NCBI GenBank assembly: GCA_038087875.1
Contig: CM075988.1
Span: 9,240,001 to 9,304,000 of the forward strand
DNA length: 64,000 nt
Source: Malacoraja senta
Taxonomy: Eukaryota
Direction: 5' to 3'
Shown here: positions 1-64,000 of the stretch, piece after piece
Position numbering within the stretch: position 1 is the first letter of the stretch
Layout of the letters: every line of letters begins with the position of its first letter
Position numbers and translations under genes: made by a program
The notes under the pieces: generated by a model
The model's database searches: none
What the model was told of the DNA's origin: nothing
Seen by the model: the letters and a program-made list of their open reading frames with translations, nothing else

Positions 1-149
1 GGAAGCGGCGGTGAGTGGAGGAAGCTGCTGATTGGTGGAAGCAGACTAGAGGAAGCAGCTGATTGGGAGTCAGATCCTGCTGATTTCTTCCAGCAGATTG
101 TATTGTATTGTATTGTACTTTGTATTGTAGCCAGGATAAGGGGGGAGAA

Positions 150-1067
150 TGAGGGCCAGGGCAGATTACTGTTCTGGATGTCAGATGTGGGAGGTCATGG
201 AGTCTGATAGCCCTCCAGACGTCCACATCTGCGCCAGATGCGTCAAGATGGGGCTCCTAAGGACCATATTAGGAACCTGGAGCAGCAGCTCGATGACCTC
301 CGTCTGGTCAGGAGAGTGAGGAGGTCATAGAGAGGAGTTACAGAGAGGTGGTCACTCCAAGACCACGGGAGACAGACAAGTGGGTCACAGTTAGGAGGGG
401 CAAGGGCAGAGGCAGGGACTAGAGAGTACCCCAGTGGCTGTACACCTTGGCAATAAGTACTCCTGTTTGAGTACTGTTGGGGGGACAGCCTACCTGGGGG
501 TAGCGACAGCGGCCGGGCCTCCGGTACAGAGACCGTCCCTGTTGCTCAGAGGGGTAAGGAAAAGAAGAGGAGGGCAGTAGTATTAGGGACTCTATAGTTA
601 GGGGGTCAGACAGGCGATTCTGTGGACGCAGTCTGGAGACCCGGATGGTAGTTTGCCTCCCTGGTCTGGGATGTGTCTGAACGTGTCCAAGATATCCTGA
701 AATGGGAGGGAGGGGAGCCCGAGGTCGTGGTACATATAGGTACCAATGACATAGGAGAAAAAGGAAAGAGGTCCTGAAAGGAGAATTTAGGGAGTTAGGA
801 AGAGAGTTAAGGAAAAGGACAGCAAAGGTAACAATCTCAGGATTACTGCCTGTGCCACGCGACAGTGAGAATAGGAATGGAGCGAGGTGGAGGATAAATG
901 CGTGGCTGAAGGACTGGTGCAGTGGGCAGGGATTCAAGTTTCTGGACTTGGAACCTCTTTTGGGGAAGGTGTGACCTGTACAAAAAGAATGGGTTGCACT
1001 TGAACCTGAGGGGGACCAATATCCTGGCGGGGAGATTTGTAAAGGCTACTGGGGAGACTTTAAACTA
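150..1067 (+). pseudogene. CR1 ORF1 remnant: zinc-finger-like CxxC motifs plus SGNH/GDSL esterase domain, frameshifted
   Basis: Translated pieces: CSGCQMWEV...PDVHICARC; VVLGDSIVRGSDRRFCG...MVVCLPG; VVVHIGTND; ISGLLPVP; GLHLN..GTNILAGRF. Confidence 0.85.
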
Positions 1068-1429
1068 GAACGGTTGGGGGGAGGGACTCAAATAGAGAAA
1101 GCTAGTAGACAGTGTGTGAGGCAGGAGGCAGAGAAGGGAAGCACTCAGACCCAACATGTAGGGGGGAGAGAAGAAAAAGATAATAAACAGAGAATAAGAG
1201 GTGAAGGGTTTCTTAAATGTGTGAGCAGAGAGACAGAGGGGTGTAAAATAAGGGTAGAAGCAATAGGTAGCAAGGTGAAAAGTAAAAGTTGTAGGCAGAC
1301 AAATCCAGGGCAAAAATCAAAAAGGGCCATTTTTCAACATAATTGTATAAGGGGTAAGAGTGTTGTAAAAACAAGCCTGAAGGCTTTGTGTCTCAATGCA
1401 AGGAGCATTCGTAATAAGGTGGATGAGTT

Positions 1430-2310
1430 ACAGTCCCAGCCTGTCCCCACGTACCTCGGTGTGAAGCTCGACAGAACGTTGTCATTCAAAACAACACCTG
1501 GAAGGTGCCAAAGGCAAAGACAAGCGCCCGTGCCGCACTGATTCGCCGCCTAGCCGGCACCACATGGGGAGCCACGACGAAGACACTGCGCATGTCCACA
1601 GTGGCCCTGGTGTTCTCAGCTGCCAGGTACTGCGCCCCGGTCTGGTGCCGTAGTCCTCAGGCCAAAAAGCTGGATGCTGCCCTCAACAGCGCCCTGCGGA
1701 CTGTCTCCGGATGCCTACGAGCCACCCAGTAAAACAACTGCCCGTCCTCGCTGGCATCGCCCCAGCCAACATCAGACGAGAAGCAGCCACGCTGGCCCTC
1801 TCTCGAAAGGCACAGACCAGTGAATCCACCTCCTCCATCAGATCGTCACAGAGACACCACGACGAGTGCGCCTCAAGTCACGGCACCCCTTTGCCACGCA
1901 AGCCCAAGAGGCTGCTTTGCACAACACCGGCTGACGCTTCTAAGGCTGCCTGGGTCAAGACGAGATGGAGAGACCAGTGGAAGTCAGCGGAACCATCTAG
2001 GCTACACCATTACATTGATGACCCCATGGATGTCCCTGGCCAGGACCTGCCTCAGCAGTGGACAACCCTCAACCGCTTGGGGACAGGCATCAGACGCTAT
2101 GGAGTAGCGATGAAGAGGTGGGGCCTCGTGGACAGCACCTCCTGCGAGTGTGAGGACCCAACACAGAGAGTGGAGCACATAGTCACCAGTTGCCCCAAAC
2201 ACCAGCCACCGAATGGTGAACGAGGTCTGATTGACCTGGATGATGACACGTTGGCCTGGCTCCGCTCAACGGAGCTGCAGGTCTAAAAGACACACGACAG
2301 GAGAAGAAGA
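1430..2310 (+). mobile_element. 5'-truncated Ingi/Vingi-like (I-group) LINE inserted in CR1 ORF2
   Basis: PTYLGVKLDRTLSF, LIRRLAGTTWGA..TLR, YCAPVW and a C-terminal C-x-C...H...CP knuckle; (gaa)n tail; agtt repeated at 1426-1429 and 2311-2314; the CR1 frame (VDEL|NVQIA) rejoins across it. Clade assignment is by motif recall. Confidence 0.8.
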
Positions 2311-4552
2311 AGTTGAATGTGCAGATAGCTATTAATGATTATGATATAGTTGGGATCACGGAGACATGGCTCCAGGGTGACCAAGGCTGGTAGCTGAACA
2401 TCCAGGGATATTCAATATTCAGGAGGGATAGACAGAAAGGAAAAGGAGGTGGGATAGCGTTGCTGGTTAGAGAGGAGATTAATGCAATAGAAAGGAAGGA
2501 CATTAGCTTGCAGGATGTGGAATCAATATGGGTAGAGCTGCGAAACACTAAGGGGCAGAAAACGCTAGTGGCAGTTGTGTACAGGCCACCTAACAGTAGT
2601 AGTGGAGTTGGGGATGGCATTAAACAGGAAATTAGAAATGCGTGCAACAAAGGTAAAACAGTTATAATGGGTGACTTCAATCTACATATAGATTGGGTGA
2701 ATCAAATTGGCAGGCGTGCTGAGGAAGAGGATTTCTTGGAATGTATGCGGGATAGTTTTCTAAACCAACATGTAGAGGAATCAACGAGAGAACAGGCTAT
2801 TCTAGACTGGGTATTGAGTAATGAGGAAAGGTTAGTTAGCAGTCTTGTTGTGCGTGGCCCCTTGGGCAAGAGTGACCATAATATGGTTGAGTTCTTCATT
2901 AGGATGGAGAGTGACATAATTAATTCAGAAACAAGGGTTCTGAACTTAAAGAAAGGTAACTTTGAGGGTATGAGACGTGAATTGGCCAAGATAGACTGGC
3001 AATTGATTCTTAAAGGGTTGACGGTGGATATGCAATGGAAGGCTTTTAAAGGCTGCATGGATGAACTACAACAATTGTTCATCCCAGTTTGGCAAAAGAA
3101 TAAATCAGGGAAGGTAGTGCATCCATGGATAACAAGGGAAATCAGGGATAGTATCAAAACAAAAGATGAAGCATACAAATTAGCCAGAAAAAGCAGCCTA
3201 CCAGAGGACTGGGAGAAATTCTGAGTCCAGCAGAGGAGGACAAAGGGCTTAATTAGGAAAGGGAAAATAGATTATGAAAGAAAACTGGCAGGGAACATAA
3301 AAACTGACTGCAAAAGTTTGTATAGATATGTGAAGAGAAAAAGATTAGTTAAAACAAATGTAGGTCCCTTGCAGTCAGAAACAGGTGAATTGATCATGGG
3401 GAACAAGGACATGGCAGACCAATTGAATAACTACTTTGGTTCTGTCTTCACTAAGGAAGACTTAATTAATCTGCCGGAAATAGCAGGGGACCGGGGGTCA
3501 AATGAGATGGAGGAACTGAGTGAAATCCAGGTTAGCCGGGAAGTGGTGTTAGGTAAATTGAATGGATTAAAGGCCGATAAATCCCCAGGGCCAGATAGGC
3601 TGCATCCCAGAGTACTTAAGGAAGTAGCCCCAGAAATAGTGGATGCATTAGTGATAAATTTTCAAAACTCTTTAGATTCTGGAGTAGTTCCTGATGATTG
3701 GAGGGTAGCAAATGTAACCCCACTTTTTAAAAAGGGAGGGAGAGAGAAAACGGGGAATTACAGACCAGTTAGTCTAACATCAGTAGTGGGGAAACTGCTA
3801 GAGTCAGTTATTAAAGATGGGATAACAGCACATTTGGAAAGTGGTGAAATCATTGGACAAAGTCGGCATGGATTTATGAAAGGTAAATCATGTCTGATGA
3901 ATCTTATAGAAATTTTCGAGTATGTAACTAGTTGAGTGGATAAGGGAGAACCAGTGGCTGTGTTATATCTGGACTTTCATAAGGCTTTCGACAAGGTCCC
4001 ACATAAGAGATCAGTATACAAACTTAAAGCACACGGTATTGGGGGTTCAGTATTGATGTGGATAGAGAACTGGCTGGCAGACAGGAAGCAAAGAGTAGGA
4101 GTTAACGGGTCCTTTTCAGAATGGCAGGCAGTGACTAGTGGGGTACCGCAATGCTCAGTGCTGGGACCCCAGCTATTTACAATATATATTAATGATTTGG
4201 TCGAGGGAATTGAATGCAACATCTCCAAGTTTGCGGATGACACAAAGCTGGGGAGCAGTGTTAGCTGTGAGGAGAATGCTAGGAGGCTGCAAGATGACTT
4301 GGATAGGCTGGGTGAGTGGGCAAATGCATGGCAGATGCAGTATAATGTGGATAAATGTGAGGTTATCCACTTTGGTGGCAAAAACAGGAAAGTAGACTAT
4401 TACCTGAATGGTGGCCGATTAGGAAAAGGGGAGATGCAACGAGACCTGGGTGTCATGGTACACCAGTCATTGAAAGTAGGCATGCAGGTGCAGCAGGCAG
4501 TGAAGAAAGCAAATGGTATGTTAGCATTCATAGCGAAAAAGATTTGAGTATA

Positions 4553-5524
4553 ATTAATAATAATAATTCATTTTATTTACTGGCGCCTTTCTAAAACCCA
4601 AGGACACCTTACAAGGCATAGAATCTCAAAAATACAAAACACATAATCGGAATAAATTAAATATAAAAACACCACAGTACACAAATCAGGGACAGAATTC
4701 AATTTCAAAAGCACAAAAAGAAAATAAGAAACACAATTTGAAGAGAGAGCAGCGGCGACCAATTCGCGCCAGCGTCCACTCTCCCCTCCGACCGCCATCT
4801 TGCACACAGACTAACAGGCACAGCACACAGAATCATCCCCCCACAATGGTTACCACTGTGGGGGAAGGCACAATGTCCAGTCCCCAACCCAGTTCTCCCC
4901 AGAGTCAGGCCCAATGAGGCCTCCACAGTTGCCTCTACAGAGGCCCGATGTTCCTGGCCGTCGGGAGAGTCCTCGCAACGGCTGGAACGACCGGTTTCCC
5001 AGCGGAGTCGATGGCACCTGAAGCCGACAGGGCCGCGCCGAGTTGGAGCCACGATGCTCCCGATGTTGGAGTCGGCGCCGCCGCCCGCGGCTGGTCGCTC
5101 CGCAGTCCCGCAGCCCGGAGGTGTTGATCTCGGCGGTCAACGCATACCGGAGCTCCGGCGCATCGATCCAGCGCAGCCACCCAGGCAAGGCATCGCCTGC
5201 TACGCTTCCCGATAGCGCTCCAGCGCTGTGCCGCCACCGAAGCTGAAGGTGCTGGGCGGTCCCCGTCAGGAAACGGCGCTCCATGCCCGCTGGTAGGCCA
5301 CGAGGACGGGTCGACGAGGCAGCCTGGTGAAAAAGCTGCCTCACCGACCAGGTAGGGACCCAGAAATAGTTTCCCCCTTACCCCCCCACATTAAAAGTCA
5401 AAATCCCCCAAACAAACAAAGAAATAAAAAAAGCTAAAACTAAACAAAAAGTGAATTTGACGGACGGCTGCTGTTTAGCAGCCGTTCCTCCAAGATGGCG
5501 GCTCCAAGCATGTTGCGCCTTTGA
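4553..5524 (-). mobile_element. GC-rich non-coding retroposon with L2-like 3' tail (copy A)
   Basis: 8-bp TSD tgagtata (4545-4552, 5525-5532); minus-strand end gtaaggtgtccttggg...gaaaggcgcc..aataaa..(tta)n. Confidence 0.85.
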
Positions 5525-6528
5525 TGAGTATAGGAGCAGGGAGGTTCTACTGCAGTTGTACAGGGTCTTGGTGAGACCACACCTGGAGTATTGCGTACAG
5601 TTTTGGTCTCCTAATCTGAGGAAGGGCAATCTTGCCATAGAGGGAGTACAGAGAAGGTTCTCCAGACTGATTCCTGGGATGTCAGGACTTTCATATGAAG
5701 AAAGACTGGATAGACTCGGCTTGTACTCGCTAGAATTTAGAAGATTGAGGGGGGATCTTATAGAAACTTACAACATTCTTAAGGGGTTGGACAGGCTAGA
5801 GGCAGGAAGATTGTTCCCGTTGTTGGGGAAGTCCAGAACAAGGGGTCACAGTTTAAGGATAAAGGGGAAATCTTTTAGGACTGAGATGAGAAAAACATTT
5901 TTTACACAGAGAGTGGTGAATCTCTGGAATTCTCTGCCACAGAATGTAGTTGAGGCCAGTTCATTGGCTATATTTAAGAGGGAGTTAGATGTGGCCCTTG
6001 TGGCTAAAGGGATCAGGGGGTATGGAGAGAAAGCAGGTACAGGATACTGAGTTAGATGATCAGCCATGATCATATAGAATGGTGCAGGCTCGAAGGGCTG
6101 AATGGCCTACTCCTGCACCTATTTTCTATGTTTCTGTTTCTATGTTTCTATAACAGTGGCACTCTGCATATCCACTTCAATTAAAATGCAAATGCTACAG
6201 CAACTCCATATGCATTTGCAAGTGTGGAAATCAGGAGGTTACTGTCACTGTACAATTCACTCCTTATCTGACTACCTTTTTTCTCCTTTTCACCTTTAGC
6301 CTTTTTCACCTACTCCACCCATCTGCCATTCAAAACCCACCTCGTCTGTATCCACCTATCACTTGCCAGACTTTGTCCAACCTTTAGTCATACAGTATGG
6401 AAACAGGCCTGTCTGGCAGCTTGTTCCATACACCCACCACCCTTTGTGTGAAATAGTAACCGCCTCAGATTCCTACTAAATCTTTTCCCCGTCACCTTAA
6501 ACCTTTCTTTTCCAGATTAAGAAACAGT

Positions 6529-6621
6529 CTGAAGAAGGGTTTCGGCCCGAAACGTTACCTATTTCCTTCGCTCCATAGATGCTGCTGCACCCGCTGAGTT
6601 TCTCCAGCATTTTTGTGTACC
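6529..6621 (+). mobile_element. 93-bp Penelope-terminus-derived insertion beginning at a hammerhead core
   Basis: 12-bp direct repeat ttaagaaacagt (6517-6528, 6622-6633); the insert starts ctgaagaagggtttcggcccgaaacgtt. Confidence 0.8.
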
Positions 6622-6770
6622 TTAAGAAACAGTTAGACGGGTACATGGATAGGACAGATTTGGGGGGATATGGACCAAGCGCAGGCAGGTGGGACTAGTG
6701 TAACTGGGACATGTTGGCTGGTGTGAGCAAGTTGGGCTGAAGGGCATGTTTCCACACTATGACCCTATCC
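6622..6770 (+). mobile_element. CR1 3'-end fragment
   Basis: tacatggatagg...ggatatggacca...gggctgaagggcatgtttcc tail seen in many other copies in the window. Confidence 0.8.
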
Positions 6771-6885
6771 ACTGAATTACTCCCGCACTTTATGTTTTGC
6801 TTAAGAATCCAAAATCTGCATTAGCTTGTGTATCCAAGTTACTGATCAATTTCCCCATCTCCTGCAGAAACCACACTATAGGGAG

Positions 6886-7290
6886 AGACACAAAGTGCTG
6901 GAGTAACTCAATGAATGAGGCAGCATCTCCGGAGATGAAGGATAGGTGGTGTTTCAGATCAGGACCATTCTTCAGACCTCCGTCCTCTTCACAGATGCTG
7001 CCTGACGTGCTGACTTAACTCCAACAATTTGTGTCTATCTTTGATATAAACCAGCACCTGCGATTCTTTGTTTCTACACCATAGGGACATTTGTTCAAGA
7101 AACACAACATTAAATACATGAAAAGGAATGGTGACGTTCCGGGTCGAGACACTTCTTCAGGTCTGAAGGGTCTCGATCTGAAACGTCACCCATTCCTTCT
7201 CTCCAGAGATGCTGCCTGTCCTGCTTGGTTACTCCAGCTTTTTATGTTTATCTTCGGTTTAATCCAGCATCTGCAGTTCCATCCTACACA
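6886..7290. repeat. Two fold-back Penelope-terminus elements with degenerate hammerhead modules
   Basis: Inverted arms gacacaaagtgctggagtaactc...gcagcatct and agatgctgcctg...actcca...tgtgtct. Confidence 0.75.
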
Positions 7291-8564
7291 TTAAATACAT
7301 GAAATTGTTGGATATCATGCTGCTTAATTGATCAATACTCACTAACTACATTAGAGAATATTAAACTTTGCGCATTCCTGTATAAGTGTAATTGTCCTCC
7401 TGTTTTTTAAAATATTTTATATATTGCTTGCTATTTAAAAAGGAAATCTCTTAGGGCTAGTGGAATCAAGGGATATGGGGAGAAAGCAGGAACATGGTAT
7501 TGATTTGGGATGATCAGCCATGATCATCTTGAAGAGCCGAATGGCCTACTGCTGCACATATTTTCTATGTTTCTATGTTTCTATGAAACGTTATTTTATT
7601 TTTAATCTATTCTTTTTTTCCCTTCATTGGATTTTTTTTCTTGATTTGACGCATTAAATGCTTCTTGATTCGGAATACTTCAGTCTGATGAGTTAAGGAG
7701 GCACAAGGCCTTGCAGACAATGATGTTCTATGTGGTCACTATAATTTAAAGGAAATTCCACAAGAAAATCTCAAAGGGCGTTTGTAGACGTTAGCAAGAT
7801 CAATACGCAGGGCAGAATAATGCTCATTAGCGTTTTCTTTGGGGATCACAAGAGTGGAAGGGAGCCTCCAAGCTGCCACTGGATAACGAGAAATCAGAAA
7901 GATATCTTCAAGCTGAATCCTCGAGTATAAGAGCTGGAATTATAAAGAGGAAAAATTGTTGGTTGGAATCATTGTTGTTTCATCCACTCATTTCAAGTGA
8001 AAAAAATATAGAGCCAGTGAGCCACAGTGTAAATGAAGATGTCAAAACAACAAAGATGTCAAAGGAATTCACAAAGTGCTGGAGTAACTCAGCCGGTCAG
8101 ACAGCATCCCTGGAGAACATAGATAGGCGGAGTTTTGGTCAGTATCTTTCCTCAGAATGACTCTAGCACTTTGTGCCTTCTTTTATAAACCAGCATCTGC
8201 AGTTCTTTCTTTCAATAAAGATGTTAATCCACCTTAGCAGGGTTGATCTTCTATGCAGAAGATAGTTTGATGATAAAGTGAATGTTCATTGTTGGGGTTT
8301 TTTTTGCATCATGCCTTGAACTGCTGTTAACATCAGTATCCTGTGTGAGAGATGTGATATGAAGGACATTGCCAGATCACTCCACATGTGTCTAGTGATT
8401 CCATTTGCTTCCAGCCTGACAAGTGATCTCTTCTCTATCCCATCTCTATCCCAGCTGGACCTGTAAAGTCAGCAAAGGCTGGACTTGATTCCTTCAGCTA
8501 CAACTTGCCTGAGTTTTTTTTTTCTCTCTCTCTCTCCCTCTCCCTCTCCCTCTCTCTCTCTTAT

Positions 8565-8755
8565 CGAACAAGCTGCCAGAGGAAGTGGTTGAGGCTGGGA
8601 TTATCCTGACGTTTAAGAAAAATTTGGACAGGTACATGGATAGGACAGGAGGGATATGGACCAAATGCAGGCAGGTGGGACTGGTGTAGCTGGGACATGT
8701 TGGCCGATGTGGGAAAAGTTGGGCTGAAGGGCCTGTTTCCACACTGTATTACTCA
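8565..8755 (+). mobile_element. CR1 3'-end fragment preceded by a (ct)n tract
   Basis: LPEEVVEAG-coding sequence followed by the CR1 tail. Confidence 0.8.
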
Positions 8756-9178
8756 AGCACTCTACCTATTCAGAATCGCTGCCTGTTGGCAGTGTACTTG
8801 AGTCCAATAATTTAACAGCACTGTAATCTGTAATAACTGAGCAAAAGGCAGTCTGTGCAGAATTGATGTCAAGAGAATGCAACATCCATAAACCTGTCAG
8901 TTTATTAGCATTAACCAAGAGGATGATTATTTTTTTCTTTACTGTTTCATATATTTCATTTGCTGGCTACTAAATAATTCAGTACAGCTTGTTAAAATAT
9001 TCAGGAAGGTACTTTACCGGTTTAATTCTCAAGATTCTGGTTGTTTTTCGTATGCTATTAGTTTAATTATAATCATCTCTCCCGGCCTTACACCCCCAAA
9101 ATCTGTCCAATTCCTTTTCTATTCAGAAGATGAGAAAACCAATTGTGGTTCAGGATTGTTCCTGATAGTCTTTCATAA

Positions 9179-9508
9179 GGGCGGCACGATGGCACAGTGG
9201 TAGTGTTGCTGCCTTTTTTAGTGCCAGAGATCAACCCGGGTTTGATCCTGACTACCGGTGATGTCTGTACGGGTTTTGTACTTTCTCCCCTTTCTCTCCC
9301 ACATGACCTGTGTGAGTTTTCTCCGAGTTCTTCGGTTTCCTCCCACACTACAAGGAATTACAAGTTTGTAGGTTAATTTGCTTGGTATAAATGTAAATTG
9401 TCCTTAGTGTATCGGATAGTGTTAATTGGCGGGGATCACTGGTCGGTGCGGACTAGATGGGCCGAAGAGCCTGTTTCCGCTGTGTATCTCTAAACTAAAC
9501 TAAACTAA
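9179..9508 (+). mobile_element. tRNA-derived V-SINE (HE1-like)
   Basis: tRNA-like head with A/B boxes, central tccggtttcctcccaca-type domain, CR1-like tail ending (taaac)n. Confidence 0.9.
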
Positions 9509-9580
9509 TTGCGTTACCATGGGAGATTATTTATATGTGGACACTCATTCTTTTTGAACAAGAGTAATACTAACATCTTA

Positions 9581-10008
9581 AGGGCCTGTCCCACTTCGGC
9601 GATTTTTTAGGCGTCTACAGGCGACTAGGCTTTTGCCACCTGGTCACCGGGGTGTCGCCTGTACGGTCGTGAATAGTCTCCTCAGTCGCCCAAAGGATCG
9701 TAGCGTCTTTCTGGTCACCGCTGGATTTTCAACATGTTGAAAAATATTCGGAGACAATCGGCAACAGTGGGTTTGACGCCAATGAGCATAGCTTGACTTC
9801 TCCTGACTTAGGTGCTGTCGTAGTTGTCGCCAGGTTAACAAAGGTTGTCGCCAGGTGACGTAGGTTGTTGGTTTTTTTTGTTGTTAAAGTAATGATTCTA
9901 TTTCAAATTTTATGTCGAAGGGGGGGCGGGGGTCGTTTTTCGGCGATCGGCTACAACTATGACAGTCGCCAGCAGTCGTCTAAAAATAGCCTAAGTGGGA
10001 CAGGCCCT
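9581..10008. mobile_element. Harbinger/PIF-like MITE
   Basis: Imperfect TIR of ~33 bp beginning agggcctgtcccactt; TTA on both flanks (9578-9580, 10009-10011). Confidence 0.85.
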
Positions 10009-10559
10009 TTATCCTCATTCAACCTGCATCTTTCATTAGTGTACACTGGATGACTATCACGACTAACAATCTCTAGTTGAGAGTTTCCCTCTATCAGCTA
10101 TGATTTCTTATTACTGATTGGTATCAATATGCACAGTGCAGATCTGGATCAGACAGGTCTTTTCAGTTTTCTTCTAACTACCAGGCAAGAAGAAATAGAT
10201 GCTATGGAAATAGAAATCTGTTTATATTTAAAAATATCTGCAATTTCCATTTAGTTGATTTGAGTCGAGTCTAGACGAGTTTACTCTCATTTGCTCAAGC
10301 ACAGCAAGATACTTAATAACATGGAAATGAAATGGTTGCATCTCTACAGCATTAGGTCACATCCCTCGGCAATGTTTCTCATGAATTATAGTGAATTGCA
10401 GCAACATTACACAGACAAGCAGCAACTTAAAAGAAAGACTTGAGAGGAACATGGGCCAAGATGGGAAAATGGGACTAGCTTAGATGGGCATCCTGTTCAG
10501 CATGGACAAGTTTTCTTTGGAATGCCAGTAGCAGCGGGAAGACCACCTGCAAGAAGAAG

Positions 10560-10930
10560 ATAAAATTATGAGAGGCATAGATGGGGTAGACAGTCAGAAT
10601 CTTTTTTCCCTGGATAGAAAAAGTCAAATACTAGAGGGCATAGCTTTAAGGTCAGAGAGACATAGATTAATGAAGATGAGGGGGGCAACTTTTTTTACAC
10701 AGAGGATGGTGAGTGCAAGGAATGTACTGCCAGGGTTAGTGGTTGAGGCAAATATCATAATAGGATTTAAGAGGTTTTTGGATAGACATATGGATATGCA
10801 GAGAATGGGTGGATATATATATATTTCTGCTGAATTAGGTAAGAGATGGTCTAGGCATCAAGATCAACATAGACATTGTAGGCCAAAAAGCCTATTCTTA
10901 TGCTGTACTGTAATATGTTATATGTTTTAA
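10560..10930 (+). mobile_element. Old CR1 3' fragment
   Basis: MRGIDGVDSQNLF...FFTQRMV...VVEA coding remnant. Confidence 0.8.
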
Positions 10931-11304
10931 GTTGGATAACTCTCTGACTCTATGTGTCTGCAACTTGTACTTAGGATGGCTAAAGGTGCTGCATTCCCAA
11001 TATAGTACTTCAGAGCGATAAGGAAAAGAAACTACAGATGTTGGTAAACTGATATAGAAACAGAAATAAGATATAGAAACAGCCTGCGACCCAGGTAACA
11101 TCCCTGTGGAGAGGGATGTGGAAGGTGCTTCTCTCTCTGTTGATGCTGCCTGGCCTGCTGAGCATTTCTGGCAATGTATATCTTTTCTTTGGATTAATTG
11201 TGAGGAAATTAAAAGATACAGCACTCAAGTTACAACACCAAAATTTGCACACGGCAAAGTCCCACACAAAAATAATGTGACAACAATGCCAAATAAAGCA
11301 TGAA

Positions 11305-11795
11305 ACAGTGGTAGAAGATGCTGCTTTACAGTACCAGAGACCCAGGTTCAATCCTCGCTCCAGGTACTGTCTGTACGAAGTTAGTACATTCACCTGTGAC
11401 TGCGTGGGTTTTCTTCGGGTGCTCTGGTTTCCTTCCACATTCCAAAGACGGGCAGGTTTGTGGGTTAATTGGCTTCTGCAAATCGTCTCTAGTGTGTAGG
11501 ATAGAACTAGCGTACGGCTGAACAGAAGGCTGTAGAAGCCAAGTCAATGGATATTTTTAAGTTGGAGATTAATAGAATATTGATTAGTTCGGGTGTCAAA
11601 AGTTATGGGGAGTAGGCAGGAGAAAGAGGGTTGAGAGAGAAAGATAGATCAGCCATGATTGAATGGCGGAGTAGACTTGATGGGCCAAATAGCCTAATTC
11701 TGCTCCTTTAACATGAATATGACTGATCGCTGGTTGGAGCGTAGTGAGGTAAAGAGCATGTTTCCATGCTGTATCTTTAAACTAAACTAAACTAA
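11305..11795 (+). mobile_element. V-SINE split by a CR1 3' fragment (~11522-11721)
   Basis: SINE body 11305-11520 resumes at ~11722 (tgatcgctgg...taaactaaac). Confidence 0.75.
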
Positions 11796-12304
11796 GCTGA
11801 AGACACCAGGAGAGCAGACCTACCTTGTTTAAAGATAGTAGAATGTAACAATGAGTAACCACCTCTGAGCTAAGACACGGTTTAACTTCCCATTGGGATG
11901 CAAGCAGAAGTCTCCACGTGGCGCATCCCGGGCAATGCTGACGACAGAAACTGTACCACAGTGACTGACTGAAGTAGCCAATTCTGCAACCACCGACCGT
12001 CAACCGTCACTGACCGACCGGAAAGACATGATATAGAAGATGGCCGGACACGAGGAAGAAGAACTTCCCATTTGAAATAAGATCTTTGATAATGTAGTCC
12101 TTCCTTAACCTTCAATTTATGCCTTTATCACCTTGACCCCATGGCTTACTAGTTTGTTGGTTGCACAAATATGTTAATTCCATTGGTGAACATATTGAAA
12201 TCTCTTTGTTACTTTGGTTCACAAAATAACTTTTGTTATTATGCAAGAAATAATCACATAATGTCTTGCTCAGAATGTGTCCACTCAGAGGGAATAAAGG
12301 AAAT

Positions 12305-12616
12305 TTATTTCAGTGTAGTTTAGAGATTCAGCGTGGAAACAGGCCCTTTGGCCCACCAAGTCCATGCTGACAAGCGATCCCACTAACACTATCCTACACA
12401 CACTAAGGACAATTTAACTTTTTTACTGAAGCTGATTAACCTACAAACCTGTGCATCTTTGGAGTGTGGGAGGAAATTGGAGCACCCGGAGAAAACCCAT
12501 GCAAGTCACTGGGAGAATGTACAAACTCCGTACAGACAGCAGCCTCGGTCAGGATCGAACCCGGGTCTCTGGCGCTGTAAGGAAGCAACTGTATGGCTGC
12601 GCCACCATGCCGCCCC
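12305..12616 (-). mobile_element. V-SINE (HE1-like)
   Basis: Reverse complement of the SINE pattern seen at 9179. Confidence 0.9.
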
Positions 12617-13109
12617 AAGTCTTATGCCACAGTGTTGTAGCCTGCTTCTGATTTCTGGTCCTGCTGTGGAACAGAGTGGAGACATATAGAAATGTAGGAG
12701 ACAGTGACACTAAATGCAGGCTACAAAGGCACTTACATGCAATTGCACATAGAGCCAAGAGCATTGACGTGGCACTATAAATAGGACTTGTTATCATTAA
12801 CACTGTGCAACATATGGGTACCTGATAGCATTTTATCAAAATGAATGGGTGCCAAAAGCATCAAAGGCTAAAGCAAAGACCTCATAAAGGTATATGCTGA
12901 ATATGAATGATTTACATCAAAAAAGTACATTCTGAGGTTGACCTGAATAACCAGGAAAATAAGTGGCATTTGACACTTTGCCACACAAATGTCCAAAACG
13001 GAATTGAACCACCTTTCTTTGAATTTAAATGGAGTTTTATCACTGAACCCCCCTTTGACATCACCTTCAGTGTTATTAGTAATTTGATATAAAACTGAAC
13101 AAAATGACA

Positions 13110-13865
13110 GAAGTCACAAAATGTTGGAGTAACATAACGGGACAGGCAGCATCTCTGGAGAGAAGGAACGGGTGACATTTTGGGTCGAGACCCTTCTTCA
13201 GACAGAGTCAGGGGAGAGGAAGAAAGAGAGATATGGAAGGGTAAGGTGGAAAACACAGATCAAAGGGGACGATGGTCAAGGAAATGTGAAATGGTACATT
13301 GTTAGCTGAGGTGAGGGTGACCACGCGGCATACAATCAGTATTATTTAATACGATACGATGGCACTTTATTGTCAGACCAAGGTTTGAAATTTGTTTTTG
13401 CAAACAGCCATACAATAAAATAAAGAACACAACACGCAATAGAGTCCAACATAAAACATTCCCACACAGCAGAATCAAAATGTTTCCCACTGTGAGGGAA
13501 GGCACCAAAGTCAGTCATCTTCCTCGATGTTCCTGATGTTCACCCGTGGTCGGGGTCTGCTGTCGCTGCTAATCAGGAGGACAGTGGAACTAATCGTAGA
13601 ACAAGGATGGGGAGGAACAGAGGGAGGGAGAGCAAGGGTTACTTAAAGTTAGGGAAATCAATCATCAAATTGTTGTGTTGTAAACTGCCCAAGCGAAATA
13701 TGAGGTGTTGTTCTTCCAATTTGTGTTGGGCCTCACAATGATAGTAGAAGAGACCCAGGACAGAAAGGTCAGTATGGGAATGGGTGGGGGAGTTAAAGTG
13801 TTTAGCAACCGGGAGATCACGAGGCCTAGACAGACTGAGCGGAGGTGTTCAGCGAAACAATAGTT
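13110..13865 (-). mobile_element. Penelope-like element 3' fragment (end of GIY-YIG region plus hammerhead terminus)
   Basis: Minus strand encodes KLEEQHLIFRLGSLQ; hammerhead module at ~13171-13204; interrupted at 13351-13569. Confidence 0.8.
13351..13569 (-). mobile_element. 5'-truncated member of the GC-rich retroposon family (copy D)
   Basis: taat on both flanks (13347-13350, 13570-13573); tail gacaataaa..(atcgt)n; hairpin 13459-13500 followed by ggca. Confidence 0.65.
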
Positions 13866-13974
13866 CAGAGGCAGAGTAATCTGTGTTTAATGGCTCACCT
13901 TCTGATTTCTAAAGATTTTTCCATATCTGTAAGAATACAAGTCAAAACTGTGAAATAATTCTCTCTGCTGGTGT

Positions 13975-14170
13975 AGTTTAGTTTAGTTTAGTTTAGAGAT
14001 ACAGCGTGGAAACAGGGCTCTTGAGCCTACCGAGTCTGTGTGGACCAGTGACACTAGCTACATACTAGGGACAATTTACAATTTGTACCAAGCCAATTAA
14101 CCTACAAACCTGGACATCTTTGGTGAGTGAGAGGAAAATGGAGCACCTGGGGAAAACCCATGTGGTCACA
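13975..14170 (-). mobile_element. Partial V-SINE
   Basis: SINE tail and central domain in reverse orientation. Confidence 0.8.
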
Positions 14171-14695
14171 GGTGGAGGGACAGGTAGTGTCGAGGAAGCA
14201 GGGAGTCTGCAGAAGGACTTGAACAGGTTGGGAGAGTGGGCAAAGAAGTAACAGATGGAACACAGTGTTACAAATTGTGCGGTCATGCCCTTTGGTAGTA
14301 GGAATAAAGGTTGGAGGTGCAAAGGGACTTGGTAGTGCTGGTGTAGGATTCCCAAAAGGTTCATTTGATAGTTGAATTGGTAGTAAGGTAGCCAAATGCA
14401 ATATTAGCATTTATTTCGAGAGGACGAGAATATTAAAAAAAACAGTGATGTAAGGCACTGGTCAGACCACATTTGGAGTATTGTGAGCAGTTTTGGACCC
14501 CATAACTGAGGAGGGATGTGCTGGCATCAGAGAGGGTCTGGAGGAGGTTTACTAGAATGATCCCGGTACATGGATAGGAAAGGTTTCGAGGAATATGGGT
14601 CGAATGCAGGCAGGTAGGACTAGTGTAGATGGGGCATCTTGCTTGACATAGACCAGTTGGGCCAATGAGCCTATTTCGGTGCTGTATGACTGTGA
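14171..14695 (+). mobile_element. Degenerate CR1 ORF2 C-terminal fragment plus tail
   Basis: LQKDLNRLGEWAK and VRPHLEYCEQFW remnants. Confidence 0.85.
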
Positions 14696-15533
14696 TTATT
14701 AGAATTCCTGGGATGGAGATAAGGATTCCGTGATGATATATCAGGGATTTGGCAGCAAGGAATTTCTCACATTCTCCATATTTCTCTCACTCAACCCAGA
14801 AGTTGTGAAGCATTGAAAAACACAAGTCACATGTTTGTATGAAACAGTGCTGAACAGATTCTTAAACCCACCATGTCCATGTTGACCATTGTAATTAACA
14901 ATGTTGGTCCTACATTTGACTCATAGCCTAAATTATGTGATATTCTCTTCCATCCAATAGGTGTCCATGGAAGCCTGATGCTGTGGTTAACTGTACTCCC
15001 ATACCATGCATATATCCTGATTAAGAAATTAACTTCACATTCTAAATAAAACACAAAGTACCAGAGTAACTCAATGGCTCAGACAGCATCTCTGGATGAC
15101 ACAGATAGGCAATGTGTTGAACTTGGACCCTTATGCAGATTGAAGAAGGATTCTGATCCTAAACAATGCCTATGTTGTCTTCCACAGAAGTGGCCTGACC
15201 CACTGAGTTACTTTTGTTTTTTAGAAGGAACTGCAGATGCTGGAACAATCGAAAGTAGACAAAAATGCTGGAGAAACTCAGCGGGTGAGGCAGCATCTAT
15301 GGAGCGAAGGAATGGGTGACGTTTTTGGTCGAGACCCTTCTTCAATCTATCACTGAGTTACATTGGCACTTTGTGTTTTACTCAAGATTCCAGCATCTTG
15401 TGTCATGTGTCTTCAAAATCTTAATAATGTTTTTGAATGGTGTCCTGTCATTATGATTTCCCCACTCTCCTTAAGGATCCGCATAGTTTAGAATTACTCG
15501 CAAATTTTCTTTTCTCATTAAGCAGCTCACGAA

Positions 15534-15838
15534 GGGCGGCACAGTGGCGCGGCTGGTAGACTTGCTGCCTTACAGTGCCAGAGACCCGGGTTCGATCCTG
15601 ACCTTGGGTGCTGTCTGTGTGGAATTTGCACATTCACCCTGTGACGGGATTTCCTCCCACATCACAAAAATGTGCGGGTTAATCAGCCTCAGTTAATGGC
15701 CTCTAATATGTAGGAAGAGGATGAGAAACCTAGAGGATGATAACATAGAACTAATGTGAACAGGTGATCGATGGGCAACTTGGAGTAAGCGGGCTGAAGG
15801 GCCTGTTTGCACACTGTATCTTTACATTCAACTAAAAA
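15534..15838 (+). mobile_element. V-SINE (HE1-like)
   Basis: gggcggcacagtggcgc...gggttcgatcc head and CR1-like tail. Confidence 0.9.
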
Positions 15839-16371
15839 AAACCTGTGGTATCTCATGAGAGCTGGGAAAACTCAGGGCTCTCAACCAAATTGAAGGCTTC
15901 AAGCGTAATTGAATAGTGGGCTGCTATTTAGGGAATCATTACTCACTGCTGTATGCTTCAGCTCCAGGCAATATTTGCACTGTACATATAAACATGAAAC
16001 CCAAATGTAACAAAATAGACCAGAGGAGTTAACACAATTGTGAGCTGAAAGCTGCATATTGGTTGCAAGGAATAAACAATATTTAGTGCACAAGTGAGGC
16101 CAGTTATCCTGTATTTTTTTTTAAATAATGGACTAGACAGAGGGAGTCAATGATTTAGAAAAAGCAAACATGTGCCTTGAATATTTTTCCCACCTCTTGA
16201 ATCAGAAGCTGCAGGTTTCAAACATGTCCAGGCTCTCCAGCAAGGAAAGAATAGCACTTTGACCCTTAAATCTTTGTCCACATCCACGTGTCTGGGTGTG
16301 GGTGTTGTGTCAGTCACCATTTCAAACCCCCTCCCACAGCACAGCCATATTTTGAAGCATGGATAGTGTGG

Positions 16372-16652
16372 TTTATTTTAGAGATACAGCGCGGAAACAA
16401 GCTCTTTGGCTCACCGATACCGCACCGGCCAGCGACCCCCACACATCATCACTTATCACATTACATTTTATACCAAGCCAAGTATCCTGCAATCCTGTAC
16501 GTCTTTGGAGTGTAGGAGGAAACCGAAGATCTTGGAGAAAACCCACGCAGGTCACGGGTGCAAACTCCGTGCAGACAGCACCCACAGTCAGGATAAAAGC
16601 TGGATCACTGGCGCTGTAAGGCAGCAACATTACCGCTGCGCCACCGTGCCGC
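16372..16652 (-). mobile_element. V-SINE (HE1-like)
   Basis: Reverse complement of the SINE pattern. Confidence 0.9.
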
Positions 16653-16944
16653 TCAAGGAGGGAATGTTCATGTTGCTGCAGTGTTGCTGAATACCTACTG
16701 AACCCATTCACTGTTGTGCAATAGTCTCCATCATAAAGCATGGGGATAGAGACAACTTCTCTGGAACAACAACAATCGCGAGGAAACCTAACTCTCTGCC
16801 TCCCTCTTGTCGGGTCAGATAGAATGAAGGCTTGTGCCCAGCGTATTGTTGATTTTTGGTTATGCACAAGTCTTCCTTGCTTCAGAAAGATTGTCCTATG
16901 ATTCTCCCAAGTCACTCCTTTAGTTAGTTGAGTTGAGTAGGGGT

Positions 16945-17160
16945 TGGAGCGTGGGGGTGGAGGGGAGGCTGGTTTGCGTGATGGTCAGCAATGCATTCAC
17001 AACTCGCTGCAATTTTTGACAGTCTTGGGTGGAGCAGTTGCCAAACTAAGTCGTAATGCATCCAGACGGGATGCTTTCTCCAGTGCCTCTGCAGAGGTTG
17101 ATAAGAGTCATTGGAGATATATTGCCTACTGAGGAAGTAGAGGCATATGTGTGCATTCTT
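16945..17160 (-). mobile_element. Rex1/Babar-like LINE remnant
   Basis: TLINLCRGTGESIPSGCITT.FGNCSTQDCQKLQRVV resembles the Rex1 RT C-terminal motif. Confidence 0.7.
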
Positions 17161-18166
17161 GTTTGTAGTTCTGTGGAAACTGTGCAGTATGACAAAGGGT
17201 AAGATAGCTGTACAGCACAATGACCCTTAAGCATCCATTGAAGCCCCCCACAATGGTCCTGGTAGGTATTCCTTGATGCATCACTACAAGGTTCTTGATG
17301 GTCATCCTTAGTGAAAATAAAATAAACGGTTAAATAGCATGTAGCTTTACTTGCATTAGTGTTATTGCATTTGTATTAGTGGTTGGAGAACATATTGTTA
17401 TTGATGATAAGAAATTAGAAAGTGCGCACAATTTCACGGGTCAGAATTTGTGTAAAGATTTGACCGTTGCGAGTGGAATTTCAGAGTAGCACGGTAACTG
17501 GGACTGTGCTGCCCCCCCTGTGCACAAGTAAATAAACACAGATTCACCATCCTCTGACTAAAGATATTACTTCTCATTTTCTTCCTAAAGGAACGTCCTT
17601 TAATTCTGAGGCTATGACCTCGACCTCTAGTGGGACAGGCTTGAGGGGCTGTGGCCTTACCCTGCTCCTATTTTCTGATGAGTTCAAATCCCACTTCGCT
17701 GCAGGAGAATTTAAATTCATATGATTAATTAAATTTACAGAGCCAAATAAAATCTTTCTTGTTTATAGTAAACCGCCTTCCACTCTTTGAATCATTATAA
17801 GTCCCATAGGGAAACAAACCTGCCTAACCTACATTCAACAGCAGACTCACCAACATTAACTGCCTTCTGAGTTCAGGGGCAGTAAAGTTGTAGACCATAA
17901 ATGCCAGAGATATCCCTATCCTGGGAGAGAAGGAATAGAAAATGTTAGAGTAGTGTAATTTAATGAAGTACTGGGAACAACTGCATAAATAACACTGACT
18001 AACTATTTCTGGCTGTAAAGCAATCTGAGAGGCGCAATGTAAATCCTAGCTATTTATTTTCCTTTTTGAATTTTTATTAACCAGCAGCAGCACTCTCAAG
18101 ATTCAGACCTGAGGATCCAGACCCATTTGCGAAACCACTGTATCTCATGTGGATTGATACCTCACA

Positions 18167-18489
18167 GGTGGCACGGTGGCGCAGCGATAAAGCTACTGCC
18201 TTGCAGCGTCAGACACCCGGTTTCAATCCCGACTACGGGTGCTGTCTGTAAGGAGTTTGTACGTTCTCCCCGTGACCGCGTGGGTTCTCTCCGAGATCTT
18301 CGGTTACCTCCCACGCGCCAAAGATGAACAGGTTTGCAGGTTAATTGGCTTGGTAAAATTGTATAAACATAAAATTGTCCCTAGTGTGTGTGGGATAGTG
18401 TTAATGTGCGGGGATCGCTGGTCGGTGCCGACTCAGTGGGCTGAAGGGCCTGTTTCCATGCTGCATCTCTAAACTAAAACTAAACTAAA
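18167..18489 (+). mobile_element. V-SINE (HE1-like)
   Basis: Full SINE pattern with (taaac)n tail. Confidence 0.9.
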
Positions 18490-18504
18490 GGTACACTGTA
18501 CCAG

Positions 18505-18765
18505 TTTAGTTTTAGTTTAGAGATACAATGTGTAAACAGGCCCTTCTGCCCACCGACTCAGTGCCTACCTGTGACCATCAGTTGTATCCTACACACTAGG
18601 GGACAATTTACAAAAGGCAATTAAACTACAAACCCGCACGTCTTTGGGATGTGAGAAGAAACCGTAGCATCCACAGGAAGAACGTGCAAACTCCGTACAG
18701 ACAGCTCCCATAGTCAGGATCTAACCCAGATCTCTGGCTCTGTGAGGCAGCAACTCTACATCTGC
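18505..18765 (-). mobile_element. V-SINE, tail-to-tail with the preceding copy
   Basis: Reverse complement of the SINE pattern. Confidence 0.85.
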
Positions 18766-18909
18766 AAGATGAAATGTTAAACTAGACTCCGTCTGCTCTG
18801 ATAGGTGGAAGTTAAGGCTCCAACAACGCTTGAAGTACTTTCGATTTTGTGCTCCATTGTCCTTCACCATGTCTGCTTGTCTCAATCCTTTTGTCAGACT
18901 AGCTATTAT

Positions 18910-19245
18910 AGAGTCATAGAGTCTTAGAGTCTTACAGCGTGGAAACAGGCCCTTCGGCCCAACTTGTCCACACCGGCCAAAATGTCCCATCTACACTAGT
19001 CCCACATGCTTGTGCTTGGCCCACATCCCTCTATCTATACTATCCATGTACCTGTGTAAATGTTTCTTAACTGTTACGATAGTACCTGCCTCAACTACAT
19101 CCTCCGGCACCTCATTCCATACACCTACCACCCTATCTGTGAAAAAGTCACCCCTCAGATTCCTATTAAATCTTTCCCCCCTCACCTTAAACCCATGTCC
19201 TCTGGTTCTTGATTCCCCTACTCTGGGCAAGAGACTCTGTACGTC
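18910..19245 (-). mobile_element. CR1 3' fragment
   Basis: LPRVGESRTRGHGFKVRG...FFTDRVVGVWNEVPEDVVEAG plus tail. Confidence 0.9.
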
Positions 19246-19653
19246 TATATTCATAAGCATATACATCCACATTTCACCAGTGACAGCACTTCCAAATTAA
19301 TTAGTTTGCTATAAAATATTTTGGGACATCCTGAGGTCATGAAAGGTGCAAGTATTTACTTCTCTCACTTTTAAAACATCTCCACAAGAAATTTCCCCCG
19401 CATAATATTGCAATCACTCAAAATAGTAATGGTCAAGAGCACAAAACACATGCTAACAAATTGCAGCCTATTATTCACTCAGCCCAATCTTTTTTTCATG
19501 ACATGTAAATTGAGCGACTGATTCTTGTCACTTATTATATACTACTTACCAATAATTTATTTGAATTTGAATGATTTATTGGGGATCAGTGTCTGTAGTG
19601 CATTAAACAGCAGCAAGGATAATACATTTGCTCCAGTTCACAAACGTTGAAGC

Positions 19654-19961
19654 TTAGTTTAGAGAGACTAACATGGAAACAGTTCCAACTGCCCATGAAG
19701 TCCACACTGACCATCGATCACCCATTCACACAAGTTATTTGTTATTCTACCTGCGTATCCATATTTGGTGTGATTTTTCAGAGGCCAATTAACCTACAAA
19801 CCTGCATGTCTCTGGAATGTGGGGGGAAACTGGAGCACCCGGAAGAAACCCACACGGTCACAGGGAGAATGTGTGAACTCCACATAGACAGCACCCGAGG
19901 TCAGGATTGAACCTGGGTCTCTGGCGCTGTCAGGCAACAGCTCTACCAGATGCGCCACTGT
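19654..19961 (-). mobile_element. V-SINE (HE1-like)
   Basis: Reverse complement of the SINE pattern. Confidence 0.85.
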
Positions 19962-20267
19962 TCAGACCATTTCTGAAATGTTACTCTATGATCTTCAATG
20001 GAAGCAGCGTGCAATGGGCAGATTCTGCTGCATCGTCTGCTCCAGTACCAAGTTCTGGTGCTTGCTTCTGGACATACGGTGATAGAAATGACTTCATGTG
20101 AATGCAATAGTCAACTCACTAATGAAATGAGCAGCAATCTGCTACAATCTCAGTAACAACAAGAAGAATCTCAAGAAGATTGGTGCAGATGATTTGAACC
20201 AATGCATGGTTTCATATTACCTTGCTCGTACATCACTAAAGCTCCTCAATTTTATACTTTAGAGTTA

Positions 20268-20482
20268 AGACTTTAGCGATACAGCTGGGAAACAGGTCCT
20301 TCGGCCAACCGAGTACGCGCCAACCAGCGATCACCTCACACACAAGCACAATCCTACAGACTAGGGAAGCCAATTAATCTACAAACCTGCTTGTCTTCGG
20401 AATGTGGGAGGATACCGAAGCACCCGGAGAAATCCCATACGGTCATGGAGAGAACATACAAACTCCTTACGGACAGCATCCG
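20268..20482 (-). mobile_element. Partial V-SINE
   Basis: SINE tail and central domain in reverse orientation. Confidence 0.8.
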
Positions 20483-22764
20483 TTGCTCACTGTGGACCCA
20501 TATACAATGACACTTGTCCAAGCAGCCATTCTTCATATAGGCTGAAGAAGTGTCAATCTAAATGTCCAGAAGCATGGTATTTGACACCAAGGATGTTCCC
20601 ATTCACTTAATTGATCAAAGATATTAAATCTTGTGTAAAGAACCCCCTCCCTATTCCTCGACCACAAGGGGAAAATGAAAAAAGCTTTCAATTCAAATTA
20701 GTTACAATGAAGATATGGTCTGAAGAAGGGCCTCGAGCCAAAACGTCAGCCATTACTACTGTCCAGAGATGCTGCTTGTCCCACTAAGTTACTCCAGCCT
20801 TTTGTGCCTATCGTTAGTTACCATGAACATAGCTGCGTAATTAGACACAAAGTTCTAGAGTAACTCAATGGTCAGGCAGCATCATGGTTAACATGGATAA
20901 GCGGTTAGGACTCTTCTTCAGACTGATTGCAATAGGGGGGAGAAAGCTGGAAAAGAGATGGGGGCAGGACAAAACCTGGCAAGTGATAGGTGGATTCAGG
21001 TGAGAAGGGCGACTGGAAAATTAACGGGATCATCCTGATTCGTGCGGTTTAGTTACATGCCGAGTCGAATCTTTACTCGTAAAGGTTCTGAGATGTGTGT
21101 TTCATCCTTTTGGCATTAACTTGATGGAAAGCACCAGTTGAAATGCATTAATGAATCACAAGTCGAGAGTGTTTTATTGTCATATGTCCCGAAATAGCAA
21201 AATGAAAAGCTTATATGCAGCAGCAGCCTAACAGATTTGTAAAGAAGGTGTGAAATAGATAATATAATAAACAAGCAACAAAAAGTAGAAACAAAGAACT
21301 GCAGATGCAAAAAAAAAAGTGGAACCAATGATAGACACAAAGTGCTGGCATCACTCGACTGGTCAGCTGGCATCTCTGAAGAAAAAGGATGGGTGACATT
21401 TCGTGTCGAGACCCTTCTTCAGGCGGGTTCTGACCCAAAATGTCACACATCCTTTTTCTCAAGAGATGCTGTCTGACCTACTGAGTTATGCCAACACTTT
21501 GTGTTTAAACAAAAAAAGTTCAATTGATAAAAAATCCCAATATAGTGCAAAAGCAAACAAAGAAGGGTTTTGACCTGAAACGTCACACATTCCTTTTCTC
21601 CAGAGATGCTGCCTGACCCACTGAGTTACTCCAGCAATTTGTGTCTATCTTCGGTGTAAACCAACATTTGCAGTTCCTTCCTCTACAAAGTCTAAAGTTC
21701 TTCATGTGACCCAGGTACTTTGTGGTTCAGAGTTTAGTTGGAGTTAATTGTGTTCAATAGCCTGATGGTTGTTGGGGAGATGCTGTGGATGGAATAGCTG
21801 CTCAATAAATCTGCCAAATATTTTTACATATAAACCAAGTAATTGCTCGTTCAGATAAGTTTATTTCATCTATATATTGTTCATGGCATCTCCTTTATCA
21901 ATAATACATAAGTGCGATGCTTTCAACGAGATGCAGAGAGTATAATGGACAGTTACTGCAGCAGAAGCCTGAATGTACATTTTGAATTACTTCAACCTTG
22001 GAATACTTGTGAGGGTTGGACTGACAGAAGCTGCTGTAGCATGGAAAGATCAAGTCCTATTTATTTAATGCAAGCAGTGTGCATTCCGCAAGGGGCAGAC
22101 AATTGGTCATGAACAACTTGGTCCCCATGACAGAGCTATTAACAAGATGCATGAAGTTTGCATTCAAATCTCTGAAAAATTAATGGGCAATTAATCATGC
22201 CTTAGGTTATGCCTTTATGAATACCGACCAGTGGCTTTGAGAGGCTGGTCATGGAACACATTCAATCCAGCCTACCATGCAACCTTGAACCTCTGCAGTT
22301 CACCTCGATGCACTGCAGCAAAGAATAAAACACCAAACTTACATTTTATAACTTGCATTTCTTGACACATGCGCAGAGATTGTTCTCGTGATGTAAAATC
22401 AGGATATTGATCGTATTCAAGGAACACAATCCCTCCATAATGTGGGGTTTGCCTTCATAAACACAAAAATATCAGTGTACTGCATTAAATATAATGCTGA
22501 AAATCCCCAATGCTATCGTAAGTATGATGAGAATAACATGGAGCATCTTTTCCCTTCGGACGCAAATTGCACATCAAGTAGTCCTTCACAGTTCCTCTGG
22601 GGGAGGGTTTGCAGAGTGCACAGACACACTGTGCACAGAGATGGAAATTGTAGTGTGTCTTATTTAAATGTATTTAAATTGACTTAAATATTAAATGTAA
22701 GTGCTCATGCATATCAAAAGGAGTTGGAAAGCTTCATGTTCTCTGAAAGATTCCTTGCTCTTTC

Positions 22765-23790
22765 CAGTCAGATGGAAAATGTCCTCATTCTTTTGGGAAC
22801 GGGGGTTCCCCTCTTCCATCATAGATGAGGCCCTCGCACGTGTCTTCTCGGTACCCCACAGTTCCGCCCCTGCTCCCCCTCCCCCTAGTGGCAACAGGGA
22901 CATACCCTTACCTTTCACTCCATCAGCCGTTGCATACAACACATAATCCTCTGACATTTTCGCCACCTAACAACGGAATCCCACCACTAGTCACATCTTC
23001 CCATCTTCACCCCTTTCCGCCATCTGCAGTGACTGTTCTGTTCACAACTCCCTGGTTAACTCATCCCTTCCCACCCCAACTACTTCCTCCCCAGGTCCAT
23101 TCTTCTGCAACCGCAGAGGATGCAACACCTGCCCCTATACCTCCTTCCTCAATTCTGTCCAGGGATCCCGACAGTCCTTTCAGGTTAGGCAAAGGTTCAC
23201 TTGCACCTCTTCGAACCTCATCTACTGTAACCATTGTTCTAGATGTGGGCTCCTAAATATCAGCAAGACCAAAAAGTAGACTGGCCGATCGTTTCGCTGA
23301 ACACCTTTGCTTAGTCCACCTGGACCTGCCTGATCTGATTGCTGAACACATTAATTCCCCTACCCATTCCCACACTTACCTTTCTCTCCTAGGCCTCTTC
23401 CGTTGTCAGAGTGAGGTCAAATACAAATTAGAGGAACAGCGTTTCATATTTCGCTTGGGCAGCTTATAACCCAGGGGTATGAGAAGTGATTTCTCTAACT
23501 TCAAGTAACCCCTGCAGTCCCTCTCTCTCCATCCCTCGCCCACCTAAGTCACACCAGCTTTTTGTTCTCGCCTAGCAAACAACCACCAATGGTCTGTTTC
23601 CTTTATCACTGTTACTTTTTTGCATATATTTCATTCATTTATTCTATATCTTGTTACATCATCGTCTATATCTCTCGTTTCCCTTTCCCTTTAGTCTGAA
23701 GAAGACGCGAAACATCACCCATTCCTTATCTCCAGAGATGCTGCCTGTCCCGCTGAGTTACTCCAGTGTTTTGTGATTATCTTCAGAGTT
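22765..23790 (+). mobile_element. Penelope-like element 3' part with decayed GIY-YIG endonuclease
   Basis: RGFPSSIIDEAL; CNRRGCNTCPY; FQVRQRFTCTSSNLIYC..CSRCGLLNISKTK; DRFAEH; KLEEQRFIFRLGSL; ends in a hammerhead-type terminus at ~23694. Confidence 0.9.
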
Positions 23791-24384
23791 GGAAAATATG
23801 TCAAAGAGATATGGGGAGAAAGCAGGAACGGGCTACTGATTTTGGATGACCAGCCATGATCATATTGAAGGGCTTGAATGGCCTAATCCTGCATCTATTG
23901 TCTATATTTCTATGTTTCTATGTAAAGCTCCAAATGATAACTTTTCAGCCAGAAGTTGCAGGCTAATTAGAGGAGTTGAATTGATCAAGGTTAGATGCAA
24001 TGGGAGCACAGCAAACAATTAATCTTCTCCTATTTGGTGCGGTGCAGATCACTTCCCATTATCACCGAGTTAAGCATTTCATTGTCATATGCACCGAAAA
24101 CAGAACAATTAACTCCTTATTTGCCGCTGCACAATACGCTTGTAACACAGTACTCATAGATAGGATAATAAGCAAAAAATACTATAAATTAAAGAAAAAA
24201 CAATATTATTGTGAAAATCCCAAAGTCTTGTAGTTTGTAGTTAATGGAGACATACAGCATGGAAACAAGCCCTTCAGCCCACTGAGCCTCCACTTAACCT
24301 CCCACTTACATGTATTCTACGTTAATCCCATGTTTTAATCTCCTGTTTTTCTATTTGTAATATCATCAAATTTCGTAAGTTCAT

Positions 24385-25530
24385 TTACACTAAAAGTGAT
24401 GGGTGCCTGGAATGCGCTGCCGGGGGTGGTGGTGCAGGCAGATATGATAGTGGTGTTTAATACAATACAATACAATACAATACCATTTATTGTCATTTGA
24501 ACCTCAAATGAGGTTCAAACGAAATTTGGTTTCTGCAGTCTTACAAACAAGTAAAAAGAACCAAGACACAACACAATTTACACAAACATCCATCACAGCG
24601 AATCTCCTCCTCGCTGTGATGGAAGGCAAAGTCTTATCTCTCCCCTGCACTCCCCATTCTCCTCCCGATGTCAGAGTCAGAGCCCCCGGCGGGCGATGGA
24701 AAATAAGTCCCGCGGCCATTAAAGCCGCGCCGGGCGATGCAAGGCCGCCCTCCGGGTCTGGATGTTGGAGCCCCCGGTAGCGCTAGCAAGTCCCGCGGCT
24801 ATTAAAGCCGCGCCGGGCGATGTTAGACCAAGCTCCAGGTCATCTTCAACCCCGCAACTCGGGCGGGAGAAGTTGCCGTTGCGGGAGCCCTGAAAAGCAG
24901 CTCCCACCAGGGACCGGCGAGCTCCCGATGTCACCGTCCACCAGACCTGTGGCTGGAGCCTCCGAATCTCCGGGGTCGGGTCACAGCCGTGCGTCACCGC
25001 AGCTCTCCACGCTCCGAACTCGGCCAGCTCCACGATGGTGAGTAGTCCGCAGGCTCCGCGACTGGAGCCCCAGGTCGTTCCGGTTGGAGGCCGCTCCACG
25101 GTGCTAGGCCCCAACGACAACGGAGACCCGACAGAGAAAGGTCGGGTCCTCCATACAGGGAAGAGATTTTTTTAAGTTTCCCCCTCGCCCCCCACACATA
25201 CACAGTTAAAAACAATATTAAAAAACACAAACAACTACATTTAACGACAAAAAATTTTTAAAAGACAGACGGACTGCAGTGGAGCCGCTGCCGTTAGGTG
25301 CCGCCACTTCCTTTCTACCACTGCACAATCACAATTGTTTAAGAAGCTTTTAGAGAGCCACATGGATATGCTGGGGCCAAAACACCCTCGGCCACTGCTA
25401 CACATCCATAAAAAGGGATATGGACCACATGCAGGCAGATAGGGTTAGTTTAACTTGGCATTATGTTCGGCACAAACATTGTGGGCCGAAGAGCCCTTTG
25501 CTGTACTTTTCTATGCTCTATGTTCTAAAC
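24385..25530 (+). mobile_element. CR1 3' fragment interrupted by copy B
   Basis: WNALPGVVVQA remnant; the sequence rejoins at tgtttaagaagctttt. Confidence 0.75.
24461..25335 (-). mobile_element. GC-rich non-coding retroposon with (tattg)n tail (copy B)
   Basis: 7-bp TSD tgtttaa (24454-24460, 25336-25342); clearly homologous to 62839-63709. Confidence 0.85.
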
Positions 25531-26259
25531 AGTGCTTGCACAACCTTTCACACTCAGTTGACTTCCAGATGTTTAAATTACAGATGTAAAGTATGTACAG
25601 GTGTGCCCACATCACATTCATCATTTCTTAGTCAATCATCATTTGTGCTGCAATCAGTGTATGATTACAAAGTGGGTAGAAGGAGGAAGTGAAACATAAC
25701 TGGCTTCTGAATGGGTAAGCTAATTTTCTGATGAATCTCAAAAACACACCAAATTTTCAATCCAAAATCTGTGGACGTGTGTTAATGGCTTTATAATTCT
25801 TAAGAAGCTTTTATCAGTTGGTAGGGACGATGCAGGAGCTCACCAGCATCAAACGCCTCACAATTAAGCTGGAATGCTGAAGATACCATGGATGTGTGTG
25901 TGTCCCTTCCTTTGATTCAACTTTGAGCAGTGAATTGTTCCTTAATTTAGCTCTCAAACTTGTATAGGAAGGAACTGCAGATGCTGGTTTATACTGAAGA
26001 TAGACACAAAATGCTGGAGTAACTCAGCGGATCAGGCAGCATCTCTGGAGAAAATGAATAGGTGGACATTTCGTGTTGGAACCCTTCTTCAGAATATGTC
26101 TATCTCTCAGCTGTCAGTAATCTCTCAATCTACAAGATTAATTTCTGAAATCCTACAACTTAATAATGCTAACATTACTAAGAAGGAGAAGAAAGCAATT
26201 GAAATGATGACACTTCTCTTTTCAACTACAGTAAAACTCCGACAATCCACAATCTGATG

Positions 26260-26505
26260 ATCTGAGGGGCAACTTTCAGATAGAGGGTGGTGTATATATA
26301 GAACGAGCTTGCAGAGAAAGTAGTTGAGGCAAGTACCCATAAAACATTTTAAAATATTTGGACCGGTACATTGTTAGGAAAGGTATAGAGGGATATGGGC
26401 AAAATGTGGGCAGGTGGGACTAGAGTAAATGGGTCATCTTGGTTGGCATGGGCAAGTTGGGTTAAAGTGGCCATTTCCATGGTGTATGACTATGACTTTA
26501 TGACT
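26260..26505 (+). mobile_element. CR1 3' fragment
   Basis: ELAEKVVEA remnant plus a tail ending in tatgact repeats. Confidence 0.8.
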
Positions 26506-27109
26506 CTGATTTAGAAAACCCAATTGCTCAACATCTGGCTGACCAGGTAAAGGTTACTAAGTTCCCTTCTCACTCACTGAGGCCCTGATCGCCATGTGTT
26601 TTTCACACGCACCAGAAACCAAGTTGATTTGCTCCATTCCACTCAACAGAACTGTCTTCCTACTCATAAGGGCCCTAGTTCCTATGCTTCCCTACCTAAG
26701 CAGGTCCCCAGTTCCTGCACTGCATTTAAACTTTAAAAAAAGACTCAAAGTGCTGGAGTAACACGACAGATCAGGCATCATCTCTGGAGAACATGGATAG
26801 GTGACGTCACCTATTCTTGTTCTCCAGAGATGTTGCCTGACCCGGTGAGTTATTCCTGCACTTTATGCTTTTTTTTTAGTAATCCAGTGTTTGTAGTTCC
26901 TTCTTTCTCGATTTACATTTAACTAGATACCTTGTATTTATGAGCATACAAATAGCCAATTAATAAAAAAAATAACATCATATAGTTCAGAAAATCTGTT
27001 AGACCAGCACCACCAAAATCATACCAGATCATTGGTTTACTGTGTAGAGTGCAGGTAAGAATACACTATAGTCTAGGAAGGAAGTGTTTAAAGGAAGTTT
27101 AAATCAAAG

Positions 27110-27640
27110 ATGGACACAAAATGCTGGAGTAACTCAGCGGGACAGGCAGCATCTCTGGACAGAAGAAATGGGTAACGTTTCGGGTCGAGACCCTTCTTCA
27201 GACTGAAGGGGAAGGGAAGATATAGAGATAAGGAAGTGTATGGTGTGAGAACAAAACATCAAAAGAGGGTGGAGATCAAGGAAAATGTAGAATAAACCAT
27301 TGTTAACTAGGAGAAGGCAACAAAAAAGCAAACAGAGATAAAATGTAATCAGGGACAAGTCAGACGGGTTGGAGAACTAGGAAGGGAGAGGGATGGAGAG
27401 AGAGAGGGAAAGCAAGGGTTACTTGAAGTTAGAGAAGTCAATATTTATTCTGCTGCCCAAGCGAAATATGAGGTATTGCTCCTCAAATTTGCACTGGGTC
27501 TCACTCTGACAATGGAGGAGACCAAGGACAGAAAGGTCAGTGTGGGAATGGGAGAGGGAGTTAAAATGTCTAGCAACTGGGAGATTGGGTAGGTTTAGGG
27601 GGACTGAGTGGAGGTCTTCAGCGGAAAGATCGCTGAGCCA
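27110..27640 (-). mobile_element. Penelope-like element 3' fragment
   Basis: Minus strand KFEEQYLIFRLGS; homologous to 13110-13865 and 23250-23790. Confidence 0.85.
27171..27204 (-). ncRNA. Minimal type I hammerhead ribozyme motif (Penelope-associated)
   Basis: Reverse complement agt-ctgaaga-a-gggt-ctcg-accc-gaaac-gtt-acc: CUGANGA and GAAA boxes, 4-bp helix II, palindromic ACGT helix III. Activity not tested. Confidence 0.75.
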
Positions 27641-28181
27641 CTACAATGTGGTTGTTATTGACTTAATCTATTACTCTGCTAAATCTAACTTGTTTCCAGT
27701 GCCTTCAACTCAATTATATGCACAACCGCAATAAAGTTTTGTGATGCATTTGCAGCAACGGAGATGAATCACTGAAAGCTTATAAAATCTCATGGGGTAA
27801 TAATTTCAAGTGTATGCTCACGTAACATGTGACATTTTTAACAGTCTATTAGTAACAGAAAAAAGCCATTCAATGTTTCAAAACTGTTTAGCTGATTTAC
27901 GAGAAAACAACTGATGTATATTCTATCAACTCAGCTGGTTTCATGCACATTAATACACAGTAAAACTCTATTAATATCTATATGTACTGGTTCAAAGCCA
28001 TCAATTGAGCAAGCAACTATTTCTTTGTTGGAGAGAGTCGACAGTACTATCACTCCATGTGTAAAGTTCCACTTGCTACATTCTTTCTCTGATGGCCTGC
28101 CTCTGGCTTTGTCATGAAGATAGACACAAAGTGCTGGAGGAACTCAATGTGTCAGGCAGCATCACTGGAGGAAAAAGGATA

Positions 28182-28215
28182 GGTGACGTTTCAGGTCGGG
28201 ACCCTTCTTCAGACT
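28182..28215 (-). ncRNA. Minimal hammerhead ribozyme motif
   Basis: Reverse complement agt-ctgaaga-a-gggt-cccg-acct-gaaac-gtc-acc, with a GUC triplet. Confidence 0.7.
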
Positions 28216-29164
28216 CTGGGCTGTCATGTTCCCTTTTCCTAAATTTTATCAGCCATGGTAAAAAATATCTTCTTAACCACCCTCTAAACTACCCTTCTTA
28301 ACTATCTATAAACAAAACTGAACTAAACTACACTACTTCAATTTATTTTTGAAGTTCCAAATTTTTATTAATCATTACTTATCGTTCTGTATCTCAGAAA
28401 TAAAAGTTTGACCTAACTTTCTTGGCCATCTCTCACACTTCCAGTGTGATGCCTCAATTAAACCTCTTTCTTTTCAGCACTGTGAAGGGAATGTACATTC
28501 CAGGACAAATTCATTTGCTTCTCCATGACCATTGATGCATCTCCTCTATCCAAAGCATCTCTCTATGCAATCACAAGAGAGCCAATTCCCCTATTCCTTC
28601 CTTTCTTACCAACCCCTTTCTCTCCACAGATGTGCAGGTTTGTATGTTAATTTGTTTCTGTAAATTGTCCCTAGTGTGTGGGATAGAACTAATGAACAGG
28701 CAATCTTTGGTTGACCGGGAACTTGGTGGGCCTGTTTCCACGCTGTATCTCTAAAACCAAAACTAAACATAAGTGAAATTGAGTACAGTCCCACAGTATG
28801 TCCTCCTCTACATTAGGAAGGCCAAATGCAGCTTTGTTATGTTGAGTGCTCTGTGCTGTCCATAAGTGTGACATGTAGTTTGCACGTGGCTTCAATTTTT
28901 CACCCCTCTCTCACTCTTATCTCTATAGTCTGCAAGTCGAATGCTGTTCCAATGAAACTCAGTGCTAGCTGAGGAACAGAATCTTATTATTCAACCAGTA
29001 TGGTATAGGTTTTTGAACTCAAGATTAAGTTCAACAATTTGAGATGTTGATCTTGCTATACTTATTGCCACCTTGATTATTTTTAATTTCTTTGTTGTTT
29101 TAATACCCCTTCACACCACCACCATTTCTCATTTCATGATCATCAACCTCCCTTTTGCTCTTTT

Positions 29165-29427
29165 TTACAGCTCGGAAACAGGCCCATTGATCCAACGTGT
29201 CCCCATCCGACCACTATCCTACATACTAGGGGCAATTTACAATTTTACCAAAGCCAATGAACCTACAAACCTTTAATTCTTAGGAGTGAGGGAGGAATCT
29301 GGAGCACCCGGAGAAACACTACGCCATCACAGGGGGAAGTACAAACTCTGTACAGACAGCACCCGTAATCAGGATTAACCCGAGGCCTCTGGCGCTGTAA
29401 GGCAACAACTCTACCGCTGTGCCGCCT
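29165..29427 (-). mobile_element. V-SINE (HE1-like)
   Basis: Reverse complement of the SINE pattern. Confidence 0.85.
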
Positions 29428-30007
29428 CATTCTTTTTCTTTCTTTGCATCCAAAAATGTGTTTAACTTATACAACTCACGATAAAAGTTCATTAATTAGA
29501 AGGATTAACTTTTTTTTCTCTCTTGAAACACTTTCAGCATTTTCTATTTCTATCCCTAGTTTATATAATGTAACATATGGAGCCCTGATTATAGATTTAT
29601 GAACTCCTTCCAAAACCAAATATCCTTTCTGAGATGCAGTACTCCAGATATAGTGCAACCAGGGCATTCTAAAGCAATTATTTTCCTTTTCCTGCTGGTA
29701 CTTTGGATATGTGTATGAAGAAACTGCAGATGCTGGTTTAAATCAAAGATGGACACAAAATGCTGGAGTAACTCAGCGGGACAGGAAGCATCTCATGAGA
29801 GAAGGAATCGGTGACATTTCGGATCGAGACACTTCTTCAGACTTCTTCAGTACTTTGGATATATTGAGTTAACCTCTTTCATTATGTGCTGTACCTAACC
29901 ACCCATCCTGAGGTCATCTGTTGCCAGCCCTGATTTGTTCTGGTCCTTTCTCACATCCGGTTTATTTTTACCACCAAATTTAAGCTGTTAATTAGTTTTA
30001 GTTTTAA

Positions 30008-31871
30008 CTAGACCAAGTGCAGACCCGTTGGGTCTGGGCACCGAACGTGCGTTTGGGGCGGGTGGGCTGTGGCGTCACACTAACCACAGCCTGTACCTCC
30101 AAAGCACGGTTGCGGGGTGTGAATCTGGCACCCACAAATACACACACTCATCACCCCCCTTGATATTATATTAATATTTTAATTTTCTTCTTTTATCCCA
30201 TCTCCACCCTATCCACTGACGAATAGCCCTCACCTCTCAGGTGCGTCTCGAGGGGGGGTTGGAGAGAGAGAAAATTTAATGTTAGAAAAAAAAATTGTGA
30301 CGTGGCGGAGGAGGAGGGTTGAGAGGAAGGGGGGTGAGGAAGGTGGGGAGAGAGGAGGGTGAGAGAGGAGAGGGGTGGAGAGAGGAAGAAGAGGATGGGG
30401 GAGAGAGGTGAAGGGGGTGGGTTGGAGCAGGCGTGCATGAGTCGAGCCGCGGGCTGTGAAGAGAGAAGGGCAGAGAGAGAGAGAGAGAGGGGAGAGACAG
30501 ATAGACTGGTACACACAATAAAACTTGAGAAACACTGCGGGTGCAGCAGCATCTATGGAGTGAAGGAAATAGGCAATGCTTTTGGCCGAAACCCATCCTC
30601 AGACTTTTTTTTCACGAAACGTTGTCTATTTCCTTTGATCCATAGATGCTGCTGCACCCGCAGAGGTTATACAGCATTTTTTGTGTACCTTTGATTTTCA
30701 AGCATCTGCAGTTCTGTCTTAAAGACAGAGAGACTGTTGGCGGGCTGTTTTCCCAACGCGCGTTTGCGGGAGGGGGGGGGGCTGCGGCATCACACTCACA
30801 CTAACCACCCCCCAAACACAGGCAGGGGGAAGGGTGGAGAGGAAGACTGGGTGGGGAGAGAAGAGGGGAGAGGGAGATGGGGTGGGGAGAGAAGAGGAGA
30901 GGGGGAGGGAGGGGAGAGGGGGAGGAGGAAAGGGGAGAGATTGGTGAGGGAGAAGAGAGCAGGGTGGGGGAGAGGGAGGGGGAGGAGAGTGGGGAGTGGG
31001 AGGAGAGCGGGGAGGGCAGGCAGGGGGGAGAGGATGTTAGAGGTGGAGAGAGGGGATGAGGAGAAGGGGAGAGGAGTAGGGGGAAGAGAGGGAGAGAGGG
31101 AGGGGGGAGGGAGAGAGGTGGGGGAGGGAGAGGGGAAGAGTGGGGAGTGAGGGGCAGAGGGGTAGCGGGGAGTGGTGCAAGAGAGAGGGGAAGGGGTGGG
31201 GGGGAGATGGGGGTGAAGAGGTGGGGTGGAGGGGGAAGAGAGGGGGTGGGAGTGGAGGGAGGGGGAGAGGAGAGAGGGGGAAGAGTGGGGAGGGAGAGTG
31301 GAAGTAGGAGGGGTAGGGACAGTCCATCTGTTCCCCATTCCCTATCACCCCCAATCCTCTTTCTCTATAAGCACACACGTGACGACGCCCTTCAACACAG
31401 GCTGCAGGGGGTGGGGGGGAGGGGCTGGGGCTGGGGCTGCTGCAAAGGCATATGTAAATGGATCCATTCCGATTTGTCATCTGTGAGCATTGGGCATTGT
31501 GACATCACACAACGGAATCTTTATTAACATTCTATGGCTGAGAGCTGTTTGTTTAACATTTTGAAATGTTGGGGTGGGTGGGGGGAGAAGTATTTTATTT
31601 TAAAAAGTGTACATAAACACAATGAAATTTAATCAGGAGTGGCTATTCGTAAAGAAAAATGAAATCTCTTTCGAAATTGAAAACAATATCGGCGTTTCTG
31701 CATGCGGTGTGGGCGTAGGGCGGTATCAAAGGTGCTGGGTGGCACAAGTCAAGCAGGCGGACGGACGGATGGACGGATGGACGGATGGCAGCCACAGAGT
31801 TTTATATAATAGAGGCGGACGGATGGATGGACGGATGGACGGATGGCAGCCACAGAGTTTTATATAATAGA
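30008..31871 (-). mobile_element. Non-autonomous Helitron
   Basis: Minus strand starts TCTATTATATAAAA and ends CTAG; subterminal hairpin agacccgttgggtct (30021-30035); sits between A and T with no TSD, splitting a SINE tail. Confidence 0.85.
30820..31320. repeat. Polypurine (G/A) low-complexity tract inside the Helitron
   Basis: About 500 bp almost entirely G and A, with many G3+ runs. Confidence 0.95.
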
Positions 31872-33489
31872 TAGATGGTATAGCATGAAAACAGGCCCTT
31901 CATTCCTCCAAGTCCATGCCGACCATCTGCAGTTCCTTGTCTCTATTATTCAATCTACTTATTTATATAATTTTACATGGAATTGAATCAATTCATTAAA
32001 TATTTGGATTTTTTTCTTTCAGAAATGAGGATTGTGAAATCACTCAATTGTGTAAAAAACCACCTGCTTTCCTTATCAATACTTCCTTTGTGCGGTGAAT
32101 TCTTTGTGAGTCAAGTCAACATTGCAGTGTAAGGTTTTTGAGGGATGAGCAGTAATGGCAGTAATGCTTAATCCCTTAAATGAACATGGGAACTCAATGT
32201 TTGTGCCATCCAACAATTCAGATGCATCACTCTATATATTTGTTTCTGTCATTGATAAATATGGTGAATAATTGAAAACCTATCCATTTGGGATATCATG
32301 CAACATGGTTTTCCAATTAATTTCCATTATCCCCTCTCTCTCTTTGATCATCCAATCAGTCTACTAACAAGCTTAATAATATGTCTTCAATTATATTTGA
32401 CCTAAATTATTTGGAACCTTTTGTGTGTTTTCTAACATAGCAAGTAATAGATCACATAATCTTTATCCTGTTTACGATTTTAGCTGTTGTCTCAAAATTA
32501 AATTAATGGTATTCATTTAACATGAGTCTGAAGAAGGGTCCCGAACCAAACAATTGGCTTATCTATTCCTTCCACTGATGCTGCCTGATTGCTGAGTTCC
32601 TCCAGCACTTTATGTTTTGACACTGAATAGGTTGGCTTCAAATGAGCTCCAAACTTTCCCCTTGGATGATGATTCATCCTTGAATATAACTTTGAACAAC
32701 TTGGCTCCAACATATAATGCCAATAGATTTTACAACTGCTCTCCATTTTTCAGCTTTGTTAAATAATGAAGTTAACTTTGTAAACTTCCAAACACCAGGA
32801 ACAACTTATGAATCAAGAGAGTTGTGAAAGATTGCAGGTGAAACATTTGTGTAATTTCTGCAATTAGTTCTTCTAAATCCATGAGCATGAACACGTTGTG
32901 AAAGGTTTGATTTGTCTATATTGGTATTCTTTGTTCTAGTTTTGTCTCTTTGCTTATGTTAGCTGTAGTGAATTCAGTCCCCTGTCTGCTGCCAGTGTCT
33001 CTGGAATGTGAAATATGTTCTTGTCAACTGCAAAGACCCAGAATAAGTAATTACTCAATGAATTTGGCATTTTCTAACTGTGATTTGGAGTATAACCTAC
33101 TAGAGTTTTGAAAATTAGTTTTTAAGTTGTACTTTCTATGGTAACATTTTCCAGACTTTCAAAAGTTAAGAGAGTCAAGAGTGTTTTATCGTCTTATGTA
33201 CCAAACAATTAAATTCTTACTCGCAGCAGCACAACAGGTTTGTAAACCAAGTACTCAATAGATAACATAATAGTAAGATTAAACGAGAACTTACCAGTTT
33301 GAAGTTTGATCTTTATTTTATGAGGAGTTACGATGAGGGACTACGTGAAGAAGACTCCGTCCAGCCGCACACGTGTCAATCTTCAAAGCAGCGGTGTGAA
33401 ATCACCGAAAATAATTACTGAAGTATGATAGTAAGATACGTGAAGACTAGAACTACCAGTTGACCTTGATGAGAGGTGGGAGCGGAGGG

Positions 33490-33602
33490 CACGTAGTCCC
33501 TCATCGTAACTCCTCATAAAATAAAGATCAAACTTCAAACTGGTAAGTTCTCATTTAATCTTACTATTTTACTTCGGAGTCACGTGAGTGACTGCGTGAA
33601 GA
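33490..33602. repeat. DIRS internal complementary region (copy 1)
   Basis: 33490-33568 is the reverse complement of 33269-33347 (one mismatch); 33565-33602 is the reverse complement of ~37687-37724. Confidence 0.95.
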
Positions 33603-33754
33603 TTTTAAAGCTGTGATTTCATGCCGTAGATTCAAATCCAGGCGTCTCACTGCATTGATTGACTCTAAATGAGTAAAGTAATCAACAATGCTTAACCACA
33701 ACATAGATGCAATCAGTTAATGGTTTATTTATCACAACAATAGTAACCCATTTA

Positions 33755-34751
33755 TCACAAGGGGGAACTTAATACTGAATCCAAAACAGCACCACCAAAT
33801 AACCCAGGATCTGTAATCTCCTTATGGTAATACTTGTGAAACATCCGTTCACTTGCCCATCCTGCGGCCGCGAGGATAAGGTCTATTGGAACGTCCAAAT
33901 CCTTGGCCGCCGATGTTGATGCCGCCCTGGTGGAATGAGATTTAAATTTATCAGTATCAGTACCTGCATCAACCAACACCAGCTTCAGCCATCTTGAAAT
34001 AGTCTGAACTGACACTTTCTTATGCGATTTTTTATGGCTGATAAAGAATGCTGCTTCTGCATCTCTTAAGGTTCTGGTGGCCTCAATGTAACATCGTAAA
34101 TGTGATACTACACATAGACGTGGATCCGTAGGATCTGCTGAATAAACCAACTTACATTCTGTGAGTCCAGGTCTACTCTGTTTAAGCAAATCATAGACAT
34201 AGAACGTAATGGCATCTGCTGCTATTATCATCCTGGTTATTCGAAGTTCCTAAATTTGTTTGCACTCTCTGTGCTGAAACCAGTGCCATGAGCATGACTA
34301 CCTTCATGGTAATTTTGGCCAATGACAGAGCTTCAATAGGAGTCCATTGGCAAAGGAGCATTAGCACATCTCATACTTTCCAGATTTCTGTATACCTGGG
34401 TCTAGGAGGCTTGAAATTAAAAATTCCCTTCATAAACCTACAGACCAAAGGGTGTGATCCTACAGGATTTTGTTCTGATTCCCTCCATAGATATGCAGAA
34501 AGAGCACTCCTTGCAGTATTGATGGCACTATAGCTTAACTGTAAATCAAAATAAAGAGTTGACAGAAACTCTAACATGTCTGAGTTGTCTCCAGTGTGAT
34601 ATGTAATATTCTGTTGTAAGCAAAACACCTCCCATTTCCTTATGTAAGAAATGTACTGCTTCTGGGTACCATTCCTCCAGGCTGCCGCAATAACATCCAC
34701 AGTACGATCTGATAGTCCTCTTCCGAGATATGGCCTCCTTAGAATCTGCAA
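33755..34751 (-). pseudogene. DIRS tyrosine recombinase, frameshifted
   Basis: N-terminal SYSAINTARSALS...HPLVCRFMKG; catalytic region LKQSRPG, HSTR, AAGWAS..FHKYY. Confidence 0.9.
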
Positions 34752-34779
34752 ATCAACAAACCAATACGATCATGTAAAG

Positions 34780-35200
34780 GATGCGAATCACCAGTTACAG
34801 GGTGCACAAGCAGGTTTTCCTGTTTACGAATAATCATAAGGGGCTTTGTGATCATTCTTAACACCAGAGGGTACCACGGTTGTGCAGGCCAGTCTGGTAC
34901 CTCCAAAACCCCTGAAGGTCTTGTTTGATCTTCTGTATAGACAGACTAATGAGGCAAAATGGAGGAAATGCATACAGAAACATACTACCCTAATGCAGCG
35001 AGAAAGCGTCCACCGCTACTGCACCAGGATCAGGTTCCCATGACACATATTTAGGTAATTGGTGGTTAAGTCTGGATGCAAACAAGTCAATCTCTGGCAT
35101 CCCAAACCGTGCAACAATTTTATTAAATTTGTCACAATCCAACATCCATTCTGTATTTTCATTGAATTTACGTGACCTTGTGTCTGCAGCTATGTTGAAT
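34780..35200 (-). pseudogene. DIRS Dam-like adenine methyltransferase domain
   Basis: EWML...IDLFASRLN...DAFS followed by YAFPPF and PDWPAQPWYP. Confidence 0.8.
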
Positions 35201-35250
35201 CTACCTGGTAGGTAGATTGCCGAAAGCCAAATGTTTCTGGTAATACACCA

Positions 35251-35383
35251 AGTCAAGTCAAGTCAAGTCACATTTATTTATATAGCACATTTAAAAAACA
35301 ACTCTCGTTGGCCAAAGTGCTTTACATTTGTTATAAGAATAGCATAAACAAAACAAACTACATACATATATACATGTAGCCTT
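35251..35383 (-). mobile_element. L2-type 3' tail fragment inserted in the DIRS RNase H region
   Basis: TSD cacca (35246-35250, 35384-35388); minus strand tgtaaagcactttg...gctatataaataaa(tgact)n; IWTW|CITR frame rejoins. Confidence 0.8.
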
Positions 35384-36165
35384 CACCAGGTCCAGATCAC
35401 GTTTGCCAATCTATCACAAGATTCTGACTTGATACCACCCATGTGATTAACATACGCTACGGCCATAGTATTGTTAATCTGTACCTGAACATGCAAATTT
35501 TGCATATTAGAACAATAAGCTTTAAGCCCATAAAATGTTCCTAAAAGCTCTAAATAATTGATCCCTTGTTCTTGGAGCAAAGGTACTTCCTCCACATTCC
35601 ATCTACCTCCACAGCTGGAAATAATATTAGTAGTGCCCCAACCTAGAGCACTTATATCAGTCTGTAGAATAATGGAAGGTGTTTCAACCAAAATTTCTCT
35701 GGAATCATTAGAGACACTGCTGATCCATCATTGTATTTCAGTAATAGCTGCAACTGGCAATTGCATGGGCCTGTCAAAATGCCCTGAACGTATCCTTAAT
35801 GCATGTACCTATGCTCGCTACAAATGCTGATAATGCAGTGGTCCAAACTGTACAGCTGGAAAAGAAGCAATTAATTTGCCAAGCAAGCTTTCTACCTGCC
35901 TAATTGAGGGTTGGTGCTGTGTAATGAGCTTAATACAACCTTCAATTAACTGCAGCCTTTTATCCTTGGGCAGAGTCACTACCATGTGTTCTGAATTAAT
36001 CGTGAAACCCAAGTAATCAATTACTGTGCTTGGTAATAGTTTGGATTAATCTGGGTGGATAATAAATCCCAGCCTCTCGTAAGTAAGCTTAATTCTTGAC
36101 ACTGATGCTTCTGTTGTAACCCGAGTGTCTCCCACAATCAGAATATCATCCAAATAGGCCATTAG
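35384..36165 (-). pseudogene. DIRS RT C-terminal part and RNase H
   Basis: MAYLDDILIVG, LGFIIHPD, GFTINS, LLGKL, TDISALGWG, INYLELLG, AVAYVNHMGG. Confidence 0.9.
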
Positions 36166-36199
36166 AAAATGGGCCATTAGCAAACCCCCAGACCCACCT

Positions 36200-37514
36200 A
36201 CCTTGGGGTTTGCCGATGGCAAATGTTGTCCCCTGCTCTTAATGGGAATACTGTAACCTCCACGCGTCCCAGGAGCAGTGCGCCAATAACGCATATATGG
36301 GAAAGACTGACTTGTTCCTTCACCGGCCCCAGTCACCACACGTCGGTAGGGAAACTGTCTTCGAGTTAATCTGCCAAGCACCGGTGGTTTCATCATCCCC
36401 ACGGTTTTTGCTTCTTCATTCAGGTCTTTTACCCTTTTGGCTAGATTCTTTCCAAAAAGCAGATTAGGCAATTGATTATTAGATGGTTTACAGAGCCCCG
36501 CAAACTTAGGGTGAATGTTAGGTCTTATAGCACTTTTACGAATACAGTTTATTTCAAAGTGCGCACTACACATGAGTGCTAAGGCATCCTGTTGTGTTGC
36601 GGACACATGCTCTTCATCCAAGCCTCTGGCGAAGGCCTTATGCCTGACCCCAGCAATTTCAACACCCATTGTAATTTCATTTCTTGTGCGCGTACTGCTA
36701 TGCCCAAATAGCCCCATATTACATTATTCACCGCTGGGACTGCTGGCAGTGCGCAATTCTGCGGGGTTTCATATTTTTTGACAGTCTCATCCATGGTCAA
36801 TTCCTGGAGCTGATGGGAGAGCAAGTAATTTATAGTCATTGCTAATTCATCTCCCAATGGTTCCCCTGTTAGTCTGGGAACAGCAATTTTTTGTGCCAGA
36901 CCTGGTATTTTAGGCTCTGTTATTGGGCTCTGGTCCTCATATGATTCGTCATCTGAATCTTGCTGTTCCTTCTCATGTTGGGGGAGATCTGGCATCCCTG
37001 CTTCAGGTGTTTCTAGCACTGGCTCTCCCATAGGCCTACGCATAGTAAACCCTTTACCAGATTCTCCCCACGCGGGCTATCCTATAGGCCCACGCATAGG
37101 CAGCCCTCTTTCAGGTGCTGCTGGCGCTGGCTCTCCTGTAGGCCAACGCTTATACTGTCTTCCTTCAGACATTGTTAGCGCTGGCTCTCCTGTAGGCCAA
37201 CGCGGGCTGTATTCCTCCTGAAGTGGGTCTTGATAAATCATCTTCCCCATGAGGAATTCTAGACTAGCGACCCGAGCAGCCATAACTTCTGCCTGAGGCG
37301 GGTTCTCCGGGTCTGACTCCTCAGAGTCTACTGGCCGCACGGACTTTTGCCCGGCCTTGCGCCCTAATGGTGCTGCAACGGTACTTTCTACCGCATCTGG
37401 AGTTGATGGCCTCGCTGCCACCGACTCCTCAAACGGGCGCCCGCTTCCCTCAGACCCGCGGTCTTCTTGAGGTTTACCTGTGGTACGCCTCCCCCCTTTA
37501 CGCCCTCTCTCCAT
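36200..37514 (-). pseudogene. DIRS gag-like ORF, broken into three frames
   Basis: ORFs 37077-37514, 36579-37043 and 36046-36717; DALALMCSAHFEINCIRK..IRPNI...LFG is shared with copy 2. Confidence 0.8.
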
Positions 37515-37809
37515 ACTAACTTGTGTTGTCCCACAACTACAAGTCTACTCGGAGGAAAGCTACCTGAAAACGAAAGTGAAACCACTTACCTTCAGGCTTT
37601 TACACTTACCGCTTGGAGGAGCCTCTACACACGGTCGCTGCGCTATGCGTCTGACGATATGACGCGTGTGCGGCTGGACGGGGTCTTCTTCACGCAGTCA
37701 CTCACGTGACTCCGAAGTAAAATAAACAACCAAATAAATGTTCAAAAATTACAACAGCAAAAAAAAACTGTAAAAACAAAACCAAACCTGAAATCCTTAG
37801 TGCAACCAA

Positions 37810-38035
37810 GTCATAGAAACATAGAAACATCGAAAATAGGTGCAGGAGTATAATATTCGGCCCTTCAACCCACCACCGCCATTCAATATGATCATGGCTG
37901 ATCATCCACAATCAGTATCCCATTCCTGCTTTTCCCCCCATATCCCTTAGCCATAAGAACTAAATCTAATTATTTCTTAAAAACATTTAGTGAATTGGCC
38001 TCCATTGCCTTCTGTGGCAGAGAATTCCACTGATT
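37810..38035 (-). mobile_element. CR1 3' fragment
   Basis: (catagaaa)n tail; reverse complement of the 5925-6150 sequence type. Confidence 0.85.
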
Positions 38036-39324
38036 CAGTTTCTAGTTCATAGTAGTTTAGTTGAAGTTCAAGCTGTTCATTAGCCTGATGATGGTTGGGA
38101 AGAAGTAGTAGTAGTTACAAGTTTCCCTCACGTCATGCACTATCCTGGTAGGGATTTATTTTACTGCCTTCACTAGTGCTGGGTCAAAGCTATTGAACTG
38201 TCTGCTCAACAACAAATGAACCCACCATTACCACAAATCAATGAATGAATGAATGAATTAATAAGGTTATACATGAATGAATAAGTTTATTGGCCAAGTG
38301 TGTTCACATACAAGGAATTCATAGTTCAATATGTAGAAAGCCACTGACTTCTGGAGGACAATATAGGATTGACGTTGTGTGTCAGTTTTGGCAGCAGTGC
38401 CCATGTGTTGCGAATGCATTTAAATTAATGTTGCGGCAATGAAATAATGGTTCTCAAGCTGTAAACAATTATTTATCCTTCTTTCTACATTTACGCTAGT
38501 GCTGTTTTCAAGAATCGTTAATCTTATTTCAGCTTTAGTCCTCTTTTACCAGCAGGCGTGCTTAGATGAATTATGAGCTTCATGGTCCACCAATTTTGAA
38601 GAGTAATATGGTTTGTGCAACACCACTGTTACTCTGGTTATGATATTAAATTGCCTTGAAATCGATGGGTTAAAGGCTGCATAGAAATAGCAAATAAATG
38701 AATCCACAAAGATGTTCTCAGCAGTTGTCTGTGAAAATACCCCCAAAATTGTCAGAAATACTTCCAGAGTTCATGATTTAACGGCCTTCTAAAACAAAGT
38801 GCACTGTTTATCTGCCTGCTTAGGCAGATGCTTCACCAACTTGTAAAGCTTGTCTCAGGCACAATGGATTTTTTTATTGTAAGCTTGAGTAGGAAAAGTC
38901 ATCATCTCTGTCCCAGTCATTGAATTTGGTCAATTGAAGAAGCAATATTAAGCTAAGGAGCTTGCGCAAAAACTGTGAGCTAAATCTCGAACGCAATTGG
39001 AATTAATAGGTAAAGCCTATTGGTTCCATTCATTGCTCCTCAATATTGGAACTTTACTCAACTTTACTCATGTTATGTTTTGAACATGGGAAGAAGCCAA
39101 AGAGAGCCCAAAGAACACAAGGTGCTGGAGTAACTCAGCAGGCCTGGCAGCATCTCTGCAGAACATGGACAGGTGACGTTTTGGGTCGAAGCCTTTCTTC
39201 AGACTGCTGACCTGCTGAGTTACTCCAACACTTTGTATCCTTTTGTGTATTAGCCAGCATCTGCAATTCCTTGTTGCTGCAAGAGCCCAATTGACGATTC
39301 TTAGTATTGATAAAACCATCGGGC

Positions 39325-39890
39325 ACAGAACAGTAGAGGAATAGGCCCTTCAGCCCAACATATCTCCTCCAACCATGATGCCAAACTAACGATTTCCATC
39401 TGCCTGCCCATGGTCCATATCCTTCTATTCCCTATCTGATTATGCGTCTCTCTAAATAGGTCTTAAATGTTACTGATTCCACAACCTCCCCAGCAGTGTG
39501 TTCCAGGCACTTACCACAATCTGTGTAAAAAAATGCTTGCCTTGCAAATCCACTTTACACATTCTCCCTCTCACCTTAAAGCTATACCCTTAAGTGTTGA
39601 CATTTCCACCCTGGAATGAAGACTCTCCTCTATCTATGCCTCTCATAACTTTATATACTTTTATCAGGTCACCTCTTGGCCTCCACCTGGACAGAAAAAA
39701 AACAGTCAACATTTGTCCAAACTTTACCCATAGTTAAAACTCTTTAATCCAGGAAAACACTGATGAGCCTCTTCTGCACCTTCTCCAAAATCCTTCCTGG
39801 AGTGTAACGACCAAAACTGCACACAATACTCCCAATGTGACCAAATGATAGTTGCACACAACTGCAACATTACTTCCTGACTTTTATACC
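39325..39890 (-). mobile_element. Old CR1 ORF2 C-terminal fragment
   Basis: Minus-strand EYCVQFWS and YKVMRGIDR remnants plus tail. Confidence 0.8.
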
Positions 39891-41701
39891 CATCTAATCT
39901 TCATCAGGAACCTAAAAAAAAATGAGATTTGAATAAATCTGATAAAGCAGTGCTCAACATTTTGACAAATTTTAGTATGTGAAATGGATGAGAAATATTA
40001 AATTGATCAATGGTGATTTGCTTTCAAATGCTTTGACATGATTATATCATTCATCTTCGCAAAACATCTTGAAATACCTTATTAGCTGCATAATTACAAA
40101 ATTTAAGCAAGCATGCAGACTAGCCAACCTGCTAATGTACTGAATGGCACACAGGGGATTTTGTTTGGCTTTTTAATTAGGTCAATTAGTCTTACATATA
40201 GTTGTGCGTAAATATTTAATTGTTTATAGTACATTTTATGACCTTAAAATCTTAACAAAATTAAAATCTTTGGATCATTTCCATATCTATTGAAAAGCCA
40301 GGTCCTTGTGAGCATGTCCAGAAAGAAGATCAATGTGAAGAAGGGTCCCAACCCGAAACACCACCTATCCAAGTTCTCCGGGGTTGCTGCCTGATCCATT
40401 GAGTTACTCCAGCACTTTGTGTCTTTCTTTGTAAACCAGCATCTGCAGTTGCTTGTAACTCCAGAAAGAAGAGAATTATTCATGTTCGTTACAGACCTGA
40501 GATGAATGTTGACTGAGATGTTCTATTTGTAATGTGGCCTTCCCATTTCTTGAGCCATGTATTGTCCAGTGTGAAGTTACGGCACATCGCTACTTTATTT
40601 ACTCAGCCTGTGTTGAGGTATCTACTCAGTTGGAGTAGGAATTGTTCTTGCCCAGAATGTCCACATCCCTCCTGAACCAAATTAACCTGTTAAATCACCA
40701 CATGAAATGGAGGTCAATGACGAAATTAAGTAACAAGAAACTGATTTTGTAGGGAGTCTCTGTATTCTCACCTCCATAATATATTATTCACCTCTATAGT
40801 CTGCTCCCTAGAACTAGTGTCACGTAACAATGTTCAAAAGGCTAAGATGTATTGGTTTCATATCAGGGCAGATCTTTGAACACCGCAATGCATACCTACC
40901 GCACTCCATCTTACAGTCAGTGGAGGTGAAAGATCACATCAAATCGTAACAAATAGGAGCTAAAATGTTGAACAATTCCATGAGGCAATGAAACCAAGCC
41001 TGCTCTGGTTCTGATTAATATGAGCTGAACTCTGCCCCAGGCAGAAATATCCAGTTCTTTCTCGAAAGTTGCTCGAGAATCAGAAGGGGCAGCAGCACAT
41101 TACCAAACCTAGTGTTCTCTGCTGAAAGAAATATCTCCTGACATCGACCTATTTCTGGCCTACATGTGGCCAGTGATCATGACTCTTGGCTCTCCCCAAT
41201 GGATTTATTTGCAATCAAGGATCTTCAAAACCACAATTTAACCATGATCAAAAGCACTCAGTGACAAGTTTGCATGTGAATCGACTTAATAAGAGAAGGG
41301 AATAAGAACTAGAAACACTGAATTTTTATAAAGACCACCTGTTTTACCTGTCATATTTGGCCTATACATACCCAGAAGATGATATACATGCAAGTTGAAT
41401 TCTCACTTGCAACTGGGTAAGTGGAGAATATGATTCAGGTTTCCCCATTTCAATCCTAAGATAGACACAAAATCTGGAGTAACTCAGTGGGACAGGCAGC
41501 ATCTCTGGAGAGAAAGAATGGGTGACGTTTCGGATCGAGACCCTTCTTCGCCGAAACGTCACCCATTCCTTCTCTCCGTAAAGTACTCCAGTACTTTATG
41601 TCTTTTTTTCAAGTTTTGGTTAGTTGTGGTTGGTCATATAAATATCTTCACAGGGGATCATGCATCATAATGAGTGTTTTCCTCAATGAAAATTCTGACA
41701 C

Positions 41702-41995
41702 GTGGCATGGTGGCGTAGTGGTAGAGCTGCCGCCTTAAGACACCAGGGAACCGGGTTCAATCCTCACTGCAGGTGCTTGGAGTTTGTACGTTCTCCCCAT
41801 GGGTTTTCTCCAAGATCTCGTTTTCCTCTCACACTCCAAAGAAGTACCGATTTGTTGGTTTATTGACTTGGTATAAATGTAAAATTACTCCTAGTGTGTG
41901 TAGGGAAGTGTTAACTTGCGGGGATCGCTGGTCGGTGCCGAATCGGTGGGCCGAAGGGCCTGTTTCCACGCTGTATCTCTAAATTAAACTAAAAA
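41702..41995 (+). mobile_element. V-SINE (HE1-like)
   Basis: SINE pattern. Confidence 0.9.
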
Positions 41996-42792
41996 CAAAA
42001 AAAGGGAAAAGCTAACTTAAAACCATCAGAACAATTAAAATCTCATGAATAAATAAACTGTCTTTGCTGTATTATGGTGCCTTTGGATCAAGCATAGGTG
42101 ATGTGTTGATAGCTACATTTTAAGGATTGTTCTGCCTTTTAATTCAGCTTATTTACAGCTTGTTTGTCTCCCTTCTTCAGACTCCCTTTTGTTGGAATCA
42201 TGTTTTTAATCTACCTTTCAAGTTCTTGACAAGCTGATGGAAGGGACATGATTGATGGCTTCATGGAGTAATAGATCTGCATGGTAAATGGCAGTGTTTC
42301 CTGTTCATACTCTTAGCCCTGTCTGTAGCCTGTTTCCTTCAAGTTCAGAATCAAAGCCGTTTCAGATGAATGAGGGCCGTGTGAAGAATATGTGACAACA
42401 TTGTTGAGTGTCGAGTGTGTTCAAACACATTTAACCAGCATTAGGTAGTTTGACCTGTCTAGGTGAGGTGCACACAATTGTACCTCTGCATGATTTGCAG
42501 GAAGCCTACTTGACTGTCTCCTGTCCACCAAAGGAAGACTATTTCTTTGCAATATGTCACGAGCTATCCTTCACTTCCACACTAATCGTTCAAATGGAAA
42601 AGGCAAAGTAAATTCTTCAAGTTGATGATGGGGCTGATTTTGAATGTCCAGTTGTAAAGGGAATAAATGGAGGAGGGAGGTGAGGAGGAGGGGGGGGGGT
42701 GGAGGGAGCTGTTAGTGGCGGAAGTGGATGCACAGACCAAGTGATGATAACTTATGCTACTGCACAGAAACATTGTTGTACCCAGCCAACTA

Positions 42793-43092
42793 GGGCAGCG
42801 CAGTGGCGCAGCCGTAGAGTTGCTGCCTTACAGTGCCAGAGACCCAGGTTTCATCCCGAGTGTGGTTGCTGTCTGTACGGAGTTTGTATTTTCTCCCTGT
42901 GACAGCATGGGTTTTCCCAGGGTGTTCCGGGTTTCCTCCCACACTCCAAAGAGGTACAGGTTTGTAGATTAATTTGCTTTGGTTAAAAATTGTGTAGGAT
43001 AGTGTTAATGATTGTTGGTCGGCCCGGACTCGGTGGGGCGAAGGGCCTGTTTCCGCGCTGTATCTCTAAAGTCTAAAACATGTCTAAAGTCT
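42793..43092 (+). mobile_element. V-SINE (HE1-like)
   Basis: SINE pattern. Confidence 0.9.
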
Positions 43093-43199
43093 ATGGTCTG
43101 ACTGGGCTCAGTCCAAGAATGACTTAGCCTGTGCTTTTTATTAGTTAAGAAGGCAAACAACATTGTTGGTTTTTACTGCTGAGATACTGGAGTTCAAGT

Positions 43200-43505
43200 T
43201 CAGCTGGTAGACTTGCTCCTGTGCAGCACCAGAGACCTGGGTTCGATCCTAATCTTGGGTGCTGTCTCTGTGGAGTTTGCACATTCTCCCTGTGACCACG
43301 TGTGTTTCCTCCGGATACTCCAGTTTCCTCCCATACCCCAAACACCTGCGGATTTGTATGTTAATTGGCTTCTGTAAATTGTCCTGAGTGTGGAGGGGGA
43401 GGATGGGAAAGTGGAATGACAGAGAATGAGTGTGAACGGGTGATTAACAGTCAGCGTGAACTCTGTGGGCCCTAGGGCCTGTTTCTATGCTTATTTCTAA
43501 ATTAT
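43200..43505 (+). mobile_element. V-SINE (variant)
   Basis: SINE pattern with a variant 3' part like that at 15534. Confidence 0.85.
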
Positions 43506-43659
43506 ATTTAATTACCTAATTGATATTTTGTAAACCGGCATCTGTTGTTCCTTGTGTGATGCTCAAGCTAATGTCCAGGGTTAGTTTGATATACTACTGC
43601 TGTGCAACACACTTAAAAGATCTGTAATGCCAAAAAGATGTGCTTGACAATTTTCTGTC

Positions 43660-44530
43660 ACAAGAACACAAGAGAATAGGAACAAGAGCGGGCATCACTG
43701 CCCCTCATCTTGCCCTGTCATTCTATACAATGTTGGCTGATCTAAACTGGCTGCATCTCCTCTTTTGCTCTGTTCCCCATGACCTTAATTTCCTTGATCT
43801 TTCAAATATTTTATATATCTAATAATCTGGTCTCCACCACCTGGGGTGGAGAATTCCAAAGACTAACTACCTTCTGAGACAAGAACTAACTTTTCCCTTA
43901 TTTTTGCCGCAATTTTTCCTTGTTGGTGATTCTCCCAGATTGATAAAAGCTCAACTACTCTGTAAAGAATTTGATATGTTTTAATAAGGTCACCGCTCAT
44001 TCTTCTAAACTCCAAAGAATTCAGACTCCAACTGAATAGCCGCTCTTGATAGGTCAAACCTTTCATCCTAGGTGTTACACCAGTGATTCATTAGATGACT
44101 TCCAATGCAACTACAACCATTTTTAGGTAAGGGAACCAAACTGCTTGCAGTATTCCAGGTCTGGTCTCACCAACATCCGATACAACTTTACCAAAGCCTC
44201 CTTAAGGGCCTGTCCCACTTTCCCGAGTTACTCACGAATTCTCCCGAGTTTTCCCCTTGATTCAAACTCAGAGAATGTCCGTAGCGAGTCCGTAGGAGGC
44301 CGTGGGAGTTCGTAGACATATCGTAGCAGCTCGTTATGCCAGCCGTCGGTACTCGGGGCATCAGGTAAGTTGGGACGTTTTTTCCAGTATGACAAAAAAG
44401 TCCACGAGTAAAAAGATAGTCGGGAGGAGGAGTTCGTAAATCACAAAAATCTTTATTTTTTTTAAGGTCCTTTCAATTCGGCAGAGGACTCGGGAAAGTG
44501 GGACAGGCCCATTATTCTTGAACTCTAGTG
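43660..44530 (-). mobile_element. Old CR1 fragment hosting a MITE
   Basis: LVRPDLEYC and MKGLTYQERL..SLEFRRMSGDLIKTY remnants. Confidence 0.8.
44205..44511. mobile_element. Harbinger/PIF-like MITE
   Basis: TIR gggcctgtcccactttcccgagt; TTA on both flanks (44202-44204, 44512-44514). Confidence 0.85.
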
Positions 44531-45033
44531 ACTCTCCAGAAAAAGTCAACAATGCTGTTCGTCCCAGTCACACAATGTGGAAACAGGCCCAACCAATTTT
44601 TCTGTGTGCCTGCTAACTTTTTGTGATCCATGATTAAATCCTCTGTGATTTCCCCTCATCATCTGTATCTCCTGATCCCCTACTTTAAAGAACAATCTGT
44701 TCCTCCAATTTTTATAATTTTTGTTTATGTTCCTCCTGTTACCCACCTGCATGACTGTAACTCCTCCCCAACCCGAGACTTTGAAAATTTCACGATTAAG
44801 TGTCTTTGACTCATCAATTAAAAACCATCTCTATATTAAGCTGACCAAGCATGAGCTTTATAATATCTCATTTGTTAGCTCAATGTCTCATTTCACCCCT
44901 CTGAAACACCCTGGGAATTGTGTTGCTATATACATGCAAGTTATTGATGCAATGCTTTTATGGGAATTTTAGTGTGAAACACACATTTGGAGAAATAAAT
45001 AATGAATATGAAATCCCTACATTTATTGGTTAG

Positions 45034-48000
45034 AATAGTAAGATTAAACGAGAACTTACCAGTTTGAAGTTTGATCTTTATTTTATGAGGAGTTACGTTG
45101 GTGATTACGTGAAGAAGACCCGTCAGGGCGCATGCGCGTCAATCTTCAAAGCAGCGGTATGAAATCACAGACAACACCATAATTGAAGTAACATATTAAG
45201 ATGATCAACATGAGAACTACCATTATGACCTTTTTTCTATGAGAGAGGGTTGGGCGTGGCGGCCACGTAATCACCAACGTAACTCCTCATAAAATAAAGA
45301 TCAAACTTCAAACTGGTAAGTTCTCGTTTAATCTTACTATTTTTCTTCGGAGTCACGTGAGTGACTACGTGAAGATTTTAAAGCTCTGTGATTTTTATGC
45401 CGCAGATCAAAATCCCGGCTTCTCACTGCATCGATTGACTCTGAGTATCATCAATAATGCTGTAAACATGACATTGCATATCATGCAAAAACAAAACAGT
45501 TTTATTTTTGGTCATAAAACAACCAATAAACCCTCTTAATTTAGGGGCAACAAACGAAACAGAATTAAACAGTATTGAAAACAGACTTTAAACAATAGCA
45601 ACAGCACTCAATATTGAGTGGGCAAACAGCCCTCCATCGGCAATCGGCCGATGGTAGTATTGCTGAAACACAAGTTCATTTTTCCAACCTGCGGCTTTTA
45701 ATATATGGTCGATGGGAACGTCCATCGCCCTGACCGTGGATGTTGCTACTGCGCTAGTGGAATGAGATGTAAACACATAAATGTTAATTCCTGCCTGAAC
45801 CAACTCTTGCTTTAACCACGTTGAGATAGTCTGAACTGCCACTCTTTTATGTTGGCTTCTTGTAACTGACAAATAATCCTGTTTCATCTTGTCTTAAAGC
45901 CCTTGTGGCTTCAATGTAATGTAACAAATGTGTCCTTACACATAAACATGGAGCTGTAGGATATGTTGAGAACACAATCGTAAATCCTGTCACACCTGGC
46001 CTGCTTTGTTTGAGCAGGTCATAAATATAAAACAGAACATTCTCTGTAGTCACTTCCATTCTATCTAACTGAAGTTTTTGCAAAGTCTGCACTCTCTGTA
46101 CTGACACCAATGCCATTAGCATAGCCAATTTCATGGTTAATTTTAACAAAGTTATAGACGTGACAGGGACCCAATGAAGTAGCATGTTAAGAACAATGCT
46201 TACATCGCAGATTACCATATACCTAGGCTGAGGCGGTTTGGAATTAAAGATTCCTTTCATCAACCTAGATATGAGAGGGTGAGAACCTATACTTTGTGTC
46301 CGTGCACCTATTACAAGATATGCCGACAAAGCACTTTTAGCTGTATTGATAGCACTATAGCTAAGACCCTCATCATAATAAAGTGTAGATAAAACTTTAA
46401 CACATTTTCCATAACTACAGTATCATATTGAATATTCTTTTGAACACAATATTGTTCCCATTTAAAAAAAAAAAAAAATTTCATAAGTCATATACTGCTT
46501 TTGAGTACTCTTTCTCCAGGCTGCAGTGAGTATATCCACCGTTCGCCTTGAAAGTCCTCGACTAATGTAAGGCATTCTTAAAAAACCTGCAAATTAACAG
46601 ATCAATACGATCACATAACGGATGAACTTAACGCGTTACTGGATACTCCAGCAAATTCCTACTGTTTGGAATCAGCAAAAGGAGGTTGGATCGCTATCTG
46701 TAACATCAAAGGGAACCATGGTTGAATCGGGCAATTTGGAATCACCAAAACCCCTGAAGCGGCATCCTGCTTGATTTTCTCAAACACCGACCTATGAGGC
46801 AGAATGGTGGGAAAATGTACACAAACATATCATCCCAATTTAGTGAAAAAGCATCAATTGCCACTGCCCCTGGATCTGGTGCCCATGAAACATATTTTGG
46901 CCTTCCATATAGAAGTACTATGTTCTTGAACACATCCTGGTTCAAGATCCACTCTGTGTTATCACGAAATTTTCGTGAGCTGCCATCTGGTACTACATTA
47001 AGTTTCCCTGGCAGATAGATAGCTCCAATCCAAATCTCTCTATCTCTACTCCAGGTCCAATTGTATTTGCCAACCTGTCACATGATAACAATTTGATTCC
47101 ACCCATGTGATTCATATCAGCAACTGCTGTAGTGTTGTCTATTTTGCACTGCATATGCAAACTAGTTTAGTTAGTGCCATAAGCCTTGAGTCCATAAAAT
47201 ACTCTTGGTTAATTCCCCATGTTTGCAGAAGCAATGTTCATCTGTCTCCACCGCTGGATCTTGTAGCAGTAGCACCCTACCCAAGTGCTCTGACATCTGT
47301 CTGCAAATCATGGAAGCTTGGTCCAATAACACTTTGGAACTACTAGTGGACACATGCTGAATCCACCATTGTACATCAGCAACAGCCTCTATTGATAGAA
47401 GCATAGGTCTATTATAATGACCCTAATGTATCCTCAGTGCTTGTTCCTTTGACCTTTGTAATTGTAGATAATAAAGTGGCCACTATTGAACTGCTGGAAA
47501 TGCTGCCAGCAATTTCCCCAGCAGACTCATCACCTGGCTAATTGAAGGCTGTGTGTCAGCAATTAACTTGATCCAGCTCTTAATTAGCTCTACCCTTTTT
47601 TGCCTGGGCAAGGTCACAATCATGTTGATTAAGTCTATTGTGAACCCAACTAGTCAATTTGTGTCACAGGTATTAATTTAGATTTCTATGGATTCCATCT
47701 TAAAATGTCTATACCATACAAAAGGGTTAAGCCTATTCATGTCCTGTATAATTCTGCATCCCCATCCTTTTTTGGTCTGGGAAAGATATTGGACACAAAC
47801 TGATGGCTTTGGTAAACTGCCTTAGCAATTACACCTTTATTACATAAGCTTGCAAGTTCCACCTAAACTTCCAATTGTTCAGTGATACTGGTCAAACTCC
47901 TTCTTGGAACATGTTGCATGGGTAAATCAGAATTTGCATTAAGCTTTATTCGATACCCTTCAATAATCTTCAGTATAAACATATCTGAGGTAAACATTTA

Positions 48001-48501
48001 ATTGTATCACATTAGATCTGTCTACATGAGAACCAGACCCACTTACCTCTTTACCACCTGGCATTCTTCCCCGGCCTCGAGCTGGATATCTCACCTTCCC
48101 TGGCGCTGCTACAGCCGAACGCCAACTGCGCTGCATCGTATCTGGACTCGTCCCTTGCCTTTACCAGTCTCCTCGCTTATAGGGATACTTCCGCTTTGGT
48201 GGATACTTGGCTGCTGGCTGCTTAATCAAACCCACCGTCTTGGCCTCCTCCTCCAGCTCCTTCACCTGCTTTGCGAAATCCTCGCCAAACAGCTGTGCCG
48301 GTTGCACTGTGCCAGGCTGGCAGAGTAAAGCATATTTAGGGTTGATGTTTGGTCTAAACGCAGTCTTGCGGAGGCAGTTGATCTCAAAGTGGGCACTGCA
48401 CAATAGCGCCACACCTTTTGTTGTAATTTTGTCATGGCCTCTCCATCCACCATCCTGGCAAAGCTCTCCACGTAGTCACTCACGTGACTCCGAAATAAAA
48501 T
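45034..48501 (-). mobile_element. DIRS1-type retrotransposon, internally deleted (copy 2, diverged subfamily)
   Basis: Same termini and ICR (45264-45375) as copy 1; YR (HSTS, AAGWK..FQQYY), MT (DAFSLNW..YIFPPF), RNase H and gag remnants. Confidence 0.95.
45588..46580 (-). pseudogene. DIRS tyrosine recombinase, frameshifted (copy 2)
   Basis: ORFs 45588-45887 and 45847-46329 are homologous to 33755-34751. Confidence 0.9.
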
Positions 48502-49257
48502 TGATATTTTGGTTGGTATCGCTGTCATCACATTTTTCCACCCAGAGTGTTAAAAGAAAAGTTCCTCCAGCATTAACACGGTCTGCTGCCCTTTTAGGAG
48601 GTGAATTTTAATACTCTATGTATCACCAGCATAATTCCAGCAGCTTTTGCTTGGGACCGTCTGTATCAGTTGTACAGTTTATCTACTTGGCTGCGGCAAT
48701 TACACATGCAGCTTAGAAAGCAGACGCAATATATATAAATCAACTGTATGAAGCACAGATGCATCCACTTTGGATACACAACAAGGAGAAAAGATAAATG
48801 GCTCACCTGCATCTGGTCCCATACAGTCTGCCTACTTTCGTGCCAAGTACCGGTTGAACAAACTGTGCTTGCGGTGAACACGACAGAATGCATATTATGG
48901 AAACCATGAAAGAAAAGCAGAAACGTGGGCTGTTTTGAATAGAAATTACACTAAATTTGCCTCAGCAATACCTGGGAGGCTTTAAATCATTAGTCATCCC
49001 TGCAGCCGAGGCATTCTAAGCGCAATTGTATTACAAATCTATCGGCACAAATTTTGTTAAAGTAATTAGTGCTGTTATTTTATGTAAATTCCTTTTAATG
49101 TCACCAATAAGAAAATTTAAACAGGCTTAAGCATGATAAATAAAAGATAAAGCTTCAACTAGAATTTGGATACTAGGTATTTGCCACATGCAGTGCCTTT
49201 ACCCATTTGGACGTTTGTTCCAGGAATCTGGCTTTTTTTATTTGGGTTATTTACATT

Positions 49258-49550
49258 TTTTTAGTTTAGAGATACAGCGCGGAAACAGGCCCTTCGGCCC
49301 ACTGAGTCCGCGCCGACCACCGATCCCCGCACACTAACACTATCCTACACACAAGGGACAATTTACAGTCTTTACCAAGCCAACCTGTACGTCTTTGGAG
49401 TGTGCGAGGAAACCGGAGCTCCTGGAGAAAACCAACACAGGTCATGGGAAGAGTGTACAAACTCTGCGCAGACTGCACCCATAGTCAGGATCGAACCTGG
49501 GTCTGTGGTGCTGTAAGGCAGCAATTCTACCGCTGCGCCGCCGTGCCGCC
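49258..49550 (-). mobile_element. V-SINE (HE1-like)
   Basis: Reverse complement of the SINE pattern. Confidence 0.9.
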
Positions 49551-50529
49551 ACCAGAGGTTAAACGAATAGTTTCAGGATAAAGTAAGAAAGGATAACTAT
49601 TTGTGACACGAGTGAGGTGAAAATAGGAAATCCTTGCACAAAAAGGGAAGGCAGAACAGTTGAAGCTCTTGGCTGACAGGGTTCGAAGGTTCTAAACAGG
49701 TTGTTTCTGCCTGAGAGGGCAGAGATGCAAGGAATTGGAAAAGAGATGAATCAATGTGTCATCTTCACCCCACCTCAACCAGCCCACCTCCATGCGTGTA
49801 CTGCAAATACAGCTACCTTTGCTGATTATTGTAAGATATTTCAGGGCCTTTCGTGAGCAAATTGGATTATATACTTATATACAAGGAACTGCAGATGCTG
49901 ATTACAAAAAAAAGACACAAATTGCTGGAGTCACTCAGTAGGTCAGGCAGCTGGAGAACATGGATCGGTGACATTTTGGATCGGGATCCTTCTTCAGATT
50001 GATGAAGGGGCCTGAAGAAGCAGTTTGAGGAAGGGTCCCAACTTGAAACATCACCTATCGATGTTTTCCAAAGATACTGCCTGACTGCTGAGTTACTCCA
50101 GTACTTTGGGTCCTGAGTAATATACTTACTTTGTGTAATTTACAGGAGTCAAATGTTTTTTATCACCAATTGGTGACCCCTGTAATAGTCCTACTGAGCA
50201 GAGAAAATTAACCCATTTACACGTCGTCCCAGTAATAATTAAATCTGTGTCTCTGAAAAAAGTAGCCTGTTAATTAAAATATTACATTTTTAATCTTTAC
50301 TCGAAAATTATAATCGGAATTTAATAGTCATCATCTGTGCACTGCTCTCAGAAGTACACATGTTTCTCAAGTTCTTATTCTTTTAAATGATTCTTCTACT
50401 TTTCCTCGGTTACAAACCATGTTTGTGAACAGGCCACATTCTCTTGAGAAAGACGAAGTGTAGGAGAAATGCAATAAAATTAGAAATAATAAAGAAAGGT
50501 GATGGTTTAGAAACTGTCTTGCAGCCTAA

Positions 50530-50812
50530 ACAGCTTGTTTAGCTGGAGACGCCGATGTGAGCAGCGTAGGCCGGTAGGGGGGTGAACCGGGCAAATGCCT
50601 CCAGCACCTTAAAGGTCGGCTGCAGGAGGAATCCGTGGGACACAAAGATGGCGAGGATAGGAGAGGGACGTCGGTTTGCGGGAATCTCTCCAGTACATCG
50701 AGCGCGGGACAACCAGACATTGGACTTTGAATAACGGCCCCCATAAATGGCGGCGCCTGCATGTCACTGCGTTTCACTGCGCAGTTGCACATTTGACAAA
50801 CAAAGCACTCTT
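50530..50812 (+). mobile_element. GC-rich short retroposon with Rex1-like tail; related copy at ~53545-53690
   Basis: Both share ggacttt...atggc.gcgcctgcatg...gcagttgcacat.tgacaaa. Confidence 0.55.
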
Positions 50813-51269
50813 GCTGTGCATAGAATCCAAGCCATCATGCTCCAGAGAGTCAGACTTCCAGCCTCAGACCACATGACTTTTTACATCAGCACCTACTGAG
50901 ATTCACTTTATGATAGGAGTCTTAATCTCCTCCACAATTTTCCCAACATAAATTGCAATCAAATAACAACAACAGGTGCACACCAAATATAATTGATCTA
51001 AAGTGAGATTCTTATCCACACTGGCCTGTAAGCAGTAGTATTTGTCTGTGCACAGAATATCCGACTTTCACTGCTTATGTTCCCAGAGAACTGCTATTTA
51101 AAGTCACATTGCACTTTTTGTGCTCACAGACTTATCTAACGTCCTTCAACCTTCTGCAAGTCGTGACTGTGTTGCCTAAAGGGGACAAGATTGTGATTAT
51201 TCCCAGCTACTCAGATGCAGGGACATTTCCTACCACTGCTGTTGGAGGGAATTTTGTGTTTTCCGTCAG

Positions 51270-51895
51270 GGAATGTTGATTTGCAGGCGAGATGTCTGTC
51301 AGGGAATGTTGCCGACTGGCCCGCTGCAGACTGCAGGAGTACATGCTGAAGGGCCTGTCTCACTTGGGCGTCATTTGCGTGTCACGCAGGTGGCGCGCAA
51401 AGATTCTGTGAATCCCAAAATCCTGGGGCGCCGCGCGCGACCGCGCGTCACTGACTACATCACCATGCACCATGCGGGCGTAATGCACGCCACGCGTGCA
51501 TCACGTGCGCATCACAACGCGTGCGTCGTTCATCATGACGCGTAAATGATGTCGCGTAAATGACGCGCAAATGACGCCCAAGTGGGATAGGCCCTTGAGG
51601 GACGCACTGAAGCTCGGTGCAGCCAACGCCAAGGCTCTGTGAGGGAGGACCACAGTCTAGGGTTCTTCTGCTGCTGGACATGGGGGGGTGGGGCAGAGTG
51701 TGGTAGAGATGGCCCTCAAAATAAGGGAAGGGATTTCACGCCAGTGGGCCACAAGAGTGGCAAGGATGATGGGCTAAATTGTGATTTGGGTAAAAATGTA
51801 TTGAATGTATGTATAGCCTCCGAGAATGTTGGAATAATTTTTTTGTACATGTATTGTATATATTTATTACCCGAATAAAGTCTATTTTTAATTTT
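51270..51895 (+). mobile_element. Tx1/L1-clade LINE 3' end, interrupted by a MITE
   Basis: With the MITE removed it reads ECCRLARCRLQEYMLRDALKLGAANAKAL*GRTTV*; the 3' UTR ends aataaagtctattttt. Confidence 0.75.
51350..51595. mobile_element. Harbinger/PIF-like MITE
   Basis: TIR agggcctgtctcacttgggcgtcatttgcg; TGA on both flanks (51347-51349, 51596-51598). Confidence 0.85.
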
Positions 51896-51904
51896 TTTTT
51901 TAAA

Positions 51905-52145
51905 GTTGGGGAATGTTGATGAATGGCTCGCTCCAGACTGCAAGAGTAGGTGCGGTGGAACGCTTTGAAGCTTGGTACAGCCGACGCCAAGTCTCTGTCG
52001 GGGAGGACCACAGTTTAGGGTCCTTCCGCTGCTGCACATTGGGGGGCAGATATGGTGGAGACACCTCTCAAATGAGGGACGGGATATCACACCAGAGGGT
52101 CACATGATTTGCAAGAGTGACAGGTATAATTATGGCTTTTGGGAA
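51905..52145 (+). mobile_element. Second, more decayed Tx1 3' fragment in tandem
   Basis: ARSRLQE*VRWNALKLGTADAKSLSGRTTV*. Confidence 0.7.
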
Positions 52146-52817
52146 CACTACCAAATATAACCTGTACCCAGAATCTGGCTTTCACATGGGACCCAGTTAG
52201 CCTCTAGTTATGGTTTAGATACAAACAATTGCAAAGAATATCTCACAGAATAATGGTCACTTTCTCAAACATGTTGTTTTATTCAAGGCATTAACAGTAC
52301 ACACTGGGAAACACTCTAGAGAGAATCCAAAGTGTTTGAAAGATCCCCAACATCTACAGCATTTTATATTCTCATAATAGTCACATGTGAATTTACATTT
52401 TTGAAATAATTCATCATTGATCAATGATTCTGTAGTTTTCACCTTGTTTTTCACCATCTTTAACCTTCTGTTCCCTGTTATTTTCAAAAACCATTCCCCC
52501 ATTTGTCTACCAAATGGGCATAATAAATGACGCCATTTGCTGATCAGTTTTATTGCTCTCAGCCTGATTTACAACCCCCATGTTTATTTTAACCTTAGCT
52601 AGCTATGCTTTGGAATCTAAACACATTGTAAATCTATTTAATGCCTCTTCTAACATCCTTAAATTCCCTTCACTATGTTAGCCTCTTTTCCCTTTATGCG
52701 TTCCCAGTATGGATTAAACATATTACAAATTTCTCATCTTTCTTAAAAATGTCAGTATTTTTACATCAACTATCAATCTATTTCAAGTTGCACAGTTTAA
52801 TAATCAAAGAGGTTACG

Positions 52818-53099
52818 GAGGCACGGTGGTGTACCGGTAGAGGTACTGCCTTACAATGCCAGAGACCCAGGTTAGATCTGTACGGAGTTTGTACGTTCTC
52901 CCCGTTTTCTCAGAGATCTTCCGTTTCTTCCCACACTCCAAAGGTGTACAGGTTTGCAGGCTTGGTATAAATGTTGAAATGTAAAAAAAATTGTCCCTAG
53001 CATGTGCAGTGTAGTGTTAATGTACAGGGATCGCTGGTCAGCGTGGACTCAGTGGGCCTGTTTCCGTGCTGTATCTATAAACTAAACTAAACTAAACTA
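52818..53099 (+). mobile_element. V-SINE (HE1-like)
   Basis: SINE pattern with (taaac)n tail. Confidence 0.85.
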
Positions 53100-54074
53100 G
53101 AAGGTTATCCAAAATCCATGCTCACCGTGGGGAGAATTCATGTACTTCTGATAGATGGTTGCATTTGCATTGTTTTTGCCGTTTCCAAGTGCAGGACTTC
53201 ATAAACCATCATGTTTTCAAGAGGATCTTCAAGGAAGCTCCAATCAGGAAGGACCTGCTTAAGGTTGTGGAGGATCTCTATGGTCCCTGCACAAAGAATG
53301 TGCTTCTTCAGTCTATGCCTCCAGTCTCTGCAGGCTCACCCCCACTCCCTTCCCATTCCCCATTAAATTGGTCGCAAAATTTCACTGTGGTTGAAAGAAT
53401 GCTTCTTGTTTATGGTTTGTACTTTGGAGAGCAGTCGGCAAAGATTAAACCTGCTAAGAGGAACAAAATGCTGGGCAGTTTTATTGTGACATTACAAAAC
53501 GTCACATTCTTGTGATGTTACATTATATGGGAAGCCAGGACCATGAACTACTCCAGTAGATTGAGTGCGCGGGCGGACTGGACTTTGGACTTTCGAAATG
53601 GTGCCAAAACATGGCAGCGCCTGCATGCATGAATATGCAAAATGAATTTCTCTGTGCAGTTGCACATGTGACAAATACAGCACCACTGACCATAAGGAAA
53701 ACTGTCAATGCAGTTCTTTGAGCCTCACAACTGAAGTCCGGGTCTCGACCCAAAAACACACCCATTCTTTCTATCCCGAGATGCTGCCTGTCCCGCTGAG
53801 TTACTCCAGCATTTTGTGTCTATCTTCGGTGTAAACCAGCATCTGCAGTTCCTTCATACATCATCCTTTCTCTTTATGCAACTAATACACACCTCCTTAA
53901 GCTGATTCATAATACTGCTCTAATATCAAAACAAAATGACCACCTAGGAGATTTTTTCAACATAACCGGGTCCTAAACTACAAGTCTTGAATGTGATAGC
54001 GACTAATGTGAAGGATAAAGGATTTACAAGAAAAGAATTGACCAAGTGAGGACTATAATGGCCTTAATTTTCCC

Positions 54075-54455
54075 TAGGATTGAAAGCATCTACATGTGGC
54101 GCCGCCTCAAGAAGGTGGCATCTAGCATCAAGGATCCCCACCATCTGGGCCATGCCCCATTCTCACTGCTACCATTGGACAGGAGGTACAGAAGCCCAGT
54201 CCCACACCTCCAGGTTTAGGAACAACTACTTTCCTACAACTAATCATAATCACAATCGTAATTTATTAGCCAAGTATGTTTTGCAACATACGAGGAATTT
54301 GATTTGCCATACAGTCATACCAATACCAACCTTTTGCACAATCATGAACTTGTTTTTAATGGTAAATTTCTTGCATTAAAGATTTTTTAATTACACGGCA
54401 AGTAAGAATTTCATTGTTCTATCTGGGACAAATGACAATAAAACACTCTTGACCC
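54075..54455 (+). mobile_element. Rex1/Babar-like LINE 3' end
   Basis: KKVASSIKDPHHLGHAPFSLLP..RRYRS and TSRFRNNYFP; tail aatttcattg...tgacaataaa. Confidence 0.75.
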
Positions 54456-55487
54456 TTCTTCCTTTTCACTGTTTTGTAGAAGTTATGTACAGGCTGCGTA
54501 GAATCGATATATATATATATATATATTTGGATCTATGAGCCTGTGATCCTGCTGCAAACAAGATTTTCATGGTACTTCACCGTACCTGTGCCTATGACAA
54601 TGAACTCAAGTCGACTTGACTTTGTTAGAATGAAGAACGTTTGAGTTCAGTTTATCATCACGTGTACTGAGGTACAGTGAAAAGCTTTTGTTATATGCTA
54701 ACCGGTCAGTGGAAAGACAATACATGATTACAATCGAGTCATCCACAGTGTACAGATAAATGAGAAAGAGAATAACATGAATAATGTTTTGTGTAAGATA
54801 AAGCCGGTAAAGTGCGAAGGGAACCTGTGACCCCATGTGCAGTTCTGATGAATACTGTATATGCTATTAGTTTAAGGAAGAAGGAATGTGGATCTAGTGT
54901 TAGTAAATGCAGGATGACTGGATAGTGAATGTAAACACCAGCAAAAATCAGCTGGTCTGAAAAGGATGTGACTGCACTGAGGTTCTTTTTTAAAGTATCA
55001 GAAAGAAGAACTTCATAAAAACATTATGGATTTTTTGGATTTCTTGCTGATTTCCAGTCACAACATTTCATTCCAAAGCAGGAAGGCTTCAGAGGCCAAT
55101 TTCCTAATGCTAATAGCCAATGGAGTCTTATCCATCAGCCACTAATGCTTCCTGCTGCTCAAGATGTGTCCATGTACCGCCATGGCTTGGTTATAATGCA
55201 GACATCTCTGAGTTGGCAGATGTTATCGGAAAATCAAATGATTGAAGAATCACTCCAGACCCGGGCCCAGTGCAAGCACCAAAGGTTTATTATTTATCAC
55301 CGCTGGAGAGAGGTGTGCTCAACTTCTGTACAAATCTAAGAACAAATCTATTTTTGTACATTTCCTGTTCATCCCTGGCTGCAGACCATTAACATTTGAT
55401 TTCGCATATATTACATGCTTATCCAGCCAGGTGTCTAATAAGGTACGAGGAGAGAATTTAATCATCATAAAGACAGATCATAGATAA

Positions 55488-55793
55488 GGGCAGCACGGTA
55501 GCCCAGTGGTAGAGTTGCTGCCTTACAGCTCCAGAGACACGGGTTCGATCCTGACTATGGGAGCTGTCTGTTTGGAGTTAGTATGTTCTCCTTGTGACCT
55601 CGTGGGTTTTCTCCGGGTGCTCCAGGTTCCGACCACATTCCAAGGACATGCAGGTTTGTAGGTTAATTGGCTTTGTTGAAGTTGTAAATTGACCTTAGTG
55701 TATAGGATAAAATTAGTGTACGGGGTGATCACTGGTCAGCACAGACTTGGTGGGCCAATGGGCCTGTTTCCGCACTGTATCTCGTAAGTAAAC
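55488..55793 (+). mobile_element. V-SINE (HE1-like)
   Basis: SINE pattern. Confidence 0.9.
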
Positions 55794-56239
55794 AAGTTGA
55801 GTCATTCCATGATTATCACCAGACACAGGATTCACTGTTGCTGAGCCAGAAAAATGCCCTTAGTATTCAGTGACCTTGTGTATCCAGCTTGCTCTGCCTC
55901 AGTGCTGATAAGAAGAAATCCAACTAGTCAACTCTGTCTGCAAGTCCAGAAAAATGGAGAGCAGTGAATTCTCCATTTTGTTACAAGGTCAATGAATATT
56001 CTCCATTTTGTAATGTACTTGCTTGTGCATTAGTATTTGCCTGGTGTTGTGATGCTGGTTTTGCGCTGGCAATCTCTAACAGCAGCTCAGGGGTTCAATA
56101 TTTACTCCCTGCTTTAACACCACACTTTAATCTGGTTAGCAAGAGTTCAACGCTGTATGAGGAAACATCTTCCTAGATATATTAAAGTAAGATCCCATCA
56201 GTCCACTTTAGTGCGCAGAAAGGACTGTAATGGGTTAAG

Positions 56240-56870
56240 TCATAAGTCATAAGGTCATAAGATCATAAGTGATAGGAGTAGAATTAGGCCATTCGGCCCA
56301 TTGTCTACTCCGCTATTCAATCGTGGCTGATCTATCTCTCCCTCCTAACCCCATTCTCCTGCCTTCTCCCCATAACCTCTGACACCTGTACTAATCAAGA
56401 ATCTATCTAATAGCCCTGTCCCACAGTACGAGTTCATTCCAAGAGCTCTCCCGAGTTTAAAAAAAATCAAACTCGTGGTAAGCACGGAGAATGAACGTAG
56501 CGGGTACGTCGGAGCTCGGGGACGTCGGAGACTTAGCGGCTCGTAACGCTAACGGCAAGTACTCGGGAAGACTCGCTAACGGCAGGTAAGCACGGGAGCT
56601 CTCGTGGACATGTTGAAAAATGTCCACGAGAGCCCCGAGTACCGACAAGTGGCCATTACTGTAAATCTCCGAGTTTGAATCTGAGCAAACTCGGGAAAAC
56701 TCTTGGAATGAACTCGTACCGTGGGACAGGGCTTTATCTCTGCTTTAAAAATATCCACTGACTTGGCCTCCACAGCCTTCTACGGCAAAGAATTGCGCAG
56801 ATTCACCACCCTCTGACTAAATACATTTCTCCTCATCTCCTTCCCCCCCCCCAAAATGTCCTTTAATTCT
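56240..56870 (-). mobile_element. CR1 3' fragment hosting a MITE
   Basis: SQRVVNLRNSLP.KAVEAKSVDIFKAEI remnant plus tail. Confidence 0.85.
56412..56733. mobile_element. MITE with ~47-bp TIR related to the Harbinger-like set
   Basis: TIR agccctgtcccac.gtacgagttcattccaagag...cccgagttt; TSD not cleanly resolved. Confidence 0.8.
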
Positions 56871-58883
56871 TAAAGGAAGCAGAGGAATTTTACTGTGTCT
56901 TAATCAACATTTATCCAATTCAATTCTGAAGAAGGGTCCCAATCCGAAACATCATCCATCATTTTTCTGCAGAGATGCTGCCTGACCTGTTGAGTTACTC
57001 CAGCATTTCTAAACTAGCATCCACTGTTCCTTGTTTCTACAAGATTTAAATTTTGATGTGATGGTTTAAAATAAGAACAAAAAAGAACCTTTATCTATAT
57101 AGCATCTTTCATGATCAGAGGATATCCCGGAACTTTCATGGTCGACAAAAGACTTTAATTATCACATCTTTTAATGATTTCAGCAAATATCTCAACCACT
57201 TTGTATCCAAACATAATACAATGAGATAAATGATATAAAATTGGTTACTTGATGATAGACGCAAAGTGCTGGAGTAACTGTGGGGGTCAGGCATCATCTC
57301 TGGAGAAAAGGGATGGGTGATGTTTTGGGGCGGGACCCTTCTTCAGACTTGAACATGGATAGGTCATTGTTGGTACTTTTCCACATCCATAACAGGTAAC
57401 GACTAAGAATTATTTTTCTGGTTATTTATTCAAACACAAAGAAACATTACTTCAACTGCTCATCTGGGGTGCTGTGAGCTGATGAGATTCCTTGCTGATC
57501 AGCAGCTTGTCTGAAAGTTTAGCCTCAAATGCTAAATTGCTCATTTGGCTGCAATGTGTTATTGCAAGTCATTGTTCATATTTATTATTGGAACTATTTT
57601 CATCTCAGTGAGCGGATAGGAGAGAAATTATCGATGATAGGCAATGAATAGAATACTACAGTTAGGCCCCATGATTGAGAATGCATTTGCCAAATATGCA
57701 CTCCAATGGTTAATGATGTCATATGAACCTCTGGAGTAAACCTTATCATTTACACACTGCCATCTAAAATTATTAATTTTTTTCAGAATGTCATATTGTA
57801 ATTATAGATATATTCCATAATGTTAAAAGCTGCATTGTTTCAGAGTTCTGCAACAGAGGACATGAGATCTATATCACACATTGTTATCATTCTTTGCCAA
57901 ATCTCTGTTGAAAAGACAGTGGAGGAAAAGGCAGGCTGGGTTTATGTTAGTTTATTGTCACGTGTACCGAGGTACAGCGCAAAGCTTTTGTTGCGTGCTA
58001 ACCAGACAGTGAAAAGACAATACATGTTAGCAATCGAGCCATCCATAGTGTACAGATACATGATAATAGGAATAACGTGAATAACATTTAGTGCAAGATA
58101 AAGCCAATAAAGTTTGATCATAGATAGCCCAAGACTGCTCTCTAGTTGTTGGTAGGATGGTTCAGTTGCCTGGGAGAAGAGATGCAGTAAAATCCAAGGT
58201 ATTTCAGTCACAATGTGTAGGAAGGAACTACAGATGCTGGTTTGTACCACAAAATAGGCACCAAATGCTGGAGTAACTCAGCAGGTGAGGCAGCATCTCT
58301 GAATAAAAAGAATAGGTGACCTTTACGGCCGTAACCTTTCTTCAGACTGAAAGTAGAGGTGGTTGTGGGAGTTGGGGGGTGGGGGGAGAAATAAATTGGA
58401 GGGGAGAAAATTCCAGTGGACCACAAAATATGCATGACCATCTGTTGTAAAGATACACTGACCCAGCCAAAATAGAACTGGCAGCAAATTCAACACCACT
58501 TGGCTCATAGGGCCATTATCTACTGCAACTGTTCAATAATTCAACAGTTACTTTATTGTCATATATATATCAAGATACAGTGAAATGCTATGTTTTAGAT
58601 ATAATCCAGTAGAATACTTGAAGATGCTCCTCAAAACCTACATCTTTGTTTGAGCTTTTGACAATTCATCCTGATAACTTCTCATGTCGAACATTTCTAC
58701 GTGTTCACACAGAGTGCATTAGAATAGGTAAAAACGTGTAAAAATCCAAAGTGATTGTTGTTGTGGCAAGCAACCTTATTAAGGACTTCTGCTCACCCCT
58801 GTCTTTATTTGTAATGTCTTACACATGTATGTAGTACTGTCATTCAAAGAATGTTTTAGGATAAAAAGGAACAAGCATCTGAG

Positions 58884-59285
58884 GAGGCAAAGCTGTGCAG
58901 TGGTAGAGTTGCTGCCTTATAGTGCCAGAGTCCCGGGATTGATCCTGACCACGGGTGCTGTCTGTACGGAGTTTGTATGTTTTGCCTGTGATCGCGCGGG
59001 TTTTCTCCGAATGCTCCAGTTTCCTCCCACACTCCAAAGACATACAGGTTTGTAGTTTAATTGGCTTCTGTAAATTGTAAATTGTCCCCAGTGCATAGGA
59101 TAGTGCTAGTGTATGGGGGTGATCGCTGGTCGAAGCGGACTCGGGCTGAAGGGCTTGTTTCCACGCTGTATCCCTGAAGACAAAAGCATGAAAAAGGCCC
59201 TTCGGCCCACTGGGTTTGCGCCGACCAGCGATCACCCAATAGACCAGCACTATCGTACACACTAGGGACAATTTACAATTGACAG
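58884..59285. mobile_element. V-SINE (+, 58884-59180) followed by an inverted partial SINE tail (-, 59190-59285)
   Basis: SINE pattern in both orientations. Confidence 0.85.
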
Positions 59286-59849
59286 AAGTAAAGTAAAGTC
59301 GATCACAAAACCCTCAATTTTTAATGGTTGTCGCTTCTTACAGTAAATGCAATTATCTATCTTATCTTCCATTCTGGGACATGTCTCCAATGAGACAACT
59401 AAACTGCAAGAGAACAGAATTTTTCACATGCATTGTACACAAGTACAAGTCATCACCAATCACAAAGACACAAGCTGAACATTAGTTGCCTGAAATATTT
59501 CTTTATGCATTCAAAATAATCTGTGTTAAACATAGCACAATAATGACTGTAACAGTCACCTCTATTAGCAAAAGTGCTAAGCCACTTATTTTGTAAAAAC
59601 TAATGGACCTATATTTAAAATGAGGAAAGAAATATCAGAAATATGTGCTAGCCATCTGCTAAAACTGGAAACACTCATTTTCAGCCTCACACCATTTGAC
59701 AGATTCAAATTCTTCTTGATAATTACTTTCAATTTTTTATATATGTTATCCTAATTATTCACTTTTAAAGAACTTTGGAGTTTGTTGGATGTCACTTAGC
59801 AGTGGACCAATGGTTGCAAAATTAGTTGGAAACTCTCAGCAGAGGCGTT

Positions 59850-61045
59850 AACTTTGTACCCCTGCACCCATACCTCTACAAGTTCTGAGCCCGTCATTAT
59901 GTCGAGCTCTTCTTCTGTTACCTCCGCCTCTGGGCATATTTCTCTGGCCAGGAATTCCCTCCCAAGATTAATTTCTTCATCCCTGCCCAAGATGAAGCTT
60001 TCCAGTCTAGGACATCCAAGATTGACATCTGTGGGATCCCCCATATGGTTGTGGTTGGAGCCATCATCCATATCTTCTCTGTAGTTCTGCTCTCACTCTC
60101 CCTCCATGCAGATGAAATAAAGATAGAGTTCCCCTGGTCCTCATCTTTTAACCCATCAGCTCCCACATCTGATGCATCATCCTCCAACATGATCCCACCA
60201 CCAGTCGCATTTTCCAATCCCCACTATTTTCCACTTTCCATTTGAGACCACAACTCATCGTTTGGCTCATCTCTTCTACTCAACCCATCCCATCCCCGGG
60301 TATTTTTTTCCTGCAACTGCAGGAGATATGACACCTATTCCTACACATCCTCGATCACTTTCATCAAGGGACCCTAGCAGTCCTTCCAGGTGAGACAGAG
60401 GTTCACGTGCAACCCTCTGTAACCTCATCTACTGCATTTGGAACTCCAGATGTGGCCTCCTTTACATCAGCGAGACCAAGCGTAGACTGGGTAAACATTT
60501 CGCCAAACATTTTCGCTCGGACTACTTAGGGCTGCTGGATCTCCCAGTTGCTAACCATTTTAACTCTCCTTCCCATTCCCATACTTACCTTTCTGCCCTG
60601 GGCCTCCTCAAGAGCCGGAGTGAGGCCTCATGCAAACTGGAAGAAGAGCACCACATATTCCGCCTGGGTAGTCTTCAACCCAGTGATGTGAACACTGAAT
60701 TCTCCAAATTCAAGTAATATTCCTACGACCCCTCCTCTCTTTCTAGTGTCCTACCCCACCCCAATGCACCAACCACCCCATCAACCTGCTCCTTCCCTCT
60801 TCTCCACAGGCTCATCTCCTATCACCAAGTCCCCTTTATCCTATCTCTTTTCACTCCAGTCTTCTTCTACCCATATCTCTCCCTCCCATTTTATATTCCA
60901 CGACTCTTCTTCACCCTTTTGCAAATCACCCCCTCATCTGCATCTATCCATCACTTACCTGACGTTGTCCCATCCCCATCTCTATTTTCCAGCTTTCTCT
61001 ATCCCCCCTCTCCCTCCCCCTCCCCCTCCCCATTATTTTGAAGAT
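59850..61045 (+). mobile_element. Old Penelope-like element fragment
   Basis: FQVRQRFT, NLIYCIW.SRCGLLYISETKRRLGKHFAKH and KLEEEHHIFRLGSLQP (GIY-YIG region). Confidence 0.85.
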
Positions 61046-62838
61046 TCCCAACCTGAAATGTTGTGTTTAAGAAAGAACTGCAGTTGCTGACAAAATCAAA
61101 GGTAGATACAAAACGCTGGAGTGGAGAAACTCAGCGGGTAAGGCAGCATCTATGGAGAGAGGGAATTGGCAACATTTCAGGTCAAGTCTGAAGAAAGGTC
61201 TCGACCCGAAACATCGCCAATTCCTTCTCTCCATAGATGCTGCCTCACCAGCTGAGTTTCTCCAGCTTTTTGTGTCTATCAACCTAAAATGGTGTCTGTC
61301 CATTCCTTTCACAGATGTTGCCTGACCCGTTGAGTTCCTCCAACATTTTGTGTTTTACTCAAAATTCCAGCATCCGTAGTTTCTCATGAGGGACAGACCA
61401 TTGAATTCCATCCACTACAAACCCATTGACCCCCACAGCTACATTGACCTCACTTATATTGACCTTTCTTATGAGTTTCTAAATAGAGGGAATGGTTGTC
61501 AATTGTTTTTACTCTTGCAATATTTCACAATTGAGTTCAATTGAGCAAATATTGAAAGACTCTGGTTAGGGATTCCCACAACATAAAGTCACACCATAAG
61601 GTGCTAATTAATAACAATTAATAAGCTTGCATTGTCTGTGCAGTCTGAAGAATGCAGGTACAATGTTAAGCTGCATTGACACCCCGCACATAAAGTAGGA
61701 AAAATAATTTAGATTTGATCCTTCGACTTTGATCCTAGCAGCTTTCATGGAGTTCGAATATTCTAACATGCTTTTTCAGCACCAGAATATTTTTAAACTG
61801 TAGCTTCTGTTGGAATGTTCAAAATAAGCCAAGGTGTAAATAAATCTCTGCGTAATTCAATTTTGGAAAGCAAGCACTGTTCTAATAAACAACGTGCTGG
61901 AGGAATCCAGCGGGCCTGGGAGTAGCTGTGGAGGGAGATGAACAGACAATGTTTCGGGTTGCGATTGTTCTTCAGAATGATGAAGGAGAGGGGAGATAGC
62001 TGGTGGCATGAAGTGAGGGAATGGGTGGGGTAAGACTGGACAGTTCATAGGCGGATCCAGGGAAGAAGGTTTGGCTTCTTGCATGGATCCACCTATCACT
62101 TACCACATCATCTTTCTACCATTTATCTCCCCCCCATGAGTCTGAAAAAATGTTCCATTGCCTTCCATAAATGTTACCTGGTCTGCTGAGTTTCTCCCGA
62201 ACTTTGATTCTTGCTCAAGATTCCAGTATCTACAGCCTCTCTTGTGTCTCCATTATTCTAAACAAACCACCCTGCATTTTTGCCGATATCTTTCCTAAGA
62301 TGTTGTGCTCAGAACTGCTCATAATACTCTTGATCAAGTTTAAGCAGGCTTTGTAAAGCTGCACCATGGCTTCTGCATCCTTGCATTTTAGAAGGGCCAG
62401 AATTTCATCAGTCCATCTTTTTCCTAAAGGCTAAAGTTATTGAGTCATTGAGACAAACAGCAAAGAAACAGTCTGAGGAAGGATCCTGACACAAAACTCT
62501 CCATGTCCTCCACAGATGCTGACCGACCTGCTGATGTCCAGGACTTTGTATTTTGCTCAATATTCCAGCATCTGCAGTTTCTTGTGTCTCCAGAACAGAA
62601 ATAGGCTCATCAACCCATGACTGCACTACCCATTTCCACTAATCCTACATTAATCCAGTCTGAAGAAGGGTTCCAACCTGTCCATTCCCTCTACAGATGC
62701 TGCCTGACTCGCTAAGTTTCGAGAGCACTTTGTGTTTTGCTACATGAATTCTATTTTATTCTCCCCACATTATCATCAATTTCCTCACAGATTCTACCAC
62801 TCACCTGCACAGAGGATACATTTACGGTAGCCCATTAA

Positions 62839-63709
62839 TTAGATTAGATTAGATTAGATTTTATTACTTTCATTTGAACCTCAGAAAGGCTCAAACGAAA
62901 CTCCGTTTCCACAGACATACAAACACAACAATTCCTACACGACACACAAACAATTCAATTTACAGAAAACATCCATCACAGTGAATCTCCTCCTCACTGT
63001 GATGGAAGGCAAGGTATTTTTCTCTCCCCTGCACCATTTTTCTCCCGATGTCGAAGCCCCCGGCGGGCAATGTTAAGTCCCATGGCCATTGAGGCCGCGC
63101 GGGGCGATGTACGGCCCCGCTCCGGGCCCAAAAGTCACAAGTTGGAGCCCCCGGCGGGCGCTGGAATGTCCCGCGGCCATTAAAGCCAAGCCGGGCGATG
63201 TAAGGCCCCGCTCCGGGTCGTTCCAACCCCGCGACTCGGGCTGGAGAAGTTGCATTGCGGGAGCTCCGGAAAGCGGTCTCTCACCCGGACCCGCGAGCTC
63301 CCGATATCACAGTCCACCGGTCTGCAGCTGCAGCTGGAGCTCTGGAATCGGGCCGCAGCAGCGAGCCACCACAGCTCCCCACGCTCCGAGGCTGGCCAGC
63401 CCCACGATGGTGAGTCCGCAGCTCCACAGGCTCTGCGACTGGAGCCCCCAGGTCGTCCCGGTCGGAGGCCGCTCCATGGAGCTAAGCTCCAACGACAACG
63501 GAGACCTGACAGGGAAAAGGTCAGGTCTCCCGTGCAGGGAAGAGATTTTAAAAGTTTCCCCCTCCCCCCCCCCCCCCCCCCCCCACATATACACAGTTAA
63601 AAACAGTACAAAAAAAACACAAACAATTACATTTAACTAGACAAATATAAAAAAAAAGACAGACAGGCTGTAGGGGCCGCTGCAGTAATCCTGCTCCGCC
63701 ACACTAGAA
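62839..63709 (-). mobile_element. GC-rich non-coding retroposon with (atcta)n tail (copy C)
   Basis: attaa on both flanks (62834-62838, 63710-63714), splitting a SINE; homologous to 24461-25335. Confidence 0.85.
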
Positions 63710-63744
63710 ATTAACCTACTAAACGCTACATTTGGGGAGGATTT

Positions 63745-64000
63745 GCTACATGGAATGTAGCCTGAAGACTGTAACGTCCAGGTTCAGGAACAGCTGCTTT
63801 CCCACAGCCATCAGGCTATTAAACACAATCAATAAGCTATGAGCTCTGAACTGCAAAAGACTATTATTATTTGTTATGTGCGTTATATTTGTTATTTATT
63901 GAACTTTTTCTTTTTTTCCCCGTTATATACAATGTTTACATATTCACATATTCTGTTGTGCTGCAGCAAGTAAGAATTTCATTGTCCCGTCAGGGACATA
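63745..64000 (+). mobile_element. Rex1/Babar-like LINE 3' end
   Basis: SLKTVTSRFRNSCFPTAIRLLN, then a tail aagaatttcattgtccc...gggacata running off the window. Confidence 0.75.

Follow-up and report, generated by a model that had tools for sequence, protein, structure and literature searches.

GC-rich non-coding retroposons of Malacoraja senta as probable bipartite derivatives of Rex1, with a deleted L2 in one subfamily

Four GC-rich inserts in a 64,000-nt stretch of the Malacoraja senta genome (the window) raise the question of what they are: SINEs, the remains of LINEs, or a structured RNA module that recruits different LINE enzymes by swapping tails, as the original prediction proposed. 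The probable answer, in our reading, is that they are ORF-less bipartite derivatives of Rex1 that carry a structured module, and that one subfamily captured a bipartite L2. The inserts lie as follows.

4553..5524, minus strand: element A, the whole composite, in ORF2 of a CR1 LINE
13351..13569, minus strand: element D, a 5′-truncated copy within a Penelope-like fragment, its hairpin 2 (13500-13459) A-like and its tail of the Rex1 type
24461..25335, minus strand: element B, whole, with a 7-nt duplication (24454-24460 / 25336-25342)
62839..63709, minus strand: element C, whole, with a duplication of only 5 nt (62834-62838 / 63710-63714)

All four had been predicted as minus-strand inserts flanked by target-site duplications. 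Their positions and strand hold, as do the duplications of B and of A (8 nt, 4545-4552 / 5525-5532), around which the ORF of the CR1 host stops at 4547 and restarts near 5526. The duplication of C is less secure, being TTAAT only, 5 nt that prolong its microsatellite, and that of D is ambiguous (4 or 6 nt); D is a clean insert of ~220 nt when compared with two uninterrupted copies of its host. B and C share 76.7% identity over 848 nt. No recognisable protein had been claimed for these elements, and none was found: there were no Pfam matches in the six of six frames tested, and just two of the 14 indels between B and C are multiples of three. A coding remnant of the HAL1-like kind was ruled out on these same two grounds. 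Protein searches with the frames of the module returned either nothing or two unnamed proteins without a reverse transcriptase (RT).

A SINE is defined in SINEBase as an interspersed repeat of less than 1 kb with a tRNA, 5S or 7SL RNA head and Pol III transcription (PMC3531059). The lengths of A, B and C (871-972 nt) fall within the size limit, but ARAGORN and Rfam found no tRNA, 5S or 7SL head in the elements, so that they are not SINEs by definition. A, B and C have no B box within their first 150 nt, and a tRNA-type head was ruled out on the ARAGORN result and this box scan, as had been predicted. In a SINE at 12304-12614 the scan detected both the A and B boxes; because ARAGORN and Rfam also miss this SINE, the weight rests on the box scan and on the LINE match of the heads. 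No Rfam family matched the elements, and at E values up to 5 the sole hit was a 41-nt miRNA-hairpin match on hairpin 1 of A, far below threshold.

The kinship of A with B, C and D was assessed from short motifs, of which the following are placed on the map.

5368..5390, minus strand: G-box of A
25196-25175, minus strand: G-box of B, after the T-rich tract
63587-63553, minus strand: G-box of C
4836..4870, minus strand: hairpin 2 of A with its conserved TGCCTTCC entry

The G-box pattern TGTGGGGGG-N-AGGGGGAAACT occurs three times in the window, in A, B and C, a count reached by none of 100 shuffles; it is one of the motifs in the layout predicted to be common to these three. TGCCTTCCnnCACAG occurs four times (A, B, C and D; chance mean 0.12) and is the ‘aggca’ that had been noted beside every hairpin 2, read here on the strand of the element, where it lies 5′ of the hairpin. 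Since both patterns were derived from the elements themselves, the shuffles tell us no more than that neither arises elsewhere by chance. These motifs and the predicted fold are all that A has in common with B and C. Their core sequences are barely similar (scores reached by 36 of 300 and 1 of 300 shuffles); the only clear blast match is that of hairpin 2 between A and D (83% over 42 nt, E 1e-4 to 5e-4). Two copies of a repeated unit are found in B (54 nt; 24705-24758 and 24788-24841) and in C (77 nt), and the observed/expected CpG ratio is 0.81-0.90 in the elements vs 0.44 in the window.

Folding of the cores gave the following predictions.

4876..5364, minus strand: predicted four-way junction of A (stem 5364-5350 with 4890-4876; hairpin 1 at 5349-5309; domains 5307-4969 and 4968-4894)
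24636..25167, minus strand: predicted four-way junction of B (stem 25167-25153 with 24650-24636; hairpin 1 at 25152-25122; domains 25121-24872 and 24871-24657)
63021..63545, minus strand: predicted four-way junction of C (stem 63545-63532 with 63034-63021; hairpin 1 at 63530-63500; domains 63499-63249 and 63248-63040)

In each prediction a long-range closing stem surrounds the junction and hairpin 2 follows, with fold z scores of -4.1 (A), -4.2 (B) and -6.2 (C). The three-branch junction is alike in all, with linkers of 0/1/0/3 in A, 0/0/0/6 in B and 1/0/0/5 in C, and the topology of A recurs in four of 300 interior shuffles. The closing stems pair well inside a family and far worse between A and B/C, and that of A is only modestly above chance, being matched by 72 of 2000 shuffles and by 23 of 393 other windows of the core. 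The hairpins had been described as covarying. Replacement of stems between families is indeed seen, but statistics do not support covariation: the B/C double changes in three anchor stems were both CpG-type, and the strand test of G-U vs A-C columns (14:7) showed no difference from shuffles (163:96). Automatic alignments that misplaced hairpin 2 of A were excluded from the pair counts. In these models a single predicted RNA fold is kept across A, B and C despite unlike core sequences. That the module may have a role as RNA we put forward tentatively. The long-range stem and four-way junction had been overlooked in the original prediction.

The ends of B and C resemble those of Rex1.

25284..25306, minus strand: Rex1 5′ signature of B, TGGCGG-N9-GCAGCGGC, with the T-rich tract and then the G-box after it
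63676..63701, minus strand: Rex1 5′ signature of C, TGGCGG-N12-GCAGCGGC
24461..24628, minus strand: hairpin 2 of B (24623-24589) and Rex1-type tail (hairpin 24522-24493, AATAAA, (TATTG)n)
62839..63011, minus strand: hairpin 2 of C (63006-62972) and Rex1-type tail with (ATCTA)n

The 5′ signature TGGCGG-N-GCAGCGGC, which was absent from the original description, has two occurrences in the window, one in B and the other in C. Read by eye, it also stands at the 5′ end of AstMex_Rex1-4 and of five of the 19 published Rex1 consensuses from skates. For the 3′ end, one of 36 matches to the Rex1-tail pattern, locus L013, combines an ORF end with a microsatellite tail after it; the other 35 have no microsatellite tail and were treated as chance. 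The two homologues of the L013 ORF end are proteins with RT and PF09004, and from its C-terminal motif and PF09004 we take this locus to be Rex1. The Rex1-type 3′ end of B, C and D matches the L013 type at the level of motifs, local alignment of the three tails with the L013 3′ UTR being not significant (248, 88 and 255 of 2000 shuffles, respectively). A full-length Rex1 with exactly these ends was not found in viral contigs, plasmids, the genome of L013 or the window.

How far do LINE ends account for the elements? The 5′ end of a LINE is present in B and C (Rex1) and in the 3′ part of A (L2), and is missing from the first head of A; no protein is encoded; and the 3′ end comes from the same LINE group, clearly for A and L2 and at motif level for B, C, D and Rex1. 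The last ~250 nt of A consist solely of two LINE ends, whereas the ~550-nt module matched no LINE within the first 400 nt of published consensuses. It had been foreseen that the elements might simply be 5′ UTR plus 3′ end products of known LINEs. This is half true, in that a Rex1 5′ end opens both B and C, so that the elements are not free of LINE ancestry; it is not the whole account, because the module was not found in these published CR1-group 5′ ends.

The module could instead be a structured RNA of independent origin, cellular or parasitic, that freely acquires LINE ends, with the Rex1-like head added later, which we consider unlikely. The lack of a match to GGGGGAAACT in the first 400 nt of published consensuses, the negative Rfam search, the fold retained over dissimilar core sequences and the first head of A, which is not Rex1-like, would all suit such an origin; set against it are the plain bipartite pattern of B and C (Rex1 head and Rex1-type tail), the single partner change and the absence from the window of any module without LINE ends. 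About as unlikely, in our estimate, is that the module goes back to a Rex1 lineage, as yet uncatalogued, whose 5′ region was long and GC-rich, B, C and D being simple deletion products with inherited stems: the ORF comes directly after the T tract in published Rex1 5′ ends, the near-intact skate Rex1 -1, -2 and -12 have <250 nt outside the ORF, and the module frames matched no RT-fused protein, even though some ORF1-less CR1-group elements have repeat arrays near the 5′ UTR (in the accessible text of PMC13343379) and LeuEri_Rex1-7 is ~1 kb longer than its ORF and has a 16-mer in common with the core of C. We retain the bipartite Rex1 derivative as the probable reading.

Element A differs from the others at both ends.

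5391..5524, minus strand: first head of A, a GC hairpin (5456-5493) and then a T-rich tract, with an inverted CCAAGATGGCGG inside
4703..4802, minus strand: second head of A, the 5′ end of an ORF1-less L2
4553..4675, minus strand: L2 3′ UTR of A, with a stem-loop near 4608-4582, AATAAAA and (TTA)n

The Rex1 signature is absent from the first head, three motifs of which were unmatched in the published consensus table; its alignment to the head of B, which none of 1000 shuffles equals, runs in part through the T tract. Further downstream, 4784-4703 aligns (0 of 3000 shuffles; score 54, against a shuffle maximum of 37 and a best of 35 among 2087 window tiles) with the 5′ UTR of an intact fish L2 (L005; a 1063-aa ORF with endonuclease and RT), which had been retrieved through its tail pattern alone. 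Positions 4781-4765 are identical over all 17 nt to the beginning of PolSen_L2-16, and the 3′ end of A aligns with the 3′ UTR of L005 (0 of 2000 shuffles). An L2 ORF end lies upstream at five of the eight loci with the L2-type tail, a pattern without matches in viral contigs. Judged by sequence, the last ~250 nt of A are the 5′ and 3′ ends of an L2 and not merely a swapped tail. The L2 5′ end had been missed previously.

Thousands of contigs per sequencing run carry the elements, and in run X1 8,637 lie on A and 13,331 on B, although contig depth is not copy number and no contig covers a whole element. The depth ratio of the L2 part of A to its core was 0.75, 0.21, 0.011 and 0.006 in four runs. 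In two other species the core of A is common and the L2 part nearly missing, with the caveat that an AT-rich end may drop under the 80% cut-off in a distant species. In each run, 24-32 records continue past hairpin 2 directly into a different T-rich sequence. The hairpin-2 pattern had no match in metagenome or viral contigs. That A is a one-off, a dead copy whose tail took in a short L2 remnant with no change of partner enzyme, is very improbable: no contig bridges all of A and the window holds one copy of it, but a single 8-nt duplication surrounds module and L2 part, the latter having none of its own, coverage in X1 is deep in 30 of 30 bins, and a contig from another species (X12 record 9, 4721-4961) spans the core-L2 junction.

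The tails differ as described, L2-type in A and Rex1-type in B, C and D, the last of which joins its tail to an A-like hairpin 2. ‘Interchangeable’ was an overstatement, since one partner change only (Rex1 to L2) is in evidence. From the idea of a structured module that recruits LINE enzymes by tail swapping there survives a non-coding, tRNA-less module placed before the 3′ ends of two LINE groups, with the switch just past hairpin 2; it fails on the Rex1 5′ ends of B and C, and on the gain by A of a whole internally deleted L2 in place of a bare tail. A could have arisen by a template switch, or by insertion of an L2 remnant into an older tail, and the gutted L2 end so acquired likely shifted it onto the L2 copying enzyme. 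Transcription would be by Pol II, starting from the LINE-derived head and aided by the CpG-rich body, and the 3′ stem-loop would be recognised by the matching LINE protein, as was shown for zebrafish L2 (in the accessible text of PMC4176376). The closing stem would pack ~500 nt into one domain, exposing hairpin 2 and the tail, and RNA so packed would better compete for LINE protein in trans. A bolder proposal, which we regard as somewhat unlikely, is that the four-way-junction RNA domain is conserved and is the adaptor of a Pol II parasite that hijacks CR1-group LINE proteins in cartilaginous fishes. The domain would have kept its fold despite sequence turnover, reached very high copy number and passed from Rex1 to L2 through the uptake of a whole gutted L2, giving a SINE-like class that lacks a Pol III head.

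The primate SVA is likewise a composite, non-coding element with a GC-rich body, repeated units and a borrowed LINE enzyme. Unlike SVA, our elements have LINE tails that are sequence-specific and not poly(A); B and C contain just two short unit copies each, A contains no such copies, and no parts are in common with SVA. Both tail replacement and bipartite parasites are already established. ORF-less bipartite non-autonomous LINEs include RIME, NARTc, Bov-A and derivatives of Vingi-1_EE, for which the accessible text lists RTE, Ingi, Vingi and R2 as the only sources (Kojima, 2018, PMC5786205). Like those described there, our elements have LINE 5′ and 3′ ends and no ORF, and would be transcribed by Pol II and mobilised in trans; they differ in that the ends are from Rex1 and L2 and that the two Rex1 ends flank a module of ~550 nt with a predicted fold. 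As in the BuceSINE and ManaSINE2 of birds, A has a GC-rich head before a bipartite LINE unit; by the parts of that report at hand (Suh, 2016, PMC4844689), their head is of unknown origin and bears the GGCCCCGG motif as a class trait and their partner is AviRTE, whereas the ‘head’ of A is a ~700-nt Rex1-type parasite and its unit is derived from L2. In the hagfish SINE1-1_EBu / SINE2-1_EBu series, too, a whole bipartite non-autonomous LINE replaces the 3′ part and alters the mobilising partner; as far as the accessible text goes (Kojima, 2020, PMC7245038), the heads of these derive from tRNA or 7SL and their partners all belong to RTE, whereas our elements lack a small-RNA head and the switch is from Rex1 to L2.

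The family was not described, nor the bipartite design found for Rex1 or L2, in the literature searched, Dfam, Repbase and most subscription papers lying outside that search. If our reading is true, Rex1 and L2 join RTE, Ingi, Vingi and R2 as sources of ORF-less bipartite LINE parasites, and an element without a small-RNA head has been caught moving from the enzyme of one LINE group to that of another, which would make it a concrete, testable case for Kojima’s model of composite retroposon origin. The fold would offer a direct assay handle on a non-coding RNA that competes for LINE protein. Rex1 makes up 6.6% of the skate genome according to the accessible supplement of PMC13343379, and elements such as these may be tallied as Rex1 in ray genomes.

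The positions of the four inserts proposed in the original prediction were confirmed in the window, a eukaryotic sequence rich in repeats with CR1 LINE remnants and many tRNA-type SINE copies, and the observation of four related non-coding inserts is real:

4553-5524, minus strand, insert A
13351-13569, minus strand, insert D
24461-25335, minus strand, insert B
62839-63709, minus strand, insert C

Target-site duplications had been proposed for all four. A is flanked by an 8-nt duplication within a CR1 ORF that picks up again past the insert, and the duplications of B and C are 7 nt and 5 nt; that of D is ambiguous, yet D is a clean insertion of ~220 nt into another repeat. B and C are 76.7% identical across 848 nt. 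D matches A at hairpin 2 (83% over 42 nt), and its match to C, of about 100 nt, is weak. A shares with B and C the G-box, i.e., the conserved motif after the T-rich tract, and the hairpin-2 entry motif, but shows no long sequence match to them. Within the window the G-box occurs in A, B and C only, and the entry motif is restricted to A, B, C and D.

Consistent with the absence of a recognisable protein, Pfam gave zero matches in six frames, only 2 of 14 indels were in multiples of three, and protein searches found no RT-fused relative. Searches of the elements for a tRNA, an Rfam family or a B box were likewise empty, in agreement with the predicted lack of a tRNA head; by contrast, both an A box and a B box are present in a SINE nearby. 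By the SINEBase definition (PMC3531059) the elements are not a SINE. An abundant tRNA-type SINE of ~300 nt with A and B boxes is located at 12304-12614, with many similar copies elsewhere. We take it to be probably HE1-like.

The tail pattern of A fetched eight fish-like loci from metagenomes, and in five of these an L2 ORF end lies upstream of the tail. The metagenome locus L005 has an intact ORF of 1063 aa with endonuclease and RT. The tail of A aligns to the L005 3' UTR (0/2000 shuffles), a match that is partly circular, and the tails of B, C and D did not align to it. The 5' UTR match is not circular: A 4784-4703 aligns to the L005 5' UTR with a score of 54 (0/3000 shuffles), compared to 35 for the best window tile (n=2087) and 45 for the best other locus tile (n=11,362). 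In the supplement of PMC13343379, compared over the first 400 letters of each consensus, the motif of the second head of A had one match, the start of PolSen_L2-16 (17 identical letters), and the ORF starts of PolSen_L2-16 and L005 read alike by eye. The last ~250 nt of A are thus an internally deleted L2, with an L2 5' end present in addition to the L2-like tail originally noted. On its metagenome contig, the intact L2 spans L005:82-3410 with a single ORF, and a further long ORF starts downstream at 5644. In the L2 part of A, ~70 hydrophobic codons are open by eye from head ATG to tail stop (4583-4801, minus strand), probably a by-product of T-richness.

The motif TGGCGG-N9/12-GCAGCGGC precedes the T tract in B and C. 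By eye, TGGCGG-N11-GCAGCGGC opens 5 of 19 published skate Rex1 consensuses, a set in which six look 5'-incomplete, as well as a tetra Rex1, and the signature-bearing published Rex1 have the order signature, T tract, ORF. Together with the repeat content of the window, these skate-like Rex1 heads suggest that the DNA is from a cartilaginous fish, probably a ray or skate. Of 36 loci retrieved with the B-type tail motif, one (L013) has a microsatellite tail; the ORF end ahead of it is related to proteins with RT + PF09004, which we take to be Rex1. In a published review, the description of the Rex1 3' end is limited to a conserved UTR and oligonucleotide repeats (PMC6274825). Because direct alignment of the B, C and D tails to L013 was not significant, the assignment of these tails as Rex1-type, suggested by the motif shared with L013, is held with moderate confidence, strengthened by the Rex1 signature in the heads of B and C. 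The LINE end at L013:3043-3420 is 5'-truncated and of fish type, and its contig was binned into a bacterial genome, an Enterovibrio MAG, so the contig probably represents contamination from the host. In the first head of A, CCAAGATGGCGG is reversed (5489-5524, plus strand); many published Rex1 and L2 consensuses open with CCAAGATGGCGG in forward sense. Deep coverage of this region in the sequencing-run contig set X1 suggests that the reversal is common to the family; it may represent an antisense promoter or a 5' end in inverted orientation.

No source for the ~550-nt module from G-box to hairpin 2 emerged from the published consensuses: its G-box had no match in the first 400 letters of each (PMC13343379), and three near-intact skate Rex1 have no room for the module. 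The skate LeuEri_Rex1-7 is longer than these, and its GC-rich 5' region has an exact 16-nt match to the core of C (63222-63237, minus strand), carried by B with two mismatches; the match may be fortuitous or may hint at where the module came from. Given this length and shared 16-mer, a Rex1 origin of the module is possible.

RNA folding of the module gave z of –4.1 (A), –4.2 (B) and –6.2 (C). In all three, a predicted long-range stem pairs sequence just past the G-box with sequence just ahead of hairpin 2 and encloses three branches packed tightly together, namely hairpin 1 and two large domains. Relative to shuffles, the closing stem greatly exceeds chance in B and C (0/2000) and does so modestly in A (72/2000); arms from one family pair with each other, whereas arms of A combined with those of B/C pair much more poorly. 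With flanks and hairpins of A fixed, 4 of 300 interior shuffles rebuilt the junction. In the three anchor stems, 7 of 78 positions differ between B and C, compared to 94 of 491 outside these stems (p 0.026, Fisher). Of the covariation originally claimed for the hairpins, it stands that no listed pair in the anchor stems is broken between B and C, but both double changes fall at CpG pairs, the double change in hairpin 2 is present in 64-73% of depth across four runs, and the strand test was negative. The fold is a good prediction rather than a demonstrated constraint.

Contigs from four runs were mapped on B, and likewise on A, with depth not equating to copy number: X1 gave 13,331 records on B and 8,637 on A, and three other organisms gave 11,267-18,412 on B. 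In several species, A and B each rank among the major repeats. The depth ratio of the L2 part of A over its core was 0.75 (X1), 0.21 (X7), 0.011 (X12) and 0.006 (X19), differences possibly exaggerated by faster divergence of AT-rich sequence. Directly past hairpin 2 of A, 24-32 records per run, in all four runs, continue into a different T-rich sequence, similar in type to what lies behind hairpin 2 in B and D, and D combines an A-like hairpin 2 with a Rex1-type tail. The simplest order, drawn from an unrooted comparison, would be a Rex1-ended ancestor with later L2 capture.

We infer transcription, partner use and the role of the module as follows. A Pol II transcript would most likely start in the LINE-derived head, run over the CpG-rich body (CpG observed/expected 0.81-0.90 vs 0.44 for the window) and finish in the LINE stem-loop and microsatellite, and the matching LINE protein would reverse-transcribe it at the target. 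Strict tail recognition has been shown for zebrafish L2 (PMC4176376), so a new tail would imply a new partner. The same logic as in A applies to bird SINEs in which a GC-rich head precedes a bipartite AviRTE unit (PMC4844689) and to hagfish SINEs whose 3' part is replaced by a bipartite RTE (PMC7245038); the ORF-less bipartite LINEs listed by Kojima, 2018 (PMC5786205) come from RTE, Ingi, Vingi and R2 alone. No description of this element family was found in searches of published papers, made outside Dfam and Repbase.

At 33269-37544 and 45034-47684 lie two degraded elements that are related to each other and carry short inverted repeats; their frames resemble tyrosine recombinase and RT, and they are presumably DIRS-like. 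An L2-like tail distinct from that of A, with (GACTT)n, is located at 35250-35370 on the minus strand and is apparently an insertion in the DIRS-like element. Related fragments resembling Penelope 3' ends are located at 13115-13861, 22978-23783, 27097-27632 and 60192-60717; D sits in one of them, and one ends CTGAAGA..GAAAC, which to us is reminiscent of a minimal hammerhead.
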